From positions 42,840,632 through 42,904,631 of the forward strand of contig CP154954.1 of NCBI GenBank assembly GCA_039621445.1: a stretch of DNA of 64,000 nt. Direction: 5' to 3'. The notes below the pieces were generated by a model. It was not told the DNA's origin. It did no database searches and saw only the letters and a program-made list of their open reading frames with translations. The DNA comes from Euglena gracilis. Lineage: Eukaryota. Numbering within the stretch: position 1 is the first letter of the stretch; each line of letters opens with the position of its first letter. A program made the position numbers and the translations under genes. This document shows, one piece after another, positions 1-64,000 of this stretch.

Positions 1-291
1 ATACATACATACATACATACATACATACATACATACATACATACATACACACATGCATACATGCATACATACATGCATGCATACATGCATACATGTAATC
101 CCTGCCTTAATGACACACATATACACATACATGCACACATGCATACATGCATACATGCATACCCTGCCTTAATAACACACATATACACATACATGCACAC
201 ATGCATACATGCATACATAGAAACATACATGCATGAATGCATGGATGCATGCATCCATCCATCCATCCATCCATCTGTCTGTCTGTCTGTC
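1..291. repeat. Compound microsatellite (ATAC)n/(ATGC)n/(ATCC)n/(GTCT)n
   Basis: Tandem tetranucleotide units read directly; the His/Met-rich ORFs here are artefacts of the repeat. Confidence 0.95.
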
Positions 292-3099
292 CGCACATTT
301 TTTTGCAGCATTAAATCTGCACATTCCCCGCAAATTCTGAAATGGGCGACCCAAAAGGGCCCCTCTCCTAACATCCATCATCGACGTTGTGGAGAAAGTG
401 AGTGAAAAATCCCAAAATTTATTTCAAATTCAGATTGAAATATTTCAAATAAAACAAACCGATTCCTGTGTTTGGGTTGCTTGTAAATACCTCCTCATTT
501 TGGGGTGTTCATGAACAGGGAACTGTGGATTGGCACAAGCAGTTAAATTGCACAAATAATTATGCAAAAAATTTATCAGCTGGACGTCCTTCGCCAAAAG
601 CCGTTTGAAACACTTTCTTGCAAAGTGATCAAAATACTATATGTGCTTCTTGATCACACACTGGCAAAAGTCTTTGTGGTGAGGACGCACAATGATGCAC
701 AAAATAAAAAATTTAACGCATATGCCGCAGAACAAAAATGCACGGAGACCTTGTGGGACGGACAGCAGAATGACACATTCAGCAAACAGCCAGCAGGGCA
801 CTCGTGGACACGTTTTCGTAGTTGATCAATTGGGAGGGGGCATGAACGAATGCAAAAGTCGCTTAGAGAAAACGATGCGAAGAGACAGCCACATGGGTGG
901 CAAAAGGGAAACTGTTGTAGCACCTCTTTGTGCTACTTCGCCATCTCCGTTTGGACTATCTCCATTTGTCATCCCAAAATGGCTCCAAGATTCTTTGCCA
1001 CGGCACCATACACCCTTTTCAGGTTGATGGCCGGAAATTTGAAAACCTTTCTGTTCTTGAACACAATTCTTTTTAAAGTAAAACAAAATACGAGTCTTTG
1101 CATGTTCGTTGTTCGGCCGTTCAAATTTGTGCAGGCATTCGTTGGACATGGATGCGTTACGTTTGGTCCAATGCAAAATACCTAACCGATGCCAGCAATC
1201 GTTCAGCCTGACACAAATATGAAAACAGGAGATGGACTGCTTCTGAGGAGAGAATCACCCTTGGGGCAAAGCACATCCTTTTGCCTTTCCCCATTTAACC
1301 AGCGGTTTCCGATGGCGCATATGCCAGAACAAATGACTGTCTGTCAGGGGTGTGACGACACCGCTGACAAAAACACAACTCTGATAGCAACCACCCATTT
1401 AGATATTGAAACCTTCTGAAACATTTTTCTTGCAACGAAGCATCAGAAACCTTCTTGATTTGCGCAGGCAGAAACAACTCGCCGGTGGAAAAAAAAACTT
1501 GGCTTTTTGAGGTATTTTTTAAGGGTGTTTTTTTGGTTCTTAAGGCGTGTCAAGGTTTTTGGCATTTTTTTCCAAGGGCGGTTCAAGCATCGAACGGGGT
1601 TCAAAATATAAAAAGCCGAACCCCGTTTTTTTTTCTTTCACAATGCTCCAGCGGTGGCATCATTTCTCTTGGAGTTGTCTTGTTTTTGCCGAGATTTTGC
1701 GGTTTTGTTTTGTTTTGATTTGACAAAATTCTGAAAATTGTTTTTTTTTGAGGTTCTTTAAGCTGTTTTTTTTAAAGGTTTTTCAGGCATTTTGTTCAAA
1801 AATCAAGGCGCTTTAAACTTTTTAAAGGCTTTTTAAGGCGCCTCTAAAGAAATAATGCCTGTTGTCCACTGGCATGATCGAGACCGTCACATCCTAACTT
1901 GACTTTTGTTGACGTCTCCCAACCTTTCACCGGTTTTTCCTCAAGCGAGAAATCCTTGGATGAGTTGATCCCCAGGTTGCCTCACCATGCCCCATCTGCT
2001 TGGCAGTCCCTGGGGCGCAATTTTTTTTTGAAGGGAGGGGGCAGCTTTGCAAATATTAGGCGTCCAGTTGATACAGAGGGCAAGATCAGAGAGCGACTGC
2101 TACGCAGTGGGGGGCTTCTCTTGGCAGGGTTGCCCCCGCTCTTTGGGTGTAATACCAAAGCCTTCTGGCGATGTGTATTCACAACCATAAGTCTCTGTAA
2201 GGACAAGGGGGGAGGGCTTGGCTGACAAAATTTTGCCCCCCAAAAAGTGCCAAAAAATGGCATTTTGGCCAAGTTTTGGCCGAATTTGGGCCATTTGAGA
2301 TTTGGGCCATGTTGCAAAAAATTGACCAAAGCTCCGAAGAGGTGTCCTCTGACTGGCAGGGGGTGGTCGTTGGATATAGGGGGGCGTTCGACATAGGTAG
2401 GGGGTACACAAAGATAAAAACGATGCGATGGTTTCTGCCTTCTCCCACCCAAAAGCACATCACTTCTGCGCCAAGCACGAGGTCAACAGGAGATCAGCGA
2501 TGGCATTTTGAACCCTTGAAATACACATTTTTGAGTATCTAAAATATCTAAAGGGCCAATTCTACAGATGCTTCCAGGGACTGGCTTGTGTTGAAAACGA
2601 CACCCACCTCTGTCGAAATTACGGACTTTCCTCAAATTTTGAAATCTTAAAAAAAATATGTCGCATTCACATATTTTAAAGACCAATCCCATGCATATTT
2701 CCGAGGACGAGCCCAAATGCAATCCAGATCAATAGTTTTCCTTCCTGAATTTTTACAGATACATCTCCTGCCAGCACCTCTCAGTCCTCAGTCGTTGGAG
2801 GACAACTGGGAGAGAGCACGTTTTGCATTCTCTGACCGGGGGGTCATCATTGGGCATTACCCGTCACCAACTTAGGAATCCAGGGAGGTTAATAAAAGGT
2901 GCTTTGGCTGGAACAGGGGGTCAGCAGGTGGGGGGTTGGTGTACTATCAAGGAATCACTTGGACAAAAATACATTTTCGATTTTAAAAAAAATCAGTTTC
3001 CAGGTGGGTTGGTGTAATATCAAAGAAACATTTGGACAAAGACCATTGATTCCATGAACCCGGAGTTTATTTTCCTTCACCGGATGGCTTGTAGGCCGC

Positions 3100-5100
3100 G
3101 GGACTGGACATTATGCGGTCAATTACGAGTGAGAATTTCCGTGCTGGACGTGCCCCTTCAGCATCCGTTATGCCGCTTCCAGATGTGTGCCGTGAACAGG
3201 GATGCCCCCCTCGAACGCAGCCTCCCCCACTCCACTGGGCTGGCAGTGCGGTGGGTCGAGCATTTGGGCTTGGGCAGGACCACAGAGGGGAGTGGGGCAG
3301 GGCTGGGCTGTGGGGTAAGGCCAGGGGTAGACCCCCCACATGCAAGAAACCCCTCTGGACCGAAAAGTCACCGTCCCAGGGGAGGGGTGGTGGCCCCCAC
3401 CCACTCATCCCGAGGGTGATAAGGACGGAGATGAGGTTGGCGGGGTGGTCGATCTCCCCCCCCCAGGGTTGTATGGGAATCTCCGAGGGGGGGGGAGGGG
3501 GGGGGACCCCCCCCTCCTACCTCCGGTTTTCGGTCGCCGAAAATTGGCTTTTTGGGGTCAAAAGGTCAATTTTTCTGAAATTTCTCAAAAATGGTGGGGA
3601 ATCAAAAGAAATGTCCATTGCCTAAATTGAAGCCCTTAAAATGCCCTATCTAACAGTATATTAATAACTCCCCACCTAGCCCGAGTTACGGCCATTTTTC
3701 GGCCAACTTTGGCCATTTTGCCAAAATTTCATGTTGAGCCTCAAGAGGGTCCTTAAATACCCTTAAATACATACCAGGCGCGAAGCGCCGGAAATTTTTT
3801 TTGCCTCCGCAGAGGAGAAGGGGGGTGGTGGGACCCCCTTCCGAAACTGGGGGGGGTGGGACCCCCCCCCCTACCACCTTACCCCCCAGGGGGGGTGACC
3901 CCCCCCCCTACCACCTATCTCATGTCTGCGGAGCTTCCCATACAACCCTGCCCCCCCCACCCGTGGGGTTTCAGGGAGTCCCGGGCAGCCCAGGGCGCGG
4001 GCGTGTGGTTGGCGCAGCGGGGGCTGCCGGCGCTGCGGACTCTCACCAAGATTGCCGTGGAGCGTGAAGCGTATGGGACCGGCCCATAGGATTCAGGCAG
4101 AAGGGGCCCAGTGGTGGCAGGCTTCGTTTTTTTTTTGTTTATAGATCTGGAGATCTAGAGAGCCCTTTCTTTCCTGAGAAGAGCGGGACATTCAGCGCAC
4201 AAACAGTTCGAAGGAAAAATTGATCAGTGCTTGATGCGGTGCACACCAGTTGAGGTACAGTGCACCCCAGTGGAGGCAGCAGGGGTGTCTCACGCCACTC
4301 GTGCTGCAGGAGCTGCTCGGCAACCTCTGCAGGATGAACCGGGGATAATCCCGCTTTGTCTACGATTGTGAGGCAACTGGTCCAGTGAACTGTTGTTGCG
4401 CGTCGCTGTCTTGTGGTGTGGCAGGTAGTCCCCTCGTTGGGTTCCCGGCATATCCTCCAACAATCAAAGGAAGCACGTTTGTGCTCGGAGCAAATGTCTG
4501 CATCTGAGGGGGGATACCACCCCACCCGTTGGAGTTCTTTTAGCCATCTCTGCAAATCAAGGGGGAAGCGAGAAACCGAATTCCCACGTCCCCATCCATG
4601 CCACCAACCCCTTTCGTTTTTTTAATTCTGGAAATGGACAAAAACTATTTTTTTTTGCTGCCAATTTCAAGGTCGAAATCCGCCTAAGTTTAAGGTGATA
4701 AAATTTTGGGAGGCAGATTACTTCGTTTTTGAAAGAGATGAAGCGATCCTCCTATCCGGATCCGTTGAAAATGTTTACAAATTTATGCCTGCTTAGCCTC
4801 CCAGTCATGACCCCTCATGGACAATATTGCAAGTTGCTAGAAAACAAAGGGATAGGATCAGGGGTGGAGTTATGGTTTAGGTTAGGGTTAGGGTTAGGGT
4901 TAGGATGGGAATGTGGGAGGAGGCATCAGCTGATCCATCCCCATGTGGAAACGTCTTGTACCTGAACCCACACAAGGGCTTCCAACATACTGAGATGAAA
5001 ACCCGCCTCAGACACAATCTGCTGTCCCCTGCAACCAGCAAATGTGTGCCATCTTATCCTCATCTGGGCACGTTCTGGCAGGGGACTTCTTATGGCCATT
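3100..5100 (-). CDS. Fragments of an unresolved multi-exon gene, unknown product
   Basis: Protein-like minus-strand segments at ~4430-4555 (QRWLKELQRVGWYPPSDADICSEH) and ~4240-4345 (VHPAEVAEQLLQHEWRETPLLPPLG), plus a GC-rich exon-like block at ~3996-4075. A self-complementary intron-like interval lies at ~3300-3995. Frame and strand are not fully resolved. Confidence 0.3.
3464..3950. mobile_element. hAT-like MITE (487 bp)
   Basis: Perfect 16-bp TIR CAGGGTTGTATGGGAA / TTCCCATACAACCCTG, flanked by C8 on both sides (3456-3463, 3951-3958). The joined flanks resemble the uninterrupted sequence at ~32356-32412. Confidence 0.85.
4877..4904 (+). repeat. Short interstitial telomere-like (TTAGGG)n tract
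   Basis: ttaggttagggttagggttagggttagg: three perfect units plus two partial units. Confidence 0.7.
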
Positions 5101-5776
5101 CAGTTGGAAACAAATTGCATTCCTCCCCCCTTGTCCTTGACCTTGACACGCCAAACTGCGGGGAAAGTGCGGTTGACGGGGGGGGGGGGTGTCATGGACA
5201 CGCCATATCATGTGCACTGTGCCTTAAAGAAAATGGAATTTTGGGTACAGGGAAAGTGCGGTTGACACACACCCTGTGTGCCCCTGTGTGTCCAGGAAGG
5301 GGGGAGGGGTGTACCGTTCCCCCCTTCCTGGAAATTCCGACGATTTTTGCTCGGTGTGCTCACCGTGGACTTCTGTGCGGGGTCGAAATCAGCAAAAGGG
5401 GGCTGAATGTTTGGGTTTGATTTGAAACCAACTGGTGCGAAAAGGGCCAAAAACGTTTAGGTGAAGCGGGAAAAGGCTCAAACACTGCCCCGTTGTGCTT
5501 CATTGTGAGAAGTCGAAGAGTAAAATGACCGAAAATGGGGAGGGGGCGAGGATGAAAACTGGGAGGGGAATTGCGTATCACAAAAAAATCCCTTCCTCGC
5601 TGGAAAGCAAAGAGACGGCAAAGACACCCCAAACACGACGAAAACATTGGGGCCAAGAAATTTAGAGGGGATCCTACCCCCCCCCGAGGGGTCCAGCCAG
5701 CCAGCACCTCCCTGGGCTGCAGACCAGGCTGTATTTTAGTCGGGTGCCAATCCAACCGGGGGGGGGGGGGTGCCTG

Positions 5777-7216
5777 CCAGAGAAGCATGGTACGCAAATT
5801 ACCAGCACAGGGAGGCGTCCGACCGACTGGCAAGATGTTGGGCACTCTGGGTTGCCGGAGGTGGGCAGCTAAACATCTTGCAAGTTGAAGAAGACCTGCA
5901 ACGCCACTGTGGTTTGGGAGAGGAGGGCGTGTTGCGCATACAGCTGGAGGAGGAGGCCGAGTGGCAGCATGTCGGTTTGGCATGGGCGGAAACCGAGGTA
6001 CTGCTGGAGAGCAAGCCCAGGCGAAGCACACGCACCAGGACCCAACCTCAATGGTACCAGAGCGAACAAACAGAGCACAGAGAACAGAGGCGCCAGGCGA
6101 GGGCATCAGGAAAAGAGAGGTTCTCTTCTGATGGGGACACAGAAATGGCAGCAGAAGAGGAGAGCCATGACTGGAAGGAAGGGGAGAGGATAGGCGAGGC
6201 CAAACACCCTGGTCCTCCAGTCACAGCCAAAGGGGGTCCCCGGGGACAAAAAAGGCGAGAGCCGGGGCATGCACCAAGAGCCCAACAAGCTCTTGGAGGC
6301 AGCCAGCCCCACCAGAAATGGCACCAACCCGTTCAGCAAAACAAAGCAAACAGTGCCAAAGGCTGGACCACAGTCCGAGGCACCGGAAAATCAACTTCTA
6401 CACACACTCCCAACCACCCGCCTCGCACGCGGTCGCGTCGTGACAGCGCAAGCTTGATTTTGCCACCGCAGTTTGGAGGTAACCACACCAAAGGTGGGTA
6501 CACTCACACCAACACCAACACCCCCAGCAATGGCAAGGTGTGCTGGTTTGGTCAGCGGTGCCTATACCCATACTGTCCGTACCAGCACCCAGCCAACTGG
6601 TGGGGGTACACCCAAAAACTGCAGCCCACAGAGGGGGGCTCCCCATGGGGAGGGCGGGGCAGACCGACTGGGGAACAGCGCATGTGCAAGTATGGGATGG
6701 GATGCTGGTGGAGACCACCTCCTGCCCGTATGCCCATCCCATTGAGAACAGCAACGGGAGACAGCAACACAACAACTGGGAACCACACCAAGAGCAAAGA
6801 GCCCGGGGTGGGTCCAAAGGGTCGGGGAAGCAGCAGCGACAGCAGCAGCCCAGCAAGCAGCAGTGGAAAGCATTTCCTTCCCAGGGGGACCCGGCGGGCC
6901 GTGGTGGTAAAAAGGGCCCACTGCAGGTGACACCGGTACCCGCCGGCACGCAGTGGAGGAGTAGGCCCCTTACCACCCCGAGCACCTCTTGGGAACGAAA
7001 TCGAGCAGCAACAGAAGCAGCAGCAGCAGCAGCAGCAGCCAGAAAGGGGAGCCAAAAACCCAAGGGGGAGGGGAAGGGCAAGAAAATCACAAAACGGAAG
7101 TTTGAAGTCCTAGTGAATATGGGGTCGGACAATTATTGGGAGTTGCTCCGAAGAAAGGGCCAGAAGCGGAATGCAGCGCCAGGCCTTAAACCAGACAGAA
7201 GCCAAAGTGCATCTAA
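5777..7216 (+). mobile_element. Retrotransposon-like relic (5' or ORF1 portion), frameshifted, no RT domain
   Basis: Intron-free purine-rich ORF 5770-6930 with GERIGEAKHPGP and a CCCH finger (CWFGQRCLYPYCPYQH). A second finger is split by a frameshift (CKYGMGC / CPYAH) into ORF 6540-7310. Flanked by a direct repeat G11-TGCCTG. Confidence 0.55.
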
Positions 7217-8620
7217 GGGGGGGGGGGTGCCTGTCTGGGCAGGCACTCCAAGGCACTCCAAATCCGACCCCCCCCGGGGGGGGGGGGGGCACTTGGCAAA
7301 AAGTGCCTAGCAGGCACTCCGGCGCCAAAGGGATTGGTAGAAAAACAGCCTGCTACGGACCCTCCTGGGGGGTCCGCTGAAACAAAGTTGGGTCCAAAAG
7401 CCAGGATGGACCGAAGAATCTTCAGCGCAAAGCGCCAAAAACTTTGGGAAAAAGGGGGGGGTCAAAAATGGCCAAAAGATGTCCATTTTTGGGTGGTTTT
7501 GGGGGGTTCACACCTCTAATTTATCCCCCTGGGTGGGTCCAGCCAGCCGGCTTGAAAAAGGGGGTTCAGGGAGGCGGTTCCGACCTGGCTGCCAGGCTGG
7601 ACTCGCCGGGAACCTGAAAGGCGAAAAGCCCAAATCCAGGTGGGTATATTTTTCCCGGCTAAATTTTCAAGGTGAAAAACCAAAGCGTACCAACAATAGA
7701 CATCCTTGGCCATTTTTGACTCACTTCCAAACACCAACAACTTTGGGCAATTCTCCCACCTAGGTCACAGGTCGGCTCATGACTAAAACCCTGAAACTTT
7801 CTAAGATGTGTTTGACCCTGACAAGTTTTGCAGACGGACTCATTTCCATATGGGGGGGGGGGGGCAGCTGGGGGGGGGGGGGCTTGATCAGTACCAAGAA
7901 AAATAACCTGGGAAGGGCCTGACAGGTTTGGAGGGGGGGGCCAAATAACTCTACAAATTGTTGGCGAATTATGGTGAAATGTGGCCCGGGAAACCCAAAT
8001 TGGTTGGCAATGAAACCTGAAAATGGCGCATACGAACGGCCAGGACGGCGGCTATATATGGGTTGTTGGTTGTGGAAGGCATGAGTTATAAAAGAAGCAG
8101 GCTTTCCTGCGGGCCACGTCTGGGAATTGCACACGACTGGGGAAACACAGGGCCCATTTAGGGAAGGGAAAACGTGATTTCAGCCCAGAATTCCTCACAT
8201 CAGTTTGATTTGGACATATATTTAAAATGAAAATATACAAAAGAAAAATAAAATCGAAAATAAAACAAGGCAAATTAAAATGTTTCTTCCAACGAGATTT
8301 TTGGAAAACGAGGTGGCTGTCCCAGCTTGATAGATTGGAATCTTAATGACCCCCCCCCCAAAAGCTGCTGTGATTTGGCCTGTTTGATACATTGTTTGAT
8401 CTGGACATTCTCAAAGAAAAAGCGACTTCGGCTTGAAGGTCACTGTTAGATTTTATGAATTTGTGAGTAAAAAAAAACAACACGCAAAAAAAAAAGGGAA
8501 CATCAGAAAGTTTCATTATTCCTCTCCCCGCACGGAATGCAAAGTACCTTCCTCCGTGTGACTGTCCAGGACATCGCCCTGTCCGGCTGTGTTGTGCTGT
8601 GCAGTCGCGGCCAGCATTCG

Positions 8621-8798
8621 TCAGCAGGGGCGGACCGCATCCACACCGTCCTCCTCCTCCTCCTCGTCCTCCTCGGGGGCGGTGGTCACGCCACCGGGGG
8701 TGTGCCACGTCATGACGGTGTCCGGCCCGGAGGAGGCCACCTCGGGGCTGTCGGGGTCCACCAGGCGCAGCAGCTCGTACACGCTCATCCCCATCGCC
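8621..8798 (-). CDS. Cyclase last exon ((K)AMGMSVYELL...EEDEEEEEDGVDAVRPC*)
   Basis: VYEL motif that follows KGK in class III cyclases; TGA at 8621-8623; upstream intron ends CTGCCGCC. Confidence 0.85.
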
Positions 8799-11700
8799 GG
8801 CGGCAGGCAACCCACCGCAGTTGGGGGTGCATGCCAAGGCGCTGGAAGGCTTTTTGGCCAACTTTTCCAGTGGGACCGCGGTTCGAATGCCCACTCCTCA
8901 ACAGGTGGGGAATTCGTTTGGTCAACAGCGCATATGTCAAAAAAAGGCAAAAAAAATGGGGGGAAAAGCAGACCGAAATTTTTTTCTGAAAAAAGACTGA
9001 TATGGGTACTTATATGATATGGTATGACATGCTTTTCGGCATTTGACCTGAATGGCTGCGCACCCCTATGCAATGGGTTCAAATCAGTGCAAATCGGCGG
9101 TCGAATTGATAAGCAGTCCAAAATTTGCCAGTTTTTTTTGCAAGAAATATTTACCCCCCCCCAAATAACGGGGCGGGGTGCCCCATTACTGGCACCATCT
9201 TTTTGACCTGCCCCGTTATTTGGGCACTACCAATCATCATGGAATTCCCTCACAGACCTGTTGTAATGAGTGACGAGTGACACATCCTCCTACTTATGGA
9301 AATGATGAGTGTTGCAAACCTGACATCCGAGACCTTGAATATGATTTTGACCCACCCATTTGTTACCACTAATTTTACAACAAACTTAACACTGAATAAT
9401 ACCAAATAGCACCGCTGGATGAATGGGGAGGGCAGAGGCAGTCGCCTGAACTTGCCCTTCAGGTAAACGCCGTCCAGCCTCCGGGTAAAATCCAGGCTGC
9501 TGTGTGAACCTGAGCATCTGAACTGGGGACCCCCTAACCCCCAAACCCCTCAGAAGCAAAAATAACAAGAACGCCTTGTTGTGGCTCAAGGAAGAACATG
9601 AAACAAGTGCAACTGTTCGCAGTGGCAGGGGGGGGGGAGTTGGCGCTCTGCCTCCTCGAACCCCCCCCAGAAGCTCTAATGACAAGAACAGTTTGTCATC
9701 TCAAAAGTGTGCAAGTTGCAACGCTTTTTAATCTGATGTGCGTTTCCCGCCCACCCACCCACCCTCGCACCCTCCTTCACCCCCTCCCTGGCCACTCCTC
9801 ACTTCCTTCAGGCCATATGTGCAGAACCCTTCGCAACGTTGTTGGCCTGGTCGGGATTTCCAGTGGCCGGAAAGCCCCCCCCCCCCCCCCGGCAGGGCTG
9901 TACGGGATGGCCTGGTGGGGAGGGTGGTCGACCCCCCACCTGCGAGGTGGGGGGGACAACCCCCCGTTTCAATGGACAAGGAAAAAGTTCTTTTCGGTAC
10001 TTTTAGAGCCAAAGCAAAAAAAAATTGACCTAAAAATCGGCGCCCCCAGGAATACTGGAAGGGGTGGGAGGGGTTCAAACCCCAACCATCAGGATTGGGG
10101 GGAGGGGAACTCAGGCTGCCATAGGTGAGGTATATGGCCATTTCAGGATGTTATTGCCCCTTTGGCAAATTTCACCGCTGTGGCCGTTTTTTTTTTTTTT
10201 CAACCACTTTTGGTGTTGCTTTTTTGAAAAACGAAAATGAACTCAAATTAATCATTTCCATAACTTTAGAACCAGCATCACATCCAGAAAATTAATTGCA
10301 TCTGACCAAGGGGCAGGGCTCAACAGGAAGAACTGGTGGGGCACTGAGCAAGGGACCCGTGGGGATTTGGGGATTCCCACCAGCCCTGCCGGAGGGGATC
10401 GTTGGGGCGTTGTTGGACAACCCAAAACAAACCGCTGGACAAATGAGTGATATTTAATGGTTTTCTTGGATTTCAAAGAGAATATTAACATACCAAAAAA
10501 GGTGATAGTATTGGCTTCTTCCAGACATGTCAGAAAACATGCTTCAACTTCATTATTCAACACATTACCCACCCCTGAGCACCACTTTCAATTCCATGAA
10601 TAATGTGCCGGATGTGCCGTTGTTGTTGTGGTTGTCGCCGCTGGTTGTTGGGGGGGACTTTGTGCACACCTCAACAGGAGCCTCGCCACCACCCGTCGCT
10701 CCACCGCGGCGTGCAGCTGCGGCCCGATGAGGATGCGCGTCTTGCGCTCCTTGTTGAGCCCCTCCAGCCGGCTTGGCCGCAGGCCCGCCGCCTTCTCTCT
10801 TGGTCCTTCTCCAGACAGCTGCAAGCAGCCGCAAATGCCCGACAGCCACTTCGTGGTGGCTGCCACTGAACTCCTCCGAATTAAAGCAAACTGATGCTTC
10901 AAACTGGGTCTCGCCAGTAACTGACCCAGCACCGCTGCTTCAGACTTCGGGCAGAATGGTGGGGCCCAGCCTGGCCGCCACGTTGACCACATCGCCCACC
11001 ACAGTGTAGTTCATGCGGTACCGCGAGCCGAAGATGCCCGCGTGGACCTGCCCCGCCTCCAGGCCCATCCGGCCGGAGAGGCGGGCGCATGGGGCTCTGC
11101 TGGGAATGAGGCGGTGCGTGCAGGGGAAGGAATGGATTGCAGAGGGAGGTCAACTTGGGGGAAGGGTGTCGCGGCTGTGAGAGGGTGCCCGCACCTCGCA
11201 CAAACGAGGCTTTGCTGGTTCCCTTTTGGTGATGAAAACGGAGGAGGGTTGCACGGGAAAAGCAACCCTCTCCTGCTCTTTCCTGAGGACGGTTCACCAT
11301 CAGCGCGTCTTTTAACGACCCCCTCCCCCAGGTTGTCCAGTTCAGAGGCTGGAAAATTCGGGCTGCTGGATAAAGGCCGCTGGCTGACCCCACCCACTTG
11401 GGGTACCAGGCTTGGGCTGGAACTGGGCCCAACCAAGGGTCAGGAACCAAAAAATCCACCATGCAAACTCCAAAAAAAACTTCCAATTGTGCAAAAAAAA
11501 CGATTTTTTTTTACCCGAAATTCGTCCTGGCCAGCCCTTTCCGACCCATTTTTGCGCATTTTCGGCCCATTTTTTTGACACCTGAAAGCAAAAATTCATT
11601 ACCGTCCAGCCTCCCGAAGGGTGGCTGGAAACAAACGATAAAACCCATTTATGGGGGGCGCGTCTGGGCTGGAAAGAGGCTGGCTGGCTCCTCCCTGGGG

Positions 11701-14700
11701 GTGGGGTCGAATTTTCTTCCACTCGCCAATCTTTCCTGCATCCCTGGCTGCCGTTCTGTGCCCCCCCCCCCCAAGTGGAAATCACACAAGATGACTATCC
11801 TGTTGCCCAGATTGATTCCACTTCCCGCCTGGCCGGAGAACGTCCGTCCAAAATCAGTCATCACGGCCAGAAGGCAGGTCTTCAGCCCATCCCCCATCTC
11901 CGGGCCCCGCGATAAAAAAAAAGCCACCCAGCCGGCGGGGCCGCAGGGCGCCATGCCCGCAGGGAGCCGCCCTGCTGGTGGACCATCCAGTCCGCGCACT
12001 CCAGCGCCGCCCGGCACGCATGGTACTCGTGGTCCTTGACGGGGGACGGGGCGTTCCAGAAGGCCATGACGCAGTCACCGGCAGGCGATGGGCCGGGGCT
12101 TTGTTGTCCAGAAATGCCGGTCTTGAAAAGCAGGGGATGCCGGTGTTCACGGTTGTCAAAAACGACAAAGGAAAGGACGTCGCCGGGAAATAAATGAAAC
12201 GCACACAACCAGCACCCTTCACAGCCCTCCACCCATTACCCCACAACGATGTCATCCCGTTTCTGTGCATTACATCCTTTGATCCTGAAATCTCTTTGGT
12301 AAAGGAAACACTGGCTGAAATCAACAGCAAATAACTGCGGACAAAGAGCAATCCCTCGTCCAGGAAACCATGAGTATCAAAGAGAAGCAGGGTGACGCCC
12401 ACCACACACGAATATGGTGGGTGGTGCCAGAGTGAGATGCTTCTCCAGCGGGTCTAACACAGCACTCCAAACCCATGCATATGGTCTGGGGCCAAGGCCC
12501 ACCCTGGCCGCCGATGTACTTGTCGATTACCCCGCGGCGCCGCACGATGATGGAGGACAGCTCCTCGAAGAACGCGCCGATGCTCTCCACCAGCTGGGCC
12601 CAGGGATCGGCAACAAACACTCCCCACCCCCCACGCCACCAAAAAAACAAAGCAGAAAAACAAATGCGAACCGCCACCGAACTACCCTGTATTCAGCCTC
12701 AGAACAAAGTGCTCTAATTCTGCTAAGGCCTGGAGCACTGGTGGGCGTGGATTTACCTCGCCAGGTCGGGGAAAACCGCTGCAGACCATTTTTCAAAGCC
12801 CAGCGGGGGGGGGGGTATTTGCAAAAGGAGGGCATTGCAGGAAGTAATCTATCCTGAGACAATTTTGGTGCACAGGGCGAAGCGCCAAGCTGAAAGACCT
12901 GCCTCCCAAAATCCTTCCTGGAGACAGTCCCCTCCTGGAGTCAGTCTGGCCCTCCTGGTAGGTAGGTGGAGGTTTGGTCCGGACCCCCCTCCAATCTAGG
13001 AGGGGGGGGGGTGTCAACCCCCATCCTGGACACCCTCCATTGTCCCCAGGATTTGATCCACAAAGCTGTTGGGGCTGTTGAAAACTCATTGCAAAGAACT
13101 GATATGCTCAATCCCACGGGTAATGGGGTTGGGGAACTCTTCTTCTTTTGGTGAAAGTTTGTTCTGCCCTCAATGGCATGCGAAGACCTGACTGGGCCGC
13201 ATCGGTGGACTCGGTTAGGTTGGTAAAGTTCTCAATGTCAAGGAAGAACACTGTGGCAGCCGTTGGGGCAGAGGGGGACCAGCAAAATCTCTTCAGGAGA
13301 ATATTTTCTCCTATTTGCGACACAAATTGGAAAGAAGACATTACCCCCCCCTATGTCCAACGACCGGTAACCTCTGTCCTCTGACCGGGGGGGGGGGGGC
13401 GATCATTGGACATAGGGTAGTGACCAAAAAGGTGTCCTCTGACCAGGGGGGTGGTCGTTGGACACAGGGTCGGGGAAAAAAAAGTTTGCCAAACAGGTCA
13501 TAATTTTCCTTCCGGCGCTTCGCGCCCCCATTTCCAGCCCTGTCAACAAATATTTCCTCAAATGGCACCCAGAACGTACCTTTACGCTGCGGGATTTCAC
13601 AAAACAAAGATACCTAGTCGACAATCCCTGCATTCCATCAACCATCTTCACTGCATCATACAACCTAGCAAACACCCGAAAATGTCATGGTGGAACGTTG
13701 GGAGTGTGGTGAAGCTCCTTCGACAACCGCAAGCACTATCCCCGGTGGAGCGCTCGTAATGCACAAAACACCCCAGAGGGAACATTTTAATGGACGATGG
13801 GCTGCGGGGTAGAGGACAAGGGGGGAAGAAAAGCCTTTCAGGGCTGGCAAACCTCCGGTTTCACACACCTGCAAAAAAAACAACATCAAACCTCCGAAAA
13901 GGTGTCCTCTGACCGAGGGGGGGGGTGGTCGTTGGACATAGGGGGGGGTACAAAACGATTGCCCCATATATCTGATGGGTATGATCGTGGAGTACAGGGT
14001 GACGTATTTCATTGTTGCTGGTCACAAAAACAAGAAAAAGTCGTTTGATAGGGAGCAAGATGGTCAACGCCTGGGTTCTTGTGGTTGCAGGGGGTCACTA
14101 CGGTCCCGCCCTGGGGGGCACCATCGAGAAACCCACCGGCGTGCCGCTCTTCAGGCAGGGTTGCAGGACCTCCACCGGCAGGAACCGCGTCGGGGTAGCA
14201 GGTGGCTGCCGTGGCCCAGGGGGGCTCCTTTGGTCCTCGGGGGGGACAGACAACTCGTGAGATGTGATTTCGGAAGGTTGCATTTTTACGTTCCACCCCC
14301 CCCCCGCGCGGGGAACACGTCCACCGGTGCAAGGCAAGAATACAAACTTCTCAAGCTGGACTTTCCAACGTGAAATAGTTGTCGACCGCAGCCATCTTTA
14401 AATCTTTCCCCCAAAAAAAATGCGTAATGCACCGAAACTTATTTCCAGTCCATTGCAGCTGTACCAGGCTACACCAACTTTCAGCGACCCTCCCCTCGGG
14501 GGTCTGCAGCCTTGCTGGGAGCTGCTGGTTGGGAAAAAGTGCTCCAGCTGGAGCCCCCCCTAGTCCTTTCCACCAGAAGTGATACCCTGGTGGGTATCAT
14601 ATGACGCTCCACTAGAAATTCCATAATTTCTGACAGATTGTGCCAAGCTTCAATGTCGGCAAGAACTGATGAAACTGATCAACAAACTGAATTTATTCTT

Positions 14701-17700
14701 TGTTTTGGTTCCCAAGGATCGATTTCCTAATGCAATATTCTATAGTCACAAAACTGCACGGTTTATTTCTGGGAGGGTTTCGAGAATGCGACAAGCTGGG
14801 CTGGAAACCAGCAATGGCCGCCTGGCCACGGTGTCCAGCATGACGCGCATCTTGGCGAAGGACTCCATCATCAGGCTGAGCTCCCGCACACAGGTTCCCC
14901 GGGGCACGGCAGAGCCCACCACGTCCAGCTCCACACAGCGGTGCATGTCCCGGTTGAAAGGGGGTGCATATATTTGATGCACGGAGCCAAATGACGCACC
15001 GGAGGTCAGCTCCTGGCTGAAACAGAAAAGCTGGCGGGATCGGTGAGGCCGGACCGGCATTAGCAACGACCTGAGAGGCAAAACTTTGAGATAATTTCTT
15101 GTCATCAAAATGGTAACTTCCCCTTGTCATCAAATCAACCTTCGCTTTTGCTGAAATGTCGAAATTTCAAGAAATATCTTATAAAATTTGCTTTCCTGGA
15201 ACATGATTTTTTTAAAATAAAAAAAAGGCGCCGAAGCCTCAAAGTCCGCCAAAGCCTCTGCCGCCCCTTTGCCACGCGACCTGCCTCAGAGGGGAGGCGA
15301 TCATCTTGTTGGTGAAGAGCACCGCGACGAGGGCCACGGCGGCCAGGCTGGTGACGCTGATGATGACCAGCAGGGCCACCGACCACCGGATCGGTCCATC
15401 CACGGCGGCGGTGGGACACCTGCGAGTAGTGTGACTCAACCAGCCAGAAACTCAATCACCTGCTTGCCTACTCCGAGCTCAAGGTTCCATTTTTTAAAAA
15501 AAGAAAATGCGACACCATCTGCACTTCTTTGGTGTCATGCTGCATACCCACATCATTGATGTAAAAAGGTTACAAGAAATTTTCATTCTGGTTTTAGAAG
15601 AATCTGATAACTTGACGCTTTGAAAATTAATTAACCCTGGGCCAACCGAGAAAAAAATCCTGGGCCGACCGATAAAAAATCCAAAAGAAAGACACAAAAA
15701 ATTTAATATCCACCCCTCTGATGAAAATTGTATGGTGGGTCCCAATCTTGACTTAAAAACAATGAAGCATCTGAACTTTGATATTTTTTGAGGGAAGGCG
15801 CGTCGAAGAAACCTGAAACTGATCTTTTGGAACCTGAAAAGTGATGGTTTTTTGTTGGGGCCAATGTTGGTCAAGAAAAAATCTACAAATAAGACCTTCC
15901 CAAAATGTAAGACCCCACTAGAGGTTTCCAGCAACGGACCAAGAAATTTGGGGGAATTATAAAAAATAATACGCACTCAAACATGCACAAATATTTCATT
16001 GCAACATAATGAATGCTTCTAGACAGCTCACCTAGCTAGCCAGCCATCAATCAAAAAATAAAGATAAAAGTTGATTAATAAAGGTTGAAAATAGCAACTT
16101 ATCATGGAAGATGGCAAGTATGGCACATATGGGGGTTGAATAGAACCGAAAGAGACTCAGTCTGAAGAATTTTCAGCACGTTTTGTTAGAAGTGCCCCAC
16201 CAGGTTGAACTATGAGGGGTGGCCAGCACAAGATAATAAGGGGTGACGTCCCCGCGGGAGGAAGGCAGGGGTTGATCAAACACAGCGGTCTGGGAAGGGC
16301 TAAGACCACTCTTATGAGAGGCTGCTCTCAGGAAGAAGACACAGGCACTGTCACACATACATTCCCTTACCTACAGCAAATATATGCTTGCACCTTCCCC
16401 TGACTCCTGGCATGCAATGCAAATACAGTGGAGTGTGAATGTTGAAATGCAAGGTTTCCCTAAAGAGATGCACAGAACTGCCTCGCGCAAAAAAGCTAAA
16501 AAGCTAAATCATCAGCACCAGTGCAAAAAAAGGCACACGATGAATCAGAAGGATGTGGCGACACAACCCCGAGTAAAATTTCAATCGAATGCGGATTAAT
16601 CTGAAAGGGTGGACTGCGCATGCACGGAAGGGTTGGCCAGGGGGAACTGAGACAGCCCATCCGTTGGGCGTTGGGGGGGGGGCAGCGACCCCTGGGCGTC
16701 ACGACACGCTGCCAGCTGATGAGGAAGCTCCCAGTGGCTGTTGCCACACTGGCGGCGGTGGCCCGGGCCTCGGGAGGGGCGGCAAGCGGGGCCAGGGCCT
16801 GGTAGGTCTGGGCCACCACGGCACAGTCGGAGCCGGCGGCGGCCACCAGTTGCCCGGCGCGGTGGGTGGTGCCAGGGGCCCCGGGGGGGGGGGGGCTGTC
16901 GGGCGAGGTCGGCCGTGCCGGCCTGCCACCCACATGCGGGGCGTCGCCCCGGGAGACGGGACAGTCAGCCAAACTCCACGAACATTCCACCAAGAGCGGG
17001 CCGGCAGAGGAGCGACAACGCAATCTGGTTGCATTCTCCCAACTTGGGTTTCCTTTAGGACCCGGGGGTCCCGGCCCCCCCACCCCCTTTGGGGGCTTTG
17101 AGGGTCGATGTTTGGGACCCAAAGACTCGAGTATGCCAAAAGTCAAGGAAAAGCCCCCTCCGGGGGGTACCCACTCAGCCCATACCCGGTGGGTCATCAA
17201 AAAAAGGCTTTAAAACAATCTCTGCCCCGCCCAAAAAAACTGGCATCCAAGAGCTTGGACAGCATTGGGGACCTTCCCAATATCCCTGGCATGGCCCAAG
17301 ACCCCCAAAAGGAACCGCAACAGACTTCCACTCCAGCAATATGCTCCTGGCATCAGGCAATCTGACAGTCATGTTGGCCTTCCAGACGAGCAGGTTTCTC
17401 CTTGAAGAAGCCAAAGAGAGGGGTTTAGACCAAATCACTTGACAGTGAGCATTTTGAGGACTTTTGCATTCGAGCCATTTAATCATTAATCTGATAAACA
17501 GCCCCTCACCAAAATTGTCGCATCCAAAAACCACAATGCTAAACCCTTTCAATCCAAAAATGCCAAAAATAACGATATGTTGGAGGAAAATATGGCAGCG
17601 AGGGAGGGGATTGGTTGGGTTTTGTCTGCAAAGGCTGATTGTGGCTGTCTAATAAAAAAAATTAAAAGAAGCCAAAAAATGATGGCAACTTCAGCGGCCG

Positions 17701-20700
17701 TGGCCATGCCAGTCAAATCCGGCCACCAAAAACGGGGGCACCCCCCACCACCACTTCCCATGGGCCGTCCTTCTTCTTTGGAGGGTCGGTCATAAGGAGG
17801 AAATGATATTTCACAAAAAAGGTATTTTCTACGCCAGCTTCTGTCTGTTGCAGGTTTCTTGGCCGTTTGAATCCCCATTGGCATCTTTCCCCTCCGCTTG
17901 GCGTTCACCCTACCGACCGCTCCAGTCACAAATTGGGAATGGAAAGAGGGGGGCTAGGAAGTGTTTGAGAGACTTTGACTCTTGAGAGTGAACCTCCATC
18001 TGAATGGATAATCATTAAAATGAATTAAAGAGCAAAAAATTGGCGTCACTCTCTGAGTTATTTTCTAAAACATTTTTGCCTTCTCGACATTTTGATGGAT
18101 GGAGCTAGATGAAGGCTGGGGGGCTGTGATGGAGGAAGCTGTGATGAGGGGAAGAAATGCAAGGATAGGTGAGCTGGGCAGCCCAGTTGGCTGGCTAGCC
18201 TGCAGCCGGCTGGCCCGGCCTTCGGCTGGCTGGTACGGCCTCCGGCCGGGCTGGACCCAACGTTATTTCACTCGACCCCCCCCCCCGGGGGGCTCCCAGC
18301 CCGAATTTGGGCTGCTGGCTGGATTTGAGCTGCTGGCTGGCTGGAGCCCCCCCCCGGGGGGATAGGGTACCCTCCGGTTTAAGAAAACCCCTGGATGCAA
18401 GATACATTCATTTGTGACTTCCAACTGGCAACTGTTCAGCAGATTGTCGAGCAACTGGCTCAGGCCTCCGTTCAAGCCACTTTGGAGCGACAGGTGGACG
18501 CCTACGGTTCCGGGGAGTCCGCGGAGGGCCCCTGCCCGGCGCCGCACGTGGCGGCGATCAGCGTGCCGCGGTCGTCCACGAGGTACGCCGTGGAGGCCCC
18601 CGCCGCCCCGCCGCTGAACCGCTGCACCGCGGAGTGGAGCAGCGCCGCCCAGTCAGCCCCCAGGGCCTCGCCCCCCTCTGCTCCTCCGCCCATCCCCTGG
18701 CTGAGCAGTGGGGGGGCAGCTGTGTGCAGGGGGGAGGGGGGTCCCCCCACCCACCCACCCCCTGGGCCCCCAAGAGGGGGGGTCCCGGGGGACCCACTCA
18801 AAAAATCGCGAAAATTCCAAAAATAGCACCTTTTCAAAAAATTTTCGCGCCTTCTACACCAAAAAGTACATCCCACTCCCCGCCTGGGGGGACCCTGGGG
18901 GGGGGCTCGGCCGGACCCACCCACCCTACCCCCCCCCCCGGGTCCACGACTGAAAACAACCCTGGCTGTGTGAGTGCTGTGGTGTTGGTCGGAGGCGGTC
19001 CGCCAGGCCCTGGCCCACGTCCTGCATCCACACGAAGTGGATCACGGGGAGGCCGTCCACGCGGGTCATGCGGTACTGCCCCACCTCCGTGAAGGTCAGG
19101 GGGATGGCCCCTCGCGGCCAACCCAGGTGTTGAGCCAAAAAAAGTGATGGTGGATGTGATGATGTAATGATGAGAAAAACACGCCCGTATTTGCCTCCCC
19201 AAACTGCATCCCTCGCCGGACTCGCTCGGCCAGGGAGGAGGCGCCATGCGTGGGGCACTGCCGTCCGGCCGGTCCTCCTGCCACAGCCACGGCTCCAGCC
19301 ACTCCGCGGAGCCGTCGGTCATGTTGAAGTACCGCTCCCCCCGGTCGGACGGGGCGTCCCACGTCTCGAGGGTGGCCGGCGGCAGGGGGCCCCGTCGCCC
19401 GTGCAACGCTCGTTTGTGTCACCCCCAGTGTGACTACCGTTTGCCGGATTCAAAAAATTTCAAAAAATTGCAAAAAATTCACCGTCTTCACGGTGTCCTG
19501 CAGAACACCCTGGGCCCGAGGTTCCAGTACCGGTCCACATGATCTGGCGCAGGCAGGTACTTGTTGTCGGCCGCAGAACGTCGGGAGGGGTCCAGAACGT
19601 CGGGAAGATGGTGCTGTGGCGAAGACCATCAGGACTGAACGTTTTTTATTACCTCCCACAGTAACCTTCCCGAACCCCCCCCCCCCAACCTGCCAAGGGG
19701 TCTGGACTGCCCTGGGGTGCCCGGAACCCCCCCCAAAAGTCCAATTTTTTCCTTCTGCCGATTTTTTTTTGCAGTTTTCAGAAATTTGTCCCTGATTGCC
19801 GGTCGATTTTGGGGTGGTAAAAATGGCCATGTCCAGGTAGAAAGTGTCCTTACACCCCCCCTTTGAATGGATGGAGGTCTGGACCCCCACCTATCCTTAT
19901 ATCGAGCCCAAAATCTCCCACATGAAGCCAATCAGAAATAAATGACGCATGTGTTTCGTCATCTGTTCAGCCCAGAGTTTTTTTTAAGTTTTGTGAGCAT
20001 GGTGGGGGTGGGTGGTTGGGTGGGTCCCGGTCGAGCCCCCCCACCCCGGGGGGGGGGGGGTCGGGCTGAGTCGGACCCTGCCAGAGGCAGGGTTTTGCTC
20101 CATTTTTGGTGCGAAGCACCGAATATATTTTGGATGGTTGGGTGGGTGGGTCCGGACCCTTTTCTGTCCTTGGGAACATGGCGCGGGAGTTGGCGTTGCC
20201 GGCCATGAAATGGCACAAGTGAGCTCTCATAGTCTGCTAGGTGATAGGTGATGGGTTTGATCCCCTCATGTGCATTGGACAGGTCTTTGGGATCGCTGGG
20301 TGTCCTGTAAAGGCCAATATAATGACGATGCACAGCAAAAATTATAAAACATTTGCATTGGAACCCGATGCCTTGATGGAACATCATCAGTTACTGCAGG
20401 ACGTGGGAGGTGCCACTGCTGCCCCTCCCACGGCAACCTGGCGGTGGGGGGGGGTCCGGATCCGAACCATACCACTGGTTAGCGACTGCTGGGGGGGGGG
20501 GGGGGGGTCACTTTCAACGTTCAAAAAAACCAGTCAGTAACTATTGAAAAACCAGTAACCTGACCCCCCGGGGGGGGGTCAGTCAGCGCCGGCCATAAAC
20601 AGACAAGAAGCCTAAGTGCAACTAAGGGGGGGGGGGTCAGTCAATTTGGCCACTTTGGCTCAAAATCAATTGATTTTGGCGAAAATCCCAAGAAATGTTC

Positions 20701-23700
20701 TGGCGTCTTCAGCGAATCCTTGGTCTTCGGCGGACATTTTCGGCCAATCCTGGCCGACTCCAACAATCCCAATCCAATACCCATGATAAGGCATTGGGAT
20801 CAGGCAATGGTATGATCCGGATCCTGTTTCCCAGTCAAAAGCGGGGCGTGGGGCACCCTTCACCTAAAGCCGGTGCAGCCTCATCATGTTCAACCATGGG
20901 GTCTGGGTTCAGCGGAAAGGACCAGCCTGGGGGCGGTACATGACCGTGCTGTTTGTGAAGTGTTCCCAGAACAGGTCCCGGCGGCCGGCAAAGTCCATCC
21001 GGCTGGCGCAGAAGCTCCACGTCTTGCCCCCAGGGCAACCCCCAGCCTCAACCCCCAAGGAAAGAGTTAAAAAAAATACCCCTGGAGGCTGAAGACCTTG
21101 TGACTGTTTGCTGTGGCTTGAATGGCACGCGGCAAGCGCTGGTTCACCCTTGGGGGAAAACCCCAGCTGGATTGCACACCGGCGAACGGGGGAATGGAGC
21201 TTGGTTGCAGCATCAGGGAAACCCTCTCAGAGCAACTTGTCGGAAGACAGCAGATCCGGAGCAGGAAAGGCTCCACACAGCCCAGGTTGCAAACAGCTGG
21301 AGGCCTCCCTGCCTGACGTGGGGACTTTGTGTCGGCTTCGTTTTTATTACGTTGTTATTATCACTCACAATGCATTGGTATCTTAATCACCTTCTTTGGA
21401 AGCCTCTCGTTTGGCGCGGGTGCATGCTTGCGTTAGTCAGACAATCGGCACTCTTGGCATGCGAGAGGGCTGCCCTTGCCACCAGGCACATACTCGCGAG
21501 GGAAGATGGTGCACATGCCGCCGACGCGGTTCGCTACGCCCGCCATCCAGGGGAGCATCACCCGCTTTGGGGATGGGCTGACCTCCACTTAGCAAGGGCA
21601 TCAAAGAAAACTGCCTCATACCCCCCCCCACAGGAAACTGTCACCAGACAAGTCAGTGAGCACAGAGGCAGGAGACCGTATCAGGGCAGGGCAACCAATA
21701 TTGTACCAGAGGCCAATTCTGGGGGATCCAGTTCAGAGAGATAAAATGACTTTTTGGACTCTCCAGCTGACCGAATATCCGAAAATGCACTTTTTCTTGG
21801 ATCCATTTCTTCTGAAGATGCAGTTTTTTTTCCATATATTTTGATCGGGAGCCAGATAAACACAGAAAGTATTTTTTTCGATTCGAAATATAACCTCTTC
21901 GCCACAAAAATGTAAAAAATCCGAAAAAAGCAATAGGAAAAGAGAAATAGGAAATTGGAAATGGCCAACAGGTGCAAAGGGTGGGCAGATTTCGATGAAG
22001 ACAGGTCAACAGTCCTCGTCACATGTGGTGACGAACAGCCTGCGGCGTAGGGATGTATGGGAAGCGGAGGGGGGGTGTTCCACATAAAAAATGTAAATAT
22101 AACAAATATTAGGCATTTTTGGTTTATTTTCAAAGGAAAATCAGGGATTTTCCAATAATTTTGGCCTGTTATCCGGCCCTTTGACGGTACGCCAAAACGT
22201 CAAAAAATGGGTAATATGTTCAAAAGTGAGGAGGAAAATGTTTTTTTGCTCATTTTCTGGTGCTGTGTGCCGAAAAAAAAAACTTTCGCCATTTTTGGAA
22301 CTTGCTGAGGGGGGTCTGGGAACACCCTCCAAACTAGGGGTGGTTCCAGGTCCCCCCTGCCACCGTACCCGGGGGTTGGGGCCCCGCCCTACCACCTAAA
22401 TCAATAATGCCAGGCTTCCCATCTATCCCTGGGGGCAAGCCGGGAGGCACCAGCCTTTCATTTTTCATGCACTGCACAGAGGCTGGGCAGGGGTATGGTC
22501 GACTGGGCTGGAGGCGGAGGGGGGGGTCAGAGCGGCCCAGCCCAGGCAGGTCCGGCTCCATCACGGCACCGGACAGGTCCCCTTCCCGGTGCCGCAGCCA
22601 GGCGTCCCGGGCAGGGGGCGGGGCACGGAAACCAACCAGAAGGCTGGGGCGGGGGGCGGGGGGCACCACGCTGGGGCCAACCCCAGCCCCTGGGCCATGT
22701 AGTTGACCCAGTAGTCCGCCTCGTCCAGGGCGGCCTGGACGCGGAGGGCCAGCACGTGGAAGTGCTGCGCCGACACCTCCGCCAGCAGGTCGTACCCCAG
22801 CGCCTGCGTCTTGACGGCGCTGACCGCTGCCGCCGGGGGCCCCATTGGCCGATGGCCGGTCCCCCCATTTGTTCCGCACCGCGAGCGACCGCAGGTTCGG
22901 CCGCCACCCGGACCGCGGTCGGATTTCGCCCCTGAGCCAGACCAATCAATGGTCGCTGGGTTTGCTCATGAGGGACTTTGGGTTTGACGACCAGGCAGAC
23001 TCCAAACGAGGCTCCAGGACACAGAAACCGTGGGGACATATCAGACGGGTAGATTTCAATTTGCACGACAGAAAACAGAGAAAGCGAAACCTTAAAAATA
23101 ACACACACAATGCAGTGGAGCATTAAATGCATGTCAAAGTTATGTGGTGTGTGACGTTTCCTGTCTCCTTTCCCCATACCATTTTCACTCATTTTCAACC
23201 AATTCTTTGGATAAGCAATAAAATTGCGAAATTACATTCAGCGGTGCCCTTCCTTGCAGTTCCACAACGAACGAAGCCAGCTGGCCCCCGGGCATCACTG
23301 GGGAGGTGCTGCAGACGCTGATGAAGATGGCGAGCAAGCACGTCAGCAGCAGAACGGGGATCAGCGGCAGGCGCTGGCGGTGCCGCGACTCAGGAACAAA
23401 CAGGGGGGAGTGAGTTGCCAGCGGCACAGGAGATGGGTGGGGGATGGCAGGGACCCACGTTTGCAATTTCATTTTTAGGTCTCAGAGAAATTGGGCACTT
23501 CCTGCCAACAGTTAGAGGTATAACCCACCCGTCTTCCATGGGTGCCACTCGTCCCATCCCCACAGTCCGGTCGGACCCCCCTCCAAGCCTAAAAACATCT
23601 CTGATTGGATTGGCCGCACCTCGAACCACTGTCAGCGCTCGCTTGACACCGAAATTGGTTTGCTGACCACGTCGTGAATGTGTTCTCAGGCAGCCAAGGG

Positions 23701-25060
23701 AACACAACAAAATGCATGGGTTTAGGGTCAAAATTCAGTAAAACATCTCTTTTGGACTTCTTTGGAGCTAGAGAACATTAAATACTCCCGTCTGAGCCTG
23801 AATGGGCTGAGCTGGCTCCAACTTTACTTCAGCGGACCGGGGATTGTATAGCCTTGATTGGCTGGCCCTCCCCGCAAGGTAAGAAAACCCCCCGAAGAAA
23901 GATTGAGGAAAATCCGCCAAGTCCAATGCAAATACAAAAAGAGGCAGCAAAAGCGTTTTCCATCGCAACTGCACATTTGGGGGGAAATTTGCATCACTTC
24001 TTCAATTCATTGTCATCCTTTCATTCACTGTCAACTGTAAATGTTGAATAGGCACGTGTGGGGTGCGCCTGGACAGTGGCACTTGGCGAGACGGTGGGAT
24101 AGAGCCAGGGTTGCAAGGTTTGTTGAATGCGCAGTCGGTTGGGAACAGGAGTTTCACAAACATGCTTTTTGCTGGTGGCCCGGGTTGGTTTTGTGTGTGC
24201 ATTTTGAGAATCAGGATACGAGTGCCAAGAACTGATTCTCTTTGCCAACGTCAGCACAAGCAATATGGACGAGGCCCTCATTTCTTCTACACAACCGAGG
24301 AGGTGCCGTCTGTTGTTTGGCGTTGTCTCCCTTCATCGAGAACCCAAGGGGAGGGTTCACTTCGGGCCTGACCAGGGTTTGAAATGAAGCACGGATCCCC
24401 CTACGGTGGCCCCCCCTCAACAGTGGCCGGGCAACAGTGGCACACCGCGCGCCGAGCCGAAACGTTTTGCCTCCCCCAAAACGATGTCAAAAAGGCTAAA
24501 AATTTAGCGGCGCTAAGAGGGTCCCGCCCCCCCCACCTCCCAAAGAGGTGGCAGGCAAAGAGATGGGAGGAGTTCTGGACCCTTCCCATGGTCAAGACAA
24601 CTCAGAGAATTCTCCTGTAGTATTTTATTGGGTCACGAATACCTTCATCAAGGACAGCTGACCCCCCATCGGGAGACTGCACCCCCCGCCAGGATATTGT
24701 TTACAATTTATCCACCCCCAATGAACAACCGCCTTACCAGGGTCCCTTTGACAATGTCAACCGGATGTCTGTGACAGCTCCCTCAACGCGCCAAACAACA
24801 TTCAAAGACACATCGAGGTTGTGTTAGAGCATTCTCGAAGCCATTCCTGCTCAAGCAGTTCGTTTCCGGGGTGGGCAGCTGGGGGGCGACGGCCCCCAGT
24901 GATTGCCGGCAATGATGGCCGGGAGCAGCGCCCGGGGTCCTGCGCAGCTCTGGGGCGGGGTCGGCCGCGTGACCGGACCGGACCACCAGGCACCGCTCCC
25001 AGAACGGTCTCCGGCGAGCCCCGGTCAGCCCGCCTGTCCAGGCTCGCTGGTTGAGGCCAT
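8621..25060 (-). CDS. Receptor-type class III adenylyl cyclase (TM, extracellular domain, TM, HAMP, cyclase), about 22 exons, roughly 750-800 aa; copy 1, complete at the 3' end
   Basis: Spliced exons reconstitute TVFFLDIENFT, IDKYIGDCVMAFWNAP, RMGLEAG..GIFGS..RMNYTVVGDVVNVASRLEGLNK and RRLDGVYLKGK, with two hydrophobic TM exons. Junctions stay in frame under the non-canonical intron rule. The 5'-most exon is uncertain. Confidence 0.9.
9452..9487 (-). CDS. Cyclase 36-nt mini-exon (TRRLDGVYLKGK)
   Basis: Supplies the conserved KGK motif in frame; the flanking intron ends are complementary to their partners. Confidence 0.8.
10688..10774 (-). CDS. Cyclase exon (SRLEGLNKERKTRILIGPQLHAAVERRV)
   Basis: SRLEGLNK..ILI motif; intron 10775-10976 reads GGCCAGGC...GCCTGCGGCC. 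Confidence 0.85.
10977..11082 (-). CDS. Cyclase exon (LSGRMGLEAGQVHAGIFGSRYRMNYTVVGDVVNV)
   Basis: Catalytic core motif YTVVGDxVNxA; this frame is missing from the ORF track. Confidence 0.92.
11959..12076 (-). CDS. Cyclase exon (DCVMAFWNAPSPVKDHEYHACRAALECADWMVHQQGGSL)
   Basis: Second metal-binding Asp and the MAFWNAP motif. Confidence 0.92.
12510..12595 (-). CDS. Cyclase exon (QLVESIGAFFEELSSIIVRRRGVIDKYIG)
   Basis: GxIDKYIG motif with the adenine-specifying Lys. Confidence 0.92.
13194..13263 (-). CDS. Cyclase exon (TAATVFFLDIENFTNLTESTDAA)
   Basis: First metal-binding Asp motif FxDIxxFT. Confidence 0.92.
13344..13948. mobile_element. Tc1/mariner-type (Stowaway-like) MITE in a cyclase intron
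   Basis: Perfect 22-bp TIR CCCCCCCCTATGTCCAACGACC with TA on both sides (13342-13343, 13949-13950). A related end occurs at ~2340-2406. Confidence 0.85.
14116..14191 (-). CDS. Cyclase exon (TRFLPVEVLQPCLKSGTPVGFSMVP)
   Basis: RF(L/V)P linker typical between HAMP and the cyclase domain; boundaries uncertain by 1-3 nt. Confidence 0.8.
14828..14951 (-). CDS. Cyclase HAMP exon (DMHRCVELD...VRELSLMMESFAKMRVMLDT)
   Basis: HAMP second-helix pattern ELxxLxxSFxxM; in-frame junctions on both sides. Confidence 0.85.
15274..15415 (-). CDS. Cyclase TM2 and HAMP-start exon (AAVDGPIRWSVALLVIISVTSLAAVALVAVLFTNKMIASPLRQVA)
   Basis: Hydrophobic stretch of about 23 aa followed by IxxPL; 5' boundary approximate. 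Confidence 0.85.
16218..16260 (-). CDS. Cyclase small exon (SRGDVTPYYLVLA)
   Basis: In-frame join via intron 16261-16697 (GCCCAGGGGT...ACCCCTGCCTTC); 3' boundary approximate. Confidence 0.65.
16698..16867 (-). CDS. Cyclase extracellular exon (THRAGQLVAAAGSDCAVVAQTYQAL...GSFLISWQRVV)
   Basis: Intron 16868-18537 has a perfect CAGGGGCCC/GGGCCCCTG stem; frame conserved in copy 2. Confidence 0.8.
18538..18654 (-). CDS. Cyclase extracellular exon (DWAALLHSAVQRFSGGAAGASTAYLVDDRGTLIAATCGA)
   Basis: AYLVDxxGxLIA resembles a Cache-domain motif; in-frame junctions. Confidence 0.85.
18727..18964. mobile_element. hAT-like MITE (238 bp) in a cyclase intron
   Basis: CAGGG...CCCTG termini; perfect 8-bp TSD GCTGTGTG at 18719-18726 and 18965-18972. 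Confidence 0.85.
19016..19118 (-). CDS. Cyclase extracellular exon (PRGAIPLTFTEVGQYRMTRVDGLPVIHFVWMQDV)
   Basis: GC3-rich codons; downstream intron stem CAGGGCCT/AGGCCCTG; 5' boundary approximate. Confidence 0.75.
19250..19377 (-). CDS. Cyclase extracellular exon (ATLETWDAPSDRGERYFNMTDGSAEWLEPWLWQEDRPDGSA)
   Basis: WxEPW resembles the Cache WxxPY motif; 3' boundary approximate. Confidence 0.8.
19516..19568 (-). CDS. Cyclase small exon (DNKYLPAPDHVDRYWNL)
   Basis: Preceded by CTGCGGCC and followed by GCCCAG; two of the three copy-2 differences are synonymous in this frame. Confidence 0.75.
20928..21025 (-). CDS. Cyclase extracellular exon (KTWSFCASRMDFAGRRDLFWEHFTNSTVMY)
   Basis: In-frame join via intron 21026-21480. 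The 3' boundary is unresolved and small exon(s) may lie at ~20170-20440. Confidence 0.75.
21481..21568 (-). CDS. Cyclase extracellular exon (KRVMLPWMAGVANRVGGMCTIFPREYVPG)
   Basis: Both flanking introns form terminal stems and preserve frame. Confidence 0.75.
22548..22606 (-). CDS. Cyclase exon (DAWLRHREGDLSGAVMEPD)
   Basis: 89-nt intron 22607-22695 reads GCCCAGGGG...CCCCTGCCCGG; synonymous GAA/GAG change in copy 2. Confidence 0.75.
22696..22828 (-). CDS. Cyclase exon (AVSAVKTQALGYDLLAEVSAQHFHVLALRVQAALDEADYWVNYM)
   Basis: Helical segment after TM1; intron 22829-23293 has the stem CGGGGGCC/GGCCCCCG. Confidence 0.85.
23294..23385 (-). CDS. Cyclase TM1 exon (RHRQRLPLIPVLLLTCLLAIFISVCSTSPV)
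   Basis: Basic residues followed by a hydrophobic helix; in-frame join to the next exon. Confidence 0.8.
24872..25060 (-). CDS. Putative 5'-most cyclase exon(s)
   Basis: GC-rich block with ACAATGGCC at 25060; CGGAAACGAAC after 24872 can pair with GTTTGTTCCTG before the TM1 exon. An in-frame TGA would require a further short intron. Confidence 0.35.
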
Positions 25061-26319
25061 TGTTGCTCCGCCCGCCAACAATCCTGGCGCGGAGGGACGG
25101 ATACTGCCGGCGAAAGCGTCACCCGGCCGGCGGGACCGAAGGAACCTCAAAAGGCAGCACAGGCCAAGCCCGCGTTGTCTGCCCACCCGGAAAACGCCCC
25201 AATTTCGCCCAATTTTTCCGATTTTGCCGCGAAAAAAATCCCGGGAAATTTGTGGCTCCCAGGGTGTTCCGGGATAATTCTGGGATTATTATACCCTGCC
25301 GATACCTTACGGTCAAAGTGGCCTCCAGGCAGTATGGAACCCCAAAATGGCCACTCTGGGGGAGGGGACACTTTGGGGGGGGGGTGAATTTTTGGGCTTC
25401 GGCGACTTCGGGCCAAAAGGTAATGGCCACTTTGGGGGGGGGGTAAACCAAATTGGCGAAAAACTTTTGGCCACTCTGGGGGGGGACACTTTGACGGGGG
25501 GGGGGGGGGGGGTGAGGGTATCTCGACAATGAAGCAAAATCAAAGAAAATGCCCGGAGAGCAAAAATGAAACCCTCGAAATGCCCTATCCAACCATGGTT
25601 TTCCTTTCCCCTAACTCTTTGCGTAGCCCGAGTTACGGCCATTTTCCGGCCCATTTTGGCCCGTTTCAGGGGCCATTTTGGACTGTTTTCGGGGTCAAAA
25701 AATTGATGTTTCCAAAATATCTCGAAAATGAAGCAACATAAAAGGAAATGTCCAGAGACCCGATTTGAAGCCCTTGGAACACCCTATCTAACGATCTAAC
25801 GGTACCATGCCCCCCCCCCCCCGAAAGTGTCCCATACCGGGCCCAACGGCAGGGTGGGTATGGGACCCCCCCCCGGGGGGGGGTACTGGCTAGCCAATCG
25901 GCTAGAAACTGGAAAAAGTGGACTAGCTAGACCCCCCTCCCCCCTGGGGGGGGGGGGTCCGGGGGTCCCCCAGACTGGAAATAAAATTTTCCTCCGGCGC
26001 ACAGCGCCGGAGGAAAAATGAGGTTTTTAACAGGTTTTGGGCTGAATTTTGTTCAAAAAATTCCCCAAAATGGCCAAAAACGGGCATTTTTGGCCATTTT
26101 TGGGTGTCCCAAAAAATTTTCGGCGCTTTGCGCCAGTCGCTGGAAAATTTTTTTCCACTAGCTGGCCCTGCTAGCAGACCCCCCCGGGGGGTTCTGGTAG
26201 AAACCCCACTAGCAAAATTTGGACTAGCTGCAGTCCACCCCCCCCCCCCGGGGGGGTACTGCAATCCCTTGAGCAAATGCCTGTATGGGACACTATCGGG
26301 GGGGGGACACTATCGGGGG

Positions 26320-26610
26320 CAGGGGTTTTTTTAAGAGCGGGGGGGGGGGGTCCCCCCCCACCCACCCACCCCCCAGAGGGGGGGCCCCCCCGGGGGGGGG
26401 GGAGGGGGGTCCGGGGGACCCACAAAAAATGGCCGAAAAATCGCGAAAAGTGCTAAAAATAGAATTTTTTCGGCGCCTGCGGCGCCGAAAAGTATATCCC
26501 ACCCCCCTCTGGGGGGACCTCACCGGGGGGGGGGAGGGGGTCCGGCGGACCCACCCACCCTTCCCCACCCCCTCCCCCCCCCCGGGGGCCCAAACTTAAA
26601 AAAATCCCTG
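26320..26610. mobile_element. hAT-like MITE (291 bp)
   Basis: TIR CAGGGGTTTTTTTAAG / CTTAAAAAAATCCCTG (15/16); perfect 8-bp TSD ATCGGGGG at 26312-26319 and 26611-26618; internal similarity to 18727-18964. Confidence 0.9.
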
Positions 26611-26909
26611 ATCGGGGGGGTCAATAAAATTCCTTTAGGACCGGCCGGCCGGGTTCCATGGTAGGGATATGGGACACTATCGGGGGGGGGGGGGCAGTAT
26701 CGGGGGGCAGGGTTGACGTTTTTTTGTTTTTTAAAAAAAAACACAAAAAACATGTTTTTTTATATAAAAAAACGCAAAAAAAACATATATTTTTTTGAAA
26801 AAGCAAAAATTGACCTTTTTCCTTGCGAAATGACCATTTTTTTGAAGGAAATTTTTCGCGGATTCCCCTGAACGTTTGGGTGCCCGAAAAAAGGTTAAGC
26901 AGTGAAGGT

Positions 26910-29497
26910 GGTTTACGGTTTTACGTAAACGTGCGAAAATAGAAGTTTACGGAAAACCGTGTACCTGAACTTGTTTACTGTCTGCCATAGACCTGTGCTG
27001 CACCCCTCTTGTTTGTGAATGGGGCCCAAACCTTGTCCCCAACCCCTGGAGCTGTGGTTGTGGCCATTTTGACCAAGCCCCCACCCCATATGTCCGATGC
27101 AGCGACTGAATATGTTCACGTGTTTCCGTAAACTTGCTATTTAAAATTATTTGCCGTTATCAATGCATCCCTTCCTGGTACAGCCCCTGCGTTCTGTGGG
27201 AACAGTGCTGGAACAAGGCACGCTTTGTCCATATCAGTGTGGTGTTGGTGCCAAGCTGTGGAGGTGTTCCCCACAAACACTGGCTGGGGTTGCTTGTGGA
27301 GCGGTGGTCCCCCCTCTCACCAGGTGCAGTTGCAACTGAATGAAATGATGTTCACGGTTTCCCGTAAAAATTAGCACAGGTTTGGAGAACAGAATTAACT
27401 CTGGGCAAAGGAACCATGTTGCTGTTGATGAGCCCAGTTGCCATAGACCGACCGGCTACAACCACCTCGACACACCTTGGGCTGGGTAACAGGTGCCCTC
27501 CATTCCCCCGACTTCCCCTGATGCCTCCCAAGAAAGCTCCCTCAAAAACACCCCAGGCTGAGCTTTTTAAAGGCTCACTGCAGGGGGTCGCACCTGCTTC
27601 CTCACCACTTGTTGGGACTCAGCAGCTCCATCCCGACATCGAGATACCCCCCATCTTTGGAATCCAATGTGGTTTCCCTTCAAACTCCCCCACTTACTGA
27701 AAATGTCCTGGAAAATTATTTATCCATTTGGGCATTCCATTTCAACATTACAGAGAACTGCCCTCAAAAACACATTTCGCTCTTCAATTTTGAAGAGCTC
27801 GGCAAAAGAGGCTGAGTTATGCTGAACGTAAAACTGTGGAGCTTAGAGTACGTTTTCAGAATTCCATCCGTTGTTGCTTGTTGCAACTGGGGGAAAAATT
27901 CACCGAAAAAGAAGAGGCAGCTGGAAATCATCAGAGCGAACACCACTCAGAGCAACCGCCTCTCAGGATTGTCACTGACAACCGTCAAAAAAAAATTGGC
28001 CGCTTTCAGCAGGTCAAAATATAGCCTTTTTTGCAGCATCCTTTGCCAATACATTTCGAAGGTTAGCAGGTCTTTTCATAGGGAGCTTCTTTTGATGACT
28101 GTCAAATGATCCTTGAACTCTCTCCTCTATCTTCAAATCACAGTCCACCGTGAGAGATTGGATGAGAGACACGAGAGACTTGCCTGAAAAAAGGTGAAAA
28201 AAATCCAACGACCACAACTTCCGTTGCCAGCTGTGCAAGATTACTTGAAGATCACTTGGGTGAGTGAGCACCAGCTGGTGGTTTGCCCCTCCAATTCTAC
28301 CCGAGGCAACAATGGAGACCATCTTTATCATTATAAATGCAAAAACACTGATATCGAGATGTTTACAGTTTCTCGGAAAATTTTCTTCAACTGAGCACTG
28401 TTTACGGTTTCACATAAAACCAATTTTGTGCGTTGTTTACGGTTATCTGCAAAGGAGGGAAACCTTTGCTTTTTCGGTCAAGCAGGCTGGTGGGGTGAGA
28501 TCCGATGACCTTCCCCCTCCCACTCCACAGGTCCTGAACGCTGCAGACGTTCTGGTTCTTATCAGGAGATGGGTTGCAGCAAATTAACATGGTGGCACCG
28601 AGCAGTGTGATTCACACAGGGGGTCGCGAGTCGGAACACTCTCGCCAAAAAAAACCACTCTCCTGACGGAATGTGTCCTTGCCCCTCGGGGAGACCCCCT
28701 ATCTGGCAGTTTAGGTGGACTCGGAATGTATGTTTCAAACCAGCTTGGGGCCCGGAAAGAAAAATATGGGGCATTCTGGCGGCTGCTGTTGACTCCGCTC
28801 CCGGGGGTTGAGTGGTGGAAACGACATAAACTCCTCCGGAGCACCCGCACAGCAACGGGATCCTCCCCTTCAGCTGTTGGAACTCTACCGCTCCTGTGTA
28901 ATGCCCTACCAGTCCAGGAGGCAAGGGGGGAGCACCGGGGGGTGTCCAGCTGCTTGGCAGCCATCAGGGGCACCAAGAACGAGAGCACCCCAACCCCTTG
29001 TTAACACGGCTTATTTGCACACTTCAAAAAAAATTACGCAGAACCGTAAACATCATTAACTTTACGGTTTCCTGTAAAACTTCATTTTGAAAGTTATACA
29101 CTCACAACCTGCCCAGGAGAAAGAAGGGGTTCCATTTTTGCAAAAGGGGCTCAAAAGGCCAAATCGGGAAAACTGTTTTTACTGGTTTTGCAGGCATTTA
29201 GCCAGGCAACCGCTGTTCAGGAATTATCAGGCCTTTTTGGGGACAAACACAAAATTTCGGACAGAGTCTCTGCTGGGGGGTGGCAGTCAATTTCAGCCGG
29301 CACCAACAAAAAGAAAATTTTCGGGGGAAAAAATGTGGACACAGGGGACTCGACACAAAAGGGCGAAAAATTCCTGATACAGCAAAAAGCCCAAAGTACC
29401 CAAAACGGGATCAAAAGGGTCGTTTTTATCGAGGTGGAAACCAACCCAAAAACTTTCTGGGAAATTTTTGGAGTAAAAGTTTACGGGAAGCCGTGAC
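26910..29497. mobile_element. Degenerate DNA-transposon-like region with repeated GTTTACGG/CCGTAAAC motifs
   Basis: The motif recurs at ~26911, 26946, 27125, 27350, 28400, 28435, 29044, 29060 and 29480. A stop-containing minus-strand segment near 27940-28130 weakly resembles a hAT dimerisation domain. Confidence 0.35.
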
Positions 29498-29758
29498 CTT
29501 TTAAGTGAAAAAACGACAAAAAAAAGTGGGCAGACAACGCGAGCTAGGATAGGGGGCTGCAAGCGCAAGGTCCGGAAAAAAACAGAAGCTTGCCCCTACC
29601 AGCCTGAGGTTCATTGAACTTTGGTGACTGTGAAAGCACTCAAATTTATTTCTCTCTGCAGCATGACTGTGAATATGACTCTGGATGGCAGCTAGCACCT
29701 TTTTTTTCCAGCCAAACCCCCCCCTTAGGGGGGTCCGAAAAAAAAACTCCCTGTCCGT

Positions 29759-29870
29759 GGCCCTCCACTGGAACGTGGCTGGGCCGTGCGCCAGCGCCCC
29801 GTTGCAGGCCACCGCCCTCGCCCTGGAGCTCGCCTGTGCCGCCCAGATCCTGCCCCCCGAGGCCCAGGTC
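29759..29870. CDS. Isolated exon-like GC-rich segment, strand unresolved
   Basis: Plus strand reads ALHWNVAGPCASAPLQATALALELACAAQILPPE; the minus strand is also open. Flanked by CTG-N5 and N3-CAG intron-like ends. Confidence 0.35.
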
Positions 29871-30003
29871 GACCTTCGACCGGGGCCTTGCTAAATGGTA
29901 TCAACAAACGTACAACCCTCAAGACGAGTATAATGGTGGCATTGAGAGGGTTGAAGGGTGTTGTAAACAGGGCGTTAAAGACCCCCCGCCCCTGGGGTGC
30001 AGC

Positions 30004-30390
30004 CAGGGTTTGATATAAGGACAGGTGGGGGGGTGGTCCGGACCCCCCCCCCCTGTGGGCCAGGAGTGGGAGGGGTGGGGGGGGACACCCCCCCACCTAA
30101 ACAGTGGCGCGGTCTGGGTGACCGAAATTTTTTGACCCCCCAAAACGACCATAAGTGCCATTTTGGGCACTTTTTGGGCAAAAATTTGCCAAAAATGCAA
30201 AAAAAAATTCGGCACAAAGCGCCGGAAGAAAAAATTGACCCTTTTTGGGGGTACCCCCCCAGGGGGTACCCCCCCAGAGTTGGTCCGGACCCCCCTGGCA
30301 GGTGGGGGTGGTCCGGACCCCCTGTGGGCCAGGGGGGGGGGGGGACACCCCCCACCTAAACCATGTACGCCCTCCTTATATCAAACCCTG
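30004..30390. mobile_element. hAT-like MITE (387 bp)
   Basis: Perfect 17-bp TIR CAGGGTTTGATATAAGG; 8-bp TSD GGTGCAGC / GGTGCAGG (7/8). Confidence 0.88.
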
Positions 30391-30837
30391 GGTGCAGGTC
30401 AGAAAGGCTGGCTAGCTGGCTGGAAAAAGGCTGCTGACTTACCCCCCCCCCTTCTCCATGGGGTCCCTGGCCGTAACTGGGCCTGACGGGGGGTCAAACC
30501 AAATCAAAACTGCAAAAATGCCAAAAAATAATAATGCCAATTATGCAAAAAAAAAATTCCGACCCCCTTTTTTGCCCAGTTTAGGTCCTTTTTACACATC
30601 CGACAGGGTTACCGCACGGCCGCCTTTGGGCAGCCGGAAAAAAAATAAATAAACTTGTGTGGGGCTGGAAAAACGCTTCTGGCTGGACCAAATTCTCTTT
30701 CGCAACGCCCACACACCCACAGAATGCATTTCTAACTTCAATGTCCTTTTTGATCAGAATAATTTCATGACAGTGAAGGACGATCGTGAGTTGGATGTCC
30801 TTTGGATTTGGCCTTGGTGCTGGATGGTTGTGTCCTA

Positions 30838-31253
30838 GTAAACCCCCAAAAATAAGACCCAGGACTTATTTTTGGGTCCGTGGCTTCCGGGGGGGGTCTT
30901 ATTTTGGGGGGGTCTTATTTTGGATTTTTTCTTGACCGACCCGGGCCAGAAAAGCACCATTTTTCAGGTTCCCTAGACTGCTAAAATCTTTCCTTCGGCG
31001 CTTCGCACCATGTGTAAATTGGTGTAATTTGACATTTAAGATGTATTTTGCACTTCAAGAATCTGAAATTTTTTGAAATTTCATCATTTTTGTGTTTGAA
31101 ATTGGGGTTTTTGGTAATTTTCAGAGAAAAATTTCACCGTCTTCGCACCGTCAAGGGGGGTCTTATTTATGGGGGGGTCTTATTTCTGGATTTTTGCTCG
31201 ATCGGCCCAGGGGGGGTCTTATTTGGGGGGGGGTATTATTTTGGGGGGGTTAC
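30838..31253. mobile_element. MITE with GTAA(A)CCCCC..AAATAA.ACC terminal inverted repeats
   Basis: Left end GTAAACCCCCAAAAATAAGACC matches the reverse complement of right end GGTATTATTTTGGGGGGGTTAC; internal GGGGTCTTATTT repeats. A related fragment starts at ~31508. Confidence 0.65.
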
Positions 31254-31254
31254 T

Positions 31255-31881
31255 CCAGACCGCCATTTAGTGCATATCACAACGTATCTGTGATACATTA
31301 ATTTTATTTTGGTGATACATATGTGATACATTAAAAAATTTTGGGTGATACATATGTGATACATTAAAAAAAATTTGGTGATACATATGTGATACACAAA
31401 TTTTTGTCTTTTTTGTCAGCAACTTCTCAGCCGCTCCTTCCAAAGGGAACCTTCAAAACGCGGAAGACAGGATTCCGAGACAACAATTCCTCAAACCATT
31501 GGCAAGAGTAAACCCCCCCAAACGGGGGGGGGGGGGGTCTTATTTGGGGAGGGGTGTTATTTCCCAAAAATCTTCGAAATTTTTCGAAGCCACGTAAGTC
31601 CCAAAATAGCACCCAAAACCCCCTTTTGGGTCATTTTTTGTGCTTTCTCATAAAATTTAGCATTTTTGGAGGCCAGATGATCAAGAAAAAAAATAGAAAT
31701 TTTTCGTAATGTAATGTAATTTGATGTAAAAAAGGAAATTTTAATGAAAAAATTTGGTGATACATATGTGATACATTAAAAATTTTTTGGTGATACATAT
31801 GTGATACATTAATTTTTAGGCTGTGATACATGTGATACGTAAAAAAAATTTTTGGTGATACATACTAAATGGAGGTCTGGG
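31255..31881. mobile_element. TIR element with internal GTGATACATATGTGATACATTAA repeats
   Basis: TIR CCAGACCGCCATTTAGTGCATATCAC versus reverse complement CCAGACCTCCATTTAGTATGTATCAC (22/26); subterminal repeat arrays at both ends. Confidence 0.7.
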
Positions 31882-32205
31882 TTACTCTCTCCTGGGAATG
31901 GTTCAGAGTGACGATCATGCTGAACTTAATGTATCTGATGATATATATCCTTTACAATCAGGGTTGGTGAGTGGGTGGGTGGTGGGCGGGCGGATGGGTG
32001 CGTTCGTGCGTGCACGCATGCATGCATGCGTGCATTGCTGCCAGCATTTCGTCCAAAACAAGTGCGGCAAGCTGCAACGAGGATTTGGTAGGAACCACCT
32101 TTTCTTTTGGACATGCTCCTATGCGGCTTCCGGGAAGCGATTGAAATGGTCCCCGACACACTTTGGGGGCCGTCCCCCATCCCGGCAGGAGAGGCAGCGC
32201 TGGAC

Positions 32206-32449
32206 GGTGACCGGGGCTCGGGCGAGGCGGGGCGGAGAGGGTGAGCTGCTCGCCGAAGCCCGGCGGGGGGTCATTGGGCCCGACAGCCTGCAGGGTGATG
32301 GCGTGGGCGGAGGCGGCGGAGGCAGGGCGGCCCCAGGAAGGCCGGGGGGGGGGGGGTCGACCCCCCACCCACCACCCATGTGGGGTTGCAGGGAGTCCCG
32401 TCCAGCCCTGGGTGAAGGAGGAGCGCAGCGTGGGGGAGAACCACGGCAT
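32206..32449 (-). CDS. First two exons of an unknown gene (MPWFSPTLRSSF / AASAHAITLQAVGPNDPPPGFGEQLTL...)
   Basis: ATG at 32449 follows a pyrimidine tract plus AG (possible trans-splice acceptor). The 96-nt intron 32318-32413 (ACCCAGGGC...GCCCTGCCTCC) preserves frame. Downstream exons not resolved. Confidence 0.5.
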
Positions 32450-34297
32450 AGGCTTGGGAGGGGAGGGCGGAGGCCCTGGGGGGGGGGGGGGCAAAGGAGG
32501 AGGCGACAGCGCAGAGGCTCCATCGGTTCACAGACGCAGGCGCGACGCAGAGGGTTGCTGGGGCGTGAGACAGGAGTGTGGCATCGGAGATTTACTCGGA
32601 AGCCTCGGCCGCCAGCGAGGCTCTGAGAATTTTTTGTATTTTTTTTTGGAAAGCCATGCTGAGTGGGACTGGCCATTCAAGCAACAGAATAACTGGTCCG
32701 CAAAATCATTACATACACACATATATACACACATGTGGCGTAAATCACTGCCCATGCAGATACATTGCCCATTTGAACAATATTGTGTGCTCAACATATA
32801 TCGGCACACATAACAACAATATAATACACATCACAAAACGCAATTGAGTTTCGCTGTTTCAATGTCATCCAGCACTTTACTCCTCCGGTGGTATTGGAAA
32901 ACACATCAATTCAAGCGCAAGAACTCAACCATGGAAAAAATAATTATCTTTTGGCATTCTTCTGGCAAATTGATTTTTTTTACACTGTCTGCAATTTCCG
33001 TGATGGCAAAAAGAAATCTCGTAAACGAGATCAGGCCAAAAAAAATATGCGATAAAAATGTTTTGATGTGGAATATAAATGTGCAAGCGGGAGAGGGAAG
33101 GGATTCATCGGACTGAGCAACTGTATCTGGCATTACATCTGGGATTGAAAAGGACATAAGAAATCGACATCTGGACGGTTGCCTGCAGCTTGGTCGCAAC
33201 GATACAAAAAAAAATTGGCTGGTGGCTGAGTTGAGTTGCGTTGAGCAGTTGGTGCTGGCTCAACAGCCAAACCCAAACCACGAGGCACCGGTGGGGACAG
33301 TGGAGACTCGTTGAGCCGAGCGGGTGTGGCCAGGCAATAACAGCGATAGCGATGCCCTATGCTTCACCTGCCGAAGCGCAACAGCGTCACATTTTACCTC
33401 AAATGCAGTGCACATTGATCGGAAAGCATTGAGTGTTGCACCAAATCAAAATTAAACTCACATGCTGTGGAGGCTTTCACACAGTTTCCAGAACATGTCA
33501 TTCTTGCTGAAAACGTACAAAACAGATAGCCTGGGAAGAGGCAATCCAGTTTCATCCCATCGCTTGATGAGGTCCCAAAAACGTCAAAAATGGAAGAGGT
33601 TCTTGGAGGTATTTCCTTTACGTCCTAAATCAGTGTGCCGCGCTCAGAAATCCACATTCTCACACGCATATTCTTTGTGATTAGGGTGCTGCATTTTTCT
33701 CGACACTGACATATATTTTTCAGAGGGGGAAAAGCACCAATCTGTGCCGGCTGCATGGCATTGTACTCTCAGCCAAAGAGCTGGGACGTGTGGCTGGAAG
33801 CAGAACATGAAACCCAACAGCCTAATCCAAAGCTGGTGTCAGCAAGTCTGCTTGGCATCGCCACCATCAGGGAAGTTCTTAAGAACCCCCCCCCCCTTAG
33901 TTGCACTCAGGCTTCTTGTCTGTTTATGGCCGGCGCTAACTTCTTAAGAACCCCCCCCCCCCGGGGGTCCAGCCTCCTGCTGAAAATGAGCTGCTGGGTG
34001 GACCCCCCAGGGGGGGGGGGAGGAGGGGGGGTCAGGAGCTGGGCTGGGCCGGAACTGCCATCCTGGTCCAGCCAGGAAGATCCACCAACCAAGTTCAAAC
34101 CCTTTGGTCCATATCCACGAATCACCAACAGGATCGTTTTCCATTATGGTTTGGTGTGTGCAGTGTGCTTCGACAGGGGAGCGACGCGCGACGACACCCC
34201 TCAGGGAGGGGGACGAGGTGCTGGAGGGAGGGGGGAGGAGGTCGCCTGCCGGTCGCTATCCGGTTCGCCCCGGCCGTCGCCAGGGAATAAACGTGCA

Positions 34298-34650
34298 TCA
34301 TTCAAGGGCCCACTTCCACGCCCGGACGGGCAGCTTGATCATACCCGTGCCACCACCGCCCTCCCCTCCACACTGCTCCGGTTTGGAGCAGTGGGCGGGG
34401 GACGGATCCCTCAAAGCAGCGGATGCCCCTGCAGTGCGGTGGTGCTGGCAAAGCATCTGGGGGGGGGGGGCAGGAGGGCGGCGCTGGGTGTGGACGACCT
34501 TCTTGGGGAGGGCCGTGCAGCAGCCGCAGCAGGTGAGGCAGGGGCTCAACTTGAGGGGAAGCAGCAGCACCCATACGATACAGCCCAGCAACGCGATGAC
34601 GAGCAGCACCGGGAAGAAGAGGATGACGTTGATCACCTTCAGCGCCTTCA
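34298..34650 (-). CDS. Small Cys-rich membrane peptide, Taximin-like (exons 34490-34650 and 34298-34345); start exon not found
   Basis: Spliced KALKVINVILFFPVLLVIALLGCIVWVLLLPLKLSPCLTCCGCCTALPKKVVH / GMIKLPVRAWKWALE*; upstream TTTTTTGCAG acceptor; frame conserved in copy 2. Confidence 0.7.
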
Positions 34651-35289
34651 CTGCAAAAAATTGGAGGTGAAAAAAAAAATTCACCCACAAAAAAATTTTG
34701 GCGCTTTGCGCCGAAAATGTTTTCGAAGCGGAACTGGACCGAGGCATTGGCAGGATGTGGTGAGGTAAAAACAACACATCGAAGAAAGGCGGCATACCAC
34801 AACCACCCATTGCCGGCTTCAAATAAAGTGTCTCTTGCTATTCCACGGCATGTGAAGGATTGGCCTGAAAGAGTGACATGGAAAACATGGGGCTAGTATA
34901 GTGTGGAACGTTTACGATGAAATGCATTCCTGCCAGGGGCCCCAATGGTTCCAGCAGATAAAAGTGCTCGCTGGAGAGGGATCCCGTCGTGGGGGTGGAG
35001 GCACAGGCTGCCTGGTCTGACGTGGACCCCAAATAGCTCTCTGGGTGCATTTGCTCCAGCCCAAGTTACTTGAGTAAACGTCCCACAAAAACAATGGGCT
35101 GGCTTGCTAAAGCTAGCAGGACCCCCCCCCCCACCGCCGGGGAAGGTGCTGCTGCGGCTGACCTGAAATTGGGGCTTGCCGCAGCCGCCAATTGCCTCAG
35201 GGGTCTGTGGGGTCTGAACCCCACAAGGGAAAATTGATTCGGAAACTGATTCCCACTCCCAACATGAAACCTTTTCAACTGAATTGTTT

Positions 35290-35475
35290 GTATATTACTA
35301 TTATGAAGATTATTATTATTATTATTATTATTATATTAATAATTACTATTATTAATATAATAATTATTAATAATAATATTATTATTATTATATTATTATT
35401 ATTATTTATTATATTATATTAATATTATTATTATTATATATATTATTATATTATTATTATTATATTATTATTAAG
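35290..35475. repeat. AT-rich (ATT)n degenerate microsatellite
   Basis: Nearly pure A/T tract. Confidence 0.9.
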
Positions 35476-35526
35476 AAAACAGTTTGTGTGCGGGGAATGC
35501 AATGTGGTTTGCAATGTCAACGCACT

Positions 35527-36232
35527 GCGGGGGGGGGGGGGGGGGGGGTGGGGGGCCCTCGGAAAAAATGCGCCAAAATGCGCAAAAAAATGCGCAAAAA
35601 ATGCGCTGAGTTTGTGACATTCCTAAGGGAAAAAGGACCGAGAAAAATTTCCAACAGTAAACCCAAAATTAAACCAAAATCACCAAAAAGAGCTGAAATG
35701 AAGGCATGCATTTTGGCCAAAAAAATGCATGACCAAGGCGTCACTCTCCGTTCACCATAACCAACAATGTCAGCCATGGTTGCCCCTTACTTGTGACCAG
35801 GGGAGTGGGATTTCTGCCTTGGTTACGTGTCAATGTGGGGTCTCTGAAACCCCTAGTGTCCTCATCGTCATTGGATGAGTACCCACACCTCATCACCAAA
35901 GGGTTTTCCCTTGAGGCGGGTCCCTTGGGTAGAAAAAAAGTGCGAAAATGGGTTCGTTGGTTACAGAAATGGGTCAGTTGAACGTGGGCAAAATTCGGTG
36001 AGCATGTGATTTGGGTGGAAAATGTGCAAAAATGGCAAAATGTGCAAAATTGGGCAAAAAAGGCGCAAAAATGGAAAATGTGCAAAATTGGGCAAAAAAA
36101 AATGCGCAAAAAAATGCACAAAAAAAATGGAAAATGTGCAAAAAATGCGCAAAAAAAAGCGCAAAAATGCGCATTTTTGAAAAATTGACAAAAATGCGGA
36201 AAAATGCGCAACGCATTCCCCCCCCCCCTGCA
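35527..36232. mobile_element. TIR element with AAAAATGCGC subterminal repeats
   Basis: TGC-G(n) at the left and C(n)-TGCA at the right, clearer in copy 2 (~59910-60610); many AAAAATG(C/T)GC units. Confidence 0.55.
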
Positions 36233-36854
36233 CACTGTTTGGCAATGCTCCTGCCCCTCCTAGCTGATCACAGGAGGTTGTGAAATGGAAGTTAGAAAGT
36301 TTTGAAAGCTATACTAAGGTCCATTAGAAAGGGGACCGACCACAGCATACCAAACACCTTTTTTGAGGAAACCTGTCGTGCTGCACCTACTGAATGCATT
36401 TGGAAATGACTTCCTTTCAACAAAAAAGGGGTGGCAATGGTCCAAAGTGATCGCATTTGGGTCGTGAAATGGCAGAGAATATCGAGTGGGCAAGCAGGTG
36501 GCCAAAACTGCTTACAAAGGAATATAGGAGGCCATTTGGTATAACCGACATTGCTATTGACATTGGCATAAACAGGATTATTTGAGAAATTCCCGGGTCA
36601 TATCCAACACAACCTTGACTTCACATCCTTTCTCTTGCTGCTTGTTTTATGTCAAAAAGGGAGAGATCCTTCCTTCGCTAATCCGTCAGTGTCCAGACCC
36701 AAAATAATCAAAATAATGGATCGTCCCACACTCTGCTCACAGTGGAAGCACAGATCGCGATGGCGTCATGCGCAAATGCGTCCCCCGAGGTTCGACCTCG
36801 CATCACCATTTGCCAACAGTGGGTGTGCTTGCCTGGGTGAGTGTTCGCCCGCCA

Positions 36855-38705
36855 CTACACGCCGCGGGCGAACAGCACGCGGTGCAGCGTGGGCCGCAGC
36901 GCCAGCATCGCCGGCCGGCAGTGCTCCCGGATGTCGTCGTCCACAAACAGGAGCGGCGCGCCTCCCGCAGCGTGGGCAGCAACAACCGCCGCCTTCTCCC
37001 CACCCCGCCGGGCGCCCACAACGTGGATGGGCAGCGTGGCTGGTGCGCCGTGTGCCGTGAGGAACGCCCGCATGGAGTCGGGGCAGGGGAGGCCGGGGTT
37101 GGAGCGGGGGAGGTCTGGGCAGAAAGAGCCAGGCCCACTGGTTTGGAAGCCAAGTCAATTAGAAACCCGTCAGCAAAGCCCCACTTTCTGGTTACCTTCG
37201 AAAAAACTTGCCCTTTGACCACTGTTTTGGGCCTTTCAGGAATTCTGCCGTTTAATGCCCTGGATTCAAAATAGCCAGTCACGCCTCGTCGCATTGGCAC
37301 GCCTTCTCCAGACAGGACCATCCTTCGGGTGCTTTTAGTGAATGAAGTCAGTGTTGCCAACCTTTTTTATTTCCATAATACGCAATAAAACGCCATTCTT
37401 TAATAATAAAAAAAAAGGCAAAACAAAAATGCAACTCCCCCAATGAAATGAAGCGGACAGGACATGCCGCGACGCGAACGTGGATCGGGTAACGTGGTGT
37501 TCGGCGAGGGACCCCCTGGGAGAGGTGCGGGTTCCGGGTCACGATGTGCACGTTGGGGTGGGCGCAGCAGAGCGCCGCCAGCAGCGGGTCCACCGTGTGC
37601 TGCCCGGCGAGGGGGTCCCCGCCAGACGTGCGCAGGCCGGCTGGGCTCGGGGGTTGGGGCAGCAGGTGGGGGAGGCCGCAAGAGGGCGAACCTTGGAGGT
37701 GATGCCGAAGGCAAAGGAGGCACCACTGAAGAATGCGCACTCCCATAGTCTTGCAACCGACCACAGTTTGCGCAAAGTGTGGGGGGATGTGTCAAACCAC
37801 CGATCCAAGACGTGACAACAAGCAGGGCAGTCATTTTGCAAAAGAAATTTTACAATCCAATGAAAAATCCAGTCATAATATTGCAAAAAAAAACGGTTCG
37901 ACCCGGGAGGAAAAAATGATTTCTGGCATCCTAGGACCATCCTCCATCCACCCAAAACATAAAAAAAAATAGCTTTCCACTTGGTTAGTTTTCGACCTTC
38001 TGGCCCTTGGGCCAACCCCCTGTGGGGGGGGGGGGTCGGTGGTTGAGTTTTTTCCCATCCAAAAGGGGAGAAAAATCCAGAAAGGAATTAAAAAAAAAAC
38101 CCGCCATTTTTTCAAACCCAAAACCGTCAATTTTTCTGGCGCTTTGAGCCGAAAAAAATTTGCATTTGTGACAAAAATTTACCTAAAATGGCCGACTTTG
38201 GGAGGAGAATTCTTCAGCCCGGAGCTCCGCACAATACCGAAAATCTGGCCAAACTTCTGAAAAGGTGCCCTCCGACTGGGGGTAGAGGCCATTGGGGGGG
38301 GTGACGGCGGTCCTTAAGGGGTCCTTTACAAAAAAAAAGAATCTGCTCCCTCAAGGACCACCCTGACAACGAGGCAGTCGCCTGGTTCGCGTGGAGGCGA
38401 CCGTGCGATCGAAGTCCAGGAAGACGGCCCCTGGGCGAAGTTGCTCCACCAGCTCCATCCTGGACAAGCCCCTGCAGTCCATCAGCCCCCCCCCCCAGGC
38501 ATCGTATTAACCCTGGTGTGCTCGCCCTCCAGTGTCGGTGCCGGATGCTGCCGCTTGCCACATGGCGGAGGGAGGGGCTTGGGCACCAGCTCGCCGTCCC
38601 CACGCCACAGGGCGCAGGCCTCGCAGCTCCACAGGTCGCACACGAAGCACTTGGCGGCGTGCGGGCAGAAGGCCCGGCGGTCGCAGCTGCTGCGGAAGGG
38701 GCATC
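36855..38705 (-). CDS. Cys-rich zinc-finger plus HAD-superfamily hydrolase, copy 1 (exons 38585-38705, 38388-38459, 37522-37627, 36855-37079); 5' part cut by the gap
   Basis: Spliced protein has HAD motif I VFLDFDRT, motif II IVTRN, motif III GEK and motif IV LFVDDD, preceded by CPF..C..FCPH..CFVCD..SCEAC. Confidence 0.85.
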
Positions 38706-38789
38706 CCCTGCGGGGCCCAGCACTGGCACATCTCTCGGAAAGAAAAAGCGAAGGGCACGAGCGTGATGGGGTGGCAGTTTTGCGATGTT

Positions 38790-38802
38790 NNNNNNNNNNN
38801 NN
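38790..38802. other. 13-N scaffold gap
   Basis: Exactly 13 N between the two duplicated blocks. Confidence 0.99.
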
Positions 38803-39042
38803 AACGAAACAATCAATCCTGGAAAGTTGACACGAGAATCAAATAAAGCGGGACGGACATGGACCATAGCACAAAGACATCCAAAAAATCTGGTGGAGTG
38901 TCCAGTGACAAATGTGAAAAACTCAATGCAAAAATGGTTGACCCCCTCAAAGTGGCCATTTTCCTTCGGCACCAAAGGCGCCGAAGGCCAAAATTTGACA
39001 CCCCCCCAAAGCGTCCACCAAAGCCTCTGCCGCCCCTTTGCC

Positions 39043-42000
39043 ACGCGACCTGCCTCAGAGGGGAGGCGATCATCTTGTTGGTGAAGAGCACCGCGACGAG
39101 GGCCACGGCGGCCAGGCTGGTGACGCTGATGATGACCAGCAGGACCACCGACCACCGGATCGGTCCATCCACGGCGGCGGTGGGACACCTGCGAGTAGTG
39201 TGACTCAACCAGCCAGAAACTCACTCACCTGCTTGCCTACTCCGAGCTCAAGGTTCCATTTTTTAAAAAAAGAAAATGCGACACCATCTGCACTTCTTTG
39301 GTGTCATGCTGCATACCCACATCATTGATGTAAAAAGGTTACAGGAAATTTTCATTCTGGTTTGAGAAGAATCTGATAACTTGACGCTTTGAAAATTAAT
39401 TAACCCTGGGCCAACCGAGAAAAAAATCCTGGGCCGACCGATAAAAAAATCCAAAAGAAAGACACAAAAAATTTAATATCCACCCCTCTGATGAAAATTG
39501 TATGGTGGGTCCCAATCTTGACTTAAAAACAATGAAGCATCTGAACTTTGATATTTTTTGAGGGAAGGCGCGTCGAAGAAACCTGAAACTGATCTTTTGG
39601 AACCTGAAAAGTGATGGTTTTTTGTTGGGGCCAATGTTGGTCAAGAAAAAATCTACAAATATGACCTTCCCAAAATGTAAGACCCCACTAGAGGTTTCCA
39701 GCAACGGACCAAGAAATTTGGGGGAATTATAAAAAATAATACGCACTCAAACATGCACAAATATTTCATTGCAACATAATGAATGCTTCTAGACAGCTCA
39801 CCTAGCTAGCCAGCCATCAATCAAAAAATAAAGATAAAAGTTGATTAATAAAGGTTGAAAATAGCAACTTATCATGGAAGATGGCAAGTATGGCACATAT
39901 GGGGGTTGAATAGAACCGAAAGAGACTCAGTCTGAAGAATTTTCAGCACGTTTTGTTAGAAGTGCCCCACCAGGTTGAACTATGAGGGGTGGCCAGCACA
40001 AGATAATAAGGGGTGACGTCCCCGCGGGAGGAAGGCAGGGGTTGATCAAACACAGCGGTCTGGGAAGGGCTAAGACCACTCTTATGAGGCTGCTCTCAGG
40101 AAGAAGACACAGGCACTGTCACACATACATTCCCTTACCTACAGCAAATATATGCTTGCACCTTCCCCTGACTCCTGGCATGCAATGCAAATACAGTGGA
40201 GTGTGAATGTTGAAATGCAAGGTTTCCCTAAAGAGATGTACAGAACTGCCTCGCGCAAAAAAGCTAAAAAGCTAAATCATCAGCACCAGTGCAAAAAAAG
40301 GCACACGATGAATCAGAAGGATGTGGCGACACAACCCCGAGTAAAATGTCAATGGAATGCGGATTAATCTGAAAGGGTGGACTGCGCATGCACGGAAGGG
40401 TTGGCCAGGGGGAACTCAGACAGCCCATCCGTTGGGCGTTGGGGGGGGGGGGCAGTGACCCCTGGGCGTCACGACACGCTGCCAGCTGATGAGGAAGCTC
40501 CCAGTGGCCGTTGCCACACTGGCGGCGGTGGCCGGGGCCTCGGGAGGGGCGGCAAGCGGGGCCAGGGCCTGGTAGGTCTGGGCCACCACGGCACAGTCGG
40601 AGCCGGCGGCGGCCACCAGTTGCCCGGCGCGGTGGGTGGCGCCAGGGGCCTCGGGGGGGGGGGGGGGCTGTCGGGCGAGGTCGGCCGTGCCGGCCTGCCA
40701 CCCACATGCGGGGCGTCGCCCCGGTAGACGGGACAGTCAGCCAAACTCCACGAACATTCCACCAAGAGCGGGCCGGCAGAGGAGCGACAACACAATCTGG
40801 TTGCATTCTCCCAACTTGGGTTTCCTTTAGGACCCGGGGGTCCCGGCCCCCCACCCCCTTTGGGGGCTTTGAGGGTCGATGTTCGGGACCCAAAGACTCG
40901 AGTATGCCAAAAGTCAAGGAAAAGCCCCCTCCGGGGGGTACCCACTCAGCCCATACCCGGTGGGTCATCAAAAAAAAGGCTTTAAAACAATCTCTGCCCC
41001 GCCCAAAAAACTGGCATCCAAGAGCTTGGACAGCATTGGGGATCTTCACAATATCCCTGGCATGGCCCAAGACCCCCAAAAGGAACCGCAACAGACTTCC
41101 ACTCCAGCAATATGCTCCTGGCATCAGGCAATCTGACAGTCATGTTGGCCTTCCAGACGAGCAGGTTTCTCCTTGAAGAAGCCAAAGAGAGGGGTTAGAC
41201 CAAATCACTTGACAGTGAGCATTTTGAGGACTTTTGCATTCGAGCCATTTAATCATTAATCTGATAAACAGCCCCTCACCAAAATTGTCGCATCCAAAAA
41301 CCACAATGCTAAACCCTTTCAATCCAAAAATGCCAAAAATAACGATATGTTGGAGGAAAATATGGCAGCGAGGGAGGGGATTCGTTGGGTTTTGTCTGCA
41401 ACGGCTGATTGTGGCTGCCTAAAAAAAATTTAAAAGAAGCCAAAAAATGATGGCAACTGCAGCGGCAGCGGCCATGCCAGTCAAATCCGGCCACCAAAAA
41501 CGGGTGCACCTCCCCACCACCACTTCCCAAGGACCGTCCTTTTTCTTTGGAGGGTCGGTCGTAAGAAGGAAATGATATTTCGTAAAAAAAAAGGTATTTT
41601 TTTACGTCAGCTTCTGTCTGTTGCATATGTCTTGGCCGTTTGAATCCCCATTGTCATCTTTCCCTCCTTTTGGCGTTCACCCTACCGACCGCTCCAGTCA
41701 CAAATTGGAAATGGAAAGAGGGGGGCTAGGAAGAGTTCGAGAGACTTTGACTCTTGAGAGTGAACCTCCATCTGAATGGATAATCACTAAAATGAAAACG
41801 ATACATCTGATATAAAGAGCAAAAAAATTGGCGTCACTATATTCTCTGAATTATTTTCTAAAACAGTTTTGCCTTCTCGACATTTTGATGGATGGAGCTA
41901 GATGAAGGCTGGGGGGCTGTGATGGAGGAAGCTGTAATGAGGGGAAAAAATGCAGGGATAGGTGAGCTGGGCAGCCCAGTTGGCTGGCCAGCCTGCAGCC

Positions 42001-45000
42001 GGCTGGCCCGGCCTTCGGCTGGCTGGCCCGGCCTCCGACCGGGCTGGACCCAGCTTTATTTCACTCGACCCCCCCCCGGGGGGGCTCCCAGCCCGAATTT
42101 GGGCTGCTGGCTGGATTTGAGCTGTTGGCTGGCTGGAGCCCCCCCCCCCGGGGGATAGGGTACCCTCCGGCTTAAGAAAACCCCTGGATGCAAGATCCAT
42201 TCATTTGCGACTTCCAACTGGCAAATGTTCAGCAGATTGTCGAGCAACTGGCTCAGGCCTCCGTTCAAGCCACTTTGGAGCGACAGGTGGATGCCTACGT
42301 TTCCGGGGAGTCCGCGGAGGGCCCCTGCCCGGCGCCACACGTGGCGGCGATCAGCGTGCCGCGGTCGTCCACGAGGTACGCCGTGGAGGCCCCCGCCGCC
42401 CCGCCGCTGAAAAACTGCACCATGGAGTGGAGCAGCGCCGCCCAGTCAGCCCCCAGGGCCTCGCCCCCCTCTGCTCCTCCGCCCATCCCCTGGCTGAGCA
42501 GTGTGAGGGGCAGCTGTGTGCAGGGGGGAGGGGGGTCTCCCCACCCACTTACCCCCTGAGCCCCCAAGAGGGGGGGTCCCGGGGGACCCACTCAAAAATC
42601 GCGAAAAATTCCAAAAATAGCACCTTTTCAAAAAAATTTCGCGCCTTCTACACCAAAAAGTAGGACCCCCCCTGAGGGGGGGGGGGGGGGCTCGGCCGGA
42701 CCCACCCACCCTACCCCCCCCGGGGTCCACGACTTAAAACAACCCTGGCTGTGTGAGTGCTGTGGTGTTGGTCGGAGGCGGTCCGCCAGGCCCTGGCCCA
42801 CGTCCTGCATCCACACGAAGTGGATCACGGGGAGGCCGTCCACGCGGGTCATGCGGTACTGCCCCACCTCCGTGAAGGCCAGGGGGATGGCCCCTCGCGG
42901 CCAACCCAGGTGTTGGGCCAAAAAAAAGTGATGGTGGATGTGATGATGAAATGATGCGAAATACACGCAGAATTTGTGCTCTGCACATATCCCCCCTCCC
43001 CCCGGGTTGAGCCACGGTCCGAAACACTTGCAGCAAGGGACACCACAGCCGTCCTGAAGGTTCCAACCTTCAGGATGGTCAAGGGTTTCTCAACTTGGAA
43101 TTCCCATACTACCCGGGAAGTTGTCACGCTTTTGAGGTCGTCACCCAAATTGTTAACTGCACCGGCTGGCTGGTCACACCGTCCTGGGGGTGAGGTTTGC
43201 TAATATTGCCTGACCTGCTACCGGGAGAAAACCCAGACTGGGAAAAACTGTTGTGGGAAAAATTCAAGAGAGAATTTTGCCCACAATTTCCCCCTCATTT
43301 TCAGGATCCGTGCTGGTTTTCTTCAGCAAAAAAAGAAGGATTGTTTCCTTCGATGAACGTCCAAAAATTTTATTTGGGCTTTGTGCCGATTCTTGGAGTA
43401 TATTACTAACTCCAAATTAGCAGTGGTTGTGCTTTTTGTTTTCTTTTTGCTGAACTTTTTCCCCTGGCAGGATTTTTCTCGTCAGCAATTCTTCCCGGTC
43501 GGATCCAGTAATGGAGGAATGCAATACACGTGCTGAATTCTGAGTCGAAGCGACCCGTATTTGCCTCCCCAAACCGCATCCCTCGCCGGACTCGCTCGGC
43601 CAGGGAGGAGGCGCCATGCGTGGGGCACTGCCGTCCGGCCGGTCCTCCTGCCACAGCCACGGCTCCAGCCACTCCGCGGAGCCGTCGCTCATGTTGAAGT
43701 ACCGCTCCCCCCGGTCGGACGGGGCGTCCCACGTCTCGAGGGTGGCCGGCGGCAGGGGGTCCCGTCGCCCGTGCAACGCTCGTGTGTGTCACCCCCAGTG
43801 TGACTACCGTCTGCCGGGATTCGTTGCAAAAAATTCACCGTCTTCACGGTGTCCTGCAGAACACCCTGGACCCGAGGTTCCAGTACCGGTCCACATGATC
43901 CGGCGCAGGCAGGTATTTGCTGTCGGCCGCAGAATGTCGGGAGGGGTCCGGAACGTCGGGAAGATGGTGCTGTAGCGAAGACTATCAGGACTGAACGTTT
44001 TTTTATTAGTTCCCACAGTAACCTTCCCGAACCCCCCCCCCCCCAACCTGCCAAGGGGTCCGGACTGCCCTGGGGTACCCGGAACCCCCCCAAAAGTCCA
44101 ATTTTTTCCTTCTGCCAATTTTTTTTGCAGTTTTCAGAAATTTTGTCCCATGATTGCCGGTCGATTTTGGGGTGGTAAAAATGGCCATGTCCAGGTAGGA
44201 AGTGTCCTTACACCCCCCCTTTGAATGGATGGGGGTCTGGACCCCCACCTATCCTTACATCGAGCCCAAAATCTCCCGCATAAAGCCAATCAGAAATAAA
44301 TGACGCATGTGTTTCGTCATCTGTTCAGCCCAGAGCTTTTTTTTAAAGTTTTGTGAGCCTGGTGGTGGGTGGTTGGGTGGGTCCCGGTCGAGCCCCCCCC
44401 CCCGGGGGGGGGGGGGTCGGGCTGAGTCAGGTACCCTGCCAGAGGCAGGGTTTTGCTCCATTTTTGGCGCGAAGCATCGAATATATTTTGGATGGTTGGG
44501 TGGGTGGGTCCGGACCCTTTTCTGTCCTAGAGCACATGGCGCGGGAGTTGGCGTTGCCGGCCATGAAATGGCACAAGTGAGCTCTCATAGTCTGCTAGGT
44601 GATAGGTGATGGGTTTGATTCCCTCATATGCATTGGACAGGTCTTTGGATTCGCTGGGTGTCCTGTGAAAGCCAATATAATGACGATGCACAACAAAAAT
44701 TATAAAACATTTGCATTGGAACCCTAAGCCTTGATGGAACATCATCAGTTACTGCAGGACGTGGGAGGTGCCACTACTGCCCCTCCCACGGCAACCTGGC
44801 GGGGGGGGGGGGTCCGGATCCGAACCATACCACTGGTTAGCGACTGCTGGGGGGGGGGGGGAGGGGGCCACTTTCAACGTTCAAAAAAACCAGTCAGTAA
44901 CTATTGAAAAACCAGTAACCTGACCCCCCGGGGGGGGGTCAGTCAGCGCCGGCCATAAACAGACAAGAAGCCTAAGTGCAACTAAGGGGGGGTGCGTCAG

Positions 45001-48000
45001 TCAATTTGGCCACTTTGGCTCAAAATCAATTGATTTTGGCGAAAATCCCAAGAAATGTTCTGGAGTCTTCAGCGAATCCTTGGCTTACGGCGGACGTTTT
45101 CGGCCAATCCTGGCCGACTCCAACAATCCCAATCCAATACCCATGATAAGGCATTGGTATCAGGCAATTGCAAGATCCGGATCCTGTTTCCCAGTCAAAA
45201 ATCGGGGCGTGGGGCGCCCTTCAACTAAAGCCGGTGCAGCCTCATCATGTTCAACCATGGGGTCTGGGTTCAGCGGAAAGGACCAGCCTGGGGGCGGTAC
45301 ATGACCGTGCTGTTTGTGAAGTGTTCCCAGAACAGGTCCCGGCGGCCTGCAAAGTCCATCCGGCTGGCGCAGAAGCTCCACTTCTTGCCCCCAGGGCAAC
45401 CCCCAGCCTCAACCCCCAAGGAAAGACCCTGGAGGCGGAAGACCTTGTGACTGTTTGCTGTGGCTTGAATGGCACACAGCAAGCGCTTCACCCTTGGGGG
45501 GAAAACCCCGGCTGGATTGCACACCGGCGAACGGGGGAATGGAGCTTGGTTGCAGGATCAAGGAAACCCTCTCAGAGCAACTTGTCGGAAGACAGCAGAT
45601 CCGGAGCAGGAAAGGCTCCACCCAGGTTGCAAACAGCTGGTGGCCTCCCTGCCTGACGTGGGGACTTTGTGTCGGCTTCGTTTTTATTACATTGTTATTA
45701 TCACTCACAATGCATTGATATCTTAATCACCTTCTTTGGAAGTCTGATGTGAACACCTCTCGTTTGGCGCGGGTGCATGCTTGCGTTAGTCAGACAATCG
45801 GCACTCTTGGCATGTGAGAGGGCTGCCCTTGCCACCAGGCACATACTCGCGAGGGAAGATGGTGCACATGCCGCCGACGCGGTTCGCTACGCCCGCCATC
45901 CAGGGGAGCATCACCCGCTTTGGGGATGGGCTGACCTCCACTTAGCAAGGGCATCAAAGAAAACTGTCTCGTACCCCCCCCCCCAGGAAACTGTCACCAG
46001 ACAAGTCAGTGAGCACAGAGGCAGGAGACCGGTCCTATCAGGGCAGGGCAACCAATATTGTACCAGAGGCCAATTTCTGGGGGATCCAGGTCAGAGAGAT
46101 AAAATGAATTCTTGGACTCTTCAGCTGACCGAATATCCGAAAATGCACTTTTTCTTGAATCCATTTCTTCTGAAGATGCAGTTTTTTTTCCACATGTTTT
46201 GATCAGGTGCCAGATAAACATGGAAAGTATTTTTTTCGATTCGAAATATAACCTCTTCGCCACAAAAATGTAAAAAATCCGAAAAAAGCAATAGGAAAAG
46301 AGAAATAGGAAATTGGAAATGGCCAACAGGTGCAAAGGGTAGGCAGATTTCGATGAAGACAGGTCAACAGTCCTCGTCACATGTGGTGACGAACAGCCTG
46401 CGGCGTAGGGATGTATGGGAAGCGGGGGGGGGGGTGTTCCACATAAAACATGTAAATATAACAAATATTAAGCATTTTTGGTTAATTTTCAAAGGAAAAT
46501 CAGGGATTTTCCAACAATTTTGGCCCATTATCCGGCCCTTTGACCGTACGCCAAAACATCAAAAAATGGGTAATATGTTCAAAAGTGAGGGGGAAAATGT
46601 TTTTTTCTCATTTTCTGGTGCTGTGTGCTGGAAAAAAAACTTTCGCCATTTTTGGAACTTGCTGAGGGGGGTCTGGGAACACCCTCCAAACTAGGGGTGG
46701 TTCCAGGTCCCCCCTGCCACCGTACCCGGGGGTTGGGGCCCCGCCCTACCACCTAAATCAATAATGCCAGGCTTCCCATCTATCCCTGGGGGCAAGCCGG
46801 GAGGCACCAGCCTTTCATTTTTCATGCACTGCACAGAGGCTGGGCAGGGGTATGGTCGACTGGGCTGGAGGCGGAGGGGGGGGTCAGAGCGGCCCAGCCC
46901 AGGCAGGTCCGGCTCCATCACGGCACCGGACAGGTCCCCCTCCCGGTGCCGCAGCCAGGCGTCCCGGGCAGGGGACGGGGCACGGAAACCAACCAGAAGG
47001 CTGGGGCGGGGGGGGGGGGCACCACCCTGGGGCCAACCCCAGCCCCTGGGCCATGTAGTTGACCCAGTAGTCCGCCTCGTCCAGGGCGGCCTGGACGCGG
47101 AGGGCCAGCACGTGGAAGTGCTGCGCCGACACCTCCGCCAGCAGGTCGTACCCCAGCGCCTGCGTCTTGACGGCGCTGACCGCTGCCGCCGGGGGCCCCA
47201 TTGGCCGATGGCCGGTCCCCCCATTTGTTCCGCACCGCGAGCGAAACACCGTGGTAGCACCGCAGGTTCGGCCGCCACCCGGACCGCGGTCGGATTTCGC
47301 CCCTGAGCCAGACCAATCAATGGTCGCTGGGTTTGCTCATGAGGGACTTTGGGTTTGACGACCAGGCAGACTCCAAACGAGGCTCCAGGACACAGAAACC
47401 GTGGGGACATATCAGACGGGTAGATTTCAATTTGCACGACAGAAAACAGAGAAAGCGAAACCTTAAAAATAACACACACAATGCAGTGGAGCATTAAATG
47501 CATGTCAAAGTTATGTGGTGTGTGACGTTTCCTGTCTCCTTTCCCCATACCATTTTCACTCATTTTCAACCAATTCTTTGGATAAGCAATAAAATTGCGA
47601 AATTACATTCAGCGGTGCCCTTCCTTGCAGTTCCACAACGAACGAAGCCAGCTGGCCCCCGGGCATCACTGGGGAGGTGCTGCAGACGCTGATGAAGATG
47701 GCGAGCAAGCACGTCAGCAGCAGAACGGGGATCAGCGGCAGGCGCTGGCGGTGCCGCGACTCAGGAACAAACAGGGGGGAGTGAGTTGCCAGCGGCACAG
47801 GAGATGGGTGGGGGATGGCAGGGACCCACGTTTGCAATTTCATTTTTAGGTCTCAGAGAAATTGGGCACTTCCTGCCAACAGTTAGAGGTATAACCCACC
47901 CGTCTTCCATGGGTGCCACTCGTCCCATCCCCACAGTCCGGTCGGACCCCCCTCCAAGCCTAAAAACATCTCTGATTGGATTGGCCGCACCTCGAACCAC

Positions 48001-49430
48001 TGTCAGCGCTCGCTTGACACCGAAATTGGTTTGCTGACCACGTCGTGAATGTGTTCTCAGGCAGCCAAGGGAACACAAAAATGCATGGGTTTAGGGTCAA
48101 AATTCAGTAAAACATCTCTTTTGGACTTCTTTGGAGCTAGAGAACATTAAATACTCCCGTCTGAGCCTGAATGGGCTGAGCTGGCTCCAACTTTACTTCA
48201 GCGGACCGGGGATTGTATAGCCTCGATTGGCTGGCCCTCCCCACAAGGTAAGAAAACCCCCCCGAAGAAAGCTTGAGGAAAATCCGCCAAGTCCAATGTA
48301 AATACAAAAAGAGGCAGCAAAAGCGTTTTCCATCGCAACTGCACATTTGGGGTGAAATTTGCATCACTTCTTCAATTCATTGTCATCCTTTCGTTCACTG
48401 TCAACTGTAAATGTTGAATTGGCACGTGTGGGGTGCGCCTGGACAGTGGCACTTGGCGAGACGGTGGGATAGAGCCAGGGCTGCAAGGTTTGTTGAATGC
48501 TCAGCCGGTTGGGAACAGGAGTTTCACAGACATGCTTTTTGCTGGTGGCCCGGGTTGGGGTTGTGTGTGCATTTTGAGAATCAGGATATGAGTGCCAAGA
48601 ACTGATTCTCTTTGCCAACGTCAGCACAAGCAATACGGACAAGGCCCTCATCTCTTCTACACAACCGAGGAGGTGCCGTCTGCTGTTCGGCGTTGTCTCC
48701 CTTCATCGAGAACCCAAGGGGAGGGTTCATTTCGGGCCTGACCAGGGTTTGAAATGAAGCACGGATCCCCCTACGGTGGCCCCCCCCTCAACAGTGGCCG
48801 GGCAACCGTGGCACACCGCGCGCCAAGCCGAACCTTTTGGCCTCCGCCAAAACGATGTCAAAATTCCAAAAATTTAGCGGCGCTAAGAGGGTCCCGCCCC
48901 CCCCACCTCCCAAAGAGGTGGCAGGCAAAGAGATGGGAGGAGTTCTGGACCCTTCCCATGGTCAAGACAACTCAGAGAATTCTCCTGTAGTATTTTATTG
49001 GGTCACGAATACCTTCATCAAGGACAGCTGACCCCCCATCGGGAGACTGCACCCCCCGCCAGGATATTGTTTACAATTTATCCACCCCCAATGAACAACC
49101 GCCTTACCAGGGTCCCTTTGACAATGTCAACCGGATGTCTGTGACAGCTCCCTCAACGCGCCAAACAACATTCAAAGACACATCGAGGTTGTGTTAGAGC
49201 ATTCTCGAAGCCATTCCTGCTCAAGCAGTTCGTTTCCGGGGTGGGCAGCTGGGGGGCGACGGCCCCCAGTGATTGCCGGCAATGATGGCCGGGAGCAGCG
49301 CCCGGGGTCCTGCGCAGCTCTGGGGCGGGGTCGGCCGCGTGACCGGACCGGACCACCAGGCACCGCTCCCAGAACGGTCTCCGGCGAGCCCCGGTCAGCC
49401 CGCCTGTCCAGGCTCGCTGGTTGAGGCCAT
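39043..49430 (-). CDS. Adenylyl cyclase copy 2 (TM1, extracellular and TM2 exons only; remainder cut by the gap)
   Basis: All resolved exons are intact and in frame, with a few amino-acid substitutions relative to copy 1. Confidence 0.8.
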
Positions 49431-52400
49431 TGTTGCTCCGCCCGCCAACAATCCTGGCGCGGAGGGACGGATACTGCCGGCGAAAGCGTCACCCGGCCGG
49501 CGGGACCGAAGGAACCTCAAAAGGCAGCACAGGCCAAGCCCGCGTTGTCTGCCCACCCGGAAAACGCCCCAATTTCGCCCAATTTTTCCGATTTTGCCGC
49601 GAAAAAAATCCCGGGAAATTTGTGGCTCCCAGGGTGTTCCGGGATAATTCTGGGATTATTATACCCTGCCGATACCTTACGGTCAAAGTGGCCTCCAGGC
49701 AGTATGGAACCCCAAAATGGCCACTCTGGGGGAGGGGACACTTTGGGGGGGGGGTGAATTTTTGGGCTTCGGCGACTTCGGGCCAAAAGGTAATGGCCAC
49801 TTTGGGGGGGGGGTAAACCAAATTGGCGAAAAACTTTTGGCCACTCTGGGGGGGGACACTTTGACGGGGGGGGGGGGGGGTGAGGGTATCTCGACAATGA
49901 AGCAAAATCAAAGAAAATGCCCGGAGAGCAAAAATGAAACCCTCGAAATGCCCTATCCAACCATGGTTTTCCTTTCCCCTAACTCTTTGCGTAGCCCGAG
50001 TTACGGCCATTTTCCGGCCCATTTTGGCCCGTTTCAGGGGCCATTTTGGACTGTTTTCGGGGTCAAAAAATTGATGTTTCCAAAATATCTCGAAAATGAA
50101 GCAACATAAAAGGAAATGTCCAGAGACCCGATTTGAAGCCCTTGGAACACCCTATCTAACGATCTAACGGTACCATGCCCCCCCCCCCCCCGAAAGTGTC
50201 CCATACCGGGCCCAACGGCAGGGTGGGTATGGGACCCCCCCCCGGGGGGGGGTACTGGCTAGCCAATCGGCTAGAAACTGGAAAAAGTGGACTAGCTAGA
50301 CCCCCCTCCCCCCTGGGGTGGGGGGGGGGTCCGGGGGTCCCCCAGACTGGAAATAAAATTTTCCTCCGGCGCACAGCGCCGGAGGAAAAATGAGGTTTTT
50401 AACAGGTTTTGGGCTGAATTTTGTTCAAAAAATTCCCCAAAATGGCCAAAAACGGGCATTTTTGGCCATTTTTGGGTGTCCCAAAAAATTTTCGGCGCTT
50501 TGCGCCAGTCGCTGGAAAATTTTTTTCCACTAGCTGCCCCTGCTAGCAGACCCCCCCGGGGGGGTCTGGTAGAAAACCCACTAGCCAAATTTGGACTAGC
50601 TGCAGTCCAGCCCCCCCCCCCGGGGGGGAACTGCAATCCCTTGAGCAAATGCCTGTATGGGACAGTATCGGGGGGGGGTCACAATCGGGGGCAGGGGTTT
50701 TTTTAAGACCGGGGGTGGAGGGGGGGGGCCCCCCCCCCCCCCCCCACCCCCCAGGGGGGGGGCCCCCCCGGGGGGGGGGGAGGGGGGTCCGGGGGACCCA
50801 CAAAAAATGGCCGAAAAATCGCGAAAAGTGCTAAAAATAGAATTTTTTCGGCGCCTGCGGCGCCGAAAAGTATATCCCACCCCCCTCTGGGGGACCCCCC
50901 CGGGGGGGGGAGGGGGTCCGGCGGACCCACCCACCCTACCCCTCCCCCTCCCCCCCCCCGGGGGCCCAAACTTAAAAAAATCCCTGATCGGAGGCGTCAA
51001 AAAAATTCCTTTAGGACCGGCCGGCCGGGTTCCATGGTAGGGATATGGGACACTATCGGGGGGGGGGGGAGCAGTATCGGGGGGCAGGGTTGACGTTTTT
51101 TTGTTTTTTAAAAAAAAACAAAAAAAACATGTTTTTTTATATAAAAAAACGCAAAAAAAACATATATTTTTTTGAAAAAGCAAAAATTGACCTTTTTCCT
51201 TGCGAAATGACCATTTTTTTGAATGAAATTTTTCGCGGATTCCCCTTAACGTTTGAGTGCCCGAAAAAAGGTTAAGCAGTGAAGGTGGCTTACGGTTTTA
51301 CGTAAACGTGCAAAAATGGAAGTTTACGGAAAACCGTGTACCTGAACTTGTTTACTGTCTGCCGTAGACCTGTGCTGCACCCCTCTTGTTTGTGACTGGG
51401 GCCCAAACCTTGTCCCCAACCCCTGGAGCTGTGGTTGTGGCCACTTTGACCAAGCCCCTACTCTATATGTCCGATGCAGTGACTGAATATGTTCACGTGT
51501 TTCCGTAAACTTGCTATCTAAAAGTATTTGCCGTTATCAATGCATCCCTTCCTGGTACAGTCCCTGCGTTCTGTGGGAACAGTGCTGGAACAAGGCACGC
51601 TCTGTCCATATCAGTGTGGTGTTGGTGCCAAGCTGTGGAGGTGTTCCCCACAAACACTGCTGGGGTTGCTTGTGGGGCGGTGGTCCCCCCTCTCACTAGG
51701 TGCACTTGCGACTGAATGAAATGATGTTCACGGTTTCCCGTAAACTTGGCACAGGTTTGGAGAACAGAATTAAATCTGGGCAAAGGAACCATGTTACTGT
51801 TGATGAGCCCAGTTGCCATATACCGACCGGCTACAACCACCTCGACACACCTTGGACTGGGTAACAGGTGCCCTCCATTCCCCCGACTTCCCCCGATGCC
51901 TCCCAAGAAAGGTCCCTCAACAACACCCCAGACTGAGCTTTTTAAGGGCTCACTGCAGGGGGTCGCACCTGCTTCCTCACCACTTGTTGGGACTCAGCAG
52001 CTCCATCCCGACATCGAGATACCCCCCATTTTTGGAATCCAATGTGGTTTCCCTTCAAACTCCCCCACTTACTGAAAATGTTCTGGAAAAGTATTTATCC
52101 ATTTGTGCATTCCATTTCAACATTACAGAGAACTGCCCTCAAAAACACATTTCGCTCCTCAATTTTGAAGAGCTCGGCAAAAGAAACTGATTTATGCTGA
52201 ACGCAAAACTGTTGTGCTTAAAATACGTTTTCAGAATTCCATCCGTTGTTGCTTGTTGCAATTGGGGGAAAAATTCACCGAAAAAAGAGGCAACTGGAAA
52301 TCATCAGAGCGAACACCACTCAGAGCAACTGCCTCTCAGGATTGTCACTGACAACCGTCAAAAAAAATCAAAAAAATTGGCCGCTTTCAGCAGGTCAAAA

Positions 52401-55342
52401 TATAGCCTTTTTTGCCCAATACGTTTCGAAGGTTAGCAGGTCATTTCATAGGGAGCGTCTTTTGATGACTGTCAAATGATCCTTGGACTCTCTCCTCTAT
52501 CTTCAAATCACAGTCCACTGTGAGAGATCGGATGAGAGACACGAGAGACTTGCCTGAAAAAAGGTGAAAAAAATCCAACGACCACAACTTCCTTTGCCAG
52601 CTGTGCAAGATTAATTGAAGATCACTTGGGTGAGTGAGCACCAGCTTGGTGGTTTGCCCCTCCACTTCTAGGCCCGAGGCAACGATGGAGACCATCTTTA
52701 TCATTACAAATGCAAAAAACACTGATATCGAGATGTTTACGGTTTCTCGGAAATTTTTCTTCAACTGAGCACTGTTTACGGTTTCACATAAAACCCACTT
52801 TGTGCGTTGCTTACGGTTGTCTGCAAAGGAGGGGAACCTCTGCTCTTTCGGTCAAGCAGGCTGGTGGGGTGAGATCCGATGACCTTCCCCCTCCCACTCC
52901 ACAGGTCCTGAACGCAGCAGACGTTCTGGTTCTTATCAGGAGATGGGTTGCAGCAAATGGATTAACACGGTGGCACCGAGCAGTGTGATTCGCACAGGGG
53001 GTCGCGAGTCGGAACACTCTCGCCAAAACCACTCTCCTGACGGAATGTGTCCCTCCCCCTCGGGGAGACCCCCTATCTGGCAGTTTGGGTGGACTCGGAA
53101 AATATGTTTCAAACCAGCTTGGGGCCCGGAAAGAAAAAGATGGGGCATTCTGGCGTCTGCTGTTGACTCCGCTCCCGGGAGTTGAGAGGTGGAAACGACA
53201 TAAACTCCTCCGGAGCACCCTCACAGCAACGGTATCCTCCCCTTCAGCTGTTGGAACTCTACCGCTCCTGTGTACCAGTCCAGGAGGCAAGGGGCGAGCA
53301 CCGGGGGGTGTCCAGCTGCTTGGCAGCCATCAGGGGAACCAAAACGAGAGACACCCCATCCCCTTGTTAACACGGCTTATTTGCATACTTCAAACAAAAT
53401 TTACGCAAAACCGTAAACATCATTAACTTTACGGTTTCCGGTAAGACTTCTTTTTGAAAGTTATACACTCACACCCTGCCCAGGAGAAAGAAGGGGTTCC
53501 ATTTTTGCAAAAAGGGCTCAAAAGGCCAAATCGGGAAAACTGTTTTTACTGGTTTTGCAGGCATTTAGCCAGGCAACCGCTGTTCAGGAATTATCAGGCC
53601 TTTTTGGGGACAAACACAAAATTTCGGACAGAGTCTCTGCTGGGGGGTGGCAGTCAATTTCAGCCGGCACCCCAAAAAAATTCTCGGGGAAAAAAATGTG
53701 GACACAGGGGACTCGACACAAAAGGGCGAAAAATCCTGATACAGCAAAAAGCCCAAAGTACCCAAAACGGGATCAAAAGGGTCGTTTTTATCGAGGTGGA
53801 AACCAACCCAGAAAATTTCTGGGAAATTTTTGGAGTAAAAGTTTACGGGAACCCGTGACCCTTTAAGTGAAAAAAACGACGCAAAAAAAAGTGGGCAGAC
53901 AACGCGAGCTAGGACAGGGGGCTGCAAGCACAAGGTCCGGAAAAAAACAGAAGCTTGCCCCTACCAGCCTGAGGTTCATTGAACTTTGGTGACTGTGAAA
54001 GCACTCAAATTTATTTCTCACTGCAGTATGACTGTGAATATGACTCTGGATGGCAGCTAGCACCTTTTTTTTCCAGCCAGACCCCCCTTAGGGGGGTCCT
54101 TAAAAAACTCCCTGTCCGTGGCCCTCCACTGGAACGTGGCTGGGCCGTGCGCCAGCGCCCCGTTGCAGGCCACCGCCCTCGCCCTGGAGCTTGTCTGTGC
54201 CGCCCAGATCCTGCCCCCCGAGGCCCAGGCCGACCTTCGACCAGGGCCTTGCTAGATGTTATCAACAAACGTACAACCCTCAAGAAGAGTATCAATAATA
54301 AATAGTGGTGGCATTGAGAGAATTGAAAGGTGTTGTGAACAGGGCGTTAAAGACCCCCCGCCCCTGGGGTGCAGCCAGGGTTTGATATAAGGACAGGTGG
54401 GGGGGTCCGGACCCCCCCCTGCGGGCCAGGAGGGGGGGTGGGGGGGACACCCCCACACCTAAACAGTGGCGCGGTCTGGGCGACCGAAATTTTTTGACCC
54501 CCCAAAACGACCAAAAGTGCCATTTTGGGCACTTTTGGGGCAAAAATTTGCCAAAAATGCAAAAAATTTTCGGCGCAAAGCGCCGGAAGAAAAAATTGAC
54601 CCTTTTTGGGGGGGTCCGGGGTACCCCCCCAGAGTCGGTCCGGACCCCCCTGGCAGGTGGGGGTGGTCCGGACCCTCCCTGCGGGCCAGGAGGGGGGGGG
54701 GGTGGGGGGGACACCCCCACCTAAACCATGTACGCCCTCCTCCTTATATCAAACCCTGGGTGCAGGTCAGAAAGGCTGGCTAAAAAAAAAAAAAAAAAAA
54801 GAAGGAAAATAAGACAAATACAAAATACCACACAATCATAGCCCCCCAGGAACGCCGAAAAAAACAAATACCTGGCCTGAAAAAGGCTGCTGACTTACCC
54901 CCCCCCCCTTCTCCATGGGGTCCCTCGCCGTAACTGGGCCTGACTGGGGGTCGAACCAAATACCCAAAAATCAAAACTGCAAAAATGCCAAAAAATAATA
55001 ATGCCAATTATGCAAAAAAATACCCCTTTTTTGCGACCCCTTTTTTGCCCAGTTTAGGTCCTTTTTGCACATCCGACAGGGTTACCGCACCGCCGCCTTT
55101 GGGCAGCCAGAAAAAAAAATAAACTTGTGTGGGGCTGGAAAAAGGCTTCTGGCTGGACCAAATTCTCTTTCGCAACACCCACACACCCACAGAATGCATT
55201 TCTAACTTCAATGTCCTTTTTGATCAGAATAATTTCATGACAGCGAAGGACGATCGTGAGTTGGATGTCCTTTGGATTTGACCTTGGTGCTGGATGGTTG
55301 TGTCCTAGTAAGCCTCCCCCAAAAATAAAAAAAAAAAAAAAA

Positions 55343-55384
<42 letters not shown>

Positions 55385-56771
55385 CCCAGGACTTATTTTT
55401 GGGTCCGTGGTTTCCGGGGGGTTCCTTATTTTGGGGGGGTCTTATTTTTGGATTTTTTCTTGACCTGGGCCAGAAAAGCACCATTTTTCAGGTTCCCAAG
55501 ACTGCTAAAATTTTTCCTTCGGCGCTTCGCCCCATGTGTAAATTGGTGTAATTTGACATTTAAGATGTATTTTGCACTTCAAGAATCTGAAATTTTTTGA
55601 AATTTCATCATTTTTGTGTTTGAAATTGGGGTTTTTGGTAATTTTCAGGGAAAAATTTCACCGTCTTCGCACCGTCAAGGGGGGTCTTATTAATGGGGGG
55701 GGGTCTTATTTTTGGATTTTTGCTTGATCGGCCCAGGGGGGGTCTTATTTGGGGGGGGGTATTATTTTGGAGGGGTTACTCCAGTCCGCCATATAGTGCG
55801 TATCACAACGCATCTGTGATACATTAACTTTTTTGGGGTGATACATATGTGATACATAAAAATTTTGGGTGATACATATGTGATACATTAAAAAAAATTT
55901 GGTGATACATATGTGATACACAAATTTTTGTCTTTTTTGTCAGCAACTTCTCAGCCGCTCCTTCCAAAGGGAACCTTCAAAACGCGGAAGACAGGATTCC
56001 GAGACAACAATTCCTCAAACCATTGGCAAGAGTAAACCCCCCCAAATAATACCCCCGGGGTATTATTTTTTCGCCCGAAGTCCCGGCGCGAGGGGGGGGG
56101 GTCTTATTTGGGGAGGGGTGTTATTTCCCAAAAATCTTCGAAATTTTTCGAAGCCACGTAAGTCCCAAAATAGCACCCAAAACCCCCTTTTGGGTCATTT
56201 TTTGTGCTTTCTCATAAAATTTAGCATTTTTGGAGGCCAGATGATCAAGAAAAAAAATAGAAATTTTTCGTAATGTAATGTAATTTGATGTAAAAAAGGA
56301 AATTTTAATGAAAAAATTTGGTGATACATATGTGATACATTAAAAATTTTTTGGTGATACATATGTGATACATTAATTTTTAGGCTGTGATACATGTGAT
56401 ACGTAAAAAAAATTTTTGGTGATACATACTAAATGGAGGTCTGGGTTACTCTCTCCTGGGAATGGTTCAGAGTGACGATCATGCTGAACTTAATGTATCT
56501 GATGATATATATCCTTTACAATCAGGGTTGGTGAGTGGGTGGGTGGTGGGCGGGCGGATGGGTGCGTTCGTGCGTGCACGCATGCATGCATGCGTGCATT
56601 GCTGCAAGCATTTCGTCCCCAAAACAAGTGCGGCAAGCTGCAACGAGGATTTGGTAGGAATCACCTTTTGTTTTGGACATGCTCCTATGCGGCTTCCGGG
56701 AAGCGATTGAAATGGTCCCCGGCACACTTTGGGGGCCGTCCCCCATCCCGGCAGGAGAGGCAGCGCTGGAC

Positions 56772-57016
56772 GGTGACCGGGGCTCGGGCGAGGCGGGGCG
56801 GAGAGGGTGAGCTGCTCGCCGAAGCCCGGCGGGGGGTCATTGGGCCCGACAGCCTGCAGGGTGATGGCGTGGGCGGAGGCGGCGGAGGCAGGGCGGCCCC
56901 AGGAAGGCCGGGGGGGGGGGGGGTCGACCCCCCACCCACCACCCACATGGGGTTGCAGGGAGACCCGTCCAGCCCTGGGTGAAGGAGGAGCGCAACGTGG
57001 GGGAGAACCACGGCAT
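56772..57016 (-). CDS. Unknown gene, first exons, copy 2
   Basis: Homologous to 32206-32449 with the same translation. Confidence 0.45.
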
Positions 57017-58909
57017 AGGCCTGGGAGGGGAGGGCGGAGGCCCTGGGGGGGGGGGGGGGCAAAGGTGGAGACGACAGCACAGAGGCTCCATCGGTTCACA
57101 GACGCAGGCGCGACGCAGAGGGTTGCTGGGGCGTGTGAAAGGAGTGTGGCATCGGAGATTTATTCGGAAGCCTCGGCCGCCAGCGAGGCTCTGAGAATTT
57201 TTTGTAGTTTTTTTTTCGGAAAGCCATGCTGAGTGGGACTGGCCTTTCAAGCAACAGAATAACTGGTCCGCAAAATCATTACATACACACATATATACAC
57301 ATGTGGCGTAAATCACTGCCCATGCAAATACATTGCCCATTTGAACAATATTGTGTGCTCAACATATATCGGCACACATAATAATACACATCACAAAACG
57401 CAATTGAGTTTCGCTGTTTCAATGTCATCCAGCACTTTACTCCTCCGGTAGTATTGGAAAACACATCAATTCAAGTGCAAGAACTCAACCATGGAAAAAA
57501 TAATTATCTTTTGGCATTCTTCTGGCAAATTGATTTTTTTACACTGTCTGCAATTTTCGTGATGGCAAAAAGAAATCTCGTAAACGAGATCAGGCCAAAA
57601 AAAATTATGCGATGAAAATGTTTTCATGTGGAATATAAATGTGCAAGGAGGAGGAGGAAGGGATCATCGGACTGAGCAGCTGTATCTGGCATTCCATCTG
57701 GGATTGAAAAAGACATAAGAAATCGACATCTGGACGGTTGCCTGCAGCTTGGTCGCAACGACACAAAAAAATTGGCTGGTGGCTGAGTTGAGTTGCGTTG
57801 AGCAGTTGGTGCTGGCTCAACAGCCAAACCCAAACCATGAGGCACCGGTGGGGACAGTGGAGACTCGTTGAGCCGAGCGGGTGTGGCCAGGCAATAACAG
57901 CGATAGCGATGTCCTATGCTGGGTGTATGTTCACCTGCCGAAGCGCAACAGCGTCACATTTTACCTCAAATGCAGTGCACATTGATCGGAAAGCATTGAG
58001 TGTTGCACCAAATCAAAATTAAACTCACATGTTGTGGAGGCTTTCACAAAGCCTCCAGAACATGCCATTCTTGCTGAAAACGTACAAAACAGATAGCCTG
58101 GAAAGAAGAGGCAACCCAATTTCATCCCATCGTCCGATGAGGTCCCAAAAACGTCAAAAATGGAAGTGTTTTTTGGAGGTATTTCCTTTACGTCCTAAAT
58201 TAGTGTGCCGTGCTCAGAAATCCACATTCTCACACGCATATTCTTTGTGATTAGGGGGGGTGCTGCATTAGAAACACTATAACTATTTTCTCGACACTGA
58301 CATGTACTTTTCAGAGGGGGAAAAGCACCAATCTGTGCCGGCTGCATGGCACTGTACTCTCAGCCAAAGAGCTGGGACGTGTGGCTGGAAGCAGAACATG
58401 AAACCCAACAGCCGAATCCAAAGCTGGTGTCAGCAAGCCTGCTTGGCATCGCCACCATCAGGGAATTTCTGAAGAACCCCCCCTTAGTTGCACTCAGGCT
58501 TCTTGTCTGTTTATGGCCGGCGCTAACTTCTTAAGAAACCCCCCACCCCCCCCCCCCCCCCCCCCCCCCCCGGGCGGTCCAGCATACTGCTTGGAAAATG
58601 AGCTGCTGGGTGGACCCCCCAGGGGGGGGGGGAGGAGGGGGGGTCAGGAGCTGGGCTGGGCTGGAACTGCCATCCTGGTCCAGCTAGGAAGATCCACCAA
58701 CCAAGTTCAAACCCTTTGGTCCATATCCACGAATCACCATCAGGATCGTTTCCCATTACGGTTTGGTGTGTGCAGTGTGCTTCGACAGGGGAGCGACGCA
58801 CGACGACACCCCTCAGGGAGGGGGACGGGGTGCTGGAGGGAGGGGGGAGGAGGTCGCCTGCCGGTCGCTATCCGGTTCGCCCCGGCCGTCGCCGGGGAAT
58901 AAGCGTGCA

Positions 58910-59263
58910 TCATTCAAGGGCCCACTTCCACGCCCGGACGGGCAGCTTGATCATACCCGCGCCACCACCGCCCTCCCCTCCGCACTGCTCCGGTTTGGAG
59001 CAGTGGGCGGGGGACGGATCCCTCAAAGCAGCGGATGCCCCTGCAGTGCGGTGGTGCTGGCAAAGCATCTGGGGGGGGGGGGGCAGGAGGGCGGCGCTGG
59101 GTGTGGACGACCTTCTTGGGGAGGGCCGTGCAGCAGCCGCAGCAGGTGAGGCAGGGGCTCAACTTGAGGGGCAGCAGCAGCACCCATACGATACAGCCCA
59201 GCAACGCGATGACGAGCAGCACCGGGAAGAAGAGGATGACGTTGATCACCTTCAGCGCCTTCA
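58910..59263 (-). CDS. Taximin-like Cys-rich membrane peptide, copy 2 (exons 59103-59263 and 58910-58957)
   Basis: Same translation as copy 1. Confidence 0.7.
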
Positions 59264-61259
59264 CTGCAAAAAAATTGGAGGTGAAAAAAAAAACAAAAAT
59301 TCACCCACAAAAAATTTTTGGCGCTTTGCGCCGAAAATGTTTTCGAAGCGGGAGTGGACCGGGGCATTGGCAGGATGTGGTGAGGTAACAAAACAACACA
59401 TCGAAGAAGGGCGGCATACCACAACCACCCATTGCCGGCTTCAAATAAAGTGTCTCTTGCTATTCCACGGCATGTGAAGGATTGGCCTGAAAGAGTGACA
59501 TGGAAACATGGGGCTATATACGATGATGATTTCCTGCATCATGCGAGGCCCAATGGTTCCCCCCCTAAAACTCGCTGAGAGGGATACCCTTGTGGGGTGG
59601 AGGCACATGTGGGGGCTGCAACACTGAAAGGGTGCATTTGCTCCAGCCCAAGACTGTGGAACATCCACACAAAATGGTTTTAAATATGACAAACATGACA
59701 CCTTTTCTGAATTTTTGTTTCTGTATTGAAAATTGATTTGATGTATGAAAATGATTTTATATTATAAAGTATTATTATTAAATTTATTATTAATAATTGA
59801 TATTAGAAAAAATTATTATTGTATTAAAAAATTATTAACAGTATGAAGATGTGGTAAAGAAAACAGTTTGTGTGCGGGGAATGCAATGTGGTTTGCAATG
59901 TCAACACACTGCAGGGGGGGGGGGATGCGCGGGACAGCCCTCGGAAAAAATGCGCAAAAAATGCGCAAAAAAATGTGCTGAGTTTGTGACATTCCTAAGG
60001 GAAAAAGGACTGAGAAAAATTTCCAACAGTGAACCCAAAATTAAACCAAAATCACCAAAAAGAGCTGAAATGAAGGCATTTTGGCCAAAAAATGCATGAC
60101 CAAGGCGTCACTCTCCGTTCACCATAACCAACAATGTCAGCCATGGTTGTCCCTTACTTGTGACCAGGGGAGTGGGATTCCCGCCCTGGTTACGTGTCAA
60201 TGTGGGGTCTCTGAAACCCCTAGTGTCCTCATCGTCATTGGATGAATACCCACACCTCATCACCGAAGGGTTTTCTCTTGAGGCGGGTCCCTTGGGTGGA
60301 AAAAAAGTGCGAAAATGGGTTCGTTGGTTACAGAAATGGGTCAGTTGAATGTGGGCAAAATTCGGTGAGCATGTGATTTGGGTGGAAAATGTGCAAAAAA
60401 GGCAAATTGGGCAAAATTGGGCAAAAAAGGCGCAAAAATGGAGAATGTGCAAAATTGGGCAAAAAAATGGGCAAAAAAAATGGGCAAAAAAAATGGAAAA
60501 TGTGCAAAAAAATGCGCAAAAAAAATGCGAAAAAAATGCGCATTTTTGAAGAATTGACAAAAATGCGCAAAAAATGCAGAAAAATGCGCAACGCATCCCC
60601 CCCCCCCGCACACTGTTTGGCAATGCTCCTGCCCCTCCTAGCTGATCACAGGAGGTTGTGAAATGGAAGTTAGAAAGTTTTGAAAGCTATACTAAGGTCC
60701 ATTAGAAAGGGGACCGACCACAGCATACCAAACACCTTTTTTGAGGAAACCTGTCGTGCTGCACCTACTGAATGCATTTGGAAATGACTTCCTTTCAACA
60801 AAAAAGGGGTGACAATGGTCCAAAGTGATCGCATTTGGGCTGTGAAATGGCACAGAATATCGAGTGGGCAAACAGGTGGCCAAAACTGCTTACAAAGGAA
60901 TATAGGAGGCCATTTGATATAACCGACATTGCTATTGACATTGGCATAAACAGGATTATTTGAGAAATTCCCGGGTCATATCCAACACAACCTTGACTTC
61001 ACATCCTTTCTCTTGCTGCTTGTTTTATGTCCAACAAAACAAAAACAAAAAAAACAAAAAAAAAAAAAAAAAAAAAACAAAAAAAACACACCAACAAAAA
61101 AAAAAACAAAAAAAAAAAAACCAACAAGCAAACAAAAAATCAACAACAAAAAAAACAAAAAAACAGAAAAAAAAAAAAACCCCCCCCCCGCGCCCCCACC
61201 CCCATCGCCCCCCGACCCTCCCCCCCCCCCACCCCCCCCCCCCCCACCCCCACAAAAAA

Positions 61260-61294
<35 letters not shown>

Positions 61295-61487
61295 AGAGAT
61301 CCTTACCTTCTCTATCCGTCAGTGTCCAGACCCAAAATAATCAAAATAATGGATCGTCCCACACTCTGCTCACAGTGGAAGCACAGATCACGATGGCGTC
61401 ATGCGCAAATGCGTCCCCCGAGGTTCGACCCCGCATCACCATTTGCCAACAGTGGGCGTGTTTGCCTGGGTGAGTGTTCGCCCGCCA

Positions 61488-63898
61488 CTACACGCCGCGG
61501 GCGAACAGCACGCGGTGCAGCGCGGGCCGCAGCGCTAGCATCGCCGGCCGGCAGTGCTCGCGGATGTCGTCATCCACAAACAGGAGCGGCGCGCCACCCG
61601 CAGCGTGGGCAGCAACGACCGCCGCCTTCTCCCCACCCCGCCGGGCGCCCACAACGTGGATGGGCAGCGTGGCTGGTGCGCCGTGTGCCGTGAGGAACGC
61701 CCGCATGGAGTCGGGGCAGGGGAGGCCGGGGTCGGAGCGGGGGAGGTCTGGGCAGAAAGAGCCAGGCCCACTGGTTTGGAAGCCAAGTCAATTAGAAACC
61801 CGTCAGCAAAGCTTTCTGGTTACCTTCGAAAAAACTTGCCCGGTGACCAGTTTTGGGCCTTTCAGGAAGTCTGCCGTTTAATGCCCTGTATTCAAAATAG
61901 CCAGTCACGCCTCGGCCAGATGGTCGCATTGGCACGCCTTCTCCAGACAGGACCGTCCTTCGGGTGCTTTTAGTGAATGAAGTAAGTGTTGCCAACCTTT
62001 TTTATTTCCATAATACGCAATAAAACGTCATTCTTTAAAAAAAAAAGCAAAACGAAAATGCAACTCCCCCAATGAAATGAAGCGGACAGGACACGCCGCG
62101 ACGCGAACGTGGATCGGTTAACGTGGTGTTCGGCGAGGGACCCCCTGGGAGAGGTGCGGGTTCCGGGTCACGATGTGCACGTTGGGGTGGGCGCAGCAGA
62201 GCGCCACCAGCAGCGGGTCCACCGTGTGCTGCCCGGCGAGGGGGTCCCCGCCAGACGTGCGCAGGCCGGCTGGGCCCGGGCGTTGGGGCAGCAGGTGGGG
62301 GAGGCCACAAGAGGGCGAACCTTGGAGGTGATGCCGAAGGCGACGGAGGCACCACTGAAGAATGCGCACTCCCATAATCTTGCAACTGACCACAGTTTGC
62401 GCAAAGTGTGGGGGGATGTGTCAAACCACCGATCCAAGACGTGACAACAAGCAGGGCAGTCATTTTGCAAAAGAAATTTTCCAATCCAATGAATCCAGGG
62501 GAAATGGCCAAAAAAATAATATGGTCATAATATTGCCAAAAAAAAAAACGGTTCGACCCGGGAGGAAAAAAATGATTTCTGGCATCCTAGGACCATCCTC
62601 CATCCACCCAAAACATAAAAAAAATAGCTTTCCACTTGGTTAGTTTTCGACCTTCTGGCCCTTGGGCCAACCCCCTTGGGGGGGGGGGGTCGGTGGTTGA
62701 GTTTTTTCCCGTCCAAAAGGGAAAAAAATCCAGAAAGGAGGTTAAAAAAAACCGCCATTTTTTCAAACCCAAAACCGTCAATTTTTCTGGTGCTTTGAGC
62801 CGAAAAAAATTGCATTTGTGACAAAAATTTACCTAAAATGGCCGACTTTGGGAGGAGAATTCTTCAGCCCGGAGCTCCGCACAAAACTGAAAATCTGGCC
62901 AAACTTCTGAAAAGGTGTCCTCCGACCGGGGGTAGAGGTCATTGGGGGGGTGACGGCGGTCCTTAAGGGGTCCTTTACAAAAAAAGAATCTGTTCCCTCA
63001 AGGACCACCCTGACAACGAGGCAGTCGCCTGGTTCGCGTGGAGGCGACCGTGCGATCGAAGTCCAGGAAGACGGCCCCTGGGCGAAGTTGCTCCACCAGC
63101 TCCATCCTGGACAAGCCCCTGCAGTCCATCACCCCCCCCCCCAGGCATCGTATTAACCCTGGTGCGCTCGCCCTCCAGTGCCGGTGTCGGTGCCGCATGC
63201 TGCCGCTTGCCACATGGCGGAGGGAGGGGCTTGGGCACCAGCTCGCCGTCCCCACGCCACAGGGCGCAGGCCTCGCAGCTCCACAGGTCGCACACGAAGC
63301 ACTTGGCGGCGTGCGGGCAGAAGGCCCGGCGGTCGCAGCTGCTGCGGAAGGGGCATCCCCTGCGGGGCCCAGCACTGGCACGGCTCTCGGAAAGAAAAAG
63401 CGAAGGGCACGAGCGTGAGGGGGTGGCAGTTTTGCAATGTTTTTGAGTGAGGATCAGCCACTTGTAGCCTGACGGCGTGACCGTGAAGACAATATAAAGC
63501 AAGAACTGTGGGACCACAGCACCTGGATGATGTTAATCACGCATCAATTCGGGCAAACATCTTTCAACATCAAGAAAGGTTGGTTTCCTTCAAAACGTGG
63601 TTGCTGAGGTGAAAAACCAATCAAGCTGGAAGGAACACCTATGCAGCCACTGGTGGTCACGAACTGTACCAAAAACCTGGAGGCACACTGAACCAACCCT
63701 CCGCCAACATGAACACAGACCGATATTGGAGGAAGGAAAGAGGGGGATTTTGGCTGAGACCCGGTTGTCCCTCAGCTCGGGCGGTGGTCTCACACCGCAG
63801 GCACACGCCGCGGTTCACCCAAACCTTGTTGATGGGGCGGGCGCACACCGTGCACGGCGTGGAGCCGGAGAGGTGGCGCTGCGGCAGACATTGGTCGG
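61488..63898 (-). CDS. Cys-rich zinc-finger plus HAD hydrolase, copy 2 (exons ~63767-63898, 63237-63357, 63035-63106, 62151-62256, 61488-61712); probably continues beyond the window
   Basis: The extra upstream exon DQCLPQRHLSGSTPCTVCARPINKVWVNRGVCLRCETTARAEG joins RCPF in frame via intron 63358-63766; HAD motifs as in copy 1. Confidence 0.85.
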
Positions 63899-64000
63899 GG
63901 GCACAGCCCTTTCCGATTTTGTGGTGCTATTTTTTTTGTGGTGGCAGGGTTGATCGATGTTCGGCCCAGCTTGGAGCGCTAGGCCGAACATCAGCCAACA

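Follow-up and report, generated by a model that had tools for sequence, protein, structure and literature searches.

CAGGG-ended MITEs with 8-bp duplications as a likely source of nonconventional introns in a Euglena cyclase gene

Our analysis of a 64,000-nt window of Euglena nuclear DNA (the whole stretch studied) makes it fairly probable that nonconventional introns originate from hAT-type MITEs together with one copy of their 8-bp target-site duplication, through 3+5 splicing that restores the message. The window carries short non-autonomous DNA transposons of one family, whose CAGGG...CCCTG ends and 8-bp duplications would amount to a hAT signature. In Euglena's nonconventional splicing, a CAG-type 5' end pairs with a CTG-type 3' end, the cuts falling 3 nt before the stem and 5 nt after it; a CAGGG element landing in an exon would therefore already be spliceable in shape, and the 3+5 cut would remove it along with exactly one 8-bp duplicate, leaving the original message intact. 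Euglenid nonconventional introns are the majority of introns in Euglena genomes, and their origin and removal mechanism have been open questions since the 1990s. Naming a specific transposon type, with the rule that 3+5 equals one 8-bp duplication, turns the general "MITE-like" idea into testable predictions; the rule, if true, would explain how a genome tolerates massive intron gain, and it does not account for the choice of a 3/5 split over other pairs summing to 8.

The four MITEs listed in the original prediction, with CAGGG...CCCTG ends and 8-bp duplications, are real, their flanks matching at 8/8, 8/8, 8/8 and 7/8 (Table 1), one of these being the uninformative poly-C repeat of MITE 1, which does not fix a duplication length. 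For MITEs 2 and 3 the length of the perfect repeat is exactly 8. A fifth element, MITE 5, was newly found here, ~5.4 kb upstream of the cyclase start codon. All five start with CAGGG and end with CCCTG, with perfect TIR runs of 5-18 bp. Scanning all 3186 CAGG...CCTG pairs spaced 60-1500 bp apart in the whole window, we found 10 pairs whose flanking 8-mers match at least 7/8 in the exact register, compared with 0-5 (mean 1.7) in 15 shifted control registers and 4 with a swapped motif. After collapsing the tandem duplicate, these pairs represent 6 independent loci, namely the five MITEs and intron 12596-13193. Three of the four earlier-noted elements lie within introns (MITE 2 in intron 18655-19015, MITEs 3 and 4 in an intron of 7214 nt) and one in unannotated DNA; none of the four is an exon insertion seen spliced, and no case of removal from an exon by splicing was found among the window's MITEs.

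Table 1. Elements, gene and introns with junction repeats in the window
Feature	Coordinates	Strand	Length	Structure	Flanking repeat or junction 8-mers	Paralogous copy
MITE 1	3464-3950	.	487 bp	perfect 16-bp TIR	poly-C, 3456-3463 and 3951-3958	
MITE 2	18727-18964	.	238 bp	TIR CAGGG alone	GCTGTGTG, 8/8	42521-42747
MITE 3	26320-26610	.	291 bp	TIR 15/16	ATCGGGGG, 8/8	50692-50986
MITE 4	30004-30390	.	387 bp	perfect 18-bp TIR	7/8	54376-54758
MITE 5	37823-38365	.	543 bp	CAGGG...CCCTG ends, TIR 11/16	ACAACAAG/ACAACGAG, 7/8	62452-63012
Receptor-type adenylate cyclase gene	8624-32449	-		25 exons, 24 introns; RNA reads and transcript-derived protein		
Nonconventional intron	12596-13193	-	598 nt	3 nt + CAGG...CCCTG + 5 nt	GGCCCAGT/GGCCCAGC, 7/8	
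Nonconventional intron	32318-32413	-	96 nt	3 nt + CAGGGC...GCCCTG + 5 nt	CCTTCACC/CCTCCGCC, 6/8, both mismatches transitions	about 56884-56980
Nonconventional intron	12077-12509	-	433 nt	3+5	TCGGCGGC/CCGGTGAC, 5/8, all mismatches transitions	
Nonconventional intron	23363-24074	-	712 nt	3+5	5/8 (purine/pyrimidine 7/8)	

The introns belong to a receptor-type adenylate cyclase gene; the best protein match bears a EukProt Euglena gracilis transcript label. Their removal at the RNA level is seen in reads examined over 12420-32419, where all 14 joints listed, out of 93, lie on the minus strand; protein P0001, which maps across all 24 introns, supplies the remaining ones, and the open reading frame runs through 13 exons. 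At the register used, none of the 24 introns is GT-AG. Their stems had been described as often starting CAGG(G) at +4 and ending (C)CCTG at -6, leaving 3+5 unpaired nucleotides; we find the 3+5 geometry in 20/24 introns, with registers set by eye inside the allowed slide and, for the 8 protein-only introns, chosen among equivalent options so as to fit 3+5. Among joints without sliding freedom, 5/6 fit 3+5, and the four exceptions overall have spacers of 4+5, 3+6, 3+7 and 3+4 (sums of 9, 9, 10 and 7). The stem starts with CAG in 15/24 introns and ends with CTG in 17/24, and the downstream exon opens with a purine in 22/24 (the exceptions being 16261-16697, with C, and 9488-10687, with T).

The original prediction also held that the 8-mers at the two junctions of an intron should match, which is borne out in a few introns and not in their sum. 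The three pairs that it quoted are exact (7/8, 6/8 and 5/8, all mismatches being transitions), a fourth intron scores 5/8, and the remaining 20 score 0-4; it had itself remarked that most other introns show no match. In a comparison with permuted controls, total identity over the 24 introns was not raised (70 versus a mean of 68.2, p = 0.41); two introns reach at least 6/8 versus 0.57 expected (p = 0.10), and one does so among the 14 RNA-joint introns alone (p = 0.21). When scored by purine/pyrimidine identity, a statistic picked post hoc, 3/24 introns match at 8/8 versus 0.17 expected (p = 0.0002), with other registers giving 0-1. All 6 mismatches in these three introns are transitions; of the differences between the window's tandem copies, transitions make up a fraction of 0.58. 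The predicted match is a tail effect, and most introns in the cyclase gene carry no transposon trace.

For at least two introns, 12596-13193 and 32318-32413, insertion of an element of this kind is the best reading. In the first, the 7/8 repeat directly abuts the CAGG/CCTG ends, the RNA joint can slide by 7 nt, and a MITE-4-like stretch (12927-13023) lies inside the intron. The second has a minimum-energy fold with exactly 3 and 5 nt unpaired and carries a subterminal motif, G-run/TC/C-run/ACCCACC, with just four occurrences when both strands of the window are counted: in MITE 2, MITE 3, this intron and its paralogue, in all cases 9-21 nt inside the CAGGG end and in identical orientation. Intron 12077-12509 is probably such an insertion too. 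The transcript-derived protein uses an alternative acceptor at 12124; the acceptor at 12077 restores a contiguous motif present in five bacterial homologues. The other cyclase introns may be older insertions with decayed duplicates, and we infer that the 3+5 spacing equals the duplication length for this reason and not by accident.

Intron ends and MITE TIRs share little, only CAGG(G) being common to them, with the lone exception of intron 24101-24956, whose 3' end also begins CAGGGTTG, like the TIR of MITE 1. As to the introner trait of many near-identical copies that serve as introns in different genes, the one gene examined offers a single intron sharing a family motif with two MITEs. Presence/absence polymorphism, which the original prediction proposed to look for, was sought between the window's two tandem copies, where no clean MITE gain or loss was found; the indels considered as candidates (586, 87, 256 and about 46 bp, and others) were rejected, being poly-A or low-complexity sequence or, at 586 bp, an ambiguous block. 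The earlier interpretation of MITE-derived introns is partly supported: its arithmetic is right and two introns look as it predicted, but as a general claim it has the total 8-mer identity and the scarcity of shared ends against it.

The arithmetic agrees with a knock-in study in which both the 3-nt and the 5-nt spacer proved necessary and nonconventional introns spliced after transfer into a foreign exon (Nomura et al. 2025, PMC12501133). A 3' spacer of 6 nt, which the published splicing code also allows, would leave the frame unrestored and counts against a MITE origin. One could hold that the numbers coincide by chance, 3+5 being a property of the splicing machinery unrelated to transposition, with MITEs merely accumulating in long introns and the junction repeats arising by chance or from a Y|R preference at both junctions. 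The lack of 8-mer identity in the bulk of introns fits this explanation, as do the nesting of three MITEs inside introns that they do not themselves constitute and the short junction repeats reported for conventional introns as well (PMC12501133). We nevertheless judge it improbable, given that the MITE termini coincide with CAGG(G)/(C)CCTG, the consensus of the introns, that a MITE subterminal motif is present in one intron, that a 7/8 repeat sits directly against the stem ends of another, and that the junctions of a recently gained intron in Euglena agilis gapC show direct repeats of eight nucleotides (Milanowski 2016, PMC4770533).

The CAGGG-ended family is putatively hAT on the strength of its repeat length and terminal motif. 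hAT elements have short TIRs with a terminal 5'-YARNG, which fits the terminal CAGGG of all five elements, and they prefer nTnnnnAn targets, to which the five MITE duplications show no clear fit by eye, with n = 5 only. No transposase was found, a Pfam search of the window's 10 longest ORFs giving no match. Nine metagenome loci matching the 18-nt TIR of MITE 4 were rejected as MITE copies, the matches spanning only 18-22 nt. The elements could form introns as proposed and still be members of a different superfamily that makes 8-bp duplications, such as Merlin or P, and two Merlin families with such duplications have indeed been described in E. gracilis (PMC8101967). This assignment seems quite unlikely to us, however: Merlin TIRs carry 5'-GG as a conserved terminus (same source), the elements here begin with CAGGG, and shifting the boundary to GG loses the flanking repeats, whereas CAGGG agrees with the hAT motif.

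It is very unlikely, in our estimation, that the junction repeats stem from intron gain during staggered double-strand-break repair with no transposase (Milanowski et al. 2016), although PMC4770533 gives this as its authors' own interpretation of the 8-nt repeat; break repair leaves unexplained the CAGG...CCTG ends of the inserted DNA, the length of 8, and the motif that the 96-nt intron shares with elements having 8-bp duplications elsewhere. The slightest chance of all goes to a reverse flow, in which MITEs descend from nonconventional introns turned mobile and the shared ends reflect intron ancestry, since the 8-bp duplications around copies in introns and unannotated DNA indicate that a transposase cut and pasted them at the DNA level, and since splicing does not require perfect TIRs as long as these (16 and 18 bp), which are typical of transposons, even though the shared CAGG(G) ends alone give no direction.

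A wider and more doubtful extension of the MITE-insertion reading is that the splicing system is tuned to the 8-bp duplication made by a hAT-like family, such that most of the nonconventional introns (more than 70% of introns in Euglena genomes) might be decayed insertions, the machinery might have arisen, or been retained, to erase these insertions at the RNA level, and duplication remnants might account for the published Y|R symmetry and "slidable" junctions.

That a MITE origin had been proposed before in general terms, as the original prediction remarked, is confirmed in print, where euglenid introns have already been suggested to have MITE-like ancestry and "TSD-like" junction repeats (PMC3935182, PMC11282704). 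Our search of article texts found no paper linking hAT or 8-bp duplications, or the sum 3+5=8, with nonconventional introns. The introns described here resemble known euglenid nonconventional introns (Milanowski 2014, 2016; PMC12501133) in their non-GT-AG borders, CAG/CTG pairing between +4..+6 and -8..-6, 3-nt and 5-nt spacers and downstream-exon purine. The euglenid-intron texts searched name no transposon family, 8-bp rule or actual Euglena MITEs, whereas in the present window actual elements of this type, CAGGG-ended and flanked by 8-bp duplications, lie next to introns that share their shape. In maize, exon insertions of the hAT element Ds are said, in work by Giroux from 1994, to be spliced as new introns through cryptic spliceosomal sites, usually imprecisely. 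Both cases involve an exon element of the hAT family (here putative) removed at the RNA level, but with the Euglena geometry the restoration would be exact. In Amoebophrya, non-canonical introner elements (PMC7789003) likewise have inverted repeats, of 8-20 nt, through which the intron ends pair, along with direct repeats spanning the exon/intron borders; their direct repeats measure 3-5 nt, and the lineage and element families differ from those of Euglena. The introners of Micromonas and Aureococcus (Huff 2016; Gozashti et al. 2022, 2025, PMC12130899) provide a further parallel, in which a DNA transposon inserted in an exon becomes an intron at once, its duplication being used and the message restored. 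Introners depend on the spliceosome, with GT/GC-AG sites derived partly from a 3-bp duplication, whereas the introns of the Euglena cyclase gene follow a non-spliceosomal-looking CAG/CTG stem rule, by which an 8-bp duplication would be split 3+5.

A 44-residue exon matches one protein, P0001, at 98% identity. This protein has 764 aa, contains a class III cyclase domain and is labelled in EukProt as a Euglena gracilis transcript; its 25 exons lie on the minus strand between 32449 and 8624, giving a receptor-type adenylate cyclase gene with 24 nonconventional introns. RNA evidence came from three runs of raw RNA-seq reads plus a contig set, aligned to 12420-32419; 14 of the 93 joints were listed, all of them minus-strand introns (14/14), and the spliced reading frame stays open over 13 exons. 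Intron 14192-14827 was additionally confirmed by a contig loose end, and at the 96-nt intron 32318-32413 the match of a 368-nt contig breaks off at 32322, P0001 likewise joining 32414 to 32317. For intron 12077-12509, P0001 instead takes acceptor 12124, keeping 48 intron nt as 16 extra residues within a conserved cyclase motif that is contiguous in five bacterial homologues, as acceptor 12077 would yield; both acceptors lie 5-6 nt past a CCTG. At 13361, 18111-18346, 20614, 25907-26271 and 30011 the contig set stacks 12-33 contigs deep, with a summed depth in the thousands; this very high multiplicity indicates more high-copy repeats within introns. RNA reads also pile up at the G-runs 20490-20507, 25495-25512 and 26392-26409, where their long loose ends of poly-G and their 'goes back' joints most likely reflect artefacts of sequencing or alignment.

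The original prediction held that splicing removes a hAT-type MITE plus one 8-bp TSD, the intron consisting of 3 nt, a stem-bounded element and 5 nt. This 3+5 geometry, already published and tested by knock-in (PMC12501133, available text), fits 20/24 introns of the full table, and 5/6 of the joints without sliding freedom; at the other joints the register was picked within the RNA-permitted slide, and for eight protein-only introns among protein-equivalent positions, so that the count there is partly circular. The minus-strand introns with 5' ends at 19251 and 11958 share identical nine bases past the 3-nt spacer, CATGGCGCC, which may reflect chance or a second family of ends.

If one TSD is removed with the element, exon(-5..-1)+intron(+1..+3) should match intron(-5..-1)+exon(+1..+3). 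Identity reached 7, 6, 5 and 5 of 8 in four introns and 0-4 in the remaining twenty, and was compared with a null of 50,000 derangements.

Identity of the paired junction 8-mers across all 24 introns
Statistic	Observed	Expected	p
Total identity	70	68.2	0.41
Introns at least 6/8	2	0.57	0.10
Purine/pyrimidine identity 8/8	3	0.17	0.0002
Purine/pyrimidine identity at least 7/8	5	1.82	0.022

The purine/pyrimidine statistic is post hoc, having been picked after the data were seen; with the right 8-mer moved 1-6 nt in either direction, 0-1 introns reach 8/8. The 14 RNA-joint introns alone gave a weak signal (at least 6/8 in 1 against 0.23 expected; purine/pyrimidine at least 7/8 in 3 against 0.77, p=0.023). 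The support thus comes from a few introns in the tail, a limit that the original prediction had itself conceded; total identity stays near its expectation. Across the 24 introns, G-S-C predominates at intron positions +1..+3 and R-A/G-C at the start of the downstream exon, making the two junctions alike in consensus, a likeness expected from a common duplication as well as from a common cleavage preference.

The four MITEs originally described (CAGGG...CCCTG, 8-bp flanking repeats) were borne out on re-examination, and a fifth was found. None of them is itself an intron.

Positions of the five MITEs
Element	Coordinates	Placement
MITE 1	3464-3950	~4.7 kb past last cyclase-gene exon
MITE 2	18727-18964	within intron 18655-19015
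MITE 3	26320-26610	within 7214-nt intron 25010-32223
MITE 4	30004-30390	within 7214-nt intron 25010-32223
MITE 5	37823-38365	

Scanning the window, we found flanking 8-mers of at least 7/8 at the exact register in 10/3186 CAGG...CCTG pairs, representing 6 independent loci, against 0-5 pairs at shifted registers and 4 with a swapped motif. Possible further nested MITE remnants are a 317-bp CAGG...CCTG element at 9626-9942 (flank 6/8, TIR 11/16) and a MITE-1-like right end at 22308-22431 within intron 21569-22547.

When the MITEs were compared with the window by BLAST, the 96-nt intron was among the matches, with 91% identity to MITE 3 positions 20-52 and 75% to the right end of MITE 1. A G-run/TC/C-run/ACCCACC motif occurs four times on both strands searched (MITE 2, MITE 3, this intron and its duplicate), in each copy 9-21 nt inward of the CAGGG end and in constant orientation, and a MITE-4-like stretch lies within intron 12596-13193. 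Apart from these links, likeness between intron ends and MITE TIRs was confined to CAGG(G).

The window (G+C ~52%) carries a 24.4-kb tandem duplication, 15244-38789 versus 39013-63441 (91-96% identity by segment in BLAST, 2.55% substitutions), whose indels are low-complexity sequence. Every MITE copy within the duplicated segment is found in both units and is therefore older than the duplication. The segment comprises the first 16 cyclase-gene exons and the upstream region; the cyclase-domain exons (14949..8624) lie outside it in single copy, so the upstream gene copy must either splice across ~24 kb to them or be truncated. A 586-bp block (42969-43553) in the second copy of one intron, missing at 19184 in the first, has inverted ends (CAGAATT.../...AATTCTG) without a clean 8-bp flanking repeat.

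In the available text of the sources, a MITE-like origin of nonconventional introns was suggested in 2014 (PMC3935182), a 2024 review describes the CAG/CTG ends as TIRs and the repeats at the junctions as TSD-like (PMC11282704), eight-nucleotide direct repeats at a recently gained intron were ascribed to break repair (Milanowski 2016, PMC4770533), and E. gracilis has Merlin elements with 8-bp duplications (PMC8101967). Neither 'hAT' nor '8 bp' occurs in the available portion of that review, the words hAT, MITE and intron are absent from the E. gracilis genome paper (PMC11252322), and a literature search of main texts returned no paper tying these introns to hAT or to a 3+5=8 rule. The observation underlying the original prediction is confirmed, and support for its interpretation is partial. 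What the idea offers is a more specific and testable form of a hypothesis already in print, not a system of a new kind.

Follow-up and report, generated by a model that had tools for sequence, protein, structure and literature searches.

Twenty-four nonconventional introns in a class III nucleotidyl cyclase gene of Euglena gracilis

Introduction

Euglenid nonconventional introns lack GT/GC-AG borders, and their positions +4..+6 pair with -8..-6, mostly as CAG/CTG (Milanowski 2016, PMC4770533). This pairing rule was published in 2014-2016 (Milanowski 2014, 2016). The 3-nt/5-nt spacer rule is likewise already described and not new here: a code, N3-CDG/CH'G-N5-6 with a purine (R) opening the next exon, was defined genetically in 2025 by knock-in mutagenesis. 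In that study, E. gracilis failed to splice such introns once CAG/CTG or the 5' spacer had been mutated, and the code covers only 61.2% of nonconventional introns, with 38.8% outside it in E. agilis (Nomura 2025, PMC12501133). The same study calls the trans-acting factors "unknown" and a 2024 review agrees, in line with what an earlier note on this DNA had said of the excision machinery; no later identification of it was found in the literature searched.

Among known systems, the product discussed below comes closest to class III nucleotidyl cyclases with transmembrane segments, examples being the NCIII family, which is expanded in E. gracilis (Ebenezer 2019), and bacterial CyaB (PDB 3r5g). 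We analysed a window, i.e., the whole stretch of 64,000 nucleotides presented above, and read its locus, with a probability of about 0.93, as a nuclear gene of E. gracilis, or of a very near relative, for a membrane-anchored class III adenylyl/guanylyl cyclase that contains 24 euglenid nonconventional introns and no conventional one, and whose intron ends pair for excision.

The Cyclase Gene and Its Product

The first copy of the gene occupies 8621..32449 on the minus strand and consists of 25 exons (26-175 nt) and 24 introns (89-7214 nt), encoding 746 codons plus a stop. The earlier note had given its span as 8799-23293, whereas the gene extends to 32449 (span 32449..8621). All 764 residues of EG_transcript_1910 (P0003), a transcript-derived Euglena gracilis protein from eukprot, fall into 25 minus-strand blocks; the EG_transcript naming is that used for E. 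gracilis in Ebenezer 2019, and the listed runs all share a single coded species label. The same protein is the best eukprot match to the exon at 16697-16867(-), with 96% identity. Removal of the 24 introns leaves a joined coding sequence of 2241 nt, free of internal stops over its 746 codons, whose product is identical to P0003 at 733 of 746 residues.

The Pfam catalytic domain PF00211 covers residues 524-712 of P0003 (54.5 bits against a gathering cut-off of 21.9, E 1.4e-14), and 32 PDB sequences match the cyclase at E <= 0.001, the best being CyaB 3r5g (E 1.1e-16). The domain and the core motifs are common to this product and the known class III cyclases; it differs from them by its N-terminal ~500 residues, which match no Pfam family at E <= 0.01. 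The motifs FFLDIENFT, DKYIG/DCVMAFW (the slash marking the intron 20 junction) and VVGDVVNVA(A/S)RLEG align to solved cyclases. At the RNA-supported junction 12509/12077, the metal-binding strand ..K(F/Y)(V/I)GD..M..F becomes contiguous as DKYIG/DCVMAFW, matching DKFVGDCVMVFF of 3r5g; the earlier claim that cyclase motifs rejoin in frame upon excision is borne out. In EG_transcript_1910, a 16-residue insert breaks this strand at the intron 20 site, and, as the protein indicates, this transcript uses an alternative acceptor at 12126/12125 (CCCTG-CTTTTC, next exon letter a). The insert is absent from the RNA runs at the listed joint, and the PDB homologues are likewise without an insertion here.

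RNA Support and Borders

Junctions were compared with four runs from four studies, comprising two contig runs (X1 and X2, whose RNA status is guessed) and two raw RNA-seq runs. At least 15 of the 22 introns within the RNA-mapped stretch coincide at their exact borders with RNA skips: all 15 joints listed match predicted introns. These are 15 of 48 joints, which makes the number of RNA-backed introns a lower bound. Three more introns (17, 21, 22) are backed by loose contig ends, and for introns 1, 2, 8, 13, 14 and 15 the basis is the transcript-derived protein alone, with introns 1 and 2 lying outside the RNA-mapped stretch. No back-joints (circular products) occur among the 15 joints listed. 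The RNA mapping across non-canonical junctions that the earlier note had proposed as a check therefore agrees with its prediction. The five introns for which it had quoted ends have exactly those ends, and their junctions all fit the evidence: 12077-12509, 12596-13193 and 8799-9451 are RNA skips, 10775-10976 has loose contig ends, and 16868-18537 is given by the protein only. First mates of run X24 map almost only to the plus strand, which on the usual stranded-library convention indicates minus-strand RNA. Most RNA departs from the window sequence at several exon positions, and much of the read support therefore comes from a second allele or copy.

Across the 24 introns, none of 93 amino-acid-consistent junction placements has GT/GC/AT..AG/AC ends, and no nucleotide-level slide of the junctions yields GT/GC-AG ends. 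Two introns start with GT, namely 4 (24074) and 24 (9451), neither with an AG end. A T-rich tract is lacking, with T making up 0.17 of the letters over -35..-6. That no GT-AG intron is needed had been proposed before; the wording then was "almost entirely" non-GT-AG, and it is in fact 24 of 24. A second, partial gene copy at 39043..57016 on the minus strand comprises exons 1-16 and 15 complete introns with the same nonconventional ends (GT/GC/AT..AG/AC in 0 of 59 protein-consistent placements). This copy belongs to a directly repeated segment of ~24.4 kb, which ends beside a run of 13 N at 38790-38802.

Terminal Stems

Below, "3/5" denotes the nucleotides before and after the stem, and a lower-case letter closing a 3' end is the first of the next exon. 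A stem of at least 4 bp that begins exactly 3 nt in and ends 5 nt from the 3' end is present in 17 of 24 introns. Same-length random pseudo-introns have it in 1.07 per 24 on average and in 6 at most (2000 sets), and when 5' and 3' partners were permuted between the introns, the observed total was not attained once (0/20000 permutations). A further three introns (8, 11, 23) keep the frame with +4/-6 unpaired, followed by at least 5 pairs. Four are off register by 1-2 nt: 24101-24956 (3/4), 13265-14116 (3/4), 18655-19015 (3/6) and 14192-14827 (3/7), the first three confirmed by RNA skips and the last by loose ends. The geometry had been called fixed; it is strict in 17/24 against about one by chance, but these four make "fixed" too strong a word.

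Duplexes between the first and the last 20 nt have a mean energy of -20.1 kcal/mol when the pairs are true, compared with -16.3 when partners are mismatched and -7.5 when the ends are random, and none of 20000 permutations was as low as the true pairs. In contrast, whole-intron folds of three short introns do not exceed their shuffles in stability (z 0.55, 0.44, -0.35), and the minimum-energy folds leave the ends unpaired in one of three: both ends pair in introns 1 and 10, whereas those of intron 6 do not pair with each other.

The Individual Introns

All introns lie on the minus strand. Intron 1 (32318..32413, 96 nt, ACC-CAGGGC..GCCCTG-CCTCCg) fits N3-CAG/CTG-N5 followed by R. The code is also fitted by intron 4 (23363..24074, 712 nt, GTC-CAGGCGC..GCGCCTG-CCGCTg; RNA skip 23362-24073, slidable by 3), intron 6 (22607..22695, 89 nt, GCC-CAGGGG..CCCCTG-CCCGGg; skip 22606-22694, slidable by 2), intron 9 (19545..20932, 1388 nt, CCC-CAGGC..GCCTG-CGCCAg; skip 19545-20932, no sliding), intron 10 (19378..19515, 138 nt, GCC-CAGGG..CCCTG-CCGCCg; skip 19377-19514, slidable by 1), intron 13 (16868..18537, 1670 nt, GGG-CAGGGGCCC..GGGCCCCTG-GCACCa; 18/18 junction residues of P0003), intron 22 (10775..10976, 202 nt, GGC-CAGGC..GCCTG-CGGCCa; loose ends at 10775 in X1 and X2) and intron 24 (8799..9451, 653 nt, GTT-CAGGCGAC..GTTGCCTG-CCGCCg; skip 8798-9450, slidable by 1). 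Intron 5 (22829..23293, 465 nt, GCC-CGGGGGCC..GGCCCCCG-GCGGCa; skip 22829-23293, no sliding) carries the CGG/CCG derivative of the code, and intron 14 (16261..16697, 437 nt, GCC-CAGGGGT..ACCCCTG-CCTTCc) fits the motif, but a pyrimidine opens its next exon. Intron 19 (12596..13193, 598 nt, AGT-CAGG..CCTG-GGCCCa) is flanked by a 7-nt direct repeat, its RNA skip 12594-13191 being slidable by 7. Intron 20 (12077..12509, 433 nt, GGC-CAGG..CCTG-CCGGTg), which separates DKYIG from DCVMAFW, has its skip (12076-12508, 433 nt, slidable by 1) in all four runs, with 18 reads in X21.

Other triplets occupy the 3/5 frame elsewhere. Intron 2 (25010..32223, 7214 nt, GCC-CGAGCCCCGGTCA..TGACCGGGGCTCG-CCGGAg) has CGA/TCG in place of CAG/CTG within a 13-bp perfect terminal inverted repeat; we infer its exact cut from this repeat, because the protein permits 8-11 placements. 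The first pair is U-A in intron 7 (21569..22547, 979 nt, GCC-TGGGCTGG..TCAGCCCA-TCCCCa; TGG/CCA, not CDG/CH'G; skip 21569-22547, no sliding) and U-G in intron 15 (15404..16205, 802 nt, ACC-TGGTGGG..CCCACCG-CCGCCg). AAA/TTT replaces CAG/CTG in intron 16 (14952..15273, 322 nt, GGC-AAAGGGG..CCCCTTT-CAACCg; skip 14950-15271, slidable by 2), and CAT/ATG is found in intron 21 (11083..11958, 876 nt, GGG-CATGG..CCATG-CGCCCg), where loose contig ends at 11083 and 11958 continue into the adjoining exons.

The introns with +4/-6 unpaired in the 3/5 frame are 8 (21026..21480, 455 nt, GGC-[A]AGGGCAGCCCTC..GGGGGTTGCCCT[G]-GGGGCa), which then has 12 pairs (G-U allowed) and for which the protein permits 5-7 placements, none GT-AG; 11 (19098..19251, 154 nt, ACG-[C]ATGGC..GCCAT[C]-CCCCTg; skip 19098-19251, no sliding); and 23 (9488..10687, 1200 nt, GGC-[G]AGGCT..AGCCT[G]-GATTTt; skip 9488-10687, slidable by 1), with a T opening the next exon. 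Among those off register, intron 3 (24101..24956, 856 nt) can be written as GCCC-CAG..CTG-GCTCTa (4/5) or GCC-CCAG..CTGG-CTCT (3/4), and its RNA skip 24101-24956 is without sliding in X1, X2 and X21 (11 reads). Intron 12 (18655..19015, 361 nt, GGC-CAGGGCC..GGCCCTG-GGGGCTg; skip 18654-19014, slidable by 1) is 3/6, as the published N5-6 permits. Intron 17 (14192..14827, 636 nt, GGC-CAGG..CCTG-CTACCCCg) has 13-nt loose contig ends at 14827 (X1, X2) that continue into exon 18 and 18/18 junction residues of P0003, and intron 18 (13265..14116, 852 nt, CCC-CAG..CTG-CCCCa) is skipped at 13265-14116 (13 reads in X21), the skip being slidable by 2.

Discussion

The 24 introns belong to the euglenid nonconventional class; this assignment, which had been made before, is supported by the published definition of borders and pairing. 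With the introns of tubA, tubB, hsp90 and gapC (Milanowski 2014, 2016) and those described across the genomes of E. agilis and E. gracilis (Nomura 2025, Gao 2024), they share non-GT-AG borders, +4..+6/-8..-6 pairing that is mostly CAG/CTG, and G/C common at +7/-9. The likeness extends to the 3-nt 5' spacer, the 5-6-nt 3' spacer, the purine positions (intron 5' end in 22/24, downstream exon start in 22/24), borders slidable through flanking short direct repeats of 1-7 nt (17/24) and variable length, and the locus differs by nothing in kind. Motif and spacers of the published code match 13 of 24 introns, or 12 when a purine-first downstream exon is included, a partial fit to be expected since the code covers only 61.2% of nonconventional introns. 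Outside CDG/CH'G-N5-6 are 11 of 24, compared with 38.8% in E. agilis; the deviations include 4-nt and 7-nt 3' spacers, a CAG shifted to +5 in one intron, and the first triplets TGG/CCA, TGG/CCG, AAA/TTT, CAT/ATG and CGA/TCG. Intron 2, known from protein evidence only, exceeds with its 7214 nt the maximum of 5931 nt for nonconventional introns in Gao 2024.

In their GT start and terminal stem, introns 4 and 24 resemble the euglenid introns termed intermediate (Canaday 2001; see also Milanowski 2016), and they are without the AG end; Milanowski 2016 (PMC4770533) ascribes the GT start of such introns to 5'-purine pressure, not to kinship with conventional introns. Transposon-derived introns (introners, MITE-like) likewise have terminal inverted repeats and direct repeats resembling target site duplications, as in the 7 nt of intron 19. 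However, end-to-end homology is absent from every pair of the 24 introns, which share only short internal repeats of 24-174 nt; hence nothing points to one family having been active at the locus in recent times.

Ordinary spliceosomal (U2 or U12) introns with degenerate splice sites, whose terminal complementarity would be incidental, are a very improbable explanation. Tunicate spliceosomes do excise mostly non-GT-AG introns (PMC13326754 and a 2024 review), and the introns at 24074 and 9451 begin with GT, yet not one of the 93 placements offers GT/GC-AG or AT-AC ends, the T-rich tract is missing, and the stems are intron-specific, in a register far beyond chance. Moreover, splicing of such introns in E. 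gracilis is lost upon CAG/CTG or 5' spacer mutation (Nomura 2025, PMC12501133).

Even less credible is that the junctions are artefacts, produced where the reverse transcriptase switched template or the assembler jumped between short direct repeats, or else by reads from an intron-less DNA copy. Short direct repeats do make the borders of 17 of 24 introns slidable, and the runs compared are RNA-seq in two cases and presumed RNA in the other two (X1 and X2). However, 5 of the 15 listed joints share no letters, the same joints recur across four runs, each from a different study and two of them raw-read RNA-seq libraries, and the 24 removals jointly give a 746-codon frame with a canonical cyclase core. 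In the DNA set X20, for its part, the stretch with the introns keeps 0.68 of its words.

For the nonconventional introns of this cyclase gene, the literature on the class suggests that each intron of the pre-mRNA would form a helix between its 5' end, from +4 onwards, and its 3' end, as far as -6, and that this terminal helix, if formed and required in vivo, would bring the two splice sites next to each other. The 5' cut, made by a machinery probably other than the GT-AG spliceosome, would then fall 3 nt upstream of the helix and the 3' cut ~5 nt downstream of it (4-7 nt at the introns of this locus), after which the exons would be joined and the intron released, reportedly as a circle. Guminska is said to have reported in 2021 that nonconventional introns leave as circular RNA, with no lariat, after the conventional introns.

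By published counts, ~57-86% of E. gracilis introns are nonconventional, and a gene with introns of this kind throughout is for that reason unremarkable. A cyclase gene with 24 nonconventional introns is real, but usual for E. gracilis.

Gene Model and Product

The window is G+C-rich eukaryotic DNA; its first 2 kb are lower in G+C (0.416) than the remainder, and positions 1-405 form a simple repeat that reads as IHTY repeats in a plus-strand frame. When the translated exon 16697-16867 (minus strand) was searched against a large protein collection, a single match was returned, eukprot:EG_transcript_1910 (764 aa, 96% identity, PF00211), whose naming is that of the Euglena gracilis transcripts of Ebenezer et al. 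(2019). Tblastn and junction enumeration distribute this entire protein over 25 blocks on the minus strand, between 32449 and 8624. The gene, which encodes a membrane-anchored class III adenylyl/guanylyl cyclase, thus exceeds by about 9 kb the span of 8799..23293 given in the earlier note. The exons (26-175 nt) are separated by 24 introns of 89-7214 nt, numbered here from the 5' end of the gene. After intron removal the joined coding sequence of 2241 nt has no internal stops, and 733 of its 746 residues are identical to the transcript protein. The cyclase catalytic domain was the only domain detected with Pfam (E 1.4e-14, residues 524-712 of the transcript protein), and among solved structures the bacterial adenylyl cyclase CyaB matched best (3r5g, E 1.1e-16). 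A gene finder built on GT-AG introns would overlook this gene completely.

RNA Support for the Junctions

Four runs were compared with the region 8500-25200, two made of contigs that were guessed to be RNA and two of raw RNA-seq reads; no run is on record as RNA for the window, and the raw runs were chosen by species label. Among the 48 joints found, each of the 15 listed falls on an intron that the protein had predicted (3-7, 9-12, 16, 18-20, 23, and 24, with sliding of 0-7 nt). For introns 22, 21, and 17, contigs with loose ends at 10775, 11083/11958, and 14827, respectively, continue into the adjoining exons. The transcript protein is the sole basis for introns 8, 13, 14, and 15, which are not among the 15 joints listed of the 48, and for introns 1 and 2, both of which lie beyond the compared stretch. 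First mates of one raw run (X24) map almost exclusively to the plus strand, which points to minus-strand RNA under the usual convention for stranded libraries. The mapping with non-canonical junctions that the earlier note had proposed bears out its reading: the ends it quoted for five example introns are exact in every case, with three of them recovered as RNA skips, 10775-10976 by loose ends, and 16868-18537 by the protein.

Apart from the junctions, the reads carry other features. Homopolymers of G or C of at least 12 nt number 44 in the window (e.g., 9875-9893 and 20490-20508); at such sites, reads with loose G/C-run ends accumulate and spurious long joints appear, such as 9892 to 20490. 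In the contig runs, summed depth reaches thousands in the intron interiors at 12956-14069, 17969-18525, and 20197-20753 (introns 18, 19, 13, and 9), suggesting transcription of high-copy repeats at other sites. Intron 18 also contains three copies of a short unit in which a C-run lies between imperfect inverted arms.

Intron Ends

Of the 93 placements that the protein allows for the 24 introns, not one has conventional ends (GT/GC/AT..AG/AC), and neither does any of the 59 placements in a second, partial copy of the gene (39043..57016, minus strand; exons 1-16). GT-AG alternatives were ruled out for each intron by this enumeration; the earlier note had needed no GT-AG intron among the junctions that it resolved. 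Instead, 17 of the 24 introns have a run of at least four pairs that starts at +4 and ends at -6. In 2000 sets of random pseudo-introns of the same lengths from the same region, such runs averaged 1.07 per 24 and never exceeded 6. Because CAGG/CCTG is common to many ends, such pairing might reflect a shared consensus, and partners were therefore permuted across the 24 introns as a control: none of 20000 permutations matched the observed total stem length, and none of 20000 the observed total duplex energy. Each intron's ends are thus specific to one another, beyond what a shared consensus gives. On the opposing side, stability of the intron as a whole does not discriminate: global folds of three short introns did not surpass shuffled sequences (z 0.55, 0.44, and -0.35), and in one of the three the minimum-energy fold leaves the ends unpaired. 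The discriminating feature is positional end complementarity alone.

Between the two gene copies, whose intron ends are almost identical, no compensatory changes were found, and where the ends do differ, in a few places, the change falls in a spacer or makes a stem shorter. Rfam gave no match across the whole window at gathering thresholds. Comparison of intron against intron by blastn found no end-to-end homology, so that a single MITE family as recent source of the introns is unsupported.

Departures From the Published Code

The earlier note had described the geometry as fixed, with 3 nt before the stem and 5 nt after it (3/5). Strictly, this applies to 17 of the 24 introns (all except 3, 8, 11, 12, 17, 18, and 23). 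Introns 8, 11, and 23 retain the 3/5 frame with +4/-6 unpaired and 5-12 pairs thereafter, while four introns are off register: intron 3 (3/4 or 4/5), intron 18 (3/4), intron 12 (3/6), and intron 17 (3/7). RNA skips confirm three of these four, and loose ends confirm intron 17. A purine opens 22 of 24 introns and likewise 22 of 24 downstream exons; 17 of the 24 have slidable borders.

Knock-in mutagenesis in E. gracilis led to the code 5'-N3-CDG-/-CH'G-N5-6|R, with a strict 5' spacer, a 3' spacer that tolerates +1 and, weakly, -1 and +2, and a requirement for pairing behind CAG/CTG (Nomura et al., 2025; PMC12501133). Thirteen of the 24 introns agree with N3-CDG/CH'G-N5-6 (12 of them with a purine-first exon as well), and 11 fall outside the published code. 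First triplets in the other introns include CGA/TCG, TGG/CCA, TGG/CCG, AAA/TTT, and CAT/ATG; some helices have U-A, U-G, or A-U as first pair in place of C-G, and further departures concern the length of the 3' spacer (4 and 7 nt), CAG at +5, and unpaired +4/-6. Read support in the other raw run (X21) is alike, with 4-13 reads for off-code introns versus 3-18 for canonical ones. One might propose that the machinery would measure from the helix end and tolerate more than this code, a reading that we consider unlikely (roughly one chance in seven).

Intron 20 and the Catalytic Strand

The junction 12077-12509, also put forward in the earlier note, is present in all four runs, with 18 reads in X21. 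It uses the acceptor at 12077 (minus strand, CCTG-N5|G) and yields DKYIG|DCVMAFW, which matches DKFVGDCVMVFF of CyaB. In EG_transcript_1910 the acceptor lies 48 nt upstream instead (12126/12125, CCCTG-N6|A), and this catalytic strand thereby gains 16 residues, an insert that is absent at that point from solved homologues. The RNA-supported model corrects the database transcript at one junction. Either acceptor can pair with the single 5' CAGG box. A related and likewise unlikely reading is that a single 5' CAG box selects either of two CTG boxes that are separated by 49 nt (acceptors 12077 and 12126). If true, the catalytic strand of the cyclase would carry or lack the 16-residue insert according to the acceptor selected.

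Duplication and Sequence Variants in RNA

The window contains a direct duplication, about 24.4 kb long, with 15244-38789 matching 39013-63441 at 91-96% identity. In its second unit, exons 1-16 recur (57016..39043, minus strand) with almost identical intron ends, and exons 17-25 are missing. Intron 16 is interrupted 29 nt in, and this break adjoins a 13-N run at 38790-38802. The arrangement may reflect a genuine tandem duplication of part of the locus or, given the neighbouring N run, an artefact of assembly. Most RNA reads and contigs differ from the window at 8749, 10696, 11020, 11976, and 14131 and in exons 11, 13, and 14. Within the 5' half, 8 of 13 exon variants carry the letters of the second unit; within the single-copy 3' half, most RNA departs from the window's letters in at least five places. 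Given these 3' mismatches, expression seems to be dominated by a second allele or locus that resembles EG_transcript_1910 more closely.

Relation to Published Knowledge

The earlier observation is real and its interpretation right, and the intron class, the +4..+6/-8..-6 pairing, and the spacer rule of 3 nt and 5-6 nt are already in print. Pairing of +4, +5, +6 with -8, -7, -6, mostly CAG/CTG, was described as the best-conserved element, together with purines at the intron 5' end and the downstream exon start (Milanowski et al., 2016; PMC4770533). Later removal than that of conventional introns (Guminska, 2018) and circular excision (Guminska, 2021, as cited by others) have also been reported. 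The statement that the excision machinery is unidentified agrees with Nomura et al. (2025), where trans-acting factors are given as unknown, and no identifying paper was found in the literature searched.

Genes of E. gracilis number in the tens of thousands, and each has many introns. Gao et al. (2024) counted 28,337 introns, 12,186 of them GT/GC-AG and 16,151 nonconventional with terminal pairing, while Dataset S6 of Nomura et al. (2025) holds 413,446 introns in 39,233 genes, with 62,894 of 72,771 non-slidable introns nonconventional; the nonconventional share hence ranges from about 57% of the introns counted by Gao et al. to 86% of the non-slidable introns in Dataset S6. Nomura et al. (2025) also report 71.8% nonconventional introns for E. 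agilis, and 84.4% slidable introns. Under independence, these E. gracilis shares give a probability of about 1e-6 to 0.03 for 24 of 24 nonconventional introns. For this genome, a gene whose introns are all nonconventional is nothing unusual. The value as a discovery is small; the lasting use lies in the corrected gene model and in RNA-supported introns off the published code. This one locus provides 24 natural test cases, 11 of them off that code, for identifying the excision machinery.
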